This document shows, one piece after another, positions 1 to 64,000 of a stretch of DNA of 64,000 bases. The stretch lies in assembly GCA_000934665.2 (NCBI GenBank), contig KZ538362.1, positions 1 to 64,000 on the forward strand, given 5' to 3'. The translations under genes were made by a program, and so were the position numbers. Source of the stretch: Catajapyx aquilonaris (lineage: Eukaryota). Under the pieces are notes generated by a model. That model ran no database searches. It was not told the DNA's origin and saw nothing but the letters and a program-made list of their open reading frames with translations. Each line of letters opens with the position of its first letter. Position 1 is the first letter of the stretch.

Positions 1-266
1 AACTGCTGAATGATACACTACGCCATCTTTGCTACTCCTTTATTTCTTTTGTTTTACTCCGAGAGGTGCTGCCACCTGTCTGTATAATGCCTAACAGGTT
101 CTATAGGTGGTTAACCTTTGTTGAATAGGGATCAAATTCATCCATTTTTTGTAGTTTCCGTACTAGTTGAAATAGTGATGGAGGGTGACCTGCTTTGGGT
201 GGAAAATTTTAGCACTGGAATAGTGCTGTCTATTCGTAGTCATAGATTTCATTTGTGTACTATCCT

Positions 267-1055
267 GTTTGTTTGTTTTCCAACAGGTTCCTTACGAAAC
301 ATGCCGAAACACGCACCCGACGAACAAACTAATAAACAGACAGACAGACAAAGAAACAAACAAATGAATAAATGAATAAATAAACGAACGAACTAACGTT
401 TGTTTATTAATTCATTTATTCGTTCGTTCGTTCGTTCGTTCGTTCGTTCGTTCGTTTGTTAATTAATTAATTAATTAATTCGTTCAGAATTCGTTCGTTC
501 GTTCGTTCGTTTGTTTATTAATTCATGCATTCGTTCGTTCGTTCGTTTGTTTATTAATTCAGGCATTCGTTTGCTCGTTCGTTTGTTTATTAATTCATGC
601 ATTCGTTTGTTCGTTCGCTTGTTTATTAATTCATTTATTCGTTCGTTCGTTCGTTCGTTCGTTTGTTAATTAATTAATTAATTCGTTCAGAAATCGTTCG
701 TTAGTTCGTTCGTTCGTTCGTTTGTTTATTAATTCATGCATTCGTTTGTTTGTTCGTTCGTTTATTAATTCATGCATTCGTTTGTTCGTTCGTTTGTTTA
801 TTAATTCATGCATTCGTTTGTTCGTTCGTTTGTTTATTAATTCATGCATTCGTTTGTTCGTTCGTTTGTTTATTAATTCATGCATTCGTTTGTTTATTAA
901 TTCATGCATTCGCTTGTTCGTTTATTCAATTATTCAATCATTCGTTCGTTCGTTCATTCGTTTATTCATTCATTCGTTTGTTTGCTTGTTTGCTTGTCCA
1001 CCGAGTGCGTGTTTTAACATGTTTCGTATGGCACCCTGTGGACAAACAAGCAAAC
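267..1055. mobile_element. Degenerate foldback/MITE-like element enclosing a minisatellite
   Basis: Arm ~281-329 (ACAGGTTCCTTACGAAACATGCCGAAACACGCACCCG) is the imperfect reverse complement of ~989-1047 (CCGAGTGCGTGTTTTAACATGTTTCGTATGGCACCCTGT). Confidence 0.55.
398..985. repeat. ~36-bp minisatellite with (TTCG)n tracts
   Basis: Repeats of TTTGTTTATTAATTCATGCATTCGTTTGTTCGTTCG; explains the repetitive ORFs at 670-1069. Confidence 0.95.
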
Positions 1056-1202
1056 AAATAAATGAATGAATAAACGAACGAACGAACAAATGAACAAATG
1101 AATAAACAAACGAACGAAGAAGCAAACAAACTTTGCCATTTATAATAATATAAATTTGTGCGCATTATTTTATTTTACATGATTATAAAAGGCAAAGTTT
1201 AT

Positions 1203-1246
1203 TTTGTTTGTTTGTTTGTTTGTTTGTTTGTTTGTTTGTTTGTTTG
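1203..1246. repeat. (TTTG)n microsatellite
   Basis: Direct reading. Confidence 0.95.
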
Positions 1247-2369
1247 AAAATATGTTGAAACATGCACAAGGTGGACAAACAAACTTTGCCTTCTTATAAT
1301 AATAGAAATTTGTGTACTCGTACATTATTTATTCTACCAATTAAGACACCAATTAAACAGAAACTGATGACATATTTTATACTGGCAAATTATTAGTTAT
1401 GTTCATATCAATTTCCAAAATTTAGGTTCCGACTATAGTTCATCGACACATGAAATCATTTCCAAAAAAAAAAAAAGGTTCGGTTTTAGCCCGGTTTTCC
1501 ACGAAACGCTGCACATGACTACCTTCCAATACCTGCTGAATCTAATCTTAATAAAAAAAATAATTTACAAAATATTGAAAAGCCCTGCAATTCCACTTTT
1601 AAATTAACTCCCATTCAAACCAACCTGCGGGATTCAATCTGACCTATGAAAAGCTCGTTTTTTTTTCTCTCTCTCTCTCCTTAAAACCCGGACCATGGGG
1701 GCTACCTGTCTTCTTTTCAATCTTCCTCATGAGTGGTCCAAATTTTCCGTACATTTTGACCATCCCCCCCCCCCCAAAGCCTAAAACTTCTCCAACTAAA
1801 CTACCTCCCCCCCTCCCCGCCATCCCCTACTTTAAAATGGGTACTTCAAAGAGCCCTTATCTTGATCGCCGTAGCTCCACGCACTTGATCCGAGGTGGGT
1901 GGCATGGAGGGGGGGAGGGGCTTTGGAATGTTTATGCCGCTTTGATGTCGTTCCACCCTATCCATACACCACCCATCCCAACCAAGGCCCTAGGGCGGTT
2001 CTAAATTTTGGTGGGGTAGAGCTTCTGCAAACTTTCTTGGGGAGAGAGGAGGAGGAGGAGGAGGAGAGATGGGGGGAGATGGGGTAGGGAGGTTTGAAGG
2101 ATGGATGGTCACCACCACGACTTGGGTTTTGGGTAAAGCCAGATTTCAGGTACCCAGATTTGGATCTGGTTTTAAGGGGCGTCAAGCGGATGGATCAGAC
2201 GAGAGAGAGAGAGAGGGTATTCATGAGAGGCTGTTGAAAGTGGGTGAGGCCTAGGAGGAGGCTAGAATGTTTGTAGTCAGTGAAGAGACGGCAGTAGTTG
2301 AGGCTAGCATGAATAAATAGCCACATAATTGACAGTATGTATCGAAATATAATTCTAAAGCATCTTATT

Positions 2370-2930
2370 TATTAATTAATAACTATCTTGAAAATAAAAA
2401 TATAGCTAAGAAAATAAAAAATGGCTAAGAAATAAATAAATGAATGGATAACTATATTGAAGATAAATAACTAGCCAAGAAGATTAAAAAAATCGCCAAG
2501 ATAATAAAAATCGCTACGAAAATAAATAAATAAATTAATAACTATATCGAAAAAAACATAAATAGCTAAATAAATAAATAACTATCTTGTAAATGATAAA
2601 ATAACTTGCTAAATAAATAACTGAATAAGTAAATAAATAACTATCTTGAAAATAAAATAACTAGCTAAGTAAATGAATGAATGAATGAATGAATGAATGA
2701 ATGAATGAATGAATGAATGAATGAAAAGCTCTCTTAAAATAAAATAAATAGCTAATACATAAATAAATAAATAGCTAATACATAAATAAATAAATGCCTT
2801 GAAAATAAAATACCTAGCTAAGTAAAAATATATGGCTACAAAAATAAAATAACTAGCTAGCTAAATAAATAACTAGCTACGTAAACAAATAAATATCTTG
2901 AAAATAATATAACTAGCTAAATAAAATAGT
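2370..2930. repeat. AT-rich degenerate tandem array with (ATGA)n at 2672-2724
   Basis: Recurrent AAATAAATAACTA(G/T)CT units. Confidence 0.85.
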
Positions 2931-3101
2931 ACATCACGCAATATTTAAGTCTACTGGCATTTACACGATGAGGGCATAATTTTAATGTTATATTTTCGTA
3001 TTATATAATTGGTTACATAATATTAACAACGGTTGACTGTGATAATTATATAACTGAGATTACATTTTATAATGCTTTATTTGCTAATGGTCAAAGAAAG
3101 T

Positions 3102-3347
3102 TTCGGACAGTTATCAGCACTCTACAGTCCGTTAAACGAAAGAACGATCTGACGTCTCACCAGCTTTGTTTTCTGAGCATGCGTAGTAGTATTCTTGCAG
3201 AGCGATTCGAGGAGGTGATAGGAGGTAAGAGCCTTGTGGAGGCGGGGTTGTACATGACGTCAGATCGTTCATTCGCTTAATGGACAGCATGTTGAGCGGG
3301 TTTTTCTTCCAGCTTCCACCTTGCTAGAGTTCTGATAACTGTCCGAA
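3102..3347. mobile_element. MITE with outer and inner inverted repeats
   Basis: TTCGGACAGTTATCAGCACTCTA pairs with TAGAGTTCTGATAACTGTCCGAA; inner pair at 3127-3156 and 3256-3285. Confidence 0.75.
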
Positions 3348-3450
3348 GCATATGCTATTGGATATCAGTAGTCATTGACTGCAACATGAGATGTGTTATT
3401 TGACTCGGACATTGTTATCATAAAATCAATCGCCAAACCCCCATTTTCTT

Positions 3451-3640
3451 CCGCCATTTTGAATCCTAGACATCATTAGTCGCATCAACCGTCGATCCCA
3501 TTCATCTTCCCTCGAAACACCAAATTAATAAAAACCTTCCCTCCGCCATTGTTAGTGATTGATGATCCTAGTCTCAAACAATGCCACTATCTCCCTCAAA
3601 ACTTCATCTGTGAATCCCCTCACCCAATCACCGCCATTTT
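3451..3640. promoter_or_regulatory. Three co-oriented CCGCCATT (YY1/Pho-type) motifs
   Basis: At 3451, 3543 and 3631, about 90 bp apart; function is inferred from motif only. Confidence 0.3.
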
Positions 3641-4334
3641 TAGTCCATCCCCACCCTACTAAGCCCCATTTGCATGAAAGAGTATTAATAAAATACTATA
3701 GCAATATTGTGCTAACTCCCTGTGGCCTGTCGGGGAGAATTAAGGTTATTAACAGCGATTAAGACGTGTTTTAATAACATTAGCCCAAGCCCGGTTCTAG
3801 GGGGTGGAGTGGGGGACTCCTTTTGTTCCATCCTATTTTGACGAGCAGAATTTAACTGCCAGAATTTGTCTTAGGCTCCATTCCTCTTGTTCTACCACCC
3901 ACCACGGACAACTGCCGCTTTTAATGAGCCGTTCCTTTTAATTGGAAGCGGAACCCGGTAATTATTATTTGTCCCTGTCCGAAGGATCATAACGTGAAAG
4001 CGTTGTCACCCAGGCCTTGTATGTGACTTGTACCTCCAGGATTTATGGCCTCAGAGGTATAGCTCATTCGGCTAGATTTGGACTAGGACAATGGGGATTT
4101 ATGTCGAGAAGGATCGTGTGGATTGCAATGACGGGCCCTTTTCATTGGCTCGGATTTCTAACCACTCAGAAATGCTCAAGATGCTACTAGATGGAGCTGA
4201 TCATGGTGGTGGAATTGGGTGGAGGCTAGATGTTGTGTGTGTAGCCTAGAGCGAGGCTAGGTCATAGAAATATGTTTTTGGCAGCCTTCGTATTACCTAT
4301 GTGTATTATCAATCTCCGAGGAAATATGATAGAA

Positions 4335-4700
4335 AATATCTGGCACTTCGCAACGTCGTAGCGGGTCGGGAGATGGCTTGTTGGAAAGCTCTGGTCTACA
4401 ATTGTGAAGCGAAAAATTCTCAAAATTGCAAATTTCCCCGCCGTTTTTGAACTATGACCAAAATATGATTTTGCATGTTCACTTTCGCCCCGTTTGCCGA
4501 TCCTCCACTAGATTAGCGCCACTATCGCCTCACCCACCCCACCCAACTCCCACCCGACCTCTTCGGGTGGCGCCACTCTCGGCCACACAGCCATATTGTG
4601 GCTCCTTTACTTGAATGTGTCCTTTCTGACACCACACATCATGGCAATTCGTAACTCGGGGATACCAAGCGCCGAAGGCCGAGGGGGATCCTGGCTTATA
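4335..4700 (+). mobile_element. Dispersed repeat, copy 1 (family unresolved)
   Basis: Shares ACGTCGTAGCGGGTCGGGAGATGGCT, GAAAAATTCTCA, CACTATCGCC and CCAAGC(G/A)CCGAAGGC with 27975-28365. Confidence 0.75.
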
Positions 4701-4840
4701 GAAACTGGCTGTGGTTAGAATGTCTGTGGACACGACCACGACCATCAGGTGACCCAGGGAGGTCATACCTTACAGTGTTAGACAACTTGCACCAAGGGGT
4801 TAACCCCTCGACTGTAAAGTGTACACTGGAGTACCAAATT

Positions 4841-4975
4841 CAAGGAGTACCAAGGAGTACCTGGGAGTGCCAAGGAGTACCTGGGAGTACCAAGGAGTAC
4901 CTGGGAGTGCCAAGGAGTACCTGGGAGTACCAAGGAGTACCTGGGAGTGCCAAGGAGTACCAAAGAGTACCACTG
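4841..4975. repeat. 10/20-bp tandem repeat (CAAGGAGTAC / CTGGGAGTRC)
   Basis: Direct reading; explains ORFs 4775-5304. Confidence 0.95.
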
Positions 4976-5307
4976 CAGGTGTACACCGGAGTACCGAAGT
5001 GGGTAACTCCTTGACTTACACTCTTAGAGAGTTACATCCTGGCTTATATGCAACCGCACCCTTGCACAACCGGGAGTATAACTCACAGGACCACAAGAAC
5101 AAGCTCATTAATCATTCATTTTTAGACAATGGAACTTGCAACAGAGCATCAAAAATCCAGTTCTTCATTAGGTTCGCCCCCATAGGATTAGAGGGTTCGA
5201 ATTTAAAGCTCATTGAGAACTCACGCACCAACGAAACATATACTGAACCAGGTCACGTTTCGAATGGGGGAACGGAACGTTTCGCCAAACTCTTTGACAT
5301 GTGAACC

Positions 5308-5575
5308 GAAATAAAAGAGAAATAAATGTGTCAAGAGAATGGTCGAAATTTGATGTCGTTAACGGTCGTTAACGGTCAACATATAGACCCATAGGACTTG
5401 AATTCCAATAGTATTTTAAAACTGGTGGTTCGTAGTAAATAAAAATAATAGACATAAAAGAGAAATAAATGTGTCAAGAGAATTTGACGTCGTTAACGGT
5501 CGTTAACGGTCAACATTTATACCCATAGGCCTTTAATTCCAATAGTATTTAAAAAACTGGTGGTTCATAGTAAAC
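5308..5575. repeat. Tandem duplication of a ~130-140 bp unit
   Basis: ATAAAAGAGAAATAAATGTGTCAAGAGAAT...GTCGTTAACGGTCGTTAACGGTCAACAT occurs twice. Confidence 0.9.
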
Positions 5576-7537
5576 GATCGATTTACTGTCACATACCCAC
5601 AGTTTTCATATGCATTTTTTGCAGTTTCTAGTTTCCAATAGACAAGTTTGGAGAATTTTTTTGTGTGTGTTTCTACAGGGGGGTGGGTGACAACAAAGGT
5701 TCATTGGAAACAAGGCTGCCTTTAGAAACATAGCATCGCTTTTCGAAATTTCAAGTCAGGTACCCAAAAAGGATTGGCAGCCATGTTCCCCCCCCCTTAA
5801 TTACTTGCTCTTTGTGCTCCTCACTTGTTCATGTCGAGCGAATGACGTGAGCTGAGCTTGACAGTCCCAACGGCAAAGCGTCACCGCAACCTCCATTTGT
5901 CATCGTTTCATCGGATGGAACGTAACATACGCGGGCAAACTATATAAAAAAAAGTTATGCCTATGGAGTGAGCGCCATCTCTGGTCGGAAAAACCAACTT
6001 CTTTTACTGTCCTGGATGACAGAACCGAAGCCAAACTTAATTATGACATACATACCTCTAGGGACACATTGCGTTTTGTCAAATTCAAGGTTCGTTACAT
6101 CCAATATCATTGTTATGCAAGGGGCCCCAAAAAAATTCTTTCGGAAGGGGTGTACTCAACTGTATGATGAACCATGCAGTATGTGGTATGACCTGTACTG
6201 AATAACAAAACGATGCGAGGGAAAAGGCACATCGTGAAGGCAAAGTAAACAGTACTGCTGTATACTGTAAAGCACTGTGTATGGGCAATTTCATACATTT
6301 ACAAACTACTTATAGTGCTCAAACTTTGTACAAATAATGGCTGAGATGCGACAATATGCTACCAAAAATCAACAATCGCAAACATGTGGGAACAGGACGA
6401 GTTATGGACCAATTTCAGCCCTTTCGTGGCATTACTGCAGTGCAGCCTTCCCAAATCCTCTGTAGAACTACGAAAATGCTAAACGTTTCTAAAATTCGCC
6501 AAAAATGTCGAAAATTATTCGAAAATTTTCAAGTTCTCCCTTAAACATACGTGTATAAAGCACTAAAGGTTTGTATGTATGTATATCCGCGCTATCTAAC
6601 CTCCTTCTAGGCTACTATTAGTCAATAACTTCAATAACCAAATATATGTGGCAACATCACAAATTTTGACCCAAATTCTAGCCCTTTCGTGGCAGTACAG
6701 CAGTTTCGAATCCTTGAATTTTGAATGGATTCAAAATGGCGGCAACAAAAATTCCATTTGGAAGTGGTTGACACGTTCCTGCGTAATAAACGAGGGTCAT
6801 TTGGGACACGTCAAGCAGAGTTGCTCCGGTAGTTAGCTGCTGTCATGCAAAACGTGATGCGCAAATTTCCTGCCTTTTGGGGGAACTCTGCCGGTGGAAT
6901 TTCGCTGACGAATTACCACGCTAGTGTATGACATATATATGTGTCTCACGTCGGTCTTAATTCTAGGACCTAGAAAACCATTGTTAGTAAAAGGATCAAT
7001 TGTTGCGAACGCTTGGCAAGTGCTTGTGAAATATTTTCCTGCGTGGATATCAACAGGTTGATGTTTCCAGGAATCGAACAAGCTTTAGCAAGAGCGAAAC
7101 TCATAGAGTTGGAGTTTTTGCTAAAACCGTGTGATGTCTGACCTCCTTAGGCCATCGAGATAGTCGGGTATGGTCCAAACTGTCCAAAACCATTAGACCT
7201 AGCCTCGCACTAGGCTGCATCACGATTCACTACAAATTCTAGCTTCTCCCCAGGTCAACCCCTATTGGTAGACATCCCCGCCAGGATTTATGAACAATTT
7301 ATATTAAAAATTTATGAATGATTTATTTTGACGATTTTAAACGAACTTTGTAGGCCAGAAGTGGTCCTAATTTCGTCTAATCGTCCCACTTCCCTCTGGA
7401 GTCTGTGACGACCCCGGGGTCCTGCCCGCCGTGACCGGGAACTCACGTTGGGTGCCAATGTGACGACCTCGAGTCCTCCTTGGGGCCAACCCCGTGCAAG
7501 CTCTACCAAGAAAACACCTGAGTTCCATGGACACTGG

Positions 7538-7867
7538 CAAGGGGGTAGTCACTTCGGAGAGCCGGTGTACACCCACACTGGTGAGCCGCGGAGAGCAGGT
7601 GTACACCCTCACTGGAGAGACGCGGAGAGCCGAGGGAAAACTACCTCATATCATCAACCCCGCGGGTTGTGACGTAGTTCGCTCTCCTCGGCTCTCCTCG
7701 GCTCTCCTCGGCTCTCCTTGGCACTTTGCGGCTCTCCGAGGCATCGGTGAGCCCATACGACCGTGGGTGAGCCTGCTGGTGAGCCTGGTGAGAGCCGAGG
7801 AGAGCCGCCGAGAGCCGCAACTCAAGAGAGCGGGTGTACACTTTTTTGAGGAGTGACTACCCCCTTG
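7538..7867. mobile_element. MITE with 16-bp TIR and internal (CTCTCCTCGG)n subrepeats
   Basis: CAAGGGGGTAGTCACT (7538-7553) / AGTGACTACCCCCTTG (7852-7867), plus subterminal GTGTACACCC / GGGTGTACAC. Confidence 0.8.
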
Positions 7868-7875
7868 TACTATCA

Positions 7876-7983
7876 GTCCAACAAGAATTGTCGCAGCGGC
7901 AGCGCACGAACTACAATCTACGAGCACAGGTATACGAGAGACTGTAGTTCGTGCGCTGCCGCTTGCGACAATTCTTGTTGGAC
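7876..7983. repeat. Near-perfect ~40-bp-stem hairpin (mini-MITE-like)
   Basis: GTCCAACAAGAATTGTCGCAGCGGCAGCGCACGAACTACA / TGTAGTTCGTGCGCTGCCGCTTGCGACAATTCTTGTTGGAC, one bulge. Confidence 0.9.
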
Positions 7984-8829
7984 ACCAGGTACACTGGTTT
8001 ATTGGATCTATCCAGGTCACTACCTTAGTACAGACTCTTCCAGACTCTCTCGACTTTGGTTACCAGCTCCCTTCTCCCCTGGTCAAAGCCAGGGAAGCAG
8101 TGCGCGTGCCCCGACCACATCACATGACCTGTAGGGGGCGGGTCTACCCAAATGGCGCCCAGCGTGGCTGCCTCACGAGTCAATACAAGTTCTAGCCTCT
8201 CCCCAGGTCTACTACAACTTGTATACATCCCCATCAGAATTTATGAACAATATATTTACATTAGAGGTATAGGTCATTCGTGGTCCTAATCGTCTAATCG
8301 TACCGCGTCCCTCTGGAGTCTACCCAAATGGCGCCCAGCGTGGACTAAAAATGGCGCCAGACCTGCCATCTCAGCAAATAGTCGATCCACCTCCCAAAAA
8401 ACTGTGGTCGACTACACCAGTATACATTCCAGTCTTCTTGGGGGGACATAAATCAAATGGACCCTCGCGTCCCTCCCCGAAAAAAAGCAGAGCAGGACAG
8501 TAGGGGATATGGTCCTCGTTCAGTTTGTCAGAAAGAGAGAAGCTCAGGCTTCGGTGTTTTATGGCCCCGGGGCTCAAGTCCGGGCAGGGGGAAGTATATA
8601 CATTCATATTTCGTCTGGTAGCATGCCGCGAGACAACGGAACGTAAGTGGTTTGCGTCTGCAGAAGCATACGTTACGCTCTTGCAGGGTAGTTTGTCTCC
8701 AGGGGGAAGGAGAGATTAGGCTGGTTTAGAGGACTGGGATTCCACTTTATGGGTCAGGAGAAGTTGTGGCGTGACGGGAAACGGTTTTAAAGTGAGGTTG
8801 GCGTGACGGATGTCACGGGGAGAGAAAGT

Positions 8830-9830
8830 GATCAGCCGATATATCGAAAATCGATACTTTTGTTACCTGTATTGTCTCGATCAGTATGAATCAGCGGATA
8901 TATCGATATATCTGGCTGTTTTGTGCCTCGATCAATATCGATATACATTTATCAATATCGATCACATTTCCCAACATTTTTTGTCGTGATTAGTTTCAAC
9001 CAGTCGCAGTCGATACATCAATATTTCTAGCTATTTTGTGTCGAGTTCAATATTGATATATCGATAATAATCGACATTTCATGATATTTTATGTCGCGTT
9101 CACTATGAAACAGCCGATATATCGATATTATTGCTATTTTGTGTCGCGACCCATATAGATATATCGATAATTATATTTCCTGATTTTTGGGGCGCGATTA
9201 ATATCGATAGCCTTTATTTCATGATATGTTGCATTTGGTATTTTCGTGCCGCGATCAAGTATCAGGCTGCCGATATATCAATATTCTTGCTATTTTGTGT
9301 CGCGACAGGTATCGATATATCGATAATGACATTTACTGATATTTTTGTGACGAGATTAATATTGACATCCATTATTTCCAGATATTTCGTCGCTGTCAAT
9401 ATCGATATATCGTTAATCTACATTTTCTGGTGTTTTTGTGCCGCAATCAGTATCAGTCGGCTGATATATCAAAATTTCTAGCTATTTTGTGTCGATATCG
9501 ACAGATATATCGATAACGACATATCCTGATATTTTTGTGACACAATTGATATCGATATCTGTCATTTTCTGATTTTATGTCTACATTTCTGGTCTACATT
9601 TTCTGGTATATTTGTGCCGCGATCAGTATCGGTCAGCCAATATATCGATATTGATCCAACAGTAAGACAAAATAGCAAGAAATATGATATATCGCATGCC
9701 TGATACTGATCTCTATCGATAACGACATCCTGATATTTTTCTGTCGCGATCAATGACGATAACAGATATATTATTATATTTTTGTCTCAACCAATATCGA
9801 TACATCGATAACCGATATTTCAGGTTATTT
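8830..9830. repeat. Degenerate tandem array rich in ATATCGAT palindromes
   Basis: Recurrent GCTATTTTGTGTCG and GATATATCGATAA; 14 exact TATCGATA counted by eye. Confidence 0.9.
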
Positions 9831-10412
9831 CACACGATAGAGCAGTTCATTTTGATCCAACTCTTGACTGATCACAAATTGAGTCCCAAGCACCCTACAA
9901 AATATGTCTCCCTCAAGTTTAATCCTTCACTCCACCAATTATAACTTCACCTGCCATCCTGTGGACTCAATGTCCTCTGACGCCACTCTGTCAGCTGGTG
10001 GCAGGGTCTCAAAGCACAAAAAGAGCCGTTAATTGTACGCTCCATCTGGTGACTCCAACTACGCAACCTTGACTCCAAGAAAAGAGGGAAAAACTGAAGG
10101 GTGGAAAAAGTTTTGAAAGGTGGCAAAAACGGTGGTAACGATTTTCTGATGGCAAACGAATTCTGGGTGGCAGCAGTAGGAAGAAAACGGGAAAGGATTT
10201 TGGATCACATTGGCACATGCGGAGGGAAGATCCCGTCGAGGGGAAAAAAAGGGAAGGGTTAAGGGAAAGAAAAGAACGCACTTAGAATTTATGAGAATGG
10301 AACCCATTCCGTTGGTTCTAGGCTTTTGGCTCCAGGTGTTTGGCTGTGAACGGTTAGACAGACCTGTAACGGTCTAACCGTCAATCAAAGAACCAGCAGG
10401 AATAACCTACTA

Positions 10413-10687
10413 CAGGGTGTTAATCCTAAGCATGTCATCAGAAAAGGTGGTGGTGGAGGGCGCAGGTGTGAGCATTTTTGCATCAGGAACTAGGGGTCGG
10501 AAACGCACCCTCACCGAGTTACGCCCCTTTCAAGTTTGCGGCAGGCAGTGTGCAAGAGGCGTGGGGCACGCGGCGGAGTGGCTCGGTGAGGGTGCGTTTC
10601 CGACCCCTAGTTCCTTATGCAAAAATGCTCACACCTGCGCCATCTACCACCACCTTATCTGGTGACACGCTTAGGATTAACACCCTG
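10413..10687 (+). mobile_element. Tc1/mariner-type MITE, copy 1
   Basis: ~105-bp TIRs beginning CAGGGTGTTAATCCTAAGC, flanked by TA on both sides; second copy at 28738-29010. Confidence 0.9.
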
Positions 10688-11164
10688 TATATTGCTCAAG
10701 ATTAGGTGTTCTCAACAGTTGCGAATACCTAATCTTGTCCTAATCTGAACTCACAGTTAGTAGTGAGCACTCACAATTTGTTTCGGAATTTTTGCTTCAA
10801 ATTCTGGCAACCTCTACAGCGCCCTAGAGGTCTTATCTGCCAGCCTGGCCGCTATCCTTCAAGTTTATTCCTATGGCGTGAAGTATAGGGTGACATGGGG
10901 ATGGATCGACCCGGGTGTTGGGGATGAGGTGAAGGAAGGGGGAGGAAAACGGGGAGGAAAAAATGGTGCTGACGATGCAAGTCGACAAGCGCAGCCTCTC
11001 AACCCAGGGGCACATTCCTGGAGTCAGGGGCAGAAGGAAAGGGGGAGGGAAAAATGTCTCAAGAATTCTGAATATCAGGGAGGAATTCCAGATTTGAACC
11101 ATGACCTCATCCTTGTAGGAGTTTAAGTCAAGGGAGATTAAGTGTGAATGAGAATGTGAGGGTT

Positions 11165-11500
11165 AGGATGTGAAGATATGTGATGTGATGTGATGTGAAG
11201 ACAGTGTGATCATCACATTGTCTTCATCCGATATTGACAATGATTGTGAAGACAATATGATGTGATGTGGTGTGATGATGCGAAGACAATGTGATGCGAT
11301 GGTCACATTGTCTTCACAATGTCAATATTGTCAATATATTGATGACAATATTGAAGCCATGTGATACTGTCAATATAATTAGATGTAAATATTATTGAAG
11401 TCATGATATACTGTCAATATTGACAATTTGAGGTGATGTGATGATTGTATTCACGTCATCACATACCATTCTTATCTGCATTGTAGACAATATGATGGCA
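11165..11500. repeat. Degenerate (GATGT)n array
   Basis: TGTGATGTGATG and GAAGACAATG units. Confidence 0.85.
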
Positions 11501-11939
11501 GTAATTGCAAGATTACCACACTCTAACGAGCAATTTGTGAATCCTCAACTCCTTTTGACGACAAAAAAACATTCGTAGATTCCGCGAGCATCCCGAGGCG
11601 TCTATTTGGACTCCAACTAGTGCCTGCCTGACGTACCCTCCATTCCATAAAGTTTTCATTCCGGACTGTAAGTGGTCCGGTGAGACGGGCCCCGCCAGCA
11701 TTTGGCGCAGATTTGCGTAACAACAGGTGCAAACACGTGCCACGGAATTAAACATTACGGTTCTTCTCATGGGAACTGGAGCGTTTCAGCGTGGTTCAAA
11801 AACATCTTGTCATTGTTCTCTAGGGAGGCATGCAAATGACACCTTGACAGTGTTGTAAAGGGACGGAAAAGCGGGTCAGGAGCGTTACTGGAAGTGTTGA
11901 GGGCAAGGTTAAATGCTGACCAAGTTTGATTCTCGATTG

Positions 11940-12150
11940 AGATACAATGTGATGATTTGATAGATGATGAGATGATAGGTGTTGATGTGATGATTTGATA
12001 GATGATGAGATGATAGGTGTTGATGTGATGATGATAAGTGATTTGATGATATGAAGGTTATTAAATGTGACTTTATGATGTGCAGTTGATGATATGTGAT
12101 GTGATATGATGATGTGACAGATGATGTCAGTTGATACTGTGTGACAGTTC
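11940..12150. repeat. Degenerate (GAT/GATGT)n array
   Basis: Includes a duplicated TGATTTGATAGATGATGAGATGATAGGTGTTGATGTGATGAT. Confidence 0.85.
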
Positions 12151-12939
12151 AACTTCATGATTGAACCACTCTTAGAGAATGAGTCTCTTACAATATGATT
12201 TTCATACTCTTTTTAACTTCCCTTACAAACAACCCTCTTCCTTCTCCTTTAAAAACTGGGAACTTATTCCAGTTTCTTAATAGATTTTCGTGCTCTATCT
12301 CAGGTGGAAATCAGGAGCTGAGAGAGCACAGAACTCTCGAGACGGTTCATTAGGCAATGAAGGAGCTGATTAGAATTTTTATTCCGCCTTTTCCTTGATA
12401 GACTTTCCGTGTCGTCCTCTAGGGGGTGTTTTTTCTGCATCAATCGAGTTTGTCCTCACACGTGGAGGAGATGCAACTCTTTTCAACCAAAATTTTCTAT
12501 GGAGCAACCTTAAGATTTTTTTCATTTTATTTTGAGGTTTTGGCCTCGAATGTGAGTCAAGTTTGTGGGGGGAAGGGTGGGGAGAAGAGTCAATTTACAT
12601 ATTGCGCAGTAAGTTCATCTCGCGCCATTTTGAAGCTCCAGACGTTTGGTCTATTGAAAGTCTAATGCCTGCAAATGGTAAACACGCTTCGTAAAAAGTT
12701 TGCGGAGTTTTGAAGTGAGGAGAAAATAAATTTTGCAGGGATTTTGGTACTGCGAAGGACAAAACGTTGAGGTACGATGGTGCCATGAGATTCAACAGGG
12801 TCAAAATATGGCAGAAATTAATAGTTTGGAAACTGGGCTATCAGAGCTGACCCTACAACGTCAAATAAATCGTGATTTAAAAAACCAATTGAACGGGCGT
12901 GTCCGAGCAAGTCTGGACCATTTGTGACAAGTTTCAGAC

Positions 12940-13510
12940 CTGGAAAGCGTTTCTACAATTGATATGTTGACACCATGCGATACTACATATAGAGACGAAT
13001 CTAACGGTGCACACATTTGCCTCGTAAAATATTACCAGGTGTAGTTATCACATCTCGAAGGTTTAACCGTTAAAGAAAATCCGTTGGAAAGTGTGAGGAA
13101 GTGGAAACATTTTTAAAAGCCTGTTATATGAACTTCATAAAAATTAGTGAGGCCACAGATTATTGCCAATTGCTATTCTGGCTCATAGTCTTTTAACCCC
13201 ATATGTATAACCCAGTCTTGCATGATGAACTTATGACTTGTTTCTGACCAGGCCAAATTTTAAATAATTGAAATATTGACACCATGTTATACTCTAAATC
13301 TAGACGAATCTAAAGATACAAACATTATTCTTGTAAGATATTACCAAGTGTAGTTATTACGCATAGAAGATTTAACCGTTACAGAAAATCCGTTGGAAAG
13401 AGAGTCAGTGTTGAAAGACTTCAATAGAAAGTAGTCACAGACCACATATTATTGACAACAGCTCTTCTGGCTCATATCCATAGTCTTTTAACCCCATATG
13501 TATAGCCAAG
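12940..13510 (+). repeat. Two diverged ~310-bp tandem units, probable DNA-transposon remnant
   Basis: TTGACACCATG...AGACGAATCTAA...TTTAACCGTTA.AGAAAATCCGTTGGAAAG...ATAGTCTTTTAACCCCATATGTATA occurs twice. Confidence 0.75.
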
Positions 13511-14269
13511 TCTGGCTTCACATCTCCTCACTTGTTGCTTGAATCCCCATGATAAGAAACTTGGACAATTTTAAAGGGGTCCGACCAAGAACAAAAACCG
13601 AGACACGTGTTGGCTTCTTTCTCTTCTCAACTCCCCCATCTTGAGACGCCCGCTGCAAATGGCCGTCCTCGTAAAAAGAGATGCGAAAAGGAGCTGCAGA
13701 TAATCCAGCTCCATTTCCGCCTCCTCAAACTAAATCCCCGAGAAAACCTCTATCCAACAGAAATGAACCTTCCAGTTTCTAAAGGGAGTAAGGCAAGTGA
13801 AGACACCTCAAAAGAAAAGACTCTTCTTCCAATCCCTAGACCCCTTTTCAGATGGAGGACCAATTAAAGGTGTACTAACCTAGTGGCTCGACATAAATCG
13901 ATCTAGAATTTAATATCGGTCGGTAGATGGAGGGGTTTTGCAAGGCCCAACTTTCGACAGTGGTTCCCCGAGCTTACTTTAAATCTTTAGAGCTTCCGCT
14001 TGCAATCTTTACTGCTCCAGTTTGCGCAAAAAGTGTCAGGGGAAACCGGTACAGCGGAGGGGAATTACCCAAAGTTGGGGGAAAGTATAGAAGGGGGAGC
14101 TGATAGGGAAATGCAAGGTGTTGCCAGAACTCGCTGTTATCGTGGTCCAAATCGGAGGCAAGTCTGGACAGGTACAAGGGCACGAAAGTTGTGGGATGTA
14201 TTTGTGGCTTGTTCGTGATTAGATAAATTTACGCAAACTTAAAGTGTGAACATCGTTTTTTTGGGGGTC

Positions 14270-14830
14270 AAAACTGAGAGGAATCTAAAGGTACAAACGA
14301 TTTTGTATGTATTCGCAAGTAGCTATTATAAAAGGAAAAATATGGAAGAAAATGTCATTGGACAGTACACAATGTTTCATTAATGACATGTTTTTAATTA
14401 TCTAAAAATGTAGAAATTTGACATTTGTAGGTACATCGTATGATGCGCTAAATTGTGCTGAATCTAATGATGCAAACGGCTGTGTCGTAATGTTCACTTA
14501 AGTCTTGTTATTAGAAAGGGGAAAGTAGGGGATGGAATTGCTTAGGGTACAGTGCTTCATTTATGGCACGCTATTAATTATTCAAAATTGCATAAAATTG
14601 ACATATGTACATCTTATGATGCTCCAAATAATGCTGAATCTAACGGTACAAACCGTTTTGTCATGACACATCTAGAAGCATTAGAACATCAAAATGCAAA
14701 TTGGTGGTTAACAACTCCAGCGATTGATTTGCGGCATGTTATTGACTTCTTTAAACATACAAAATGTGGAATTTTCGCAGCATGCGATGCTCCAAAATTT
14801 TCTGAATCTAACGGTACCAACTATTTTCTT
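14270..14830 (+). repeat. ~170-180 bp degenerate tandem units with GAATCTAA motif
   Basis: GAATCTAA at ~14281, 14460, 14636 and 14805; the motif is shared with 12940-13510. Confidence 0.65.
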
Positions 14831-15839
14831 TACAAAAATTCATAAGTACAGTTATGGCGGATTGAGTAAAAGTCCGTTATTTATCATGGACGCTGATGTC
14901 AACGACTTTTTGCTAACCACTGCTCATAACAATGGTTAGATACGAGCCACATTCCTCTTCAAAACCCCTGACTGCAATTTGTTACACTCTGTATCCAATG
15001 GTGTGTCGTCTCGTAACTTGGCCAACCATAGTCCCCAGCAACTGCCTCCCAGAAAACCTCTCGGAAAACTTTTCCAAATAATTAAATCCGGCCGGAATGT
15101 ATTGACGTGACGGTAAAAATGAATTGCGGGCCGTGACGCCCCGCCAGAAAAGCCACATAAGGAAGTGGAAAGACAGCAAGTGTTTCCAAGTGTTGCCATT
15201 CCGAAGACGCCCGCTGTTCGTTAAGCCGTCCAAAACTTCAACGTTCCTCACAAGCTTTGCAAAAAGGGTTCTCCAATAACCCCCACACTTGATTGTTGCG
15301 TTCAGGTCCATTGTTGTTACGGTACCGAAATGAAAGAAATCTGGTGAGGCTAAGATGGCCCACAGCTGGAGGCTACTCTAATATCCAAAATGGATGAAAG
15401 ACGAGTCCATTGTTGGAAAATGTCCCCGTTTTTTTTTGGCTGAGCGGGTGTGTCATGTGGTTTGGATGTGCCGCAGCGGTACGACATGGCTGGGGTTGGG
15501 AGGGGTATGGGGAGGGACCAAATCTCTTCTTATTAATTCCAGCCCAGGCCGACGCCACTTGTGAAATAATGCTGGGTACCCATCATTCTCATTTCGGTTC
15601 CCGGATGATATTTAGGAAACATAATCGTCAGGATAATACGGGTCGTAACTGCCCCATTTCTCGGTGCCTGGAGTAGTTAATTTGTAAGAGGTCAGGGGCA
15701 GTGTGTGTGTGGCCTGCTTCTGAAGCGGGGTCCATTTTCATCGATCCAGGGGTATGAAAAACGTGTAAGTTACGGGGTTTTTATCCGGGATTTTGGACGA
15801 AATTCGCTCAGTCGAAAGCTGATTGGGTGTCTGGAAGGC

Positions 15840-16880
15840 AACGGTCGTAACGGTTATAACGGTCGAACTTGCATTGTCATGCTACTACCAGACTTTTCCG
15901 CAGAAACACCTATAAATAACCAAAACTGTACGGGCATATAGATAAACACACTTCTATGCATTAACCCTTGACCTTTGACCTGGCCCATAATTCAGAAAAC
16001 GCCAGTGCAAGCTCACCTAACTGCCATAACGGTCGAAGTTTACTCTCGGTCATGTTGCTACTGAAATTATTTACAAAAAAAAACTCTCTTAATAAGCATA
16101 ACTCAGACCTTTGACCCTTGACCCGACCCGACCCAGCCTTCAAAGAAAGCGGCCATTTGAGATAACGGTACGGTTATAACGGTCAAACTAGCATTGTCGT
16201 GTTACTACCAAATTCTTTCGCAGAAATACCTATATATAACTAAAATTGCATGGCAATATCGATAAGCACACTTCTATACCTTGACCACTGACCCCTGACC
16301 TAACACATAATTCAAAAATCGCAAGTTCGAGCTCACCTAACAGTCAGATAGGTCGAATTTTCACTGTCGGTCATTTTACAATAGAAATTATTTTCTTAAG
16401 AAACATAACTCAGATCTTTGACCCTTGACCCGACCAAGCCTTCAAAGAAACCAGCCATTTGAGCCCATCTGACGGTCATAACGGTCCAACTTGCACTATC
16501 AGCTCTAAATAAGCATAACTTTCTGGCAGTAAGTACAAACACACTTACATGGCTTGACCTTTGACCTTCGACCTGGCCCATCTTTCAAAAACCGATAGGT
16601 CGAGCTCAACTGACGGTCATAACGGTCATAACGGTGGTACTTTAATTCTCGATCATGTTTCTACTGAAAGTCTTCACAAATAAATTCTCTTAATAAACAT
16701 AAGTCAGACCTTTGACCCTTGACCCGACCCGGCTTTCAACGAAACCGGCCATTTGAGCTCACCTCACGGTCATAACTGCCGAATAAACATAAAGAACAAA
16801 CCCATTCCTTGACCAGTGACCCGTGACCCTTGACCTGTAGCAGATTTTTTTTTGAAAAAACTAGCGGTTCGAGCCCACCT
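15840..16880. repeat. ~300-bp tandem units rich in TGACCTTTGACC and AACGGTCATAACGG
   Basis: CATAACTCAGACCTTTGACCCTTGACCCGACC recurs at ~16100, 16405 and 16700. Confidence 0.85.
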
Positions 16881-16914
16881 AACGTGAAACCCAATTCTCC
16901 ACACTCCCCCGAAT

Positions 16915-17045
16915 GTTGTGGTTTAATGGCATAGGCCTTTGGTTAATTATTTTTAATGAGGTAATTATGCGAAAATCACCATTATGTATTAAACGGCCTG
17001 CGTTGTCAGGCCGACCGGAAGAGTGACAACTTTGAAACCGGTTTT
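16915..17045. promoter_or_regulatory. Candidate enhancer core: homeodomain-site cluster plus AAACCGGTTT
   Basis: TTAATGG, TTAATTA, TTAATGA, GTAATTATG, CCATTA and TATTAA within ~80 bp; Grainyhead-type palindrome at 17035-17044. Confidence 0.4.
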
Positions 17046-17719
17046 CCAACCCCCCCCTCCCCCAACCCTCTCTCTCTCTCTCTACAAAGGGACCCCACAC
17101 CAACAACTGTCCCCGCTCAACTTACCCGCTCCATTAAACTCGAAACACACCAGTTTAAACCCCCTCTCTCTGTGCCCCTAGAACGTTGATTATTCTGCGT
17201 GTAAGTCGGACCTATCCGACCGTAAAATAAATGTAAATATAAAATCACACGCTCCTGCTTCAATATAGTAGACTGTAAATATTCCCCCTGAAACGAGTTT
17301 TAACCCTGGGTAATATAGAGGGCGGGGTCATCAATACGGAAAAATTTGCAAACAGACCACAATTTTCCATGGTCGACCGATGGGTGGGGACACAATAACA
17401 ATAACACACACATATACACTGAAAAAGGTGACGGCAATGTGGCAGACAGATTGGAATGGGGTATGACAAAACAACGGGGCCAAATGTTTGCCTTTTGCTA
17501 CCCAATAGTTGGATAGTTACAGGGTGCTCCACGAGGGTTGTGCAACGTTTAATTGTCGTACCATCCAGAATGTAACGGACTGGGTGACAAATAATACTCA
17601 ATATGTGACTGTAAGCTTCAAATGTTTTAAAGGATAGAAAGAATATTAGATATATATGGTCAGAATTAATGTAGTTGTGGCCCAGAATAAGTCACATAAT
17701 TATCCAGAATCCATAATAT

Positions 17720-17990
17720 GCAGTAAGACTGCCGGTTTAGAAATTTGGGGAGCCTACAAAATGGCTTTGTCCGTCCGTGGACAAGTATCCGGGCCTAAAT
17801 CGAAAGAGATTGCGACAAACGGTTATCGGATTCGGATTCGGCGGATCCTAAACTATTTTAACAGTCGCAAGAAACAACTACAATCTTTCAATATTTCCTG
17901 GGGACAGTGAATGAGAACACTGTTCCAGCTGTAAATATTTTTTGGGACCAGCGAATATGGTTAAATATCATTTTTGGGCATAGACATGAT
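17720..17990 (+). mobile_element. Possible Helentron/DINE-like fragment
   Basis: GTCCGTCCGTGGACAAGTATC matches the minus strand of 35450-35470; extent uncertain. Confidence 0.35.
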
Positions 17991-18524
17991 AGAAATAGTG
18001 CTAGAGCAGCTGGTGGCGACACCAAAGAATTTTTCACTACTTTAATAGTCACAAGAAAAAATCACAAAGTCCCAATATATCCCTGGTTGATAGAATGGCA
18101 ACACTGTTCTCTAGCTTCCATATTTTTTGTGTGGACAGAAAGGATAGAACCAGTAATAACGCAAATGGCGGAATTTGTCGAAGTGCGTGTCCGGTGATGA
18201 TTAGAGTAACGGCAATAATGTGTATAAATTCGGATGCACAGCTGTTGTTGGTTTGACCGCAGGCGCATTAATCTGGATTCTATTCCCCCATATGCAGTTA
18301 GAGGCTTTTCGGTATTGAATGCTAACACTCTGTTTATTGACATGTTCCCCCCCCCCCCCCCCCCNNNCCCCCCCCCCAGCCCCTCGTGCCATGAGGTGCG
18401 ATTGTTGTCACGTCCCTGCCGCGCCAACTGTGGGCATAAATCGGGTCACATTGTTGTCTGCCGCAATGCGCGGTATGCCCTGGTGACACCTGTGTCATAC
18501 CTGTGTCACACCTGTGTCAAACAA

Positions 18525-18900
18525 TTAAACCGTTACAAACGTTTAGATACTGTTAGAATCCGTTAAACCGTTACAAACGTTTAGAAAAGGTTAGAAACCG
18601 TTAATCAGCTAGAAACGTTTAGAAACAGTTAGAAGCCGTTAAACGGTTACAAGCGTTTAGAAACTGTCAGAAACCGTTAAACCGTTACAGACACGTAGAA
18701 AAAGTTAAAAACCCTTAAACAGCTAGAAGCGGCTAGAAGCCGTAAAACAGTTACAAGTGCTAAGAAACTGTTAGAAACCGTTAAACCGTTACAGACACGT
18801 AGAAAAAGTTAAAAACCATTAAACAGCTAGAAGCGGTTAGAAGCCGTAAAACAGTTACAAGTGCTAAGAAACTGTTAAAAACCGTTAAACCGCTACAAAC
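18525..18900. repeat. Minisatellite of AAACCGTTA(C/G)A modules
   Basis: Direct reading; includes a ~100-bp higher-order duplication. Confidence 0.9.
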
Positions 18901-19717
18901 GGCTCAACGCTCAACACACAACTGTCACACCTGTAACACTCGGGTGAAGTTAGGCTAAGCTCTAAGGTTAGGTTAATTTAAGTTAAGTTACATGATTAAA
19001 ACTGGTTTTATTCCTTAAAATTAATTTTTAATGCGCTTCCAAGTTATGAAGTGACATTTCCAGCTACAAAAGAAACTCGACTGTGACAAATTGCGATTTC
19101 AAAATTTCTATTCCTGAAAGACACTTGATTAGGACACCTTCTTTACCTATAGTCAAGTGTCCTTTTTTTGACCAAAAATTTTTGAACCTCTGGTATCCCA
19201 TGGAGTCAGGTTTGTTAGTTAAGGAAACTGGGTCGAGAGTCTATGCATCATGTTCAGGTATCTATTGAAAAGGCTCAGATCAGGTGCACAGCGGTGCCCT
19301 GCCCAAAAACCTCAATGAAAAGTTCCCCCCTACCAAAAACATCGATCTGATATCGAATGACATGGGCCAAAAGGTAGGAAGCCATGATAACCATTAGGTG
19401 TGGAGGCTTTCAGGTGAGCCTAATTGCCACGTGGCATGTCATGGCGTCTGTTTTTCAGGTGGAAAAGACTGTTGATTTTGAGTAATTAGAGATGGGGAAC
19501 AATGTGACCATTTAACAGTGGCTGGTAAAAGGCTATGGAAAGTTGCGAGAGATGCAAATTTGCGGACGCAACTGTGATACTAAAATTTTAAAATGACATT
19601 TTATACAATTTTAACAAATTAAACGTAGTTACACACTCGCATTTTATCCATTTCTTTATTTTAAAAAAATGCAGCTATAATTTTTCGACGTCGTTGTGGG
19701 CTCTGCAAAGTTGCGGG

Positions 19718-19922
19718 TAGGGTTGTGCGATATTTTGATACATCGACTGTCGATACGATATTTTCCTAATATCCAAGTTGCGATATCGACGCTTGGCATG
19801 TGCGATGTATCGAATATCGCTATTTTTCGATGTCGGTTTTTTGACTTTCGATATATCGACTTAGATTCGATATTTTTAAGTATCGAATGTCGATATGCAA
19901 TTTCGGATATCGCACAACCCTA
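19718..19922 (+). mobile_element. hAT-type MITE family A, short copy (205 bp)
   Basis: TIR TAGGGTTGTGCGATAT / ATATCGCACAACCCTA; homologous to 52725 and 62316 copies; inserted in a short CTCTGCAAAGTTGCGGG repeat. Confidence 0.9.
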
Positions 19923-20804
19923 GCTTGCCGGCTCTGCCAAGTTGCGGGCCCTGAAAAGTTGCAGGCTCCGCAAAGTTGCGGACGATAGTCCAATAGTAAA
20001 CGGTTATTAAATTTAAAAAATTAATGTAATTTTAACAAGTTAAACACAGAATTTTATACAGGTATACACACATATACAACTGTATACATTTCGTTATTTG
20101 TTTAAATAAATTTGGCGTAATTTTCGACTTGGTTTAAACCAAGTCAAATGACCCTCTCTCCCCATAGCGTGAGGTGAGGCCCCGTAAATGGCGTCGCGAA
20201 ACATCCGAACCTATTTGGTCCCTGATTTGTTCAGGTCACGCGAGGCCATTTTTTATCCACCTCGTGTCATTTTGGTTCCGAAACAGTACAGCCAACCCCT
20301 AACCGGGAAAAGCAAATTATTTATTCAACCCCCCCCCCCCNCCCCCCTTACCCTACCCCCACCCCCACCAAAACCCAAACCCCCCTCGATATATTAAAGC
20401 TGACCTATCCTTAGAACCGGGTTTGATTATTAGGCCCGCATTCCTTGATGCAATATCGGGTTTTGCGGTTACGGCTGGTTCTACCGAATTATGGCCACGA
20501 GTGCTCCATTATCATAATGATTAGGGAGGAGCAGGGGGAGGGAGAGGCGGGGGGTAGGGGGAGGGGAGGACGAACCTTTACTAATGGGAGCATCGCCAGC
20601 GCTTGAGATATTGAAGTGTGCGTTTCATAAATGTGCTAATAACTATCGTCGGACGCGCAGCTTCAAGAGCTGGGGGTTTGGAGTACCCGTGGAGTGGTTC
20701 AACATTTCATGCGTGGGTTCCGTGGGTATTGACTGGGAAATGGGTTTTTAGCAGGATGGACGTTGCTACATTTTGGAAGAGGTGGAAGGGGCACGTCAAC
20801 GCCA

Positions 20805-21490
20805 GATTCGCTAATTGCTATCCGCTATTTGGCGAGTCGTGGATACTTTCTGGCTTATCCTATATTAATACCATGAGAATGGCACTTGTGAAACCCGGTT
20901 GTAACATTTATCAGATTCATTCATTCATTTGCTATCCGCTGTTTGGCGAGTAGCGGCTACTTTCTGGCTTTAATGCTATTAGTACCGTGAGAATGGTCAT
21001 TGTGGACTTTGGTTGTGAAGTGTATCCGATTCATTCATTCGTTCATTCGTTCGTTCAATTTCTATCCGCTATTTGGCGAGTGGTGGCTACTGTCTGGCTT
21101 AAACGGTATTAATACCGTGAGAATTTGCATTATAAACCATGGTTGTAACGTGTATCAGATCCGTTCGTTCATTCGTTCGTTCGCCGATACAATTTCTAAC
21201 AGCTGTTTGGAGAGTCGTGGCTACTTATGGCTTAAAAGCTATTAATGTCACGAGAATGGGCATTGTGAACCCTAGTTGTAACGTGTATCATAATCATTCA
21301 TCCATTCATTCGTTCGTTCGTTCGTTCGTTCGTACGTTCGTTCGTTCGTTCGTTCGTTCGTTCGTTCGTTCGTTCGTTCAATTTTTATCCGTTATTTGGC
21401 GAGTCGTGGCCACTGTTGGCTTAAACACTATTAATACCGTTAGAGTGGTCATTGTGGACCTTGGTTGTGAAGAGCACTAGATTCATTCAT
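20805..21490. repeat. ~120-bp tandem units with an expanding (TTCG)n tract
   Basis: TATCCGCTATTTGGCGAGT...GGCTTA...TATTAATACCGTGAGAATGG repeated about 5 times. Confidence 0.9.
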
Positions 21491-22214
21491 TCGAGCAGGC
21501 AGTAAGTGCGATTTATAAACGGTTGGGAATAGGTAATGGAGCTTCAATTAAGTTATATGTGTGATTTTTAGTTCGCTCTAATTTGTTAACAGTGTTGTCA
21601 TTCTTCAAAAAAATGAAAAATCACAGTCAAGGTTAGGATTAGTTCATAAACGCTATTAGGTTATTCGCTCTAATTCGTGTACCGGGACTACCCCAGGACT
21701 ATCGCTGGACTACTCATGGGGATTACCCTATAACACGCCGTCGTAAACGTGATAAACAAGCCGTTAAGTCCGAGCAATAACCGTTATTATGACTAATCCA
21801 CTTAAACGCGATTACCACACGCCATTTTTAACGTACCGGTACCATACGGCTCCATACCCTTTAAAAGAATCAGACTTCCTAACTCGAGTCGAAAAAAAAT
21901 CCAAGAAAAGGCACTCCAAAAATCGCATTTTTGTGGTCCTCCTAGTGAATACCAGATGATTTGGCAATGCGCATTTTCTAGCCTACTTCTGACTCGGGCC
22001 CGGTACGTCACAGCGTCTTTGCCCGCAATCCCAACGGCCACGAAGCCTGCTCGGAAACCCGTTCAATTATTCAAGGAAACGGCGAAAAGACTTCCTTTTG
22101 CCTTCTGCGGTCGGGTACAACGACCAACCAGGATTGTTGGCATGTATGACGTCAATTAAGTGTCCTAAGAAGTGACGGAGGGAAAATCACGGGTTTAGGT
22201 AGTCGCTAATGGGC

Positions 22215-23180
22215 AGGTGCGCCCTAATTGAGCGGCCTAATAGTGTCCTAAGGGAGCCCTAATAGCGACCTCAAGAACTGATTGGAAAAGTCACGACATT
22301 TGCAGGGTATAAGTGAGGCCCTAATTTTGCCCCGTGTTTTAACACCTAAGTGAGAGCCTGACATGTCACGCTTTGACGTGAACCCTCATTTACACGTTGG
22401 TCTAAGCCCTAATAAATACCAAAGGGCTCATAAGAAATTGAGGAGGAATCTTACACATTTGGCCCTTGTGCCCTAATTTAAGCGGCCTAATAGTGCCCTA
22501 AGGGAGCCCTAATAGCGCCCTAGGAAGCTGATTTGAAAATATCACCACTTACCCTGTATAAGTGAGGCCCTAATTTTCACCCGTGTCTTAAGACCTCAAG
22601 GAGAGCCTGGCATGTTACGCTTTGACGTGAACCCTAATTTACACGTTGTTTCTAAGCCCTAATAAATACCCTAGAGCTCAAAAATCGGAAATTGAGGAGG
22701 GCTATCACACCTTTGGCAAGTGTGCCTAATAGAGCCCTAACAGTGCCATAAGGGATCCCTAACAGTGCCATAAGGGATCCCTAATAGTGCCCTAATGGAG
22801 CCCTAACAGCGTCCGAAGGGAGCTGATTTGAAAATATCACCACTTTACCCGGCATATGTGAGGCCCTCATTTTCACCTGTGTCTTAAGACCTAACGGAGC
22901 CCTAATCACTCTACGTAGACTATATTTTACACGTTGTTATAAGCCCTAATGAAGACTCAAGAGAGAAGAAGAATATGAAACTGAGACACACCGTTGATTT
23001 ACGTACACAAGTCTAAGCCCTAATTAAGCCCTAATGGCCCTACAAGAAAAATCACGAGTTTTATGGGGTATGAGCAGGCCCTAATTAACAAGTGTGCGAT
23101 CAAGGCCCTAAAGGAGCTCGAAAGCACCCTAAACAGCTCTAAGAGTGCCCTAGAATGCCCTAAAAGTGCCATAAGGAGCA
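22215..23180 (+). repeat. GCCCTAAT-rich tandem array (~240-300 bp units)
   Basis: GAGCCCTAATAGCG, GTGAGGCCCTAATTTT and TTTGACGTGAACCCT recur. Confidence 0.9.
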
Positions 23181-24403
23181 ATGAGGACTGCATTATTTTT
23201 GTTAGCTTATTTTATGCAAAACGGACAATTACTGGCGGACCTTTACCGACTGTAAAATAGGCTAACTGGAACTGACAGGACTGCAATAGTTGTTCTCTAG
23301 ATAAGGTTCCTATTGACGTAGATGGTAAATTAGAATTTTCACCAGCAAGTAGCCATCTTATGGTACTGACCCGACCCAAAAATTCCAAACCGTCATAAAC
23401 CAGATTTTGAAAAAAAACCACGCCCACAAAACACAGACGAGGTTAATTAATTCATAACCTCCCCAGAAAACTATATAGCTATCATAATTTCGCAATATCT
23501 CCCGTCGCTCCCTATCAACCATTTGACACGTGCTCCCATAAGTAACATGCTTATCAAAAAAATAGTCTCTTCAGATAGCACATTTCGGAAATAAATTAGC
23601 AAAATGTCCCACGTAGGAGCCACAAATTTTCAAAACCTTCCGGTAGTTATCAGTCGATAGTATCAGAAAAATACGTGCTTTTCACCATAGCACAGGGAGT
23701 CGGGGGGTTAGAGAATTCTTTCCACCACCTTCTGCTGTCTCGTATCAAGTTCTTTGCCGCCATCCCCGTGTTCCCTTTCACTTCAATAACACGACCTTCC
23801 ATCGACACAAACAGAGCAGTGGTAGGCCATAAGGACGAAATTGGATCTGAGACGGAGGAACGGAGCATTTCAGATCTTCAATAAAAAAAAGAGGGAGGTA
23901 ATATCGACTAGGATCTGCTATTGGATCGTTCTGGTATGTCGTCGGCCATCGTTCACGTTTGTTTGGATTACCTGCGATTTATCACTACTACAATCTTTGC
24001 TGAGGGGTACCGGAAAAAAAAGTTTATGTTTGGCGCGCCTTTTAGCAGCGCAATTACAGTTGAGACGGCGCTTTTTTTTGAGAGGGGGGGGGGGCAGGAA
24101 CAATCAGGCAAGTTCCAACTTTTCCAATTTGGCATAGCCCGCAGCTTCGTATTGTGTATTCAAGGCCCTCTCAAACCGCCACTCTCCAATGGGTAGTAAT
24201 TGACTGGAAAAAAAGACGTACCCGTGCCCTAAAGTTGCGGGGTGTTTGTGAACTACTAGCGGTTAATGAATATGTAAAGACCTGGGCCACGTTTACACAC
24301 TATTCCACTTGTTTAGCTTTATAGCGATGTTGCTGATAGCTAGTGAGCAAATCGCGGCTACTTGGAGGCCAGGGAGGAGAATTAGCGCCTAGAATTGAGG
24401 AAA

Positions 24404-24743
24404 CCGGGGTTCGAGTCCAGGTGGTTTTCTGTGGTTTCCCACGGTTCCCCCAGGAGAATTCCGGGATTGCTTCCTAAATAATAGGCCACAGCCGCTTCCT
24501 TCATTTCCTATCCTTGTCCCGTCCATGAGGAGGTGCGGTGTCGGTGGGGTTTCTGACTCGCATCTAGGGAACCATCTTTGGCGAACGGGGCCCCCTGAGG
24601 GACTGCACACGACTCCCAACTTGAGACATTTCACTTGCACTAGCCCCCGCCCCCTCATTATCCATATCCTGTTCCCTGCACCGATGGCGGTATTCCACTC
24701 ACCTAAGATGGTCTAGGGCTCTAGCACGGGGTACAACAAAAAT
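24404..24743 (+). mobile_element. tRNA-derived SINE family 1, 5'-truncated
   Basis: B box GGTTCGAGTCC; body homologous to 55985-56400 and 60869-61117; ends CACGGGGTA plus A-rich tail; 11-bp TSD AATTGAGGAAA at 24393 and 24744. Confidence 0.9.
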
Positions 24744-24754
24744 AATTGAGGAAA

Positions 24755-25750
24755 TCGCGTTAAGAATAAAGCGCTGTTAGGGGCGTCACGTCACGTCGGG
24801 GCTTAATGGCTATTAGGGCCATGCTTAAGCGGGTTTAGGGATGCCACATTCATTCATATGTGTGATTAGAAAAATTACGTTCAGAATTAACCCCGATTAG
24901 GGCAGTCACGTTAAGAATGAAACGCTATTAGGGCAATCACGTCCGAGCTTAATGACGATTAGGACCAGGTTTAACCGCTAATAGGGATGTCACATCCAAT
25001 CTTATGGGTTATTGGGGAAATTGCAGTCAAAATAAAAGCAGTTATGGCAGTCACGTCCAAAATTAAGCGAGATTAGGATAATCACGCCAAACTAAGCGAG
25101 ATTATATGCGACTATTTCCAATCCTCAGCGATATTAGGGCACTCACGTCTATGTCCTTACGCAACTAGGAGAGGACTAAACGCTATTAGGGCAGTCGCAC
25201 CCAACTAAGCATTATTTTTCTCATCCATCCCAAAATTAAGCTCGATTAGGGCAGTTACCTTTAACTCCAAGCGTTATTATGGCAGTCACGTCTAGTTAAT
25301 CGTTATTTGGTGCATTCATCCCAAAATATTAATCGCAATTAGGGCAGTTAGGTTTAACCCGAAGAGTTATTATGGCAGTCACGATATTAGGATAATCACG
25401 CCCAGCTAATCGCTATTAGGGCAGTTACGTCTAGACCTAAGCGCTATTAGGGCAGTCACTTCCAACTAAACGCGATTTGGCTCATTCACCCCTCAAATTA
25501 AGCGCTATTAGGGCAGTTACGTCTAGACCTAAGCGCTGTTAGGGCAGTCACTCTTAACTAAACGCGATTTGGCTCATTCACCCCTCAAATTAAGCGCTAT
25601 TATGGCAGTCAATCCCAACTAAACGCGATTTGGCTCCTCAAATGAAGCGCTATTAGGGCAGTTGCGTCTAGACCTAAACGCTATTAGGGCTGTCACTCCC
25701 AACTAAACGCGATTTGGCTCATTCATCCCTCAAATTAAGCGCTATTGGCC
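24755..25750 (-). repeat. ATTAGGGC-rich tandem array
   Basis: AAGCGCTATTAGGGCAGT repeated many times; homogeneous copies at 25400-25750. Confidence 0.9.
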
Positions 25751-25789
25751 TATTAGAACCGCGTTTTCTTACCCAATCCCGACTCTATG

Positions 25790-26360
25790 AAGCCAGAGGC
25801 GTGAAGTAAGTTTCTATATACGTGATGAAGAGCCAGCAGGCTTCCTCCGATTGGTCCCTGGCGCCTCCATAATCCATAGCGCTTGTAATGAAAGCAGGTG
25901 GCAACGGAGGACGACTCGTTGCTGGCAGCTTTATGAAAATGTCAAATTGGTGCAAGCGGCAGCTGTGAACAGCGGGGACCAAAAGGCAGCATCCCCCGAA
26001 ATTAAACCCTTTTGCAGCACCGGATTGTTGCAGCAGACGCTTTCTAACCGGTCCTAGAACAATGTATGTAATAGAAAATAGGTCCGATTTGGCTTCTTGA
26101 TTGTTGGTGGAGCATTTGAGTTATTTACGCCATAAACATGTAAACACCATGGCAATTGCATCCGATGTCTCAATTACACGTGTGAAACGGCGTTAAGCTG
26201 TTTCAATACGGTATAATCCCCCCCAGGGCGTAATTACTATAGGCCTAATTTAAACAATCCAATCTAGATGGCAAATTAGTGTAGTCACAATATTATTGCT
26301 CTCATAATAGTCAATGTACACTCATAAATAACATTAAACAATTTAATGCGCGATTGGCTT
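25790..26360. promoter_or_regulatory. Candidate enhancer island
   Basis: Unique sequence with TAATCC, CAGGTG, CAGCTG, TTTATGA, TGTCAA, AACCGGTC, GTAATTAC and TAAACAAT motifs. Confidence 0.35.
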
Positions 26361-27974
26361 TTGCAGGGTAGGAAAGGGGAAATATGTTTGGTTGTTTCCA
26401 CTAGGGTTTATGAACTTGGAAAACCAGTTATTGCATATGTGTATAACCCTTTGAGGCTGGGAGTAATTAGGATCAATTTTTTGTGTGTACTGTACTGGTA
26501 TATGTACAGACACGCCTAGTTTTTTTCTCGTAGAAATAATATTCCGATGTATGATGACACAGAGGGTTTACCTACAGCTAGTAAAAATGGAATAATTGAT
26601 GAGGTGAGCCTGTGAGCCTATCAGACCATTGCAGCTGTATCTGTTACTATTACACCCTGTGAAAGCCACACAGTTGCGTATACAGTCAGGGTTGAAAAAT
26701 AGTGCGATAGTTTCCATAGGCTACTATTTAATATCCGTTTGATTTTCGAATATATGACAAAAGGACAACAGGATTCTAAAATGTAAACTAATATTTGATA
26801 TTAATTTTTACATAAATTATATGCGTAAAATATTTAAAATTAATCATGACCTGTACGTACGTATATAATTATAGTTATTAAAAATAAATATTTATTGAGG
26901 ATTAATTATTATGGCGGCTTTTGCCACTGTGTGCCCAATTTTAATATTTAGATTCATTTTGCAGATTAATTTTAATTAATTGTAGACTTAAATTATATGA
27001 AATTAAGCATACCCAGTATAACTACAGTTAGTATAAACAAATATTTGTTGATGATTAGACATTGCAGATTTAGCCACTGTTTGGCCTATTTTAAAATTTA
27101 AACTCATTTCTCAGATTAGTTTTTAATAGATTCTACACACAAATTATTTTAAATGAAGCAAATTAGCAATGGGTATGACCAGTATGTATAATCTGTATAA
27201 TTATACAAGAAGCTATTCGAAACAAAAAAATGTACTGAATATTAAATTTTGGCCGATTTTGCTCTTCATATGCTAATATTTTTTTCCACAAAAATCAGTT
27301 TTCGACTTTTTCTCATACATTTGCCAAAATATGTCGTTTATATGCAAATAACTGCCAATTGTCGCATCAAAATTGACTTTTAATCAGCACATAATTGGCG
27401 GGCCTATTAACTATTAGCAAAAATCACTCCAGTTGTTATAACACGCCTAATTAATAACAATTAACAAATTCCATAATTGCAAATTACACGTCAGGTTGCT
27501 TTAAAAAATCGCCAATTTGAAACAAATTAGTTGAATTAAAAAATGGCATCACAAGTATGTTGTTCATATGCAGTAACTCATCTTGTGCAATGCAGATAAC
27601 GCTCTTTTTTTCCTACCAAAAAATCTCATCTTAAACTTTGAGTTTGGCCGCAGTTTGAGAGACAATCACTTTATCATATCGCGCATGACTTGGAATACAG
27701 CAAGTGCTAATCACCCTGTACAAAAAAAAAAAACTTTGCAGGGTGGGGACCTTGGCCCGCTTTGTTATTCCAAACACTTACTTAGTTCAGTTTACACACA
27801 TTATCTAGCTCTATAGCTGACAAAAAGTGATGATAGTGCTGGAAAATCGTGGTAGTCATATGTGCAGAAAATGCTTGTCTGTATTTAGTGGTGTCATTAC
27901 GCACTATTGGTGTGTGTAATATTGAGAAAGGGGTTCAAAACGCAAATTGTTCACCGAATGAGTAGTTTTAGAAA

Positions 27975-28365
27975 AGATCTCGGACATTCCGACGTCGTAG
28001 CGGGTCGGGAGATGGCTAGTTGGAAATCTCTCGTTAACAATTGGGGACCGAAAAATTCTCAGAATTTCAAATTTCCACGCCGTTTTCGAGCTATGGGCAA
28101 GATAATATTTTGCACCTTCGCCCTTGGCCCGCTGGCCGTACCGCCCGGATCTACCACCAGATAGGCGACACTATCGCCCCACCCACTCCACTTCCCTTCG
28201 CCTCCGCCACCTATAGGACCCCACTTGACGTCCAAACTGTTTTCAAATGTACTTAACTTCTCTTCTGCGGATGGCGTCGCTTCCTCAAGTGATACCAATC
28301 CCGAATGTAATGCCAACCGCGGTGGGATGCCAAGCACCGAAGGCGCGCAAAGGGACCTATTAATA
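27975..28365 (+). mobile_element. Dispersed repeat, copy 2 (homolog of 4335-4700)
   Basis: Collinear shared blocks with copy 1. Confidence 0.75.
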
Positions 28366-28737
28366 ATACTCGCTTTGCTCGACGGCACGTGGGGCTGCGC
28401 CCCACTTGCGCGCCTTCCGCGCGGGGACCGTAATCCATCCGGTTACAGAACATCCACCAGTGACGTCACCGCTAGTGATGAGGAGTATCCGAACATGCCC
28501 TCTCTGACGTATCGTAGAAGAGAGGTTGGGATGGCAAGTGGAAACAGATGTGAGTAGCCGAAGGGGAGTGGGTGGGCCATTGTTCTTCCGGCTCTAACGA
28601 CCATGTAGCCAAGATTTTCCGCTACACTGATGTCTGGGTCAGCTTTCCAACGAGCGTACTCCGAGCTCTCTGCGATGCCGGAAGTGCGAAATCTTTTCCA
28701 TTCATATTCCCCTGTATCCCCACCTAGGGGCATTATA

Positions 28738-29010
28738 CAGGGTGTAAATCCTAAGCGTGTCACCAGAAAAGGTGGTGGTAGAGGGCGCAGGTGTGAGCAT
28801 TTTTGCAAAGAACTAGGGGTCGGAAACGCACCCTCACCGAGTCTCTCCGCCGCGTGTCGCACGCCTCTTGCACACTGCCTACCGCAAACTTGAAAGGGTC
28901 GTAACTCGGTGAGGGTGCGTTTCCGACCCCTAGTTCCTTATGCAAAAATGCTCACACCTGCGCCCTCTACCACCACCTTTTCTGGTGACACGCTTCTGAT
29001 TAACACCCTG
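28738..29010 (-). mobile_element. Tc1/mariner-type MITE, copy 2, inverted relative to copy 1
   Basis: Long TIRs CAGGGTGT...ACACCCTG, TA flanks; central spacer is the reverse complement of that in 10413-10687. Confidence 0.9.
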
Positions 29011-29127
29011 TATACTGGACAAGTAAATTTCTCTTGTCACAATTGGTTCTCAACTACCTACCCTCGTTCTGACCCTCACACGACTGACTACAATCTCAAG
29101 CTTCCACCCAGGACCACCACAAATCGT

Positions 29128-29143
29128 CAGCGCCATCTAGTGG
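29128..29143 (-). promoter_or_regulatory. CTCF consensus-like site
   Basis: CAGCGCCATCTAGTGG = reverse complement of CCACTAGATGGCGCTG. Confidence 0.5.
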
Positions 29144-29949
29144 TTCATATTACAATTTCATTATTAATATGGACAAACGGCATTTTGAACCGACAATTTC
29201 ACACACTGTTTATGAACAATGTTGTAACAATACATACCAAAGTTGATACCAAAATTTCCCATACTTTGAGAGGTTCTAAGTCGAAGTTAGCCCCCCCCCC
29301 CCTTTTCTCTCTCCAAAAACAGAAGAATATCTTTTCCCTTTCGCATTCCAAGGCCTAATGGGGGGAATTCCAAGAGCTCCTTTGAGTCATTAGAGGCACG
29401 ATCTCATTATTTTAATTAAGGTAATTTCGGAAATGAAACTGTTTGTAGCGACGTTGGTAGGAGGGAAGGAAGCAACGTCTATGGCTTGGCGTTGCGGCCT
29501 CCTAGACAACCCAGATTTGTAGATTTCCGCGGGGCCCACGGAATCTCTTTCGGTGAGTTATAGGCTCATAACAGTAGAAGTCTTAAGGCCAAGGGGGAAA
29601 AATAGGAGGAATTTTTGCAAGAGGACAACAAACACCGTGCAAAATTGCTGGAAGGAGTGACAAATTTGGCGTTTCGGTTCTGGACCCATTTTGATTGTTG
29701 AAATTGAGAATTTCAGGGCTGGAGTTGGGCTTAAAGGGGAGCTATTCATGTGAAGTTCCAACAATGTGACGTGTAAAATTTTTTCGACCAAATATATTTT
29801 ATGTGCATGGTTTTATATAGGAAAGAATATGGATATAATAGTTAGATAGGCATTTTTATACACATTTAGTAAACTGAGATTATTTTGCAAGGTACAAGTA
29901 GGATTAATTATTCGTTTCTTCATTAACGTACTTTATTTAGTATATGGTA

Positions 29950-30720
29950 TGTTTCATTCATTCATTCGCTCACTCTCTCACTCATAATTATATTAGTTCG
30001 TTCGTTCGTTCACACATATTTTCATTCATTTACTAATAATTCATTCATCCATTCATTTACTAATAATTCATCCATTCATTTACAAATTCATTCGTTCATT
30101 CACGCATTAATTTACTCATATATTCATTCATCCATTCATTCACTCATATACGGTATTCATTCATCCATCCATTCACTCACATACGGTATTCATTCATTCA
30201 TTCATTCACTCATATATGGTATTCATTCATTCATTCATTCACTCATATATGGTATTCATTCATCCATCCATTCACTCACATACGGTATTCATTCATTCAT
30301 TCATTCACTCATATACGGTATTCATTCATTCATTCATGTATTTATTCATATATTCATAAATTCGTTCCATCATTCATTAATATATTCATAAATTCGTTCC
30401 ATCATTCATTAATATATTCATAAATTCGTTCCATCATTCATTAATATATTCATAAATTCGTTCCATCATTCATTAATATATTCATAAATTCGTTCCATCA
30501 TTCATTAATATATTCATAAATTCGTTCCATCATTCATTAATATATTCGTTCCTTCGTTCATTCATTAATTTACTAGTATATTCATTAATATATTCATTAA
30601 CACTGTATAATGTATATCCATTCATATCGTCGTTCGTTCGTTCGTTCATTCATTCGTTCATTTACTCATAATAATTATATTGTATTCATTCATTCATTCA
30701 TGTCCTACTTAACTACATGT
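29950..30720. repeat. (TTCA)n-based minisatellites, including a perfect 30-bp repeat at ~30348-30545
   Basis: ATATTCATAAATTCGTTCCATCATTCATTA about 6 times; a ~34-bp unit at 30140-30330. Confidence 0.95.
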
Positions 30721-30854
30721 TATTCAAAATAAATGATTGAATGATTGAATGAATTCAAGATAATTATTATATTGATGCACTGTTCTGAATAAATATATTT
30801 ACTTCAAATTTATTCAGGATTTGTTGTGCTACACAATTTATGCAAATCGGACAA

Positions 30855-31145
30855 ATATTGTGAATAGTGTCTTAGATCACAGGGTGTGTCAAAAAAATTC
30901 TTTTGAAGCACAACATTTGTTTAAAATTAATTGCTTCTGCATTTTTAATTTGATACGCAGAAAATACATATTTGCAATTCTAATTACAACCTATATATGA
31001 ATATTGTGGATAGTTTCTTCTCGATCACAGGGTGTGTCAAAAAAAATTCTTTTGAATCCCAATAAAATTCGCTAAAAAATTCATTGCTCCTGCATTTAAA
31101 ATTTAATATCCATACAAATATATTTTTGCAATTCTAATTACAACC
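30855..31145. repeat. Tandem duplication of a ~150-bp unit
   Basis: GATCACAGGGTGTGTCAAAAAAATTCTTTTGAA...TTTGCAATTCTAATTACAACC occurs twice. Confidence 0.85.
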
Positions 31146-31924
31146 AAGTTTTCCTTTTAAAGCACGAGTTAACACATTGCAAAAAATTCCACATGTCCAT
31201 CCAGCTCTAAAAGTGTGCAAAACTTTTTTTTTTGTTCTCTCCTCCAATTTCATACTGGTTTTATGCAGCCGCCATTGGCGCGCCAGTTTTTGTAACGCGA
31301 GAATAGAGTCGAAATGAACTGGGGCTATGTATGTAGGACCTATAGATTTCCAATTTCCATTTCCACGGAGGCAAAATGTTGAATATTTAATATGCATCAC
31401 ATAACGTTCTTCCTACGGTTCGGTATAGGGGGAAAAGGGGGTAGGATTTTCGCAAGAAAAACAAGTCCAGGAAAATTGATTCGGTATCCCCTTGTTTTTC
31501 TTACGGCCGCAGAAACTTTATGCTAACATGTCGGCAGTTTCAAACTCCATACATTATTCGTGGGTGTAAAAAAACTGGGTGTATCTACAAACCGATTGTT
31601 GTTTATACCAGTTTTTTCTAGGGGTAAAGATTAATATTGTTAGGGGTAGTTTTTTGTGTGTTGGAAGAGCTGGAATGAAAGGTCGTAAAACAATGATGGG
31701 GGGTTGTCGACCAGATATATTTGACGGTTTAGTACCGGGGTCTCAAGTAGAGGACTAGTTTTACTATCTTTAAAAAGGCTTGGAGGAGCTATTGCTGTTT
31801 TGAGGATGGGGGAGAGTGGGGGCTATAAAAGTTGAAGGGAGAAAGTTAAACCGCAAGTTCATTGTTGGGTCACCATGTGGGGCCACGACAATCAAATATG
31901 ACGGCACGAATGTCATATAACATG

Positions 31925-32900
31925 AGCCAATTTTCATATGTGTAATTTTGGTGAAATATTTCAGCATTTTTTTCCATTTATTTCATTTCCTCCTAAAGGG
32001 TTTAAAAAATTTACACTTACGCTCGATGTAAATGGCAAGATTTTTACATCTGCACAATTATGCAAATTTTCACACAATGTGAAATTTTAGTGAAATATTT
32101 CAGCAATTTTTCATTTACTTAATTTGACACCTAACAGATGGAAGAAAAAAATCCACTTGCACTGTATGTAAATTGCAGGATTTTTACACCTGCATAATTA
32201 TGCCATTTTTCAGACAATGTGAAATTTTGGTGAAATATTTCAGCATTTTTTTCACTTACTTAATTTCCTCCTAAAGGTGGCAAATTTTTCCACTTGCGCT
32301 GTACCAAATGCCAATGGCAAGATATTTACACCTGCACAATTATGCCATTTTTCACACAATCTGAAATTTTGGTGAAATACAGTATTTAGCATTTTCCCAC
32401 TTATTTAATTTCCACATAACAGGTAGAAAAATTTCCACTTACTGTGTATGTAAATGGAAATATTTTTACATTTGCACAATTATGCAGATTTTCACACAAT
32501 GTGAAATTTCGGTGAAATATTTCAGCATTTTTCATTTGCTTAATTTCCCACCTAACAAGTGGAAAAAAATTTCACTTGCGCTGTACCCAATGCCAATGGA
32601 AAGATTTTTACATCTGTACAATATATTATGCAAATTTTCACACAATGTGAAATTTTGGTGAAATATTTCAGCATTTTCCATTTGCTTAATTTCCCACCTA
32701 ACAAGTGGAAAATTCAATTTGCGCTGTATGTACTGTAAATGGCAAGATTATACACCTGCAAAATTATGCCAATTTTCACACAATGTGAAATTTTGGTGAA
32801 ATATTTCAGCATTTTTCCAATTATTTAATTTCCTCCTAAAGGTGAAAAAATTTTCCACTTACGCTATATGTAAATGGAAAGATTTTAAAACATGCACAAT
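31925..32900. repeat. ~125-150 bp AT-rich satellite
   Basis: TTTTCACACAATGTGAAATTTTGGTGAAATATTTCAGCATTT about 7 times. Confidence 0.95.
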
Positions 32901-33031
32901 AATTAAGAGCTAAATATAAACATAGCAGAGATAAGTATTTTTGACTTAAAATCATTTTCATCTCGCTGTAAGTGGAAGAAAATTTGAGCAATTTTCCACT
33001 TAAATTCACGACCCACAAACTTGGAACACAC

Positions 33032-34220
33032 GTGTGTGAAGTTGGCTCACCACCTACGACAGATGCGGAAAATGAGTAATGACCCGGAGGGTGGCCAATG
33101 ACCCGAATGACCCAGGTCAGTTTGACCTTTGACCCTCATAGTACCCGAGATATCGAGGGTCAAAGATTGGTGAGCCAACTTCACGCTGGCTCACCACCTA
33201 CGACAAATGCACAAAAAAGTAATGACCCGGAAGGGGGGCCAATGACCCAATGACCCAGGTCAGTTTGACCTTTGACCCCTCGTAGAACCCGAGATACCGA
33301 GGGTCAAAGATTGGTGAGCCAACTTCACGCTGGCTCACCACCTTCGACAAATGCACAAAAATAGTAATGACCCGGAAGGGGGACCAATGACCCCAATAAC
33401 CCAGGTCAGTTTGACCTTTGACCCCTCATAGAACCCGAGATACCGAGGGTCAAAGATTGGTGAGCCAACTTCACGCTGGCTCACCACCTACGACAAATGC
33501 ACAAAAAAGTAATGACCCGGAAGGGGGGCCAATGACCCAATGACCCAGGTCAGTTTGACCTTTGACCCCTCGCAGAACCCGAGATACCGAGGGTCAAAGA
33601 TTGGTGAGCCAACTTCACGCTGGCTCACCACCTACGACAAATGCACAAAAAAGTAATGACCCGGAAGGGGGGCCAATGACCCCAATGACCCAGGTCAGTT
33701 TGACCTTTCACCCCTCATAGAACCCGAGGTCAAAATGTGGACGTGTGACTCACCACCACGCTGGCTCACCACCAACGTCACGCTGGCTCACGACCTTCGA
33801 CAAATGCACAAAAAGAGTAATGACCCGGAAGGGGGGGAAAGGACCACAATGACCCAAGTCCGTTTGACCTTTGACCCCTCATAGAACCCGAGATATCCAG
33901 GGTCAAAGTATGGACGTGTGACTCACCACCAACGTCACGCTGGCTCACCACCTGCGACAAATGCACAAAAAAGTAATGACCCGGAAGGGGGGGGGGGGGC
34001 AATGACCCCAATGACCCAGATCAGTTTGACCTTTGACTCCTCATAGAACCCGAGATATCGAGGGTCAAAGTATGGACTTGGCTCACCAACTGACCCTCGA
34101 TATCTCGGGTTCTATGAGGGGTCAAAGGTCAACTGGGTCATTGGGGTCATTGGCCCCCTTCCGGGTCATTACTTTTCTTGCGCATCAGTCGTAGGTGGTG
34201 AGCCAACTTCACACACCCTA
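33032..34220. mobile_element. TIR element whose left arm is amplified as a ~144-bp tandem array
   Basis: GTGTGTGAAGTTGGCTCACCACCTACGAC at 33032 and its reverse complement ending at 34216; about 7 direct units, then one inverted unit at 34090-34216. Confidence 0.85.
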
Positions 34221-35064
34221 TGATATAGAATATGTAGAAAATGTTATAAATTTTAAGTGGAAATAGTTGTTAAGTGTAAAATGCTAAATATGACCCACTT
34301 AACCTGAAGTTAATCGACTTTTCTGTACTTACACTGTACTAGTACAGTACATGTTTACACTGTAGTCATACTGCCCTAGTGTTCCACCTCAACTTGTGCC
34401 ACACTTACAGTACCGGTACCCATCCAAATATATACCACACTTATCAGCCTTCCCGATAGATGCCAGCACCAATTCGGCCTATATCACCCACAAGTGATTT
34501 ACAGTTGGCTCTGCCATGTCACCCTGCATTAACAAAAGGGGGTCGTTCGAACGCACCCACGGCTATGGTCCGCATTCGAACGCGGAAATTGTTGGTCTGG
34601 CACGCTTTTATAGCCCTAGATAATGTCAATCAACCGCAAACAGAATGTTGAAATAGTAAGCGTTTTCACGAGGGGTGGTCGCCATTTCAAGTTCCCTGCA
34701 ATTAATATCACTGGAAGGCGTTAATGGCCGTTTATGACGATCCTAATGCGCGCACGATTTAATCGAGCTGATAGATTAAAGGGGGCGTTAATATGTCTTT
34801 GTTTTAGTTTTTTTTAGGCGGTAGAGATAAAATAGTTCAAGCGGGGTAAATAATGCGTGGTATTTTGCATATTATCTGTTAAACGTGTTTAGCATCGTGG
34901 GTAAGGCATAAAGAGCTGTAATAGTTATTAATTGTTAACCCAGATGTGTCTAGCGTAGGCATTTGTGGGTGACGGTACCAGTCCAGTGGCCCTTCCAGGC
35001 ACGGTATGTCGCATTGTGTGATGATTTTAGTCTGTATATACAGGGTGTTCCAAATTCGTGTGTC

Positions 35065-35522
35065 GTTTTAGACTTTTTCGAGAGAAAGAGGTATCACTAG
35101 ACAGAGCCGTGCTATAAGACTTTTTTCTATTTTCGGGTTCCGGGTTCACTCTATCCGCTTCTTCCCCCTGGCTGCCCCCTCCCCCCACCACCCGTTACAG
35201 CCTGACCGTCCATTCTCCCCAGACCGTCCTTTCCCCCCTTCCTCCTGCTACCCCATGGTACTTGTACATGATACCTGTCCACGGACAGACAGACAGCCGT
35301 GCTATAAAACTTTTTTCGATTTTCGGGTTCCGGGTTCACTCTATCCGCCTCTTCCCCCTGGCTGCCCTCCCCCCACCCCCTACCACCTGACCGCCCATTC
35401 TCCCCAGACCGTCCATTTCCCCCCTCCCTCCTCCTACCCCGTGATACGTGATACCTGTCCACGGACGGACAGACAGAGCCGTGCTATAAGACTTTTTCGA
35501 TGGATGAAAAAATGTCTAAAAA
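35065..35522 (-). mobile_element. Helentron-associated (HINE/DINE-1-like) element with internal ~195-bp duplication
   Basis: Minus strand begins TTTTTAGACATTTTTTC...GAAAAAGTCT (short hairpin) followed by GTCTGTCCGTCCGT; matching TTTTAGACTTTTTC at the other end. Confidence 0.55.
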
Positions 35523-35870
35523 ATGGATTTCCTAGGATATATTTTTTAAAGGGGAAAGGGGCGGTCTGGGTGTAGGAGGAGGGAGGGGGGGGGCGGAAAG
35601 GGCAAGTCCACTTTTGGCCGAAAATGAGTTATGGGTAGTTTCAGTTTCAGTCCAAGTACCGCGACGGACGTTGGGGACAATAGCAGTAAACTTGAAAAAG
35701 TCTACTCTAATCATGCTCACGTGATTTGCCAATCTTGTTTTATAACTGATATCGCCCGATAGTATTTCATCAGGTGCCCCATTACTCCCAGGGGGTCGAA
35801 TATAATTAGCAGAAATATTATATAAATATTTTTATAAGTAAATATATAATATTTTTATAAGTATTATCCT

Positions 35871-35983
35871 CCTGAGACCCCTAGTACACCTTTCAATCAC
35901 CTTTGCTTTTTTTTACGCGTTTGAGTTAGTCAGAAGGTGCTGGAAAAAACAAAGGTACAGTATACTGTACCAGGGGTCTCAGG
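35871..35983. mobile_element. Mini-MITE in an AT-rich tract
   Basis: CCTGAGACCCCTAGTAC / GTACCAGGGGTCTCAGG. Confidence 0.6.
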
Positions 35984-36863
35984 TTATATAAATATTTTTA
36001 TAAATATTACATAAATATTATTATAAATATTACATAAATATTATTATAAATATTATATAAATATTTGTATCAATTAATCCATATATGAATGATTTTTTAC
36101 ATTTAAAAATGCTTCTTGAGAAAACTAAGGGTTGTTAGCTCCATATCAGTTTTCTCAAGAAAAATATTTTTAAATAAATTTTTTTTACCACCAATATTTT
36201 GGTACAAATATGTGTTAAGTACTTATACAACTACTTCTCAACGCCTGCAGCAGGAAGCTAGTTAGCAAAATTTCCGTGATAGTCGCAATTAAATTTTTTC
36301 TTCTTAAAATTTTGGAATCCTTTATTCCCAAGTTCTTATCAACCAATCCCGAATGAAATGTGGGAGTTGATACCAAAAAGTCGTCTCTTTCTCTCTGGTT
36401 CCTAGGAAGAGGAAGAAAAGCTCCCCCACCACCACCACCACCACCACCACCACCATCTTCCCTCTTCCACAACTCTTATTCTTAGCCTCGGGTGGAAAAT
36501 GACTCGAATCGCTTGCCTTCTAAGTGTTCCCAATTGGAACAAACTTCATGGGAAGAGGTCGAGAAGGGGTCATTTTTTTCTGGTTCTACTTCCCTCTCTT
36601 TTTTTGGAGGGAAGAATCTTCCAACGATAATTTCCAAGGAGTTAGACTCCTTTGGGAAGTTATGATTTTCAAATGCGTTGCGAAGCTCTGATTTCGGATA
36701 ACACTACAGTCTAAAGTAAGTTGAATGAACCATCAAAAGACTTTGTCACTTAAGATAATTTTTTGGGGGGGATTTGAATAAGTTAGATCCAAATGATGTA
36801 GTGTCAAAATTTACTAAAAATAAATTTCAATATTTGTAATTTTCAGTGAAAATTGAATTAGTT

Positions 36864-37143
36864 ATACTTTACACTCTCGTTATGTCCAGTTCTTAAGGTA
36901 TCTGAAGACACTAAAAGTTTGTCTTCAACTGCAACAATAACGTTGCAATAACTCGATGAAATCAGGACCGTCCAAGGAAATGTCACGTTCTTATTTGTCA
37001 CTCAAATTTTGACCGACGCGTTAGTAAGAAATAGTGATACTTTACACTCTCGTTATGTCCAGTTCTTAAGGTATCTGAAGACACTAAAAGTTTGTCTTCA
37101 ACTGCAACAATAACGTTGCAATAACTCGATGAAATCAGGACCG
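36864..37143 (+). repeat. Identical 107-bp direct repeat with a 66-bp spacer
   Basis: 36864-36970 equals 37037-37143. Confidence 0.95.
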
Positions 37144-37899
37144 CGTACCGGAGCCCCAAACATGGCGTCTCCAACCGTCATCCCAGCTTGCTCCCAATCC
37201 CCGCCAGCCGTCGCCACCTGCTTCCGCACATGCCGTCCATAGCATGAATCTAGCCTAACGATCGCATAATTGCCATTCAAATGATGGTATAGCTCTGAAT
37301 CGAGGCCCCATTACTTCTATAGACTCCAGGGTACTTTGGGACCTCCCTTTTCCCCCCAAAATGCACTGTACATTTCACATACAGAGCTCCGTTATGCCCG
37401 TTTTTGAAACATTTTGGAAACGGAACTGGACCGGAGTGAAACCTAGCTGAACTTTTGGGTCACAATTCAGTTTCCGGGTCCATAAATTGCGCACATTACA
37501 ATATCGGAGGTTCTCTCTAGCTCTGCTAACCTCCCCCTACTCCCTACCCCAGTTCTCCCCGCCACATTAAGTGAGGGGAGGTGGGAATGGGCTTGATGAA
37601 AGAGTTCGATAAAGCGTTAACACGGGACAAGTTGAATTATTAACCCGAAGAGTTATTGCAACTCATCAGCGGAACCGAAACTTTGCGAGCTGTTTCGCCC
37701 CAGGGAGAAATCAGGGGTCCAAAAATCCTTCCGGGTCCGCACGTTTGGGCTATTTGATGACGTCGAATTGTTCCTATAAGCAAAGTTTTGAACTAGAGAG
37801 AGGAACGGAATTACCACGAGTGTGTACATTACGGAAAAGGTGGGTTTGTTAATTGCGGATGAGCAATTTCACTAATTCCAAGTAATATTGAACATGTAT

Positions 37900-38640
37900 C
37901 GCTGAAAAATTCTAATAGTTAGTCATTTTAGTTATCTGTTTGATTTTTTAAAAGTTAAATCAAAATTACCGGTAGTTATTTGTTTGATTTTTAAAAAGTG
38001 AAATCTAAATTAGTTAAATGTTAATCCAGATGACTATTATTTCGTTTAATTTTTTAAATATTTTCTTATTGTGAGCAAATGAATAACTGACAGCGAATTA
38101 CTATATTTAATTTTAGAAAATAGATTTGTGAGCAAAATAATAACTGACATCTAATTACTTTAATTATTCTTAGAAAATATTTGTGAGCAAAGGAATACCT
38201 AATACTGTACAATAGCTAATTTGGATTAATTTTAGAAATTTTGTGTGAACAAATTAATAGTTAATGCAATTATAATTATTTCGTCTAATTTTAGAAATAT
38301 TTTCTTATTGTGAGCAAGTGAATAACAAATACAATAATTCATTTATCTTAGTTTTAGAAATATTTTTGTGAGCAAAGAAATAACTAGAGATGATTTTTTT
38401 GACGAATGCGACCTAGTGCGCACCTACACTCGCGCAAGTCCATTGTTATGAGAACAACGTTGCCACAGTTATTCCTCAGGTAGCCTCTAAGGTTCGTTCC
38501 AGAACCTAGGCAACATCGCAAATATTGGCCATATTTCGTAGCCTACAATATATTTTAGAAATATTTTGGGGAGCAAATGAGTAACTAACATAACTAATTA
38601 TTTCATTTCATTTTAAATATTTCAGTGATTAAATTAATAT
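37900..38640. repeat. AT-rich ~55-60 bp degenerate array
   Basis: TTTAGAAATATTT...TTGTGAGCAAA..AATAACT recurs. Confidence 0.8.
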
Positions 38641-40074
38641 TAGTTTTGAAACAATTTGCGCGAACTGTGTTGCGCACTCGGTTGCGCTCATAAAAAGATT
38701 CATCTACAACACAATACCTCAACTAATTTTTTTTTGTACAAATGTCCTACATATAGGACACTAGACATATCTGGGTTCAATTACATTTAAATGAAATGAA
38801 TCAAACTCAAATCCATTTTTTTAACTCTACCCAAACCATTTTCACATCCAGCAAAAATGATTGCAACAATGCCATCGACCCCATTTTCCCCCTCATTAGC
38901 ACCGCCTCTCCAAAACCCTAGTGTACTAACACTAATAAGTCTCCATTTTGGCTCCCACAACTTCCTCTACACAACTCATAGAATCCCACGAGAACTCACA
39001 ACAATAACTCGAAAATTGCTCTCTAGGCAAAACCCCCCCAAGTTCAGGAAATCGCAACAATCGGGGGGGAAGCAATGTTTGGTGTTGACACTATTTGGTC
39101 CACACTATTATCAACACTAGGCTACTTTAACCGATCATTTCGAACGTGATCCAATAAAATTTTACCTGACAGAAGGATGTCAGTAATTACAATGTTTGCG
39201 TCGAGTGATTTATTAAATTGCTGGTTTTAACATAAACAATTGAGGCGAGCTGGTTTTCCATATGAGAGGCCGAGCCTGGAAAACCGGGGTGTAAACAAGG
39301 TTAGTAAATAACATTACCCCCGACAATATGCTAGTAGCTAGGAAAAAAAATTAAGCCGATAGTATACAGGGTGGGTCATAGTTTATTCGACCACACTATT
39401 AAAGGGCTCCTAACACTGACTTTCATTTATATGCAACCTGTTAGAACCGGACAACAAACGATGACTTGTGCCCCCCCGGTTCCAAATTATAACCCCCACA
39501 CAAAGACTCATTTGGATCCAAAATGGTGGGGTTATTGAGCATTTTTGAATTTGTGCGAAGAGCGTAAAATGCTGTGGAAAGCAGGTTATTGTGGCAATAA
39601 TTGTTAGTTGTGGAGATAGGGGGTCACCCTCCTCTATGTTAGGCCTGTCCTAAACTTTAGGCCCATAGCAAAGGACCGTACTTTATGATGTGACAATGTT
39701 TGTCGTTTTTGTTCCACAGCTTCCCCTGGAATGCTAAATTGGAAACCTAAACACGCGCCTTCAACAGCGGATGGTAATTTCTAGCTAGGAAAAGTCGCCA
39801 AGTCAGCCTTCTACTCTCCACCAGTCCCCTACTTTCACCCCTCTAGCCTCTAGACCCAATCCCCTTTTGTTAAACTCTCCCCAACGGTGGCCACGGGTGT
39901 AATTTTATTTGCCATAAAGTCGTATTTGACGTGCCTTCTTCAATTTTGCCCCGGCGGGAAGAGGCCCAACTGCCGCCAGAGGGGGTTGGCCTGCAAAACC
40001 CTCATTATCAAGTGTCCAGAGCTGCCAAATTATTCAGGAATTTCCTTTCTAAGGGTTGCAGAAGAGGGATACGC

Positions 40075-41300
40075 CCTTAAAGTACCACCTACCCAATCAA
40101 AATGTCGTTTGAGATCTAAGCGAATAGGGAATAATAAATATTGGCGGGAACGCTCCCTGGCTAACGGTCAAAAAACGACCGTTACGAATCGGAGATATTT
40201 GGAACTCTGGTGATGTCACTGGTGATGTGGTTGAATTGGACAAATCGTGTGACATGGGATGCAAAAATCACCTAAAACCACTAAAACGGGCACCGCCTGG
40301 CCAACGGTCAAAATTAAACAGACCGTTACGGATAGGCCATATTTGGAAGTCTGGTGGTGTCACTAGTGATGTGGCTGTTGGACAAGTGAGGCAAAAATTA
40401 CCCAGAAGGACCCCACTAAAACGGGCGCCCCTTGGCCAACGGTCAAAAACAGACCGTTACGGATCGGCCATATTTGGAACTCAGGTGGTGTCACATGTGA
40501 CGTGGTTTTTGGACCAATCGTGTAACAAGGAATGCAAAAATCACCTAAAACCACTAAAACGGGCGCGCCTTAGTCAACGGTCAAAAAAGACCTTTACGGA
40601 GGCGGCCATCTTTGGGACTCTGATGATATCACTAGTGATGAGGCTGCTGGACAAGTGAGGCAAAAATTACCCAGAAGGACCTCACTAAAACGGGCGCCCC
40701 CCTGGCCAACGGTCAAAATCAGACCGTTACGGATCGGCCATATTTGAAACTCTGGTGATGTCACTTGTGACGTGGTTTTTAGAATCGTGTGACAAGGAAT
40801 GCAAAATCACCTAAAACCACTAAAACGGGCGCTTCCTAGTCAACGGTCAAAAAAAGACCGTTACGGAGGAGGCCATCTTCAGGACTCTGATGATATCACG
40901 GTTGGTGTGGTCTTTGACATTAAAGTAGCACCCGTCCAATCAAAATGTCGTTTTAGATCTAAGCGAATGGGAAATAATAAATATTGACTGGAGCGCGGCA
41001 TTGGCCAACGGTCGAAAAAGGCCGTTACGCATCGGCCATCTTTGAGACACTGGTGATGTCACTGGTAACATTACCAGTGACATCACCAGTGTCTCAAAGG
41101 TAGCCGATCCGTAACGGTTTTTGGACAAGTCAGGCAAAAAACACCTAGGCGGACCTCACTAAAACGGGCGCGCTCAGGCAGACGGTCAAAAAAAACAGAC
41201 CGTTACGAAGGCGGCCATATTTGGGACTCTGGTGACGTGGTTTTTGGACCAATCGTGTGACAAGTGAGGCAAACATTATAATCACCTAGGCGGACCCCCA
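40075..41300. repeat. ~120/240-bp tandem array
   Basis: CACTAAAACGGGCGC...AACGGTCAAAA...ACCGTTACGGA...CTCTGGTGATGTCAC about 8 times. Confidence 0.9.
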
Positions 41301-41829
41301 CCAATCCCTGAATGAAATTGCGGGTAATTCGGCGTGTAAATCGGGTTAATCATTGTTTGAAAATTGATTACTTTTTAGGCATTGTTGGACATGTCCATAG
41401 CGCGCCTTTGTCAGCAGTTTTTTGACATTTACTTTTGTGAACATGTAGAAACTACAAGGTGCTAATAGTTGCTTATCTATTCCTTAACAATGACAACAAT
41501 GCACATTAGCTACTAACCAACTCTCCACAAATTGTGATTTTCTTTTAAAATTTTGGGAAAACTGTTCGCCACATAAGCATCATCAAATATTTACTTTATA
41601 CAAAAAAGTCAACTCGTGTAATACTAAACGGAGCTAAAAACCCAGTATTGTTCATTGAGTTGTGCTTAAAGCAAACAATCACTTTGAAATTCAATCCCCC
41701 GCCATTATTTGCACACATGTTTGCCATGTGTTGTAATGCAGGAGTACATGTTGCTAGTCATCAGTATATATCGATGAACTTTGCGCTCTTTTAGACAAGT
41801 ATCGACTGAAACTGAAATTTTTGGAAAAA

Positions 41830-42240
41830 ATCTGGAACATGTCGAATCATGTCAGAACATGTCGAATCCAGTCAGAACGTGCTTGGAACAGGTCCAATCA
41901 AGTCAGGACGTGCTTCAAACGTGTCGAATCATGCCAGAACGTGCTTTGGACGTGTTGAATCAAGTCAGATCGGGCTGGAACATGTCGAATCATGTCAGAA
42001 CGTGATTGGGACGTGTTAGGTCAAGTCAGAACGTGTTTGGAACATGTCGAATCAAGTCAGATCGTGCTGGAACATGCCGAATCAAGTCAGATCGTGTTTG
42101 GAACATGTCGAATCAAGTCAGAACGTGCTTGGAACATGTCGAATCAAGTCAGATCGTGTTTGGAACATGTCGAACCAAGTCAGAACGTGTTTGGAACATG
42201 TCTAATCAAGTCAGAACATGCCGAAACATGTCAAGACACG
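41830..42240. repeat. ~31-bp minisatellite
   Basis: TGGAACATGTCGAATCAAGTCAGA(A/T)CGTG(C/T)T units. Confidence 0.95.
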
Positions 42241-42999
42241 TTGAATTTTCACTTTCTCATATTTTTAGCACATTATTAGCCCGTCTTTTTTCATCCTAGA
42301 TTGGCCATCGCCTACCGAAACCGGTCCTATCTTCTTTCTCCATCTGGTCCTAGCCGTTATTCACGACAATTCACTTCTAAATTAGAAAACCGGCAAACTT
42401 GGCGGGAAAACTTTCCGGCTGAAACAGATAGCGCTTCCCAAAATGTACACTACGCGATTTCACTTCTTTCCTACTTTTTTTTTTGGATGGAACATGACTG
42501 TCCCCTTAAGAAGTCGACAGGTCCAGAAAAGTGGGAAAATAGAGTTGACATCTTAATTTCCGTCTGTGGACACACGAAGACAAAAAGAAATGTCGCAAAA
42601 AAAATAAGAAGCGACCAAAATGGAAATGCAATTTGACAGCAAGGTTTTTACCAACCGTCTTCTGAATGAAGTGGATGACAACAGAATTTTCTCCAGAAAA
42701 GATAGATTCAATATGTTAGTTTTGCCAACTCTGTCCTTCAAAAATCGATCTATGATGGTTTATATAGGTACACTTTTGAAATATTCACGTGCGAAAAAGC
42801 GCACCTAACTTGGGTCCAATTTGAGTTTTTTTTTTCTTTATGCGAGTCAGAGACGTTTGTGAAATATTGTCGCCTGTAACGATTCGTCAGTGAGTAACGT
42901 ACAAGGGCTGAGGATATTATCCGGGCTCATTTGTCTTATGGGGAGGTATACCATATGGGGTCGTACAGGATTGAAGCGGATGAACTTAAGGGTAAAATT

Positions 43000-43124
43000 G
43001 GAGTTAAATTTTTAATATTAAATATTTAGACAAGATTTTTTAAAAATTCATAAGGTATATATTATATACCTTGTGATTTTTAAAAAAATCGTGTCAAAAT
43101 ACTTAATATCAAAATTTTTACTCC
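43000..43124. repeat. AT-rich ~60-bp-arm imperfect palindrome
   Basis: GGAGTTAAATT...CATAAGGTATAT / ATATACCTTGTG...AATTTTTACTCC. Confidence 0.85.
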
Positions 43125-44799
43125 ACATTTAGTCTTGTAGGGCAATTTGTAATATTTTGCACTATTATAATGACTAGCACTTGACCGTCAAAATACGTCT
43201 ATCATGTTTAGATGGCCATGTTCTAGTAGTTATAGTACGTAGTAACAATACGTAGTAGCAAATTTATCCGAATTGCTCTGTATGGCTGTGCCCAAAGAAT
43301 ATCAGTTTCGTTATTCTTACTATTACTATGACTAGAACATGGTCATTACAATAACTTCTATTGCATTTCGAATGCCATTTTCTAGCCATAGACAGTAATA
43401 TATGGGAAATTCCAAATTTTGAACATATAACTACAGCGCTAAATGTCCATGGAAAATTTTGGCTTCTGTCATCCCAAGGTTTGTTGAATTTTTGTAGCAA
43501 AATAGCTTGACATATATGGCATAAATTCAGTTGTATATATAACTACGAAATCTACTCTATAAGTGGGCCAAATATGGGCCTGATATCTAGTCGTTTAGTT
43601 GAACAAAAAAAATATGCAAACAGGGACTGTATGATTTGGCTAATTTTCGAAAATGGTTTTTTTGTGGGGAAATAACAGACACATAGTGCATGTTTTCATT
43701 TTAAATAATAACTACGATCTAAACTAACACCGGGCTAAATTTCAGCCATGTAACTACTCTGATAGTTATATTTTAAAAATTCGGCAATCTGGCATTTATA
43801 CCTTTAAAAAAATCCCAAAAATCTGCCAAGTTTTGGCTCAAATAACTCAAAAACACTGATTTGACACTAATTTTCACTCCAAAAAAATCCAAAAATCTCC
43901 CAATTTTGGCTCAAATAACTCAAAAACACTGATTTGACACTGATTTTCACTCCAAAAAAAACCTTCGCCAAAAATGGCCAGAACCGAACACCGCACAAAA
44001 TTATCAATATTTCTTTCAAATTTTCAGCAACAATGCACCGTATTCAAATAGATCTTTACAATAACAGTACGAAAAAATTGAGTTATTCACACACTATCTC
44101 TCCATTATTTTTTCTATCAACATTCCAAACTTTTTTTTTAAAAAACTATGAGCCCAGTTCAAATATTAGATCCTATGTAATTTGACCTCATTTTTATTTT
44201 GGAGCTCCGTGCAAATCATATTTCAGGCTCATTTATAAAACCGGTCTCAAAGCAACAATCGACATTTTATTGCCATTTAAGATCCGCTCCTAGCTATCCC
44301 ATAAAAAGTGATTACTCCAACGCGTCACATTTCGCGTATTAAGATATTGCATTGTCTTTTTTTCGGTCCAAAAAAAACGAATAATTGCGACATAAAATAT
44401 AGTACCGGTACTAGAACCAATCTTTTATCTAGAGCAATAAAAAGTTTACAAGTCTTTTTTTTTGTGTGCCACGACCTCTAGGGACTATAATTTTGATTGA
44501 TGGTAAGGAATCAAACCGCGTTTCATTTGCTGTTCGATCGGGGTAAAGACCAGGGTTTTAGGTTTAGGTCGGGGCGGGGAGGGGGGGGAGGACTAATTAG
44601 AAGGGAAGGGAAAATGTTTAGTCATTTGTATGTGGTTGGGTTTGATGTGGGTCATTAGCAGGTTTTAAGGATGAGTTTTACAAGTTTTCTTATGGGTTAG
44701 GATTATGTAGGTTTCAAGGTGAGAAGTTGTTGGATTTTATAGGTGATTGATCATATCGGGGGTGATTTGAACTCAAAAAATTGAGGGACTCAAATTTGT

Positions 44800-46910
44800 G
44801 TGTCTGATTGGTCAGAAAATGGCACAGAATTCTGAATCAGTCGGAAAATTTGGTAGCGCGAAAAAAATTTCACTCAAAAGAATTTCACTCAAAAATATTT
44901 CACTCAAAAATTTGAGTTACGTACTCGAATTTGCTGTCTTATTGGTCAGAATATGGCACATAATTCCGAATCAGTCGGGAAATTTGGTAGCGCGAAAAAA
45001 AATTCACTCAAAAATTTGAGTTACGTACTCGAATTTGCTGTCTGATTGGTCAGAATATGGCACAGAATTCCGAATCAATCGGGAAATTTGGTAGCGCAAA
45101 AATTTTTACTCAAAAAGATTTCACTCAAAAATTGAGTTACTCGAATTTGGTGTCGGATTGGTCAGAAAATGGCACATAATTCCGAATCAGTCGAGAAATT
45201 TGGTAGCGCGGAAAATATTTTTACTCAAAAAGGTAACTCAAAAATTGTAACTCAAACATTAATCACTCCAACATTGACAAGTCAAACATTGATCACTCAA
45301 AAAATGATAGTTTGACAATTTGTAACACAACAACTGAGTATTACTTTAAATAACTGTGATCGGATTTGAGCAAAATTATTAACTCAAATCTGTCAACGAC
45401 TTCTGAACAGACAACCGTGTAGCAGATGCATAATATTGAGTATTTGATCGATTTGAGCGATTTTATCGGGAAATGTGTGATCTGGGGAATAATCGATGAT
45501 GTCTCAAGAATTGAGTGATTTGACTCAATTTGCTTGCAAATAGTTTTGTTGTCAAATGATGCTTGCCAATATTTGATTGACAGTTCAACTCAATTTTCAA
45601 GAATTTGCTCGCGACTAAGTTGTCAAAAAGTAGTTGACCAACAATACACTCAGAATATTTTTTGATTGGCTCAGTACGGTTACGTTGATCACTCAAACTA
45701 GCAACAATACTCAGATGTCAAATTTAGAACCTCAACTCAATTTGAGTGCAAACAATGAGTGACACGAATATTGTCAATTTGCACAAAACAGTTTCGACAA
45801 ACTGGATAGAATATTATGAGCGAAAATCGGAATATTCTTACGAGTGAAACTTTCCGCTCGAAGTGCGACAGTATTTTAACTCAATTCGAGTAAAAAGTTT
45901 CCGTTAGTCACACACCAATCCTCAATTTGAGTTAACTGACCTAAACATTCAAAATGACATTCAAATTCCACGCGGCAAATTGAGCTTAACTCGCTCCCTC
46001 CCCCTCCCCTCTCTCAAACATTTTGAGTGACAATACCATATCCAATTGCGCGCAAAGCATTTTAAACTCACTTTGAGTGAAAACACCCGGTGGTCAATCG
46101 CGAATTCGTGTCAAATAGAATGGCAAAGTCAAATATCAAATATATCAAATGACAAGTTGCACCTCACTCACTCGGAAACATTTTTAGTGACAATATTAAC
46201 TCCAATTATTGCCCACTCAAATTAACTCTGTTTGGAGTGAAAACACAAACTAAAATATTATGCGTAACGCCTTTTAACTGTACATTTGAGTGGAAACACC
46301 TGCTATCAAACATTTGAGGATATAATCAAAATCTCACAGAAAATAACTCAAATTTGAGTGAAAACACCCACTGAAATTGTGCGTAAACTATTTTAACTTA
46401 AAAATAGGGTAAAAATTACTGCATATCAAACATTTCAACAAATTGTCAAAAAATCAGAGAAAACTAACTCACTTGAGAGAATACTCGAACTCAAATTGTT
46501 CGCAAACTACATTAACTCAACATTTGAGTGAAACGGCCAGGCTTATCATACATCTAAGCAAGCTATTAAAATCTCCCATAAAATAACTCAAAATTTGAGT
46601 GAAAATACCTGCTTATCATACATTTCAGCAAACTATCATAATTCCCCTGAAAATAGCTCAAATCTGAGTGACAATGCCCACCCAAATTGCACGTAAACTA
46701 TTGTAACTCACAATTTGAGTGAAATTACCTGCTTATCATACATTTCAGCAAACTATCATAATTCCCCGGAAAATAACTCAAATCTGAGTGACAATGCTCA
46801 CCCAAATTGCACGTAAACTATTGTAACTCAAAATTTGAGTGAAAATACCTGCTCATGAATCATTCGAGTAAATTGTCACAATTTGACAGAAAAGTACGAC
46901 GTAACTCAAA
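44800..46910. repeat. ACTCAAA/TTTGAGT-rich arrays (~115-bp units at 44800-45240; ~60/120-bp units at 46250-46910)
   Basis: ATTGGTCAGAA.ATGGCACA.AATTC.GAATCA four times; AACTCAAAATTTGAGTGAAA palindromic modules. Confidence 0.85.
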
Positions 46911-47787
46911 ATGCCCCCGACACCACTGAACCGGCTTGACAATTGGTCCTTTCGAATATCCCGGCACTGTCACACGACACACACACACACACCCACCCAC
47001 ACATGGTACATACCGGCAGCGTCGTTGGCAAAAAGTAGAAGACAAGCGGCCAATAGATACGCCGCAAACCAGGACCATCCGCACTTCCATCCAATGAATC
47101 GCATGTTTCGGCTGGGCATCGGGCCGGTCTATTTTTGTTAACCCCAGGTCATTAGCTAGGTCACATTCACGTGACCTGGCTCATGGTCCCGAGGCTGTAT
47201 CCGGTTAGACATTTGACCTTCACAATTATGGGTAGATATGTTAACTTTTTTTCACAGTTGAGAGGTCAGGGGTTATGGGTCAAACCGCAAGGGGGGGGGT
47301 CAAACACCGTTTTGGTTAAGAGCGTTCTTTTCCCGCCCTGACAGGCAGAGTGGGAGCGGGCAACTGGCGCGCCAACTCGGGACTCACCCCAAAAGAGGAC
47401 TTTGTGACCGACCAATGATGGCGCGAGCCCATCCTCCTCTCCCCACTTCTCCCCCCCTATTCCCTACTCCCTCCAACCCATGCGACTGCGGGCCTCCTCC
47501 TCCTCCTCCTCCTCCCTAAAACCCTGCCCGTAGCCTTAATTCTGATTTGCGCAGCATCAGATATGACATCAAGCAAAGGGGGCGGGTAGCACAGGTTTTT
47601 TTTTAAGGGGGAAGGAGGAGGTGGGAAGAGTGGGAAGGAGGAGGAGAAGGAGAAGATGTCCCTTAGGGTGAGGCTGGATGGTTGTCACCGGGTCTGGATC
47701 AGAGGGGAGCATTTGTTGACCACTCACAACATTGGTAATCATGTTGGATGAATTTTTAAGCTATTAGCTAATAGCTACTACAATAAT

Positions 47788-48186
47788 ACAGTTGACTCCG
47801 GATATAACATACTTCAATGGGCAGCGGGGAAGTCTGTTATAGCCGAGGTATGTTATAATATGCTGATATAACAAACTGCAATGAACTGCGGGGAAGTCTG
47901 TTATAACCGATGTCAGTTATAGCCAAATCGCCACTTTTGCAGCGAATACACATGCTCTCTGCTTTCCATATGCGGATGTGACAGGCTTGAATGGACCGCG
48001 GGAAAAAGTCTACTATAACCGAGGTCTGTTATAGCCAAATCGTCACTTTTGCAACGAATACACATGCTCTATGCTTTCCATATGCGGATGTAACAGACTT
48101 GAATGGACCGCGGGGAAGTCTGTTATAACCGATGTCTGTTATAGCCAAATCGCCACTTTTGCAACGAATATACAAGCTCTCTGCTT
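47788..48186 (+). mobile_element. pogo/Tigger-like left end with ~118-bp internal tandem units
   Basis: Starts TA-CAGTTGACTCCGGATATAAC; GCGGGGAAGTCTGTTATAACCGA units; right end not seen. Confidence 0.5.
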
Positions 48187-48693
48187 TTCCATGTCAGTGG
48201 GACCCCCTTTGTACCCTTGATGTGGCGGATTTGAATGATATTCACAGGTTATGATGACCTAGTGCTGATAAAACATTGTACCAAAGCGTTTTGAAAAATA
48301 TTGATTTTTGCCGAAGTGAAATTTTAAATTCGTTTGTTAAAAATGCTTAAATTTTAAAATCGAAACATTAAATTAAATTTTAAATTTAAAGATTTTAACA
48401 AACTAAATTTAAATTTCACATTTTACCATGGCGTACGCTTCTACCAGTATTATTTTCTGAGTACAATGACACCGAATTCACTTCTGTTTCTTTATTAGTT
48501 CCAGAGAAAAAGCCAAAAGAAGAAGAGTCTGTAACGAAATTATCACTCCCCCAAAAATCGGCAAAAATCAATATTTTTTTCAAAACGCTTTGGTACAATG
48601 TTTTAGCAGCGCTAGGTCACCATAACCTGTGAATATCATTCAAATCCGCCACATCAAGGGTACAAAGGGGGTCCCACTGACATGGAATGACCC
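48187..48693. mobile_element. MITE with ~125-bp TIRs
   Basis: 48187-48313 is the reverse complement of ~48558-48687; right end reads GGGTCATTCCATGTCA on the minus strand, left end lacks the terminal bases. Confidence 0.9.
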
Positions 48694-48726
<33 letters not shown>

Positions 48727-48917
48727 CAGCAGCTTATGAAATAGCTGTTTTATTATTATTAGCCTAGGAAATAGCTGTTTCATCATCATCATCATCATTA
48801 TTATTATTAGCTTATGAAATAGCTGTTTTATTATTATTAGCCTATGAAATAGCTGTTTCATCATCATCATCATCATCATCATTATTATTATTAGCTTATG
48901 AAATAGCTGTTTCATCA

Positions 48918-48959
<42 letters not shown>

Positions 48960-49555
48960 GCTTATGAAATAGCTGTTTTATTATTATTAGCTTATGAACA
49001 GAGGTGGACACAGCTAACTTTCGATAACAGCTAACTTGCTCAGAAAAACTATGGACATCACCAAATCGTTAATTCTTAACAGCTAGAAAGGTTAGTGGAA
49101 ACCCCCCTAATCATTCTAGCTGTTTATCATTAGCAATTTAGCGCCGCCCATGGTTCACTAACCGAATTAGCTGTTAGCGGAAGTTAGCTGAGCTAAAATG
49201 TCGGTTAGCTTGCCCAGCTCTGCTTATGAAATAGCTGTTTTAATATTAGCTTATGAATGAGCTGTTTCATTAGTATTATTATTAGCTTATGAAATAGCTG
49301 TTTTAATATTAGCTGATAAAGTAGCTGTTTCACCATCATCATCATCATCATCATCATCATTATCATCATTATCATTATTATTATTAGCTTATGAAATAGC
49401 TGTTTTATTATTATTAGCTTATGAAATAGCTGTTTTATTATTATTAGCTAATGAAATAGCTGTTTTATTATTATTAGCTTATGAAATAGCTGTTTTATTA
49501 TTATTAGCTTATGAAATAGCTGTTTTAATATTAGCTGATAAAATAGCTGTTTCAC

Positions 49556-49600
<45 letters not shown>

Positions 49601-49656
49601 TATTATTATTAGCTTATGAAGTAGCTGTTTTAATATTAGCTGATAAAATAGTTGTT

Positions 49657-49727
<71 letters not shown>

Positions 49728-49790
49728 GTTATTATTATTAGCTGAAGAAATAGCTCTGTCATTATTATTAGGTTATGAAGTAGCAGCTTA
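48694..49790. repeat. Compound (TTA)n/(TCA)n minisatellite punctuated by GCTTATGAAATAGCTGTTT
   Basis: Direct reading; explains the poly-I/poly-M ORFs. Confidence 0.95.
48999..49222 (+). mobile_element. hAT-type MITE family B, copy 1
   Basis: Ends CAGAGGTGG / CCAGCTCTG; 8-bp TSD CTTATGAA at 48991 and 49223. Confidence 0.9.
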
Positions 49791-50394
49791 ATGAATAATT
49801 GCTTATATCCGGTTTCACACTCCAGTTGGACGATTCGTGAGTTGCGACATCTAGTGTTGCATGTTTCCTCTCTGGGTACATTTTAGAATTTCTGTGTGCA
49901 GCAGTGTGAGCGCATGCGTGTGGGTTCCCATAAGTGCGGAGTGAGCGCTGTTGGGCATATTCGGACTAATTGCAGTGGGTTTGCAGGTCGAGACCCAACC
50001 CTCCTAATTTGCGTGGCTTCCGTCCCTCCAGCTATGATAAGTGTGTGCCCGCAGATTCCCCAAAAACCCCTCCCCTCCCTCCCTCCCTCCCTGGTTTAGG
50101 TGGGGAGAGGCGGGGGGGAGGGAGGGTCATAACAGTGGGAGGAGGGGGGGGGGGTTTGCTGATAAGGGCCAAGTTCCATAACAAGTTATCCGGGCGGGGA
50201 AGCTCTATTGCTCTTGTTCACGGGGGCCTCAGAGCAAGTCGTTCGGAAAATGCGGATGTCCAAAAAGTTTTTGGGGAGGAGGTGGGGAGAGGAGGGGGAA
50301 GGGAGGGTTTTTTTTGAGGGGGAGACATACCGGTTGGAGTACGGGAAAGTGGTTATATAACACTTGGTGTCAAGTATTACAGTCAGAAAAAAAA

Positions 50395-50640
50395 ATTCGG
50401 CCAAAATATTTTCGTCCAAAAATTTTGTCCAAAAAAAGTTCGTCCTATGGAATTGTCCGAATAATATTTGGTCCAAAAATGTTCATTTATCGATATTTTG
50501 TTTTCGTCCAAAAATATTTCGTCCGATGGAATATTGTCCGAATGACATTTGGTCGGAAAATGTCCATTTCAGACATTTTGTTATTGTCCGATGAAATTTT
50601 GTCCGACGGAATTTTAGCTCAATCAACCGTTTCGTCCAAA
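50395..50640 (+). repeat. TT(C/T)GTCC(A/G)A-module array
   Basis: Related, in opposite orientation, to GGACGAAA arrays at ~55880 and 56420-56965. Confidence 0.75.
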
Positions 50641-50649
50641 CGTCGTGTG

Positions 50650-51035
50650 AGGCTACCTGCTTTATAAACAGTCGTGGGACAGCCTAGGACACGGCTAGTC
50701 TGTGTAAAGAGTCGTGAGACAGCTCAGGACGAGGCTAAGTCTGTATAGGCAGTCGTGGAACAGGCTAGGACACGGCTAGTCTGTGTAAACAGTCGTGAGA
50801 CAGCTCAGGACGAGGCTAAGTCTGTATAGACAGTCGTGGAACAGGCTAGGACACGTCTAGTCTGTATAAACAGTCGTGGGACAACTCAGGACGAGGCAAG
50901 TCTGTGTAAACAGTCGTGGGACAGCGTCGGCGCGGCTAGTCTGTATAAACAGTCGTGGGACAGCCTCGGACGCGGCTAGTCTGTATAAACAGTCGTGAAA
51001 CAGCCTAGGATACGGCTAGTCTGTATAAACAGGCT
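50650..51035 (+). repeat. ~39-bp minisatellite of the GAGGCTAG family
   Basis: AAACAGTCGTGGGACAGCCTAGGACACGGCTAGTCTGT about 9 times. Confidence 0.95.
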
Positions 51036-51785
51036 ATGAGCAGCCAGAGGGGTCAGGTGTGATGACTTAATGAGGTCAAATCTCATCCTTTTACATCCCG
51101 CTCACCTGTAACCACCACTCTCTAAATCATTGGGTCTTCCAGCATTCAAATCACTTCATATTTCCACTCCTACCGCTAGATAGCCCATCGCCTCTCCTGC
51201 CATCTACCGGCCTCAAATTTTCTTTCTAAAAAAAAGTTCCTTTTAATTACCTGTCCCTCCATTTTGTATCCATAACGACCCACTTGGCACATCCAATCTT
51301 GAACTTTTTGAGCAACAAAGGTCTCTTCTTTTGGTGACCAGATAGTTAATAACCATTAAGTCTAGATGTTCTTAGTGGGGGGCGACAAAAGGGTCTTAAA
51401 TTTTACTCCTACTTTTCTTTCTTCTTTTTCTCCTGAACTTTAGATTTCGAACCCACTGGAACTGTTCCAATTTAATCAGTGGATTGGCCAAAGGTGCCAG
51501 CAAGTTCTAACCAGAAACCGGATGGCCTAACGACATCAGCGCCAGTTTCAATCATTGGCTTAGGACTTAAATGGAAAGGAAGACGTACAAATGAAAATTA
51601 GCTGGGAGCTTCTGTCTAAAACCTAGGACCAGAGTGAAAATCACTCAGTGAAACCGGTTGTAAATTATGAATATGGGCCATTTTGTTGTTAATTTTGTAT
51701 ATTATTATCGTAGATCAGCTTAAATATGACTATTACGTGTCTGTGTTATTGGAGAGTCAGGCCTGGGTAGAGGCTACCTGTTTTG

Positions 51786-52004
51786 CAGAGCTGGACAAGC
51801 TAACAGGTTTTTTTTTAAAAGTTCCGCTAACGGCTAATTCGGTTAGTAAACCGTGGGTGGCGCTAAATCGCTAATGGTAAACTGCTAGACCGGTTAGGGG
51901 ATTTCCACTAACCTATATAGCTGATTAGCATTAGTGATTTAGCTGTGTCCATGGTTTTACTGTGCAAGTTAGCTGTTATCAAAAGTTAGCTGTGCCCACC
52001 TCTG
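51786..52004 (-). mobile_element. hAT-type MITE family B, copy 2
   Basis: Reverse-complement homolog of 48999-49222; TSD CTGTTTTG / CTGCTTTG (7 of 8). Confidence 0.85.
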
Positions 52005-52724
52005 CTGCTTTGTGACAAGTCGTGTTGCAGCCTAAGTGGAGGCTAATCTGAATAAACATGTCGTTAGTCACCAGTGTTTGCTTAGACCATAAGTGACCCT
52101 TTGGAGGTTACAGGTGATGACCTAGGGAGGCTATAATTTATCTCACCTACGTAGAGGCTACCTACTTTGTAGTCAGTCGTGAGAATGCCTAATGGAGGCT
52201 AGTCGGATTAAACGTGTATGCAAGTGCAACCAGTGTATTGTTGGACAACTACGAACTACCATGGTGCTGGGTGACCATTTTGAGGTCACAGGGAGGTCAC
52301 AGGGAGGTCAGAACTCACACAAACAATAAAGTGGACATGGGTGGAGACTACCTGATTTGTAACCAGTCGTGTGACGGCCTAATTGGCGGCTAGTTTGATA
52401 GAACAGATTTGGTCACAGTGATGACCTAGGGAGGTCAGATATTACCAAAACAATAGCTTTGACGGTTGACCTGGATGGAGGATACCTGCTCTGTAACAAG
52501 CATAAGTCGAGGCTAGTCTGAATAATTAACAGTCTTTGTGCACGTCCACGACCCTAGATGACCTAGTGAGGTCAATCACAATGACCTGGGGAGGTCAGCC
52601 ATCACCCAGGTAGCACGAGTATCTAGGAAATATCCCAGAGACGTCTATGGGGATCCAGTGAGGAGCCTTGGATAATTGGATATCCTGTGGATATCCCCCA
52701 GACATCCACAAATATGCATATTGT

Positions 52725-53102
52725 TAGGGCTGTGCGATATTTCGATACATCGACTGTCGATACAATATTGTCCTTATATCGAAGTTGCGATATCCGACGC
52801 TTGGCATGTTCGATGTATGGAATATCGTGATTTTTCGATGTCGGTTCGATGTCGGCTTGCGATATTTTTCGATGTCGGTTTTCGATATTTTTCGATATGG
52901 GTTTGCGATATTGTTCGATGTTGGTTTGCGATATTTTTCGATATGGGTTTGCGATATTGTTCGATGTCGGTTTGCGATATTTTTCGATGTCGGTTCGCGA
53001 TATTTTTCGATGTCGGTTTGCGCTGTCGGTTTTCCGATTTTCAATGCGATATTTTTTGAGTATCGAAAGTCGATATGCAATTTCCGATATCCCACTGCCC
53101 TA
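52725..53102 (+). mobile_element. hAT-type MITE family A, 378-bp copy
   Basis: TAGGGCTGTGCGATAT...TGCCCTA; perfect 8-bp TSD CATATTGT. Confidence 0.92.
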
Positions 53103-53778
53103 CATATTGTAGATAGGTATTTACAACACAAACTCCCATAGTTTCTTCTTAATATCAGATTATACAACTGGACCAATCATGTCAGGAACAACAGTTTCAC
53201 ACTATAGTTCAGTATTCCCCCGCCAGAGCGTCTATAGTGCTAATCTCCAATCCCTGCATCCCTTCTCTTATCTCAAGACATACGAAACACCCGCCATGAA
53301 AAGTATGAGATAAGCCAAATGCCATTTTCAAAAATATGGAAAAAAAACTGCCTTGTCAAAATTTGCATTTTATCACCCCCTTCCTGATAAAAACCTTTTT
53401 TTTGGGGGGGGGGGGGGCNCCTTTCGATCTGTTCTTTCCTCGGACACAATGGAAGGGAGAATTCCCCCTCCCTAAAAAAAAGTGGGGAGTGGATAGGGGG
53501 GGGGGGGGGGGTCAAACGAAATGGCTGGCGAAGACTCTAATTGCATACCTTCAATGGAAGTCAGCCAATCCTCGACACTGTTAGAGCGAAAAAAGTAGAA
53601 ATATATGCGGATAAGATAGATGGGGTTAGGCAGAGAGGTAGTTGGCCTTTTGTTCCCGATTCTAAAAGATTCCTAGAGACGACGGAACAAGGAATGGTGG
53701 AGTGGTCCAAGAAAATTTTGGAACGAGGAACGAAAGTTATGGAGGACGAATGATTTGTGGGGTTTTTGGGTGTGTTTT

Positions 53779-53826
53779 GGCAGTTGGGCAGTTGGGCCGG
53801 CGCGCCGGCCCAACTGCCCAACTGCC
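53779..53826. repeat. Perfect 48-bp palindrome
   Basis: GGCAGTTGGGCAGTTGGGCCGGCG|CGCCGGCCCAACTGCCCAACTGCC. Confidence 0.95.
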
Positions 53827-53856
53827 TACTGCCAACTGCCAACTGCCAACTGCCAA

Positions 53857-54103
53857 CTAGAGGCGAGCGTTCGCCTCTAGTCCCAGAGCAGTGGGTTCGA
53901 ACCCGGCCGAGGTCGGTGACTTTTCTCCGGGCGGTAGAAAAGTGAGAGTGCGCCTTTCTTCGGAGGGGAAGTACAGCCGTCGGTCCCGTGTGCTTGTGAC
54001 ATTGCGTGAGTGCACGTTCAAGATCCCCAGAGTGGCCAAATTTCCAGGAGGACCACCCCCTGGCGTCGGTGCAGAAATAGGCCGACGTTAAGCCCCCACT
54101 AAA
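53857..54103 (+). mobile_element. tRNA-derived SINE family 2 (Nin-domain/Ruka-like by recall)
   Basis: B box GGTTCGAACCC at 53894; core CTTCGGAGGGGAAGTACAGCCGTCGGTCCCGTGTG...GCACGTTCAAGATCCCC; 3' GACGTTAAGCCCC. Confidence 0.75.
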
Positions 54104-54198
54104 GTTGGGCAGTTGGGCAAACTGACAGGGTAACGACGAACATTGTTTGGTGCTACCCTGTTGGTAGTTACCCTGTAGTTACCCGACTTAGGAGTATG

Positions 54199-54503
54199 AA
54201 AAACCTTGCCATTATGTCAGTCCGGATATAGTAGACCTTTTTACGGGTACACTTCGGATGTAGTAGACCAGAGTCCCACGCCAGATGATCCCTGACGTTA
54301 TTTTAATGATATTCACGTCAATTTGACGTTAAGAAGTGTAACGACTATTGTACCGTTGAGACGATAGTTTGACGTGAAATTGACGTTAAAAGTCGTTAAA
54401 ATAACGTCAGTGATCATCTGGAGTGGGACTCTGGTCTACTATATCCGACGTGTGCCCGTAAAAAGGTCTACTATATCCGGACAGGCATAAGGGCAAGGTT
54501 TTC
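54199..54503. mobile_element. MITE with ~130-bp TIRs
   Basis: AAAACCTTGCC...TCCGGATATAGTAGACCTTTTTACGGG mirrored by CCCGTAAAAAGGTCTACTATATCCGGA...GGCAAGGTTTT. Confidence 0.9.
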
Positions 54504-54519
54504 CAAGGTTGTAGTTACC

Positions 54520-55130
54520 CAGCTTGTAACATCAAACAGGGTAACTTCACACATGATAACTACACACAGGATAACTACAAACATCAGGGTAACTACTTAC
54601 ACTGGGTAACTGTGTCAGAGTTACGGCGACCCGACCATAAAGGCCCCGCGCCAAACACTGGGTAACTATACAAACAGGGTAACGACAAACATGGTAACTT
54701 CATCAGGGTAATGCCAAGCGGTGTAATGCCAAACAGGGTAATGCCAAACAGGGTAATGCCAAACAGGGTAACTGCACACAGTGAAACGACAAGCAGGTTA
54801 ACGCCAAACAGGGTGATGCCAAACAGGGCAACTACATCAGGGTAACGCCAAGCGGGGTAATGCCAAACAGGGTAATGCCAAACAGGGTAATGCCAAACAG
54901 GGTAACTGCACACAGTGCAACGACAATCAGGTTAACGCCAAACAGGGTGATGCCAAACAGGGCAACTACATCAGGGTAACGCCAAGCGGGGTGATGCCAA
55001 GCGGTGTAATGCCAAACAGGGTAATGCTAAACAGGTAACTGCATACAGTCCAACGACAAGCAGGTTAACGGCAAACAGGGTGATGCCAAACAGGGCAACT
55101 ACAAACAGGGTAACAGCAAACAGAACAACG
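54520..55130. repeat. ~17-bp minisatellite (CAAACAGGGTAATGC-type)
   Basis: Direct reading. Confidence 0.9.
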
Positions 55131-55984
55131 ACAAACTTGGCAAACTTGTCAAACTTGGCAAGCTCCAGTTGTAGTTTATCTATTATTGTTCTGGATTGTC
55201 ACAATGATTTGAAATTTACTTCCTGTATTTTTCATTATTGCTGATTGTTAACCAAACAGCAACAGTGAACCATTGATGCACCAGCCTTAAGAGCGATTCA
55301 CGCAACAATCGCTATTGACACACTGTATGGTGGGATATCAGCTTCATGATGCAATAATACCGACCATCCAAACCGGGCATTGTTGTCGCTTTGTTTCTAG
55401 GTCAAGTATAGGGCTTATGTGTGCACAATATTACATGGTAGGGCTTGTAACAGTGTGTTTAAACACACTGCTCGGTTTGAGTTCAAACAGCGCAATAATT
55501 GAGCGAAAGTGGTCCGTAATGGCTATATTAAACTGTTTAATTGTTGTCTGACACTGACCAAATTTTGAAATCTGGATAATCCGGGTAGGCATTACCAGGG
55601 GTAAGCCTATTGTCCGATGATTTACTAGGGGGACTAAGGCCATTTCCACCAGCTCGGATTAAGCCTGATTTTCGATTTAGGACTGCAGTTTTGACATGCT
55701 CCAAGTCAGGTTTCAATTCAGCGGCTTAATCTATGCAGGGGTGTAAAATTGAAACCACTGTTGATAAAAAGGGATCGTCGGAAATAGTCTCAGTACGTAT
55801 ATAGCTGACGTAAAAGTCGACAATTTAGAGGTCAAACTAAGAAAATTGTTATGGTCATTGTTGGCAACAATCAACAAAACGATGGTTTGGACGAAACCGT
55901 TTGACCAGCATTGTTATGTGAGCATACAAAAAACGTGAATTAAGTGTCGATTGACAAGGACGATTTTTTAAAACTTCATTTATG

Positions 55985-56400
55985 TATTTTACCCCGTGAT
56001 AGGCCTACATAGGCCCTGTTGGGGGGTGGTACACCACCATCGATTTTGTCGTACTATTTTTCTTTCCTCCTGTGCAAAGGGACAAGAGAGGGATAATGGG
56101 GGGGGGGGGGACACTGGTGCAGGTGCAATGTCTCAAGTTGGGGGTCAGGTTGCAAGACAACACCCTAGGTGCGGGTCAGACACCCCCACCGACCCCGCAC
56201 CTCCTCATGGATGGGACAAGGATAGGAAAGGAAGGAATCGGCTGTGGCCTATTATTCAGGAAGCAACTCCGGAATTCTCCTGGGTGGACTGTGGGAAACC
56301 ACAAAAAACCACGGTTAGGAGTGCCGGCCCCGGGACTCGAACCCAGGACCTCCCGATTAGCAGTCGGATACCATATCCACTCCACCACTACTGCTTCGGT
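55985..56400 (-). mobile_element. tRNA-derived SINE family 1, near full length
   Basis: Minus strand: A box TGGTGGAGTGG, anticodon-like loop CTGCTAA, B box GGTTCGAGTCCC, shared body, 3' TATCACGGGGTAAAAA. Confidence 0.92.
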
Positions 56401-56419
56401 CATTGGATGGATTTCAACA

Positions 56420-56965
56420 TACATAAGATAATGCGGACGAAATTTCGAAGTACGAAATGTATTTGGGCGAACTTTCAACTGACATAATATAATTATGTGA
56501 ACGAACTTTCAACCGACAAAATATATGTCAACGAAATTTCAACAGACAAAATATATGTCAACGAAATTTCAACAGACAAAATATACTGAATGTGGACGAA
56601 ACCTTCAACATACAAAATATATGTAGACGATATTTTAACGGACAAAACATGTGGACGCAACTTTAGCGTACGTACGATATATATCCGGACAAAATTTAAA
56701 CAGACGAAACATATTTGGACGATATTTCAGCGAACAAGGCGTTTGTTGACGAAATTTCAACGAACAAAACATATATGGACGAAACTTCAACGGACGAATT
56801 ATATTAGGACGAAACTTCAACGGACGAATTATATTAGGACGAAACTTCAACGGACGAATTATATTAGGACGAAACTTCAACGGACGAATTATATTAGGAC
56901 GAAACTTCAACGGACGAATTATATTAGGACGAAACTTCAATGTTTGGACGAAATGTGGACAAAAT
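56420..56965 (-). repeat. GGACGAAA array with a perfect 30-bp repeat at ~56777-56940
   Basis: GGACGAAACTTCAACGGACGAATTATATTA about 5 times. Confidence 0.95.
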
Positions 56966-57544
56966 TTGAACCAAAAAATCATCTCTCCCACACCACCCTG
57001 GACATCATCCTCCACCATTGTTGACACCCCCCAATGTGAACCATCACAAAACCCGTTCTGTCATCAGACCTTAGCAAGAACCGGTCGGGGTTTTTGTCAG
57101 TTGGAGGGGCAGGCGGGGGAGATGGAAAGGGAGGAGGGGGAGCACCACAATCGGGTCCCGAAACCTCCCGGGGTTTCACGCAACTTGCACTCTTCCTCTG
57201 TGGTAATGACTCTAAATGGCAGTGGTTGGCACGCTTGGTTCCCCCAATGAAAATGCAATGAGGTGGGAGGGAAGGGTGGATGTAGGGTAGGGAGCAGAGG
57301 GGGGAAAGGATTGTCCCCCTCCCCCTGGTGTTGTTTCCGCCCAGCAAGAGTCGTCTCTTCACAATGACCGAAAAGCACAGGCGTTAAACTTTTATTTTCA
57401 CTGGCTGCATTCCGGCGGTCCTTGCGACTCACAAATTATTCATAGCGGTGGTGTTCGCCCAATTAAAGATATCTGCAACAATAGGAGGTGGGGTCATGTT
57501 TAGGTTAGGCGCGGTTGACCTGGTCTCGGGGAAGTTTTTGTAAA

Positions 57545-58390
57545 AAGTGACGTAGTCTGAATTCTGAAACGGTATTGGGTAGGTCAGACTAGGCTTATAG
57601 CATAACATAAAACTAAAATTTTAATAAATAAATAAATAGGGAACAAAAGAAAAAAACAGTTTGTCCGTTAGGCGAGATTAACGGTTTTTCCTAAGCTCAT
57701 GGGACGGGTGACGTAGATTCATTTCTGAAACGGTATTAGCTAGGTCAGACTAGGCTCAAAGTATAACATTAAACTAATATTTTAATAAACAAAGAAATAG
57801 GGAATAAAAGAAAAAACCCGTTTGTCCGTTTGGCGAGATTAACGGTTTTTCCTAACCGTTAATCTCGCCAAACGGACAAACTGTTTTTACGGACAGACGG
57901 TTCATGAGACGGGTGACGTAGATTGGTTTCTGAGACGGTATTAGCTAGGTCAGACTAGGCTTAAAGTATAACATAAAACTAAAATTTTAACAAATAAAGA
58001 ATTAGAAAACAAAAGAAAAATTATTTGCACTTTTGTGTCACCACATGGTGCTGACGAGTTCAACCGTTTTTTATAAGTAGGGTGACGTAGGGTAGACTTA
58101 ATTCTGAAACGGGATTCGTCAGGTCAGACGCATTTCAAAGTATAACATAAAATAAAAATTAAATTAATAAAGAATTAGGAAACAAAAGAAAAATAATCAC
58201 TTTTGTGTCACAACATGGCGCTGGAAAGTTTAACGGCTTTTTCTAGGTTCATGGGACTAGTGAAGTCGACTGAAATTCTGAAACAAGTCAGACTTAACTC
58301 AAAGTATAACATAAACCAAAAATTTCAATAAATAGTAACTATAGAAAATATAAGAAAAATTCAGAACTTTTTACAACCACATGGCGCTGG
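57545..58390. repeat. ~160-200 bp tandem units
   Basis: GTGACGTAG...TTCTGAAACGG...AGGTCAGACT...AAAGTATAACATAAAA about 5 times. Confidence 0.9.
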
Positions 58391-58759
58391 GGAATCGCTT
58401 TTCCTAAGTGCATGGCTCCAATAATGCGTAAATTCATTGTTGGTTCAACGTTGTCTCTGAATGATTCAATGGACTGGGTTAAAGTCCTTAAATGGTCCTG
58501 TGAGATTTTAAAAATGCATTTCTGATTGGCCCATGTCCAGTGTGGGGGGAAGCCCAGCTCCATTTTGGAAATTAGCCTAATATTGAAACGTATGGACTGG
58601 ACTGGGGTGATTGCTGTCCCGATTCAATTGGTGGGGATCATTTCATTATTGGACTAAAGCTAGGTGTCCATTGCGCAGGAATTGTTGTGAAAAATGTGCC
58701 CATCTGGCTCATGAGTTTGGTTAGGTCCGTGCAATGATCAGGAGATTGTACTAGAGGTG

Positions 58760-59635
58760 CGTTCTACTCATAAGGAGATTTTATCGAAGATTCCTTCTAC
58801 CCATAATATCATACTGAAGATTCTACTCATACGATGATTCTACTTATGCGAAGATTCTACTTATCCAAAGATTCTGCTTATGCGAAGATTCTACTTATCC
58901 AAAGATTCTGCTTATGCGAAGATTCTACTTATCCAAAGATTCTGCTTATGTGAAGATTCTACTTATCCAAAGATTCTGCTTATACGAAGATTCTACTCAG
59001 GAGGAGATTATACCGAATATTCTACTTATAAGAATATTCTACCGAAGGTTCCTTCTGCCCATAATAAGATTATACTGAAGATTCTACTTATACGAAGAGT
59101 CTACCGAAGACTCCTTCTGCCGCCTTCTGCCCATAATACGATTATACTGAAGATTCTACTCACACGAAGGTTCTATTCATAAGGAGATTATGTCGTAGAT
59201 TCTACTCCTAAGAAGAGTATACTCTTAAGGAAACTATAGGCCCTACCAAAGATTCTACTCATAATGAAACTATACCAAAGATTCTACTCATAAGGATACT
59301 ATACCAAAGATTCTACTCATAAGGAAACTACTGGTATACCAAAGATTCTACTCGTAAGGAAACTATATACCAAAGATTCTACTCATAAGGAAACTATATA
59401 CCAAAGATTCAACTCAAACGAAGAGTCTACTCATAAGGAAACTATATACCAAAGATTCTACTCAAACGAAGAGTCTACTCATAAGGAAACTGCATACCAA
59501 AGATTCTACTCAAACGAAGAGTCTACTCACAAGGAAACTATATACCAAAGATTCTACTCAAACTAAGAGTCTACTCATAAGGAGAATTTATTGTACCAAA
59601 GATTCTATTCATAAGGAGATTATACCGAAGATGCG
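58760..59635. repeat. AAGATTCTACT minisatellite (~19-30 bp units)
   Basis: Direct reading. Confidence 0.95.
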
Positions 59636-60868
59636 TCCTACTTACGAAAAGAGTGTAATACGACTCCCCATGTCACTTTCCATCTAGACTATGACAAAAC
59701 GCAGCTTCTTTTGGGCCCATCTGTAAGCCATGTTCGCAAATTAGTCATCACTCTCAAGCTTGCAAGATAAGAAACTAGGCGAATCCGCGTCAGCAAAGCA
59801 GAGCGGAAAGAAAATATCGCTGGAGCCATATCATATCCGCAGTAAGTCTAGCAAAAAAGGGGTGGAGCCAAGTTTACAATAAAAAAAACGCAGCGAGCGC
59901 AAAAAAAAAAAAATCTGCAGTAAGAAGCTGGCATATCAATCTCAAGCATGTTGGGTCCTGCTCTGGGATTCCAGGAAGGTAAAACCAGAAGGCGGGAATA
60001 AATCTGGATTTTTGGACGTTGTCAGATTGTTGCGAAATAAACACATGACAATGAAAGAAAGCTACAGAGTTACTTAGTCTGATGACTTGGAGAGTCTTCA
60101 AGCAATTTGCTTAAAACTGAGTTTTTTTTTGTATGTGGAAAAATGTAATAATTTGTCAAAAAAAAATACAATTTACATATAACATAGTGGAATGTGTGTA
60201 AGTGCAACGATACATGGAGTCATTTTCATAGGGGGGGGGGGGATAATGTCGAATTTTGAAATCCGATTTTGGGATGTTTCATTTATTCGGTTAGCTGAGC
60301 TCTCTTGTAAAGCCTGCTTTTGTCTGGATGAATAAAACCGATGGGAATTTGACCTACTGGTTATTATTTTTGGTTATTTTATGTATTCAAATAGAATTTT
60401 TAATGCGTAGAAATTACGAAATCACAAAAAAAATTAGCAAATTCAGCGAAACTTTAAATATCAAAATTTAAATATTCATTTTGCAGGAAATTGGTATTTA
60501 AAATTTGTCAAATTTTTGTTTTTATGGTTATTGTGATTTTTGTTGAAAATATTAAACTTGTGCAAAAAATTGAAATAAAAAATTTCAAACATTGATGTTG
60601 ATAACAATTAAGGCAAATTAAAATAGTGGAAGACAACAATGTGATAGTTTACATGTAATTTATTGTTGCATAATTATTCACAACTTTCTTTGTGATTGGT
60701 AAGTTAAGGCGAACTCAGGGCGAACTTCTAGGAATAGTTCTATTATGTCACTTATCCCAGTTCGACTACTCTAGTTCTACTATTACTCACATTTGTTCTT
60801 CCCCACCTTATTTCCACTCAATGTACTCAAAAAAAATAACTCAATCTGAGCAAATATTTCTCAAAATT

Positions 60869-61117
60869 ACCGAAGTAGGTTGGTGTAAAGAGCGCGCCTG
60901 CTAATCGGGAGGTCCTGGGTTCGAATCCCGGGGCCGGCGACCCTGACTATGGTTTTCTGTGGTTTTCCATGGTTCCCCCCAGGACAATTCCGGGGTCGTT
61001 TCCGTAAAAATAGGCCACAGCCTCTTCCATCCCTCCCTATCCCTGGTCCCATTCAATGGTGGTAATCCACCCCCCTAAGGGAGCCAAAGGCTCTATCACG
61101 GGGTACGATAAATAAAT
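60869..61117 (+). mobile_element. tRNA-derived SINE family 1, shorter variant
   Basis: ACCGAAG start, CTGCTAATCGGGAGGTCCTGGGTTCGAATCCCGGGGCCGGC, shared body, 3' TATCACGGGGTA. Confidence 0.9.
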
Positions 61118-61439
61118 GAATTTTAAAAAAACTCTCAGTTATTTCAATTTGAGTTGAGGTGTAACTGACATGTGTCTCAAATTTCATCAATTTTGTCAAA
61201 ATGGAGGAATTGAAGTCAAATGAACAATCATTACATGGAAGTATGTAATTAAACTCAAATATGATCCATTTACACGACTTTCTATTTGAGTTCATTTTAA
61301 TTATATTTAAATCGAACGTGTTTACTATTTAACGTACAGTATCTCAAAAGGCATCAGGATGATTTTCACCTGATTTTCACTCATCAGAGAGCCAATACTC
61401 AAATTGAGTGAAATAATACACATTTCAGAGTTAAGTACA

Positions 61440-61760
61440 ACCAATTTATTCATTCATTCACTCATTAATTGGCTGGACTTAAGTTTAGAGTGTGTTTGGA
61501 ATTGACTTCCGGAGGAGGGCTCGGACCATTCATATTTCACTCAATTTGAGTGATGACTGATGAGTCAACATTCATTCCCTCATTCATGAATTTATTGGCT
61601 GGACTTAGGTCTGAAGTGTGGCGTCCGGAAGGGGGCGTGGACTACTCATATTTGAGTATTGACTCAAATCGCTCAAATTGAGTGAAATATGAATAATCCG
61701 CGCCCTCTTCCGGTCGTCACCCCCCAAACAACACTTCAGACTTAAGTCCAACCAATAAAA
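61440..61760. mobile_element. Inverted-repeat element with a duplicated left arm
   Basis: TTTATTGGCTGGACTTAGGTCTGAAGTG (61591) pairs with CACTTCAGACTTAAGTCCAACCAATAAA (ends 61759); an earlier arm copy at ~61468. Confidence 0.65.
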
Positions 61761-62288
61761 CACTCAAATCTGTTCTATTTTACCCCCCCAACCTTTCCAG
61801 AAAATTAATAGCCTGGAGGTTTTAACTCCCAAAAAACCCTGTTTTTTGAAGCAAAAACCTGCAGCTTGTCCTGGGCTTTTGGGTGTGTTGATTTGCAAAT
61901 GAGAAGGGCGTTTCCCTAGCTGAATTTCTGGCGGTGGTTTGCAAAGCGTTAAGCCGTGGAGGGAACCCCCCCTCACGTGCGCCCCCTGAGGATTAGTCGC
62001 CCCCTACCCTCTCTACCCCAAAGCTCTACCCTCTCAACCCCAGTCACTGCACTATTCTACTGGAAATCTCAGAATGGAACACTCTTTGCCAAACTACTTT
62101 TTTTTGGCAAAAGAAAGTTTCTGTGGGGGGGGGGGTGAAATCTAAACAAAGAGACAAGTAGTATTGTCCCAAGGAGAAACACCGTAACTCCAAAACTAGT
62201 AAGGGTGAAAGTCGCATGCATGTCCTACACTAATTCCTACTGACTCAGAAGGGATTAGTGCAGGACATGCATGCGATTTTTACCCTTA

Positions 62289-62913
62289 AAGTCTATTCAC
62301 ACTGGCCGTCGAAGGCAGGGCTGGGCGATATTTCGATACATCGACTGTCGATACGATATTTTCCTAATATCGAAGTTGCGATATCAGACGCTTGGCATGG
62401 GCAATGTATCGAATATCGCGATGTCGGTTTTCGATATTTTTCGATGTCGGTTCGATGTCGATTTGCGATATTTTGCGATGTCGGTTCGATGTCGGTTCAA
62501 TGTCGGTTCGATGTCAGTTCGATGTCAGTTCGCGATATTTTTCGGTGTCAGTTCGCGATATTTATCGATGTCGGTTCGATGTCAGTTCGCGATATTTTTC
62601 GATGTCGGTTCGATGTCGGTTCGACGTCGGTTCGATGTCAGTTCGATGTCAGTTCGCGATATTTTTCGATGTCAGTTCGATGTCGGTTCGATGTCGGTTT
62701 TTCGAATTTCGATATATCGACTTCGATTCGATATTTTTAGTATGGAAAGTCGATATGCAATTTCGGATATCGCACAGCCCTAGTCGAAGGTCTTGTCTAC
62801 GGTCGCGTTGACGCCGTCGACCAATCAGAGATGGCCCCGATGGTCTGCTCTGATTGGTCGGCCGCGTCAACGCGACCGTAGACAGACCGTCGACAGCTAG
62901 TGTGAATGGGATT
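62289..62913. mobile_element. PIF/Harbinger (Tourist)-type MITE
   Basis: Ends AAGTCTATTCACACT / AGTGTGAATGGGATT; 3-bp TSD TTA at 62286 and 62914; long internal inverted repeat. Confidence 0.85.
62316..62782 (+). mobile_element. hAT-type MITE family A, 467-bp copy
   Basis: CAGGGCTGGGCGATAT / ATATCGCACAGCCCTA; perfect 8-bp TSD GTCGAAGG. Confidence 0.93.
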
Positions 62914-63506
62914 TTACTAGTTTTGGAATTAGGGTGTTTTTCCTTGGGACTGCAGTAGTTGTGAGAGGCCATTTAAATTTTAGTTCGAGGGTTTCAAGAG
63001 AGATGGAGTTGGAAGATTGTTGACGCAGCAGGTTGTCAGTTATGTCATCATATTGTTCAACACTGATATTAATACAAGGGGTATTGTGTAATGAGTGTGT
63101 AATGGTGGTGTCAATAATTATCTGGCATATTGTGCTGGATGGCCCATAGTGCTCAATGCTTGGGACGGTGAGGAGCGTGGATTATGTGGGGGATGGTCTT
63201 ATGGGAATTTGGGATATCCTGAGATGTCTCATGGATAATATCATAAGAGATCCTTATCAGATATCACGCAGGGATATCCGTACATCATAAAAATTACTGA
63301 GGAATGTTCAACTATTGTGAAAATTTACAGGTATATTTTGGAATATCCATTAGGCACATAGGGATATCTTAATAACCTATCACATTCCTTTGGGATATCC
63401 TAATATCATCAAAACTCTTATGAATATCCATATATCTTAAAATATTCTTTAGGGATACAAGTGTCAGGGGTCAAAAAACGAGTTTTTTTTTGCAAAAGAC
63501 TTGTTT

Positions 63507-63786
63507 TTTGTTGTTGTTTTTGTTTACCCCGTGATAAGGCCCGAGGCCCTCTTGGGGGGGGGGGGGGAGTTCCCAAGGGAGGGCGCCGTGCGGTAGCCAT
63601 TTCTGACATTCTTTAACATCAGGCCTTTTCTCCTGGCCCTGGGCAGAATAGGGAGTGCAATTCTGCCCCGACATGTCGGGTGAAAAGCGGAAAAAGACCC
63701 AAGCAGAGGTGACGGGGACGGGATTTGAACCCCGGCCTCCCGCTTAGCTGGCCAGTAGCATGGCCACTAGACCACCATGCCTCCCC
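63507..63786 (-). mobile_element. tRNA-derived SINE family 3
   Basis: Minus strand: A box TGGTCTAGTGG, B box GGTTCAAATCCC, 3' TATCACGGGGTAAAC plus (CAA)-rich tail; TSD AAAAGACT(T/A)GTTT at 63494 and 63789. Confidence 0.88.
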
Positions 63787-63816
63787 GAAAAAGACTAGTT
63801 TAATTACTATTATATG

Positions 63817-63922
63817 CGAGGGGTTATTCACAAAGGGTAGTCTGTGTACACCTTCGTGGGTAGTCCGGGGGTAGTCCGAGGGTAGTCCGAGTAGTCCGGC
63901 ATTGTAAGTGAATAACCCCTCG
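63817..63922. mobile_element. Mini-MITE with 15-bp perfect TIR
   Basis: CGAGGGGTTATTCAC / GTGAATAACCCCTCG, internal GGGTAGTCCG repeats; a related decayed copy lies near 21660-21730. Confidence 0.7.
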
Positions 63923-64000
63923 GTTTTAGGCTAGGATATGTGGAATTTGTTGTCTAATTTTCAATATATTTTGATGGTTAATATCATGTGAGACACCTGG

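Follow-up and report, generated by a model that had tools for sequence, protein, structure and literature searches.

Strand-asymmetric blocks of unique DNA and the position of repeats in a 64-kb window of Catajapyx aquilonaris

The window studied here is a single 64-kb stretch of a repeat-rich eukaryotic genome, and all results refer to it. A sequence-only reading had singled out 31 islands of non-repetitive DNA, most of them passing from C-rich on the left to G-rich on the right, and had taken each for the centre of a divergent process. Is this polarity real, and does it belong to the islands or to the repeats that separate them?

Make-up of the window and polarity of its islands

The explanation that best suits the window, tentative when taken as a whole, is that of old, single-copy, non-coding DNA made of strand-asymmetric blocks of about 0.5 kb. 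These would be either pyrimidine- and C-rich or purine- and G-rich, owing in part to decayed C, CT and CCT or G, GA and GGA tracts, and would be interrupted by younger CpG-rich repeats, mostly locus-specific tandem arrays with some MITEs (small non-autonomous DNA transposons). The repeats appear to be younger than their unique surroundings, with a CpG observed/expected ratio of 1.08, whereas the islands have 0.80 and the rest of the unique DNA 0.81 (local values); the islands are thus not enriched in CpG relative to other unique DNA. Their GC content is 46%, versus 39% outside. ORF/Pfam and 3-base periodicity tests detected no coding sequence anywhere in the window: none of the 131 ORFs of at least 75 aa matched Pfam, and the 148 shorter ORFs taken from the first 21 switches gave no match above the curated cut-off; three weak matches below it were seen. 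Neither an Rfam family nor a tRNA was found in the islands.

The islands are indeed non-repetitive within the window, where self-BLAST matches cover 0% of their bases. For the eight islands in 9600-21600, contigs at least 80% alike summed to a word depth of only ~20-32, and in four other bins to 120 to 16,640, word depth being not a formal copy number and the sequencing runs behind the contigs being possibly the assembly's own source.

Polarity was measured as the GC skew of the right half of each listed interval minus that of the left half (n=31), the null being random placement of intervals of the same lengths. The right half had the higher skew in 28 islands, with a mean difference of 0.35; random placements averaged 0 (sd 0.046), and 0 of 5000 reached the observed value. 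Purine skew also increased from left to right in 27 of the 31. The expected rise in GC skew was missing at 10810-11160, 39440-40080 and 61760-62140. In the meta-profile, GC skew lay between -0.1 and -0.4 in the left part and between +0.2 and +0.4 in the right part. When C or G runs of at least 3 and purine or pyrimidine runs of at least 8 were removed, a difference of 0.17 persisted, positive in 24 of 31 islands (null sd 0.035), so the polarity does not lie only in low-complexity tracts. The compositional polarity of the islands is real, with the caveat that their choice by the earlier reader was partly compositional. The pattern had also been said to read the same on both strands, which holds but adds no evidence, being a mathematical identity of the measure. 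Strong C tracts and G tracts pair at short range in C-to-G order (8-10 versus 3-5 pairs). G4 motifs point outward at about 8 islands; near the switch, 8 of 10 + strand motifs and 6 of 12 - strand motifs do so.

The claim of a quasi-periodicity of about 2 kb was not confirmed: spacing is only mildly regular, with no significant period. It ranges from 695 to 4737 bp, with a CV of 0.49 versus 0.70 +/- 0.11 when intervals are placed at random without overlap (P = 0.011), and the best periodogram peak in raw coordinates (1730 bp, power 369) remained under the 95% null maximum of 404. Once repeats were excised, the skew oscillated with a period of about 1.1 kb (1116-bp peak) at 10 times the local background, in both halves; this peak depends on the mask, being missing with a self-BLAST-only mask and weak with a TRF-only mask.

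Repeats at the G-to-C joints

Coordinate-independent tests were then made on 44 repeat blocks flanked on each side by 300 bp or more of unique sequence, with masks blind to composition and to the reader's coordinates. The left flank was G-richer than the right at 35 of them (binomial p = 1e-4; Wilcoxon p = 2.3e-5), with mean GC skews of +0.157 on the left and -0.053 on the right. The left flank was G-rich at 34 of the 44 blocks, the right one C-rich at 29, and purine skew obeyed the same rule at 33; AT skew did not differ between flanks (p = 0.35). Among unique blocks bounded by repeats (n=44), 13 ran from C to G and a single one from G to C. In repeat-excised DNA, the right-minus-left skew difference (D) was negative at 43-47 of 59-60 junctions with four window sizes; 49-65% of the G-to-C peaks lay near repeat junctions, versus 28% expected, and only 5-19% of the C-to-G peaks. 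Repeats therefore tend to sit where a G-rich strand has its 3' end, that is, on the + strand, with G-rich DNA on their left and C-rich DNA on their right. The islands of the sequence-only reading start C-rich and end G-rich because they are the intervals left between repeats.

The following repeat blocks lie at such joints (flank skews given as left / right).

8873..9652, no strand, local tandem-repeat block, +0.33 / -0.31
12922..13516, no strand, local tandem-repeat block, +0.21 / -0.21
15850..16776, no strand, local tandem-repeat block, +0.21 / -0.23; its summed word depth is ~28, therefore no close relatives among the compared contigs
31926..34216, no strand, two tandem arrays of 140-bp and 144-bp units, the last copy of the 144-bp array inverted, +0.45 / -0.22
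50388..51032, no strand, local tandem array of 40/81-bp units, the sharpest joint, +0.52 / -0.37

The 13 C-to-G unique blocks are narrowly distributed in size (median 785 bp, IQR 752-882).

1315..2370, no strand, holds island 1650-2250; tracts (CT)n at ~1665, C at 1765-1830, G at 1894-1920 and 2040-2095, (GA)n at ~2200
9653..10410, no strand, island 9880-10330; summed word depth ~30; G4 motif 10240-10265 on the + strand
18905..19715, no strand, absent from the reader's list
20073..20812, no strand, island 20150-20800; 138-bp centre between poly-C tract 20330-20386 and G-rich tract 20525-20570
27607..27968, no strand, absent from the reader's list; short, 362 bp
29024..29940, no strand, island 29050-29740
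34217..35098, no strand, island 34380-34990
36075..36854, no strand, island 36240-36660; (CCA)10 microsatellite 36426-36455
37144..37928, no strand, island 37150-37860
43964..44770, no strand, island 44280-44760; largest half-difference among the reader's islands, 0.75
46897..47798, no strand, island 46910-47720; (CCT)n 47486-47506 and GGA-rich tract 47605-47650, ~100 bp between
51033..51784, no strand, island 51070-51660, within the TIR-bounded element 48999-52004
53103..53778, no strand, island 53200-53780; poly-G tracts at ~53400 and ~53490

Tandem arrays carry the polarity rule, since 21 of the 26 tandem-only blocks conform to it; dispersed or TIR-only repeats did so in 4 of 6 cases, numbers too small to judge. 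The two flanks of a repeat are independent in sign (table 21/13/8/2, Fisher p = 0.45), so that separate polar blocks fit better than one symmetric element. Arms within one block are weakly correlated (Spearman 0.26, p = 0.09), and flanks across a repeat are not. Flank skew is level over ~300 bp, without a maximum next to the repeat.

Explanations of the polar arrangement

Nothing in the window shows the islands to be regulatory elements, and the data agree with a process whose centres are the repeat-bearing G-to-C joints just as well as with one centred on the islands. We tentatively favour a neutral polar rule, by which the 3' ends of G-rich-strand blocks are the places where young tandem arrays originate or are retained. 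The cause would be a DNA transaction running 5' to 3' on both strands, the favoured candidate being DNA synthesis that meets a G-rich, G4- or triplex-prone template. Whatever the fork direction, the leading strand would enter G-rich template exactly at the G-to-C joints, and its exit would fall at the C-to-G switches. If synthesis stalls at the joints, leaves gaps or restarts with errors, tandem duplications might be started or lengthened there, and insertions possibly favoured as well; the islands would be a by-product rather than functional centres. That arrays are born at such sites is our inference.

In support of this neutral rule, the islands yielded no sign of function: under a maximal-order Markov model no motif was conspicuously shared (z reached at most 2.6), and CpG enrichment, coding signal, Rfam families and tRNAs were all lacking. 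In C. elegans, the available part of one study (PMC4654259) places the stop of nascent-strand synthesis at or within 3 bp of the G4 motif and reports polar G4 deletions in wild type too; in yeast, the G4-containing CEB1 minisatellite is unstable in leading-strand replication without Pif1, according to the accessible text of PMC7063842. Against it, canonical G4 motifs and long G runs do not adjoin the repeats, with median 3'-side distances of 260 bp (G4) and 274 bp (runs of at least G6), and of the 16 G4 motifs only 11, and of the 39 such G runs only 22 (p = 0.52), have the nearer repeat on their 3' side. The level flank skew also speaks against it, as does the outcome documented for G4 blocks in the available part of PMC4654259, namely deletion with occasional templated insertion, and not the birth of tandem arrays. 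Replication trouble does not explain the regular block length behind the 1.1-kb oscillation in excised DNA, nor the short-range pairing of C and G tracts in C-to-G order.

The main rival, which we regard as possible, sees in the C-to-G units divergent functional modules of ~0.8-1.1 kb, non-coding, which tolerate insertions and array growth only between them, at convergent ends. Such a module might be a replication initiation zone, or be transcribed in both directions, like an enhancer or promoter, into G-rich RNAs prone to form R-loops or G4s. The sign of the polarity is that of divergent CpG-island promoters, as far as the available text of PMC3787257 describes them. Whole units are free of repeats and narrow in size, with 13 C-to-G blocks to 1; the arms of one block are correlated, if weakly, and flanks across a repeat are not; G4 motifs point outward near the switch; island GC is raised; and the ~1.1 kb oscillation emerges upon excision. 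Some words also rank high inside the islands: the YY1-like AATGGCG occurs 9 times, versus a median of 1 in composition-matched permutations, AATGGCG and AAATGGC rank 2nd and 1st of 420 such permutations, and CCAAT ranks 2nd of 30. But against non-island unique DNA the count of AATGGCG is only 9 versus 5, its orientation is inward 7 times and outward 4 times, and no motif is common to the islands. CpG is at the level of other unique DNA, poly(A) signals and splice donors have no orientation bias beyond what composition gives, and AT skew is absent, unlike in mutational skews at origins. Moreover, nearly all unique DNA is involved, which would make ~30 modules in 64 kb without a detectable gene, an unprecedented density. 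By the rule for OGRE/G4 (G-rich origin element), initiation takes place 3' of the G-rich element and would be expected at the joints, not at the centres.

A broader version of divergent activity, which we hold unlikely, is that sequence-unrelated units of ~1.1 kb tile the single-copy DNA of the region, perhaps of the whole genome, as head-to-head G-rich-strand blocks. They would be units of divergent non-coding transcription and R-loops, or close-set replication initiation zones, defined by composition rather than by motif and kept free of insertions, with arrays and transposons only at their convergent ends.

It is quite unlikely that a polar mobile or tandem element gave rise to the units, as very old copies in which composition alone survives, be it a foldback/TIR element with C- and G-rich arms, a G-rich-sense polar element with a 3' repeat tail, or an ancient ~1.1 kb tandem repeat. 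TIR-bounded or foldback-like composites with internal arrays do exist in the window (33032-34216, 40178-41118, 48999-52004 and 55964-61130), arrays sit at the 3' end of G-rich strands, and the narrow unit size and the 1.1-kb oscillation after excision would suit such an origin. But the lack of primary homology between islands claimed earlier is confirmed, direct and reverse-complement Smith-Waterman scores among the 31 units being alike (p = 0.24, strict scoring), and no conserved ends were found in the units. The arms of the islands are not complementary beyond composition: they match their own partner no better than those of other islands (Smith-Waterman 20.4 versus 19.8, p = 0.49), and flanks across a repeat are barely complementary (p = 0.07). 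Flank signs are independent, no relatives at least 80% alike occur among the compared contigs, and composition would not outlive sequence similarity without a maintaining force.

Equally improbable, in our view, is a local accident joined to the reader's eye for composition, that is, ordinary patchiness lining up with repeats in one window. This would agree with the balance of upward and downward skew switches over the whole window (29 versus 37 peaks), with the absence of polarity in 14 unique segments left off the reader's list, with the borderline flank test on TRF arrays alone (19/32, p = 0.054), with the non-significant G-run test and with the mask-dependent periodicity. It is contradicted by the 35 of 44 flank pairs and the 13 versus 1 block classes, obtained with masks blind to composition, and by the recurrence of the rule at 43-47 of 59-60 junctions with all four window sizes.

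Very unlikely, finally, is that the islands are exons, coding or non-coding, preceded by an intron with a C-rich end and followed by one with a G-rich start, with repeats in intron interiors: G triplets at the start and C triplets at the end are known from 16% of structured human introns (available part of PMC4691745), and exons would account for a pattern common to genes of either strand, for repeats kept off exon and flanks and for the ~1.1 kb unit, but the sequence up to 150 bp from the switches has no excess 3-base periodicity (p = 0.44), no ORF matches Pfam above cut-off, ORFs spanning switches hardly exceed the others in length (median 94 versus 79 codons), the arms are too long for the human case, and donor-like words, rightward on the right arm and leftward on the left, follow composition without strand coherence along the window.

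Comparison with known systems

Foldback or long-TIR transposons with internal tandem repeats resemble the present arrangement in that arrays lie between compositionally inverse arms, and the window holds true examples; unlike in such elements, arms and flanks are not complementary beyond composition, and flank signs are independent.

With polar G4 replication blocks, as described for the dog-1/FANCJ deletions of C. elegans and the CEB1 minisatellite of yeast pif1 mutants in the available parts of PMC4654259 and PMC7063842, the arrangement shares strand polarity and the 3' side of the G-rich strand, repeats being found there on both strands. The outcome known from those texts is a deletion of 50-300 bp, or the instability of arrays G-rich in their own sequence, whereas the arrays of the window are mostly not G-rich and lie ~260 bp from G4 motifs.

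In the (GGG)m-(CCC)n bridging of introns (Lin et al. 2016, PMC4691745, accessible part), a C-rich part, a centre and a G-rich part likewise follow each other on either strand, with long variable DNA between the G-rich part and the next C-rich part; the islands differ by the absence of an exon signal at their centres and by arms of 300-400 bp, versus 40-200 nt.

The islands share their upward jump with replication origins, but differ from them by blocks of ~0.5 kb, an amplitude of 0.2-0.4 and no AT skew. In mammals, upward skew jumps at origins border N-domains of tens to hundreds of kb in which the skew declines linearly, with an amplitude of a few hundredths and with GC and TA skews jumping together.

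Vertebrate R-loop-forming CpG-island promoters are GC-skewed and can be bidirectional (Ginno et al. 2013, PMC3787257, available part). Unlike them, the islands are not enriched in CpG over other unique DNA, reach only 46% GC and number ~30 in 64 kb; neither genes nor transcripts nor shared promoter motifs were found. What they have in common with such promoters is the negative-to-positive switch of GC skew over a few hundred bp, present in 28 of 31 islands, together with a raised GC content, outward G-rich strands and G4 motifs.

Polarity of the unique islands

The window (64 kb, 41% GC, CpG observed/expected ratio 0.87) is crowded with tandem repeats (157 TRF rows), and contains several MITEs (small non-autonomous DNA transposons) and composite elements bounded by terminal inverted repeats (TIRs). 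It looks non-coding: the longest ORF under the standard code has at most 205 codons, alternative genetic codes neither opened frames nor gave long ORFs beyond chance, none of the 131 ORFs of at least 75 aa matched Pfam, and scans of the window returned no Rfam family and no tRNA.

The sequence-only reading had picked out 31 unique islands of 0.4-1 kb, between about 1650 and 62140, each described as changing from C-rich to G-rich (hereafter, the switch). This compositional polarity is real. GC skew was higher in the right than in the left half of 28 of the 31 islands, with a mean difference of 0.35 that was reached in none of 5000 random placements of the intervals (sd 0.046), and purine skew went in the same direction in 27. 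When islands were aligned on their switch, C made up 23-33% on the left and G 24-33% on the right, across some 400-500 bp, while AT skew stayed close to zero throughout. Runs of five or more C numbered 32 on the left versus 8 on the right of the switch, and those of five or more G, 9 versus 44. Upon deletion of C or G runs of at least 3 and of purine or pyrimidine runs of at least 8, a skew difference of 0.17, half of the effect, was left (24 of 31 islands).

The islands had also been described as non-repetitive and without primary homology, and rightly so: none had a self-BLAST match, and direct and reverse-complement alignments did not differ in score (p = 0.24), which also rejects copies of one family. 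Summed word depth was about 20-32 over the eight islands lying in 9600-21600 and 120 to 16,640 in four repeat bins, values taken from contigs at 80% likeness or more that are not formal copy numbers and in which the runs may be the assembly's own source. Contigs of the stretch occur in four DNA sequencing runs of a single sample; run X5, of uncertain type, covered repeat bins only and is uninformative on expression. Decayed palindromes were rejected, complementarity between the two arms (halves) of an island being 20.4 versus 19.8 between islands (p = 0.49), and so were CpG islands, since the islands and the other unique DNA had nearly the same local CpG ratio (0.80 and 0.81) and the repeats a higher one (1.08). 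Being CpG-richer, the repeats look younger than the unique DNA.

Neither conserved island ends nor junction motifs were seen, and no motif was shared by the islands (top z = 2.6 under a maximal-order Markov model). The YY1-like word AATGGCG, present 9 times in islands, ranked second of 420 composition-matched permutations; its count in other unique DNA was 5, and its orientation was not consistent. GGGGGTSAAA, with 4 matches, all on the + strand, led nowhere. A first metagenome scan with 20-nt words of high-copy repeats gave no match, and the two hits of a second one (L001 and L002) were chance matches of 20-nt words, devoid of BLAST similarity to the window.

Repeats at the boundaries between G-rich and C-rich DNA

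Part of the pattern is accounted for by the choice of islands by eye. Over the whole window, sharp upward (29) and downward (37) switches were equally common, a balance that arises because the skew measure telescopes along the sequence, and polarity was absent from the 14 unique segments left off the list. The pattern does look alike on both strands, but the measure makes this so by definition, and it is no additional evidence. As the islands were partly picked by eye, their coordinates were set aside for the retest, and repeats were masked by self-BLAST and TRF, without use of composition.

Once the repeats were excised, 60 junctions were left in 38.0 kb of unique DNA. Skew was lower to the right than to the left of 43-47 out of 59-60 junctions, the right-minus-left difference averaging about -0.2 (overall sd of the measure, about 0.30). 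Between 49 and 65% of G-to-C peaks lay within 100 bp of a junction, versus 28% expected, and only 5-19% of C-to-G peaks did so. For the 44 repeat blocks flanked on each side by 300 bp or more of unique DNA, mean skew was +0.157 in the left flank and -0.053 in the right, and the right flank had the lower skew in 35 of them (binomial p = 1e-4, Wilcoxon p = 2.3e-5). Among the 44 unique blocks between repeats, 13 were C-to-G and 1 was G-to-C, partial classes being balanced (12 versus 11). What holds robustly is that repeats sit at the boundary (the joint) between G-rich DNA to their left and C-rich DNA to their right, and almost never interrupt C-to-G switches.

This flank rule was carried by blocks made of tandem repeats only (21 of 26) and was followed by 10 of 12 mixed blocks; dispersed or TIR-only repeats followed it in 4 of 6 cases, a number too small to judge. 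Flank skew was level over 300 bp, with no peak at the repeat edge, and the two flanks of a repeat were statistically independent (21/13/8/2, Fisher p = 0.45). TIRs around the repeats were not supported by a direct comparison either (p = 0.07). As far as our literature search went, polarity in this form has not been described: the pattern was not found in work on flank skew around transposon insertions or on polypurine/polypyrimidine framing of enhancers.

Island spacing ranged from 695 to 4737 bp, with a CV of 0.49, where non-overlapping intervals placed at random gave 0.70 +/- 0.11 (P = 0.011). The proposed quasi-periodicity of about 2 kb was not borne out, the best periodogram peak, at 1730 bp, having a power of 369, below the 95% null maximum of 404. 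An unexpected oscillation of about 1.1 kb appeared after repeat excision, and we take it as a lead rather than a result. Its period of 1116 bp had a power of 2306 (95% maximum of the null, 733), stood about 10 times above local background and was common to both halves of the repeat-excised sequence, in which skew autocorrelation was -0.14 to -0.17 at 450-550 bp. The peak depends on the mask: it was gone with self-BLAST alone and weak with TRF alone (1030 bp, ratio 4.6).

Repeat elements of the window

Two composite elements and two foldback-like arrays are listed below.

Composite elements and foldback-like arrays in the window
48999-52004: composite element, about 3.0 kb, bounded by inverted repeats of 160-225 bp, about 82% identity
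55964-61130: composite element, about 5.2 kb, bounded by inverted repeats of 160-225 bp, about 82% identity
33032-34216: foldback-like tandem array of 144-bp units, last copy inverted
40151-41118: foldback-like tandem array of about 135/269-bp units, last copy inverted

Inside each composite lie two or three islands and tandem arrays of several kinds, and a relative of the terminal repeat of the larger one lies at 24421-24675. A MITE at 10411-10689, with a second copy at 28731-29017, has 115-nt terminal inverted repeats that are 92% complementary; it belongs to a very abundant family, since the word depth summed over its bin is about 10,700, compared with some 30 in the bins next to it. The highest depth among the bins examined (about 16,600) was that of a CGAT-rich dispersed element at 19716-19922, to which copies at 52725-53102 and 62317-62783 are related. 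The density of ATCGAT is 1.31 per kb in repeats versus 0.11 per kb in islands.

The segment 7213-8321 is transposon-like, reaches 61% GC, and has direct repeats of about 80 bp (7240-7300 and 8180-8260), a long internal hairpin (7876-7983) and sub-repeats of 10 and 34 bp. The stretch 53779-53858 contains an almost perfect, GC-rich palindrome of about 44 bp with GGCCGGCGCGCCGGCC at its centre; directly after it come a (CCAACTG)7 microsatellite and another short hairpin. At 44891-45231, each unit of a 104-bp tandem repeat carries an inverted CCAAT box (ATTGG) beside AAAATGGC, a promoter-like motif pair that is thereby tandemly repeated. Long microsatellite-like arrays of TTCG, TTCA or TTCATTCG recur at 411-978, 21305-21379 and 30021-30662, the first being opposed by an inverted copy at 1042-1131. 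Two of the five N bases seen in the stretches inspected (at about 20342 and 53420) fall inside long poly-C or poly-G runs, so that the lengths of these tracts are uncertain in the assembly.

Possible origins of the polarity

All results rest on one window. We tentatively prefer a neutral reading, in which tandem arrays originate or are retained where G-rich-strand blocks have their 3' ends, possibly through leading-strand stalling at G-to-C joints that would seed or expand tandem duplications. Being identical on both strands, the rule needs a process that proceeds 5' to 3' on each of them, for which replication, end resection and transcription (divergent or convergent) are candidates. Leading-strand synthesis, whatever the direction of the fork, would enter a G-rich template exactly at G-to-C joints and leave it at C-to-G switches, and stalling at the joints might then lead to the birth or growth of tandem duplications. 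Deamination of exposed single strands, or at stalled forks, was rejected as the source of the flank skew, as the flanks did not differ in AT skew or GC content.

The main rival, developed from the sequence-only reading, is that the islands are divergent non-coding units kept free of insertions. It explains more naturally than the neutral reading the 13-to-1 ratio of block classes, the narrow size of the units (median 785 bp), the outward-pointing G4 motifs, and the pairing of C tracts with G tracts at short range (8-10 versus 3-5 pairs). However, it comes without any positive functional signal and would require some 30 units within 64 kb devoid of genes; a divergent centre was not supported by any test run, and we consider this rival slightly less likely than the neutral reading. 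The idea that islands are exons between C-rich and G-rich intron ends fits the geometry but failed every exon test run, as no exon was detectable, three-base periodicity near switches was at background level (p = 0.44), and none of the 148 shorter ORFs near the first 21 switches had a Pfam match above the curated cut-off, three weak ones falling below it.

The neutral reading has real weaknesses of its own. G4 motifs and G runs are distant from the repeats (about 260 and 274 bp), and only 11 of 16 G4 motifs and 22 of 39 G runs have the nearer repeat on their 3' side. Flank skew stays level across 300 bp, and the reading gives no reason for the regular length of the blocks. In addition, the known outcome of G4 blocks is deletion, not array birth.

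If the polarity of flanks holds genome-wide, it would be a simple rule placing minisatellite-like arrays at the 3' ends of G-rich strands, and would link the birth of arrays to some strand-polar process, for instance stalled replication. Should the units instead turn out to be conserved and transcribed, composition alone would suffice to recognise this class of regulatory or initiation elements. Polar blocks like those of the neutral reading are known: in C. elegans, synthesis halts at a G4 motif or at most 3 bp away, and polar deletions occur in wild type too (PMC4654259); in yeast without Pif1, the G4-containing CEB1 minisatellite is reported to be unstable in leading-strand replication (PMC7063842).
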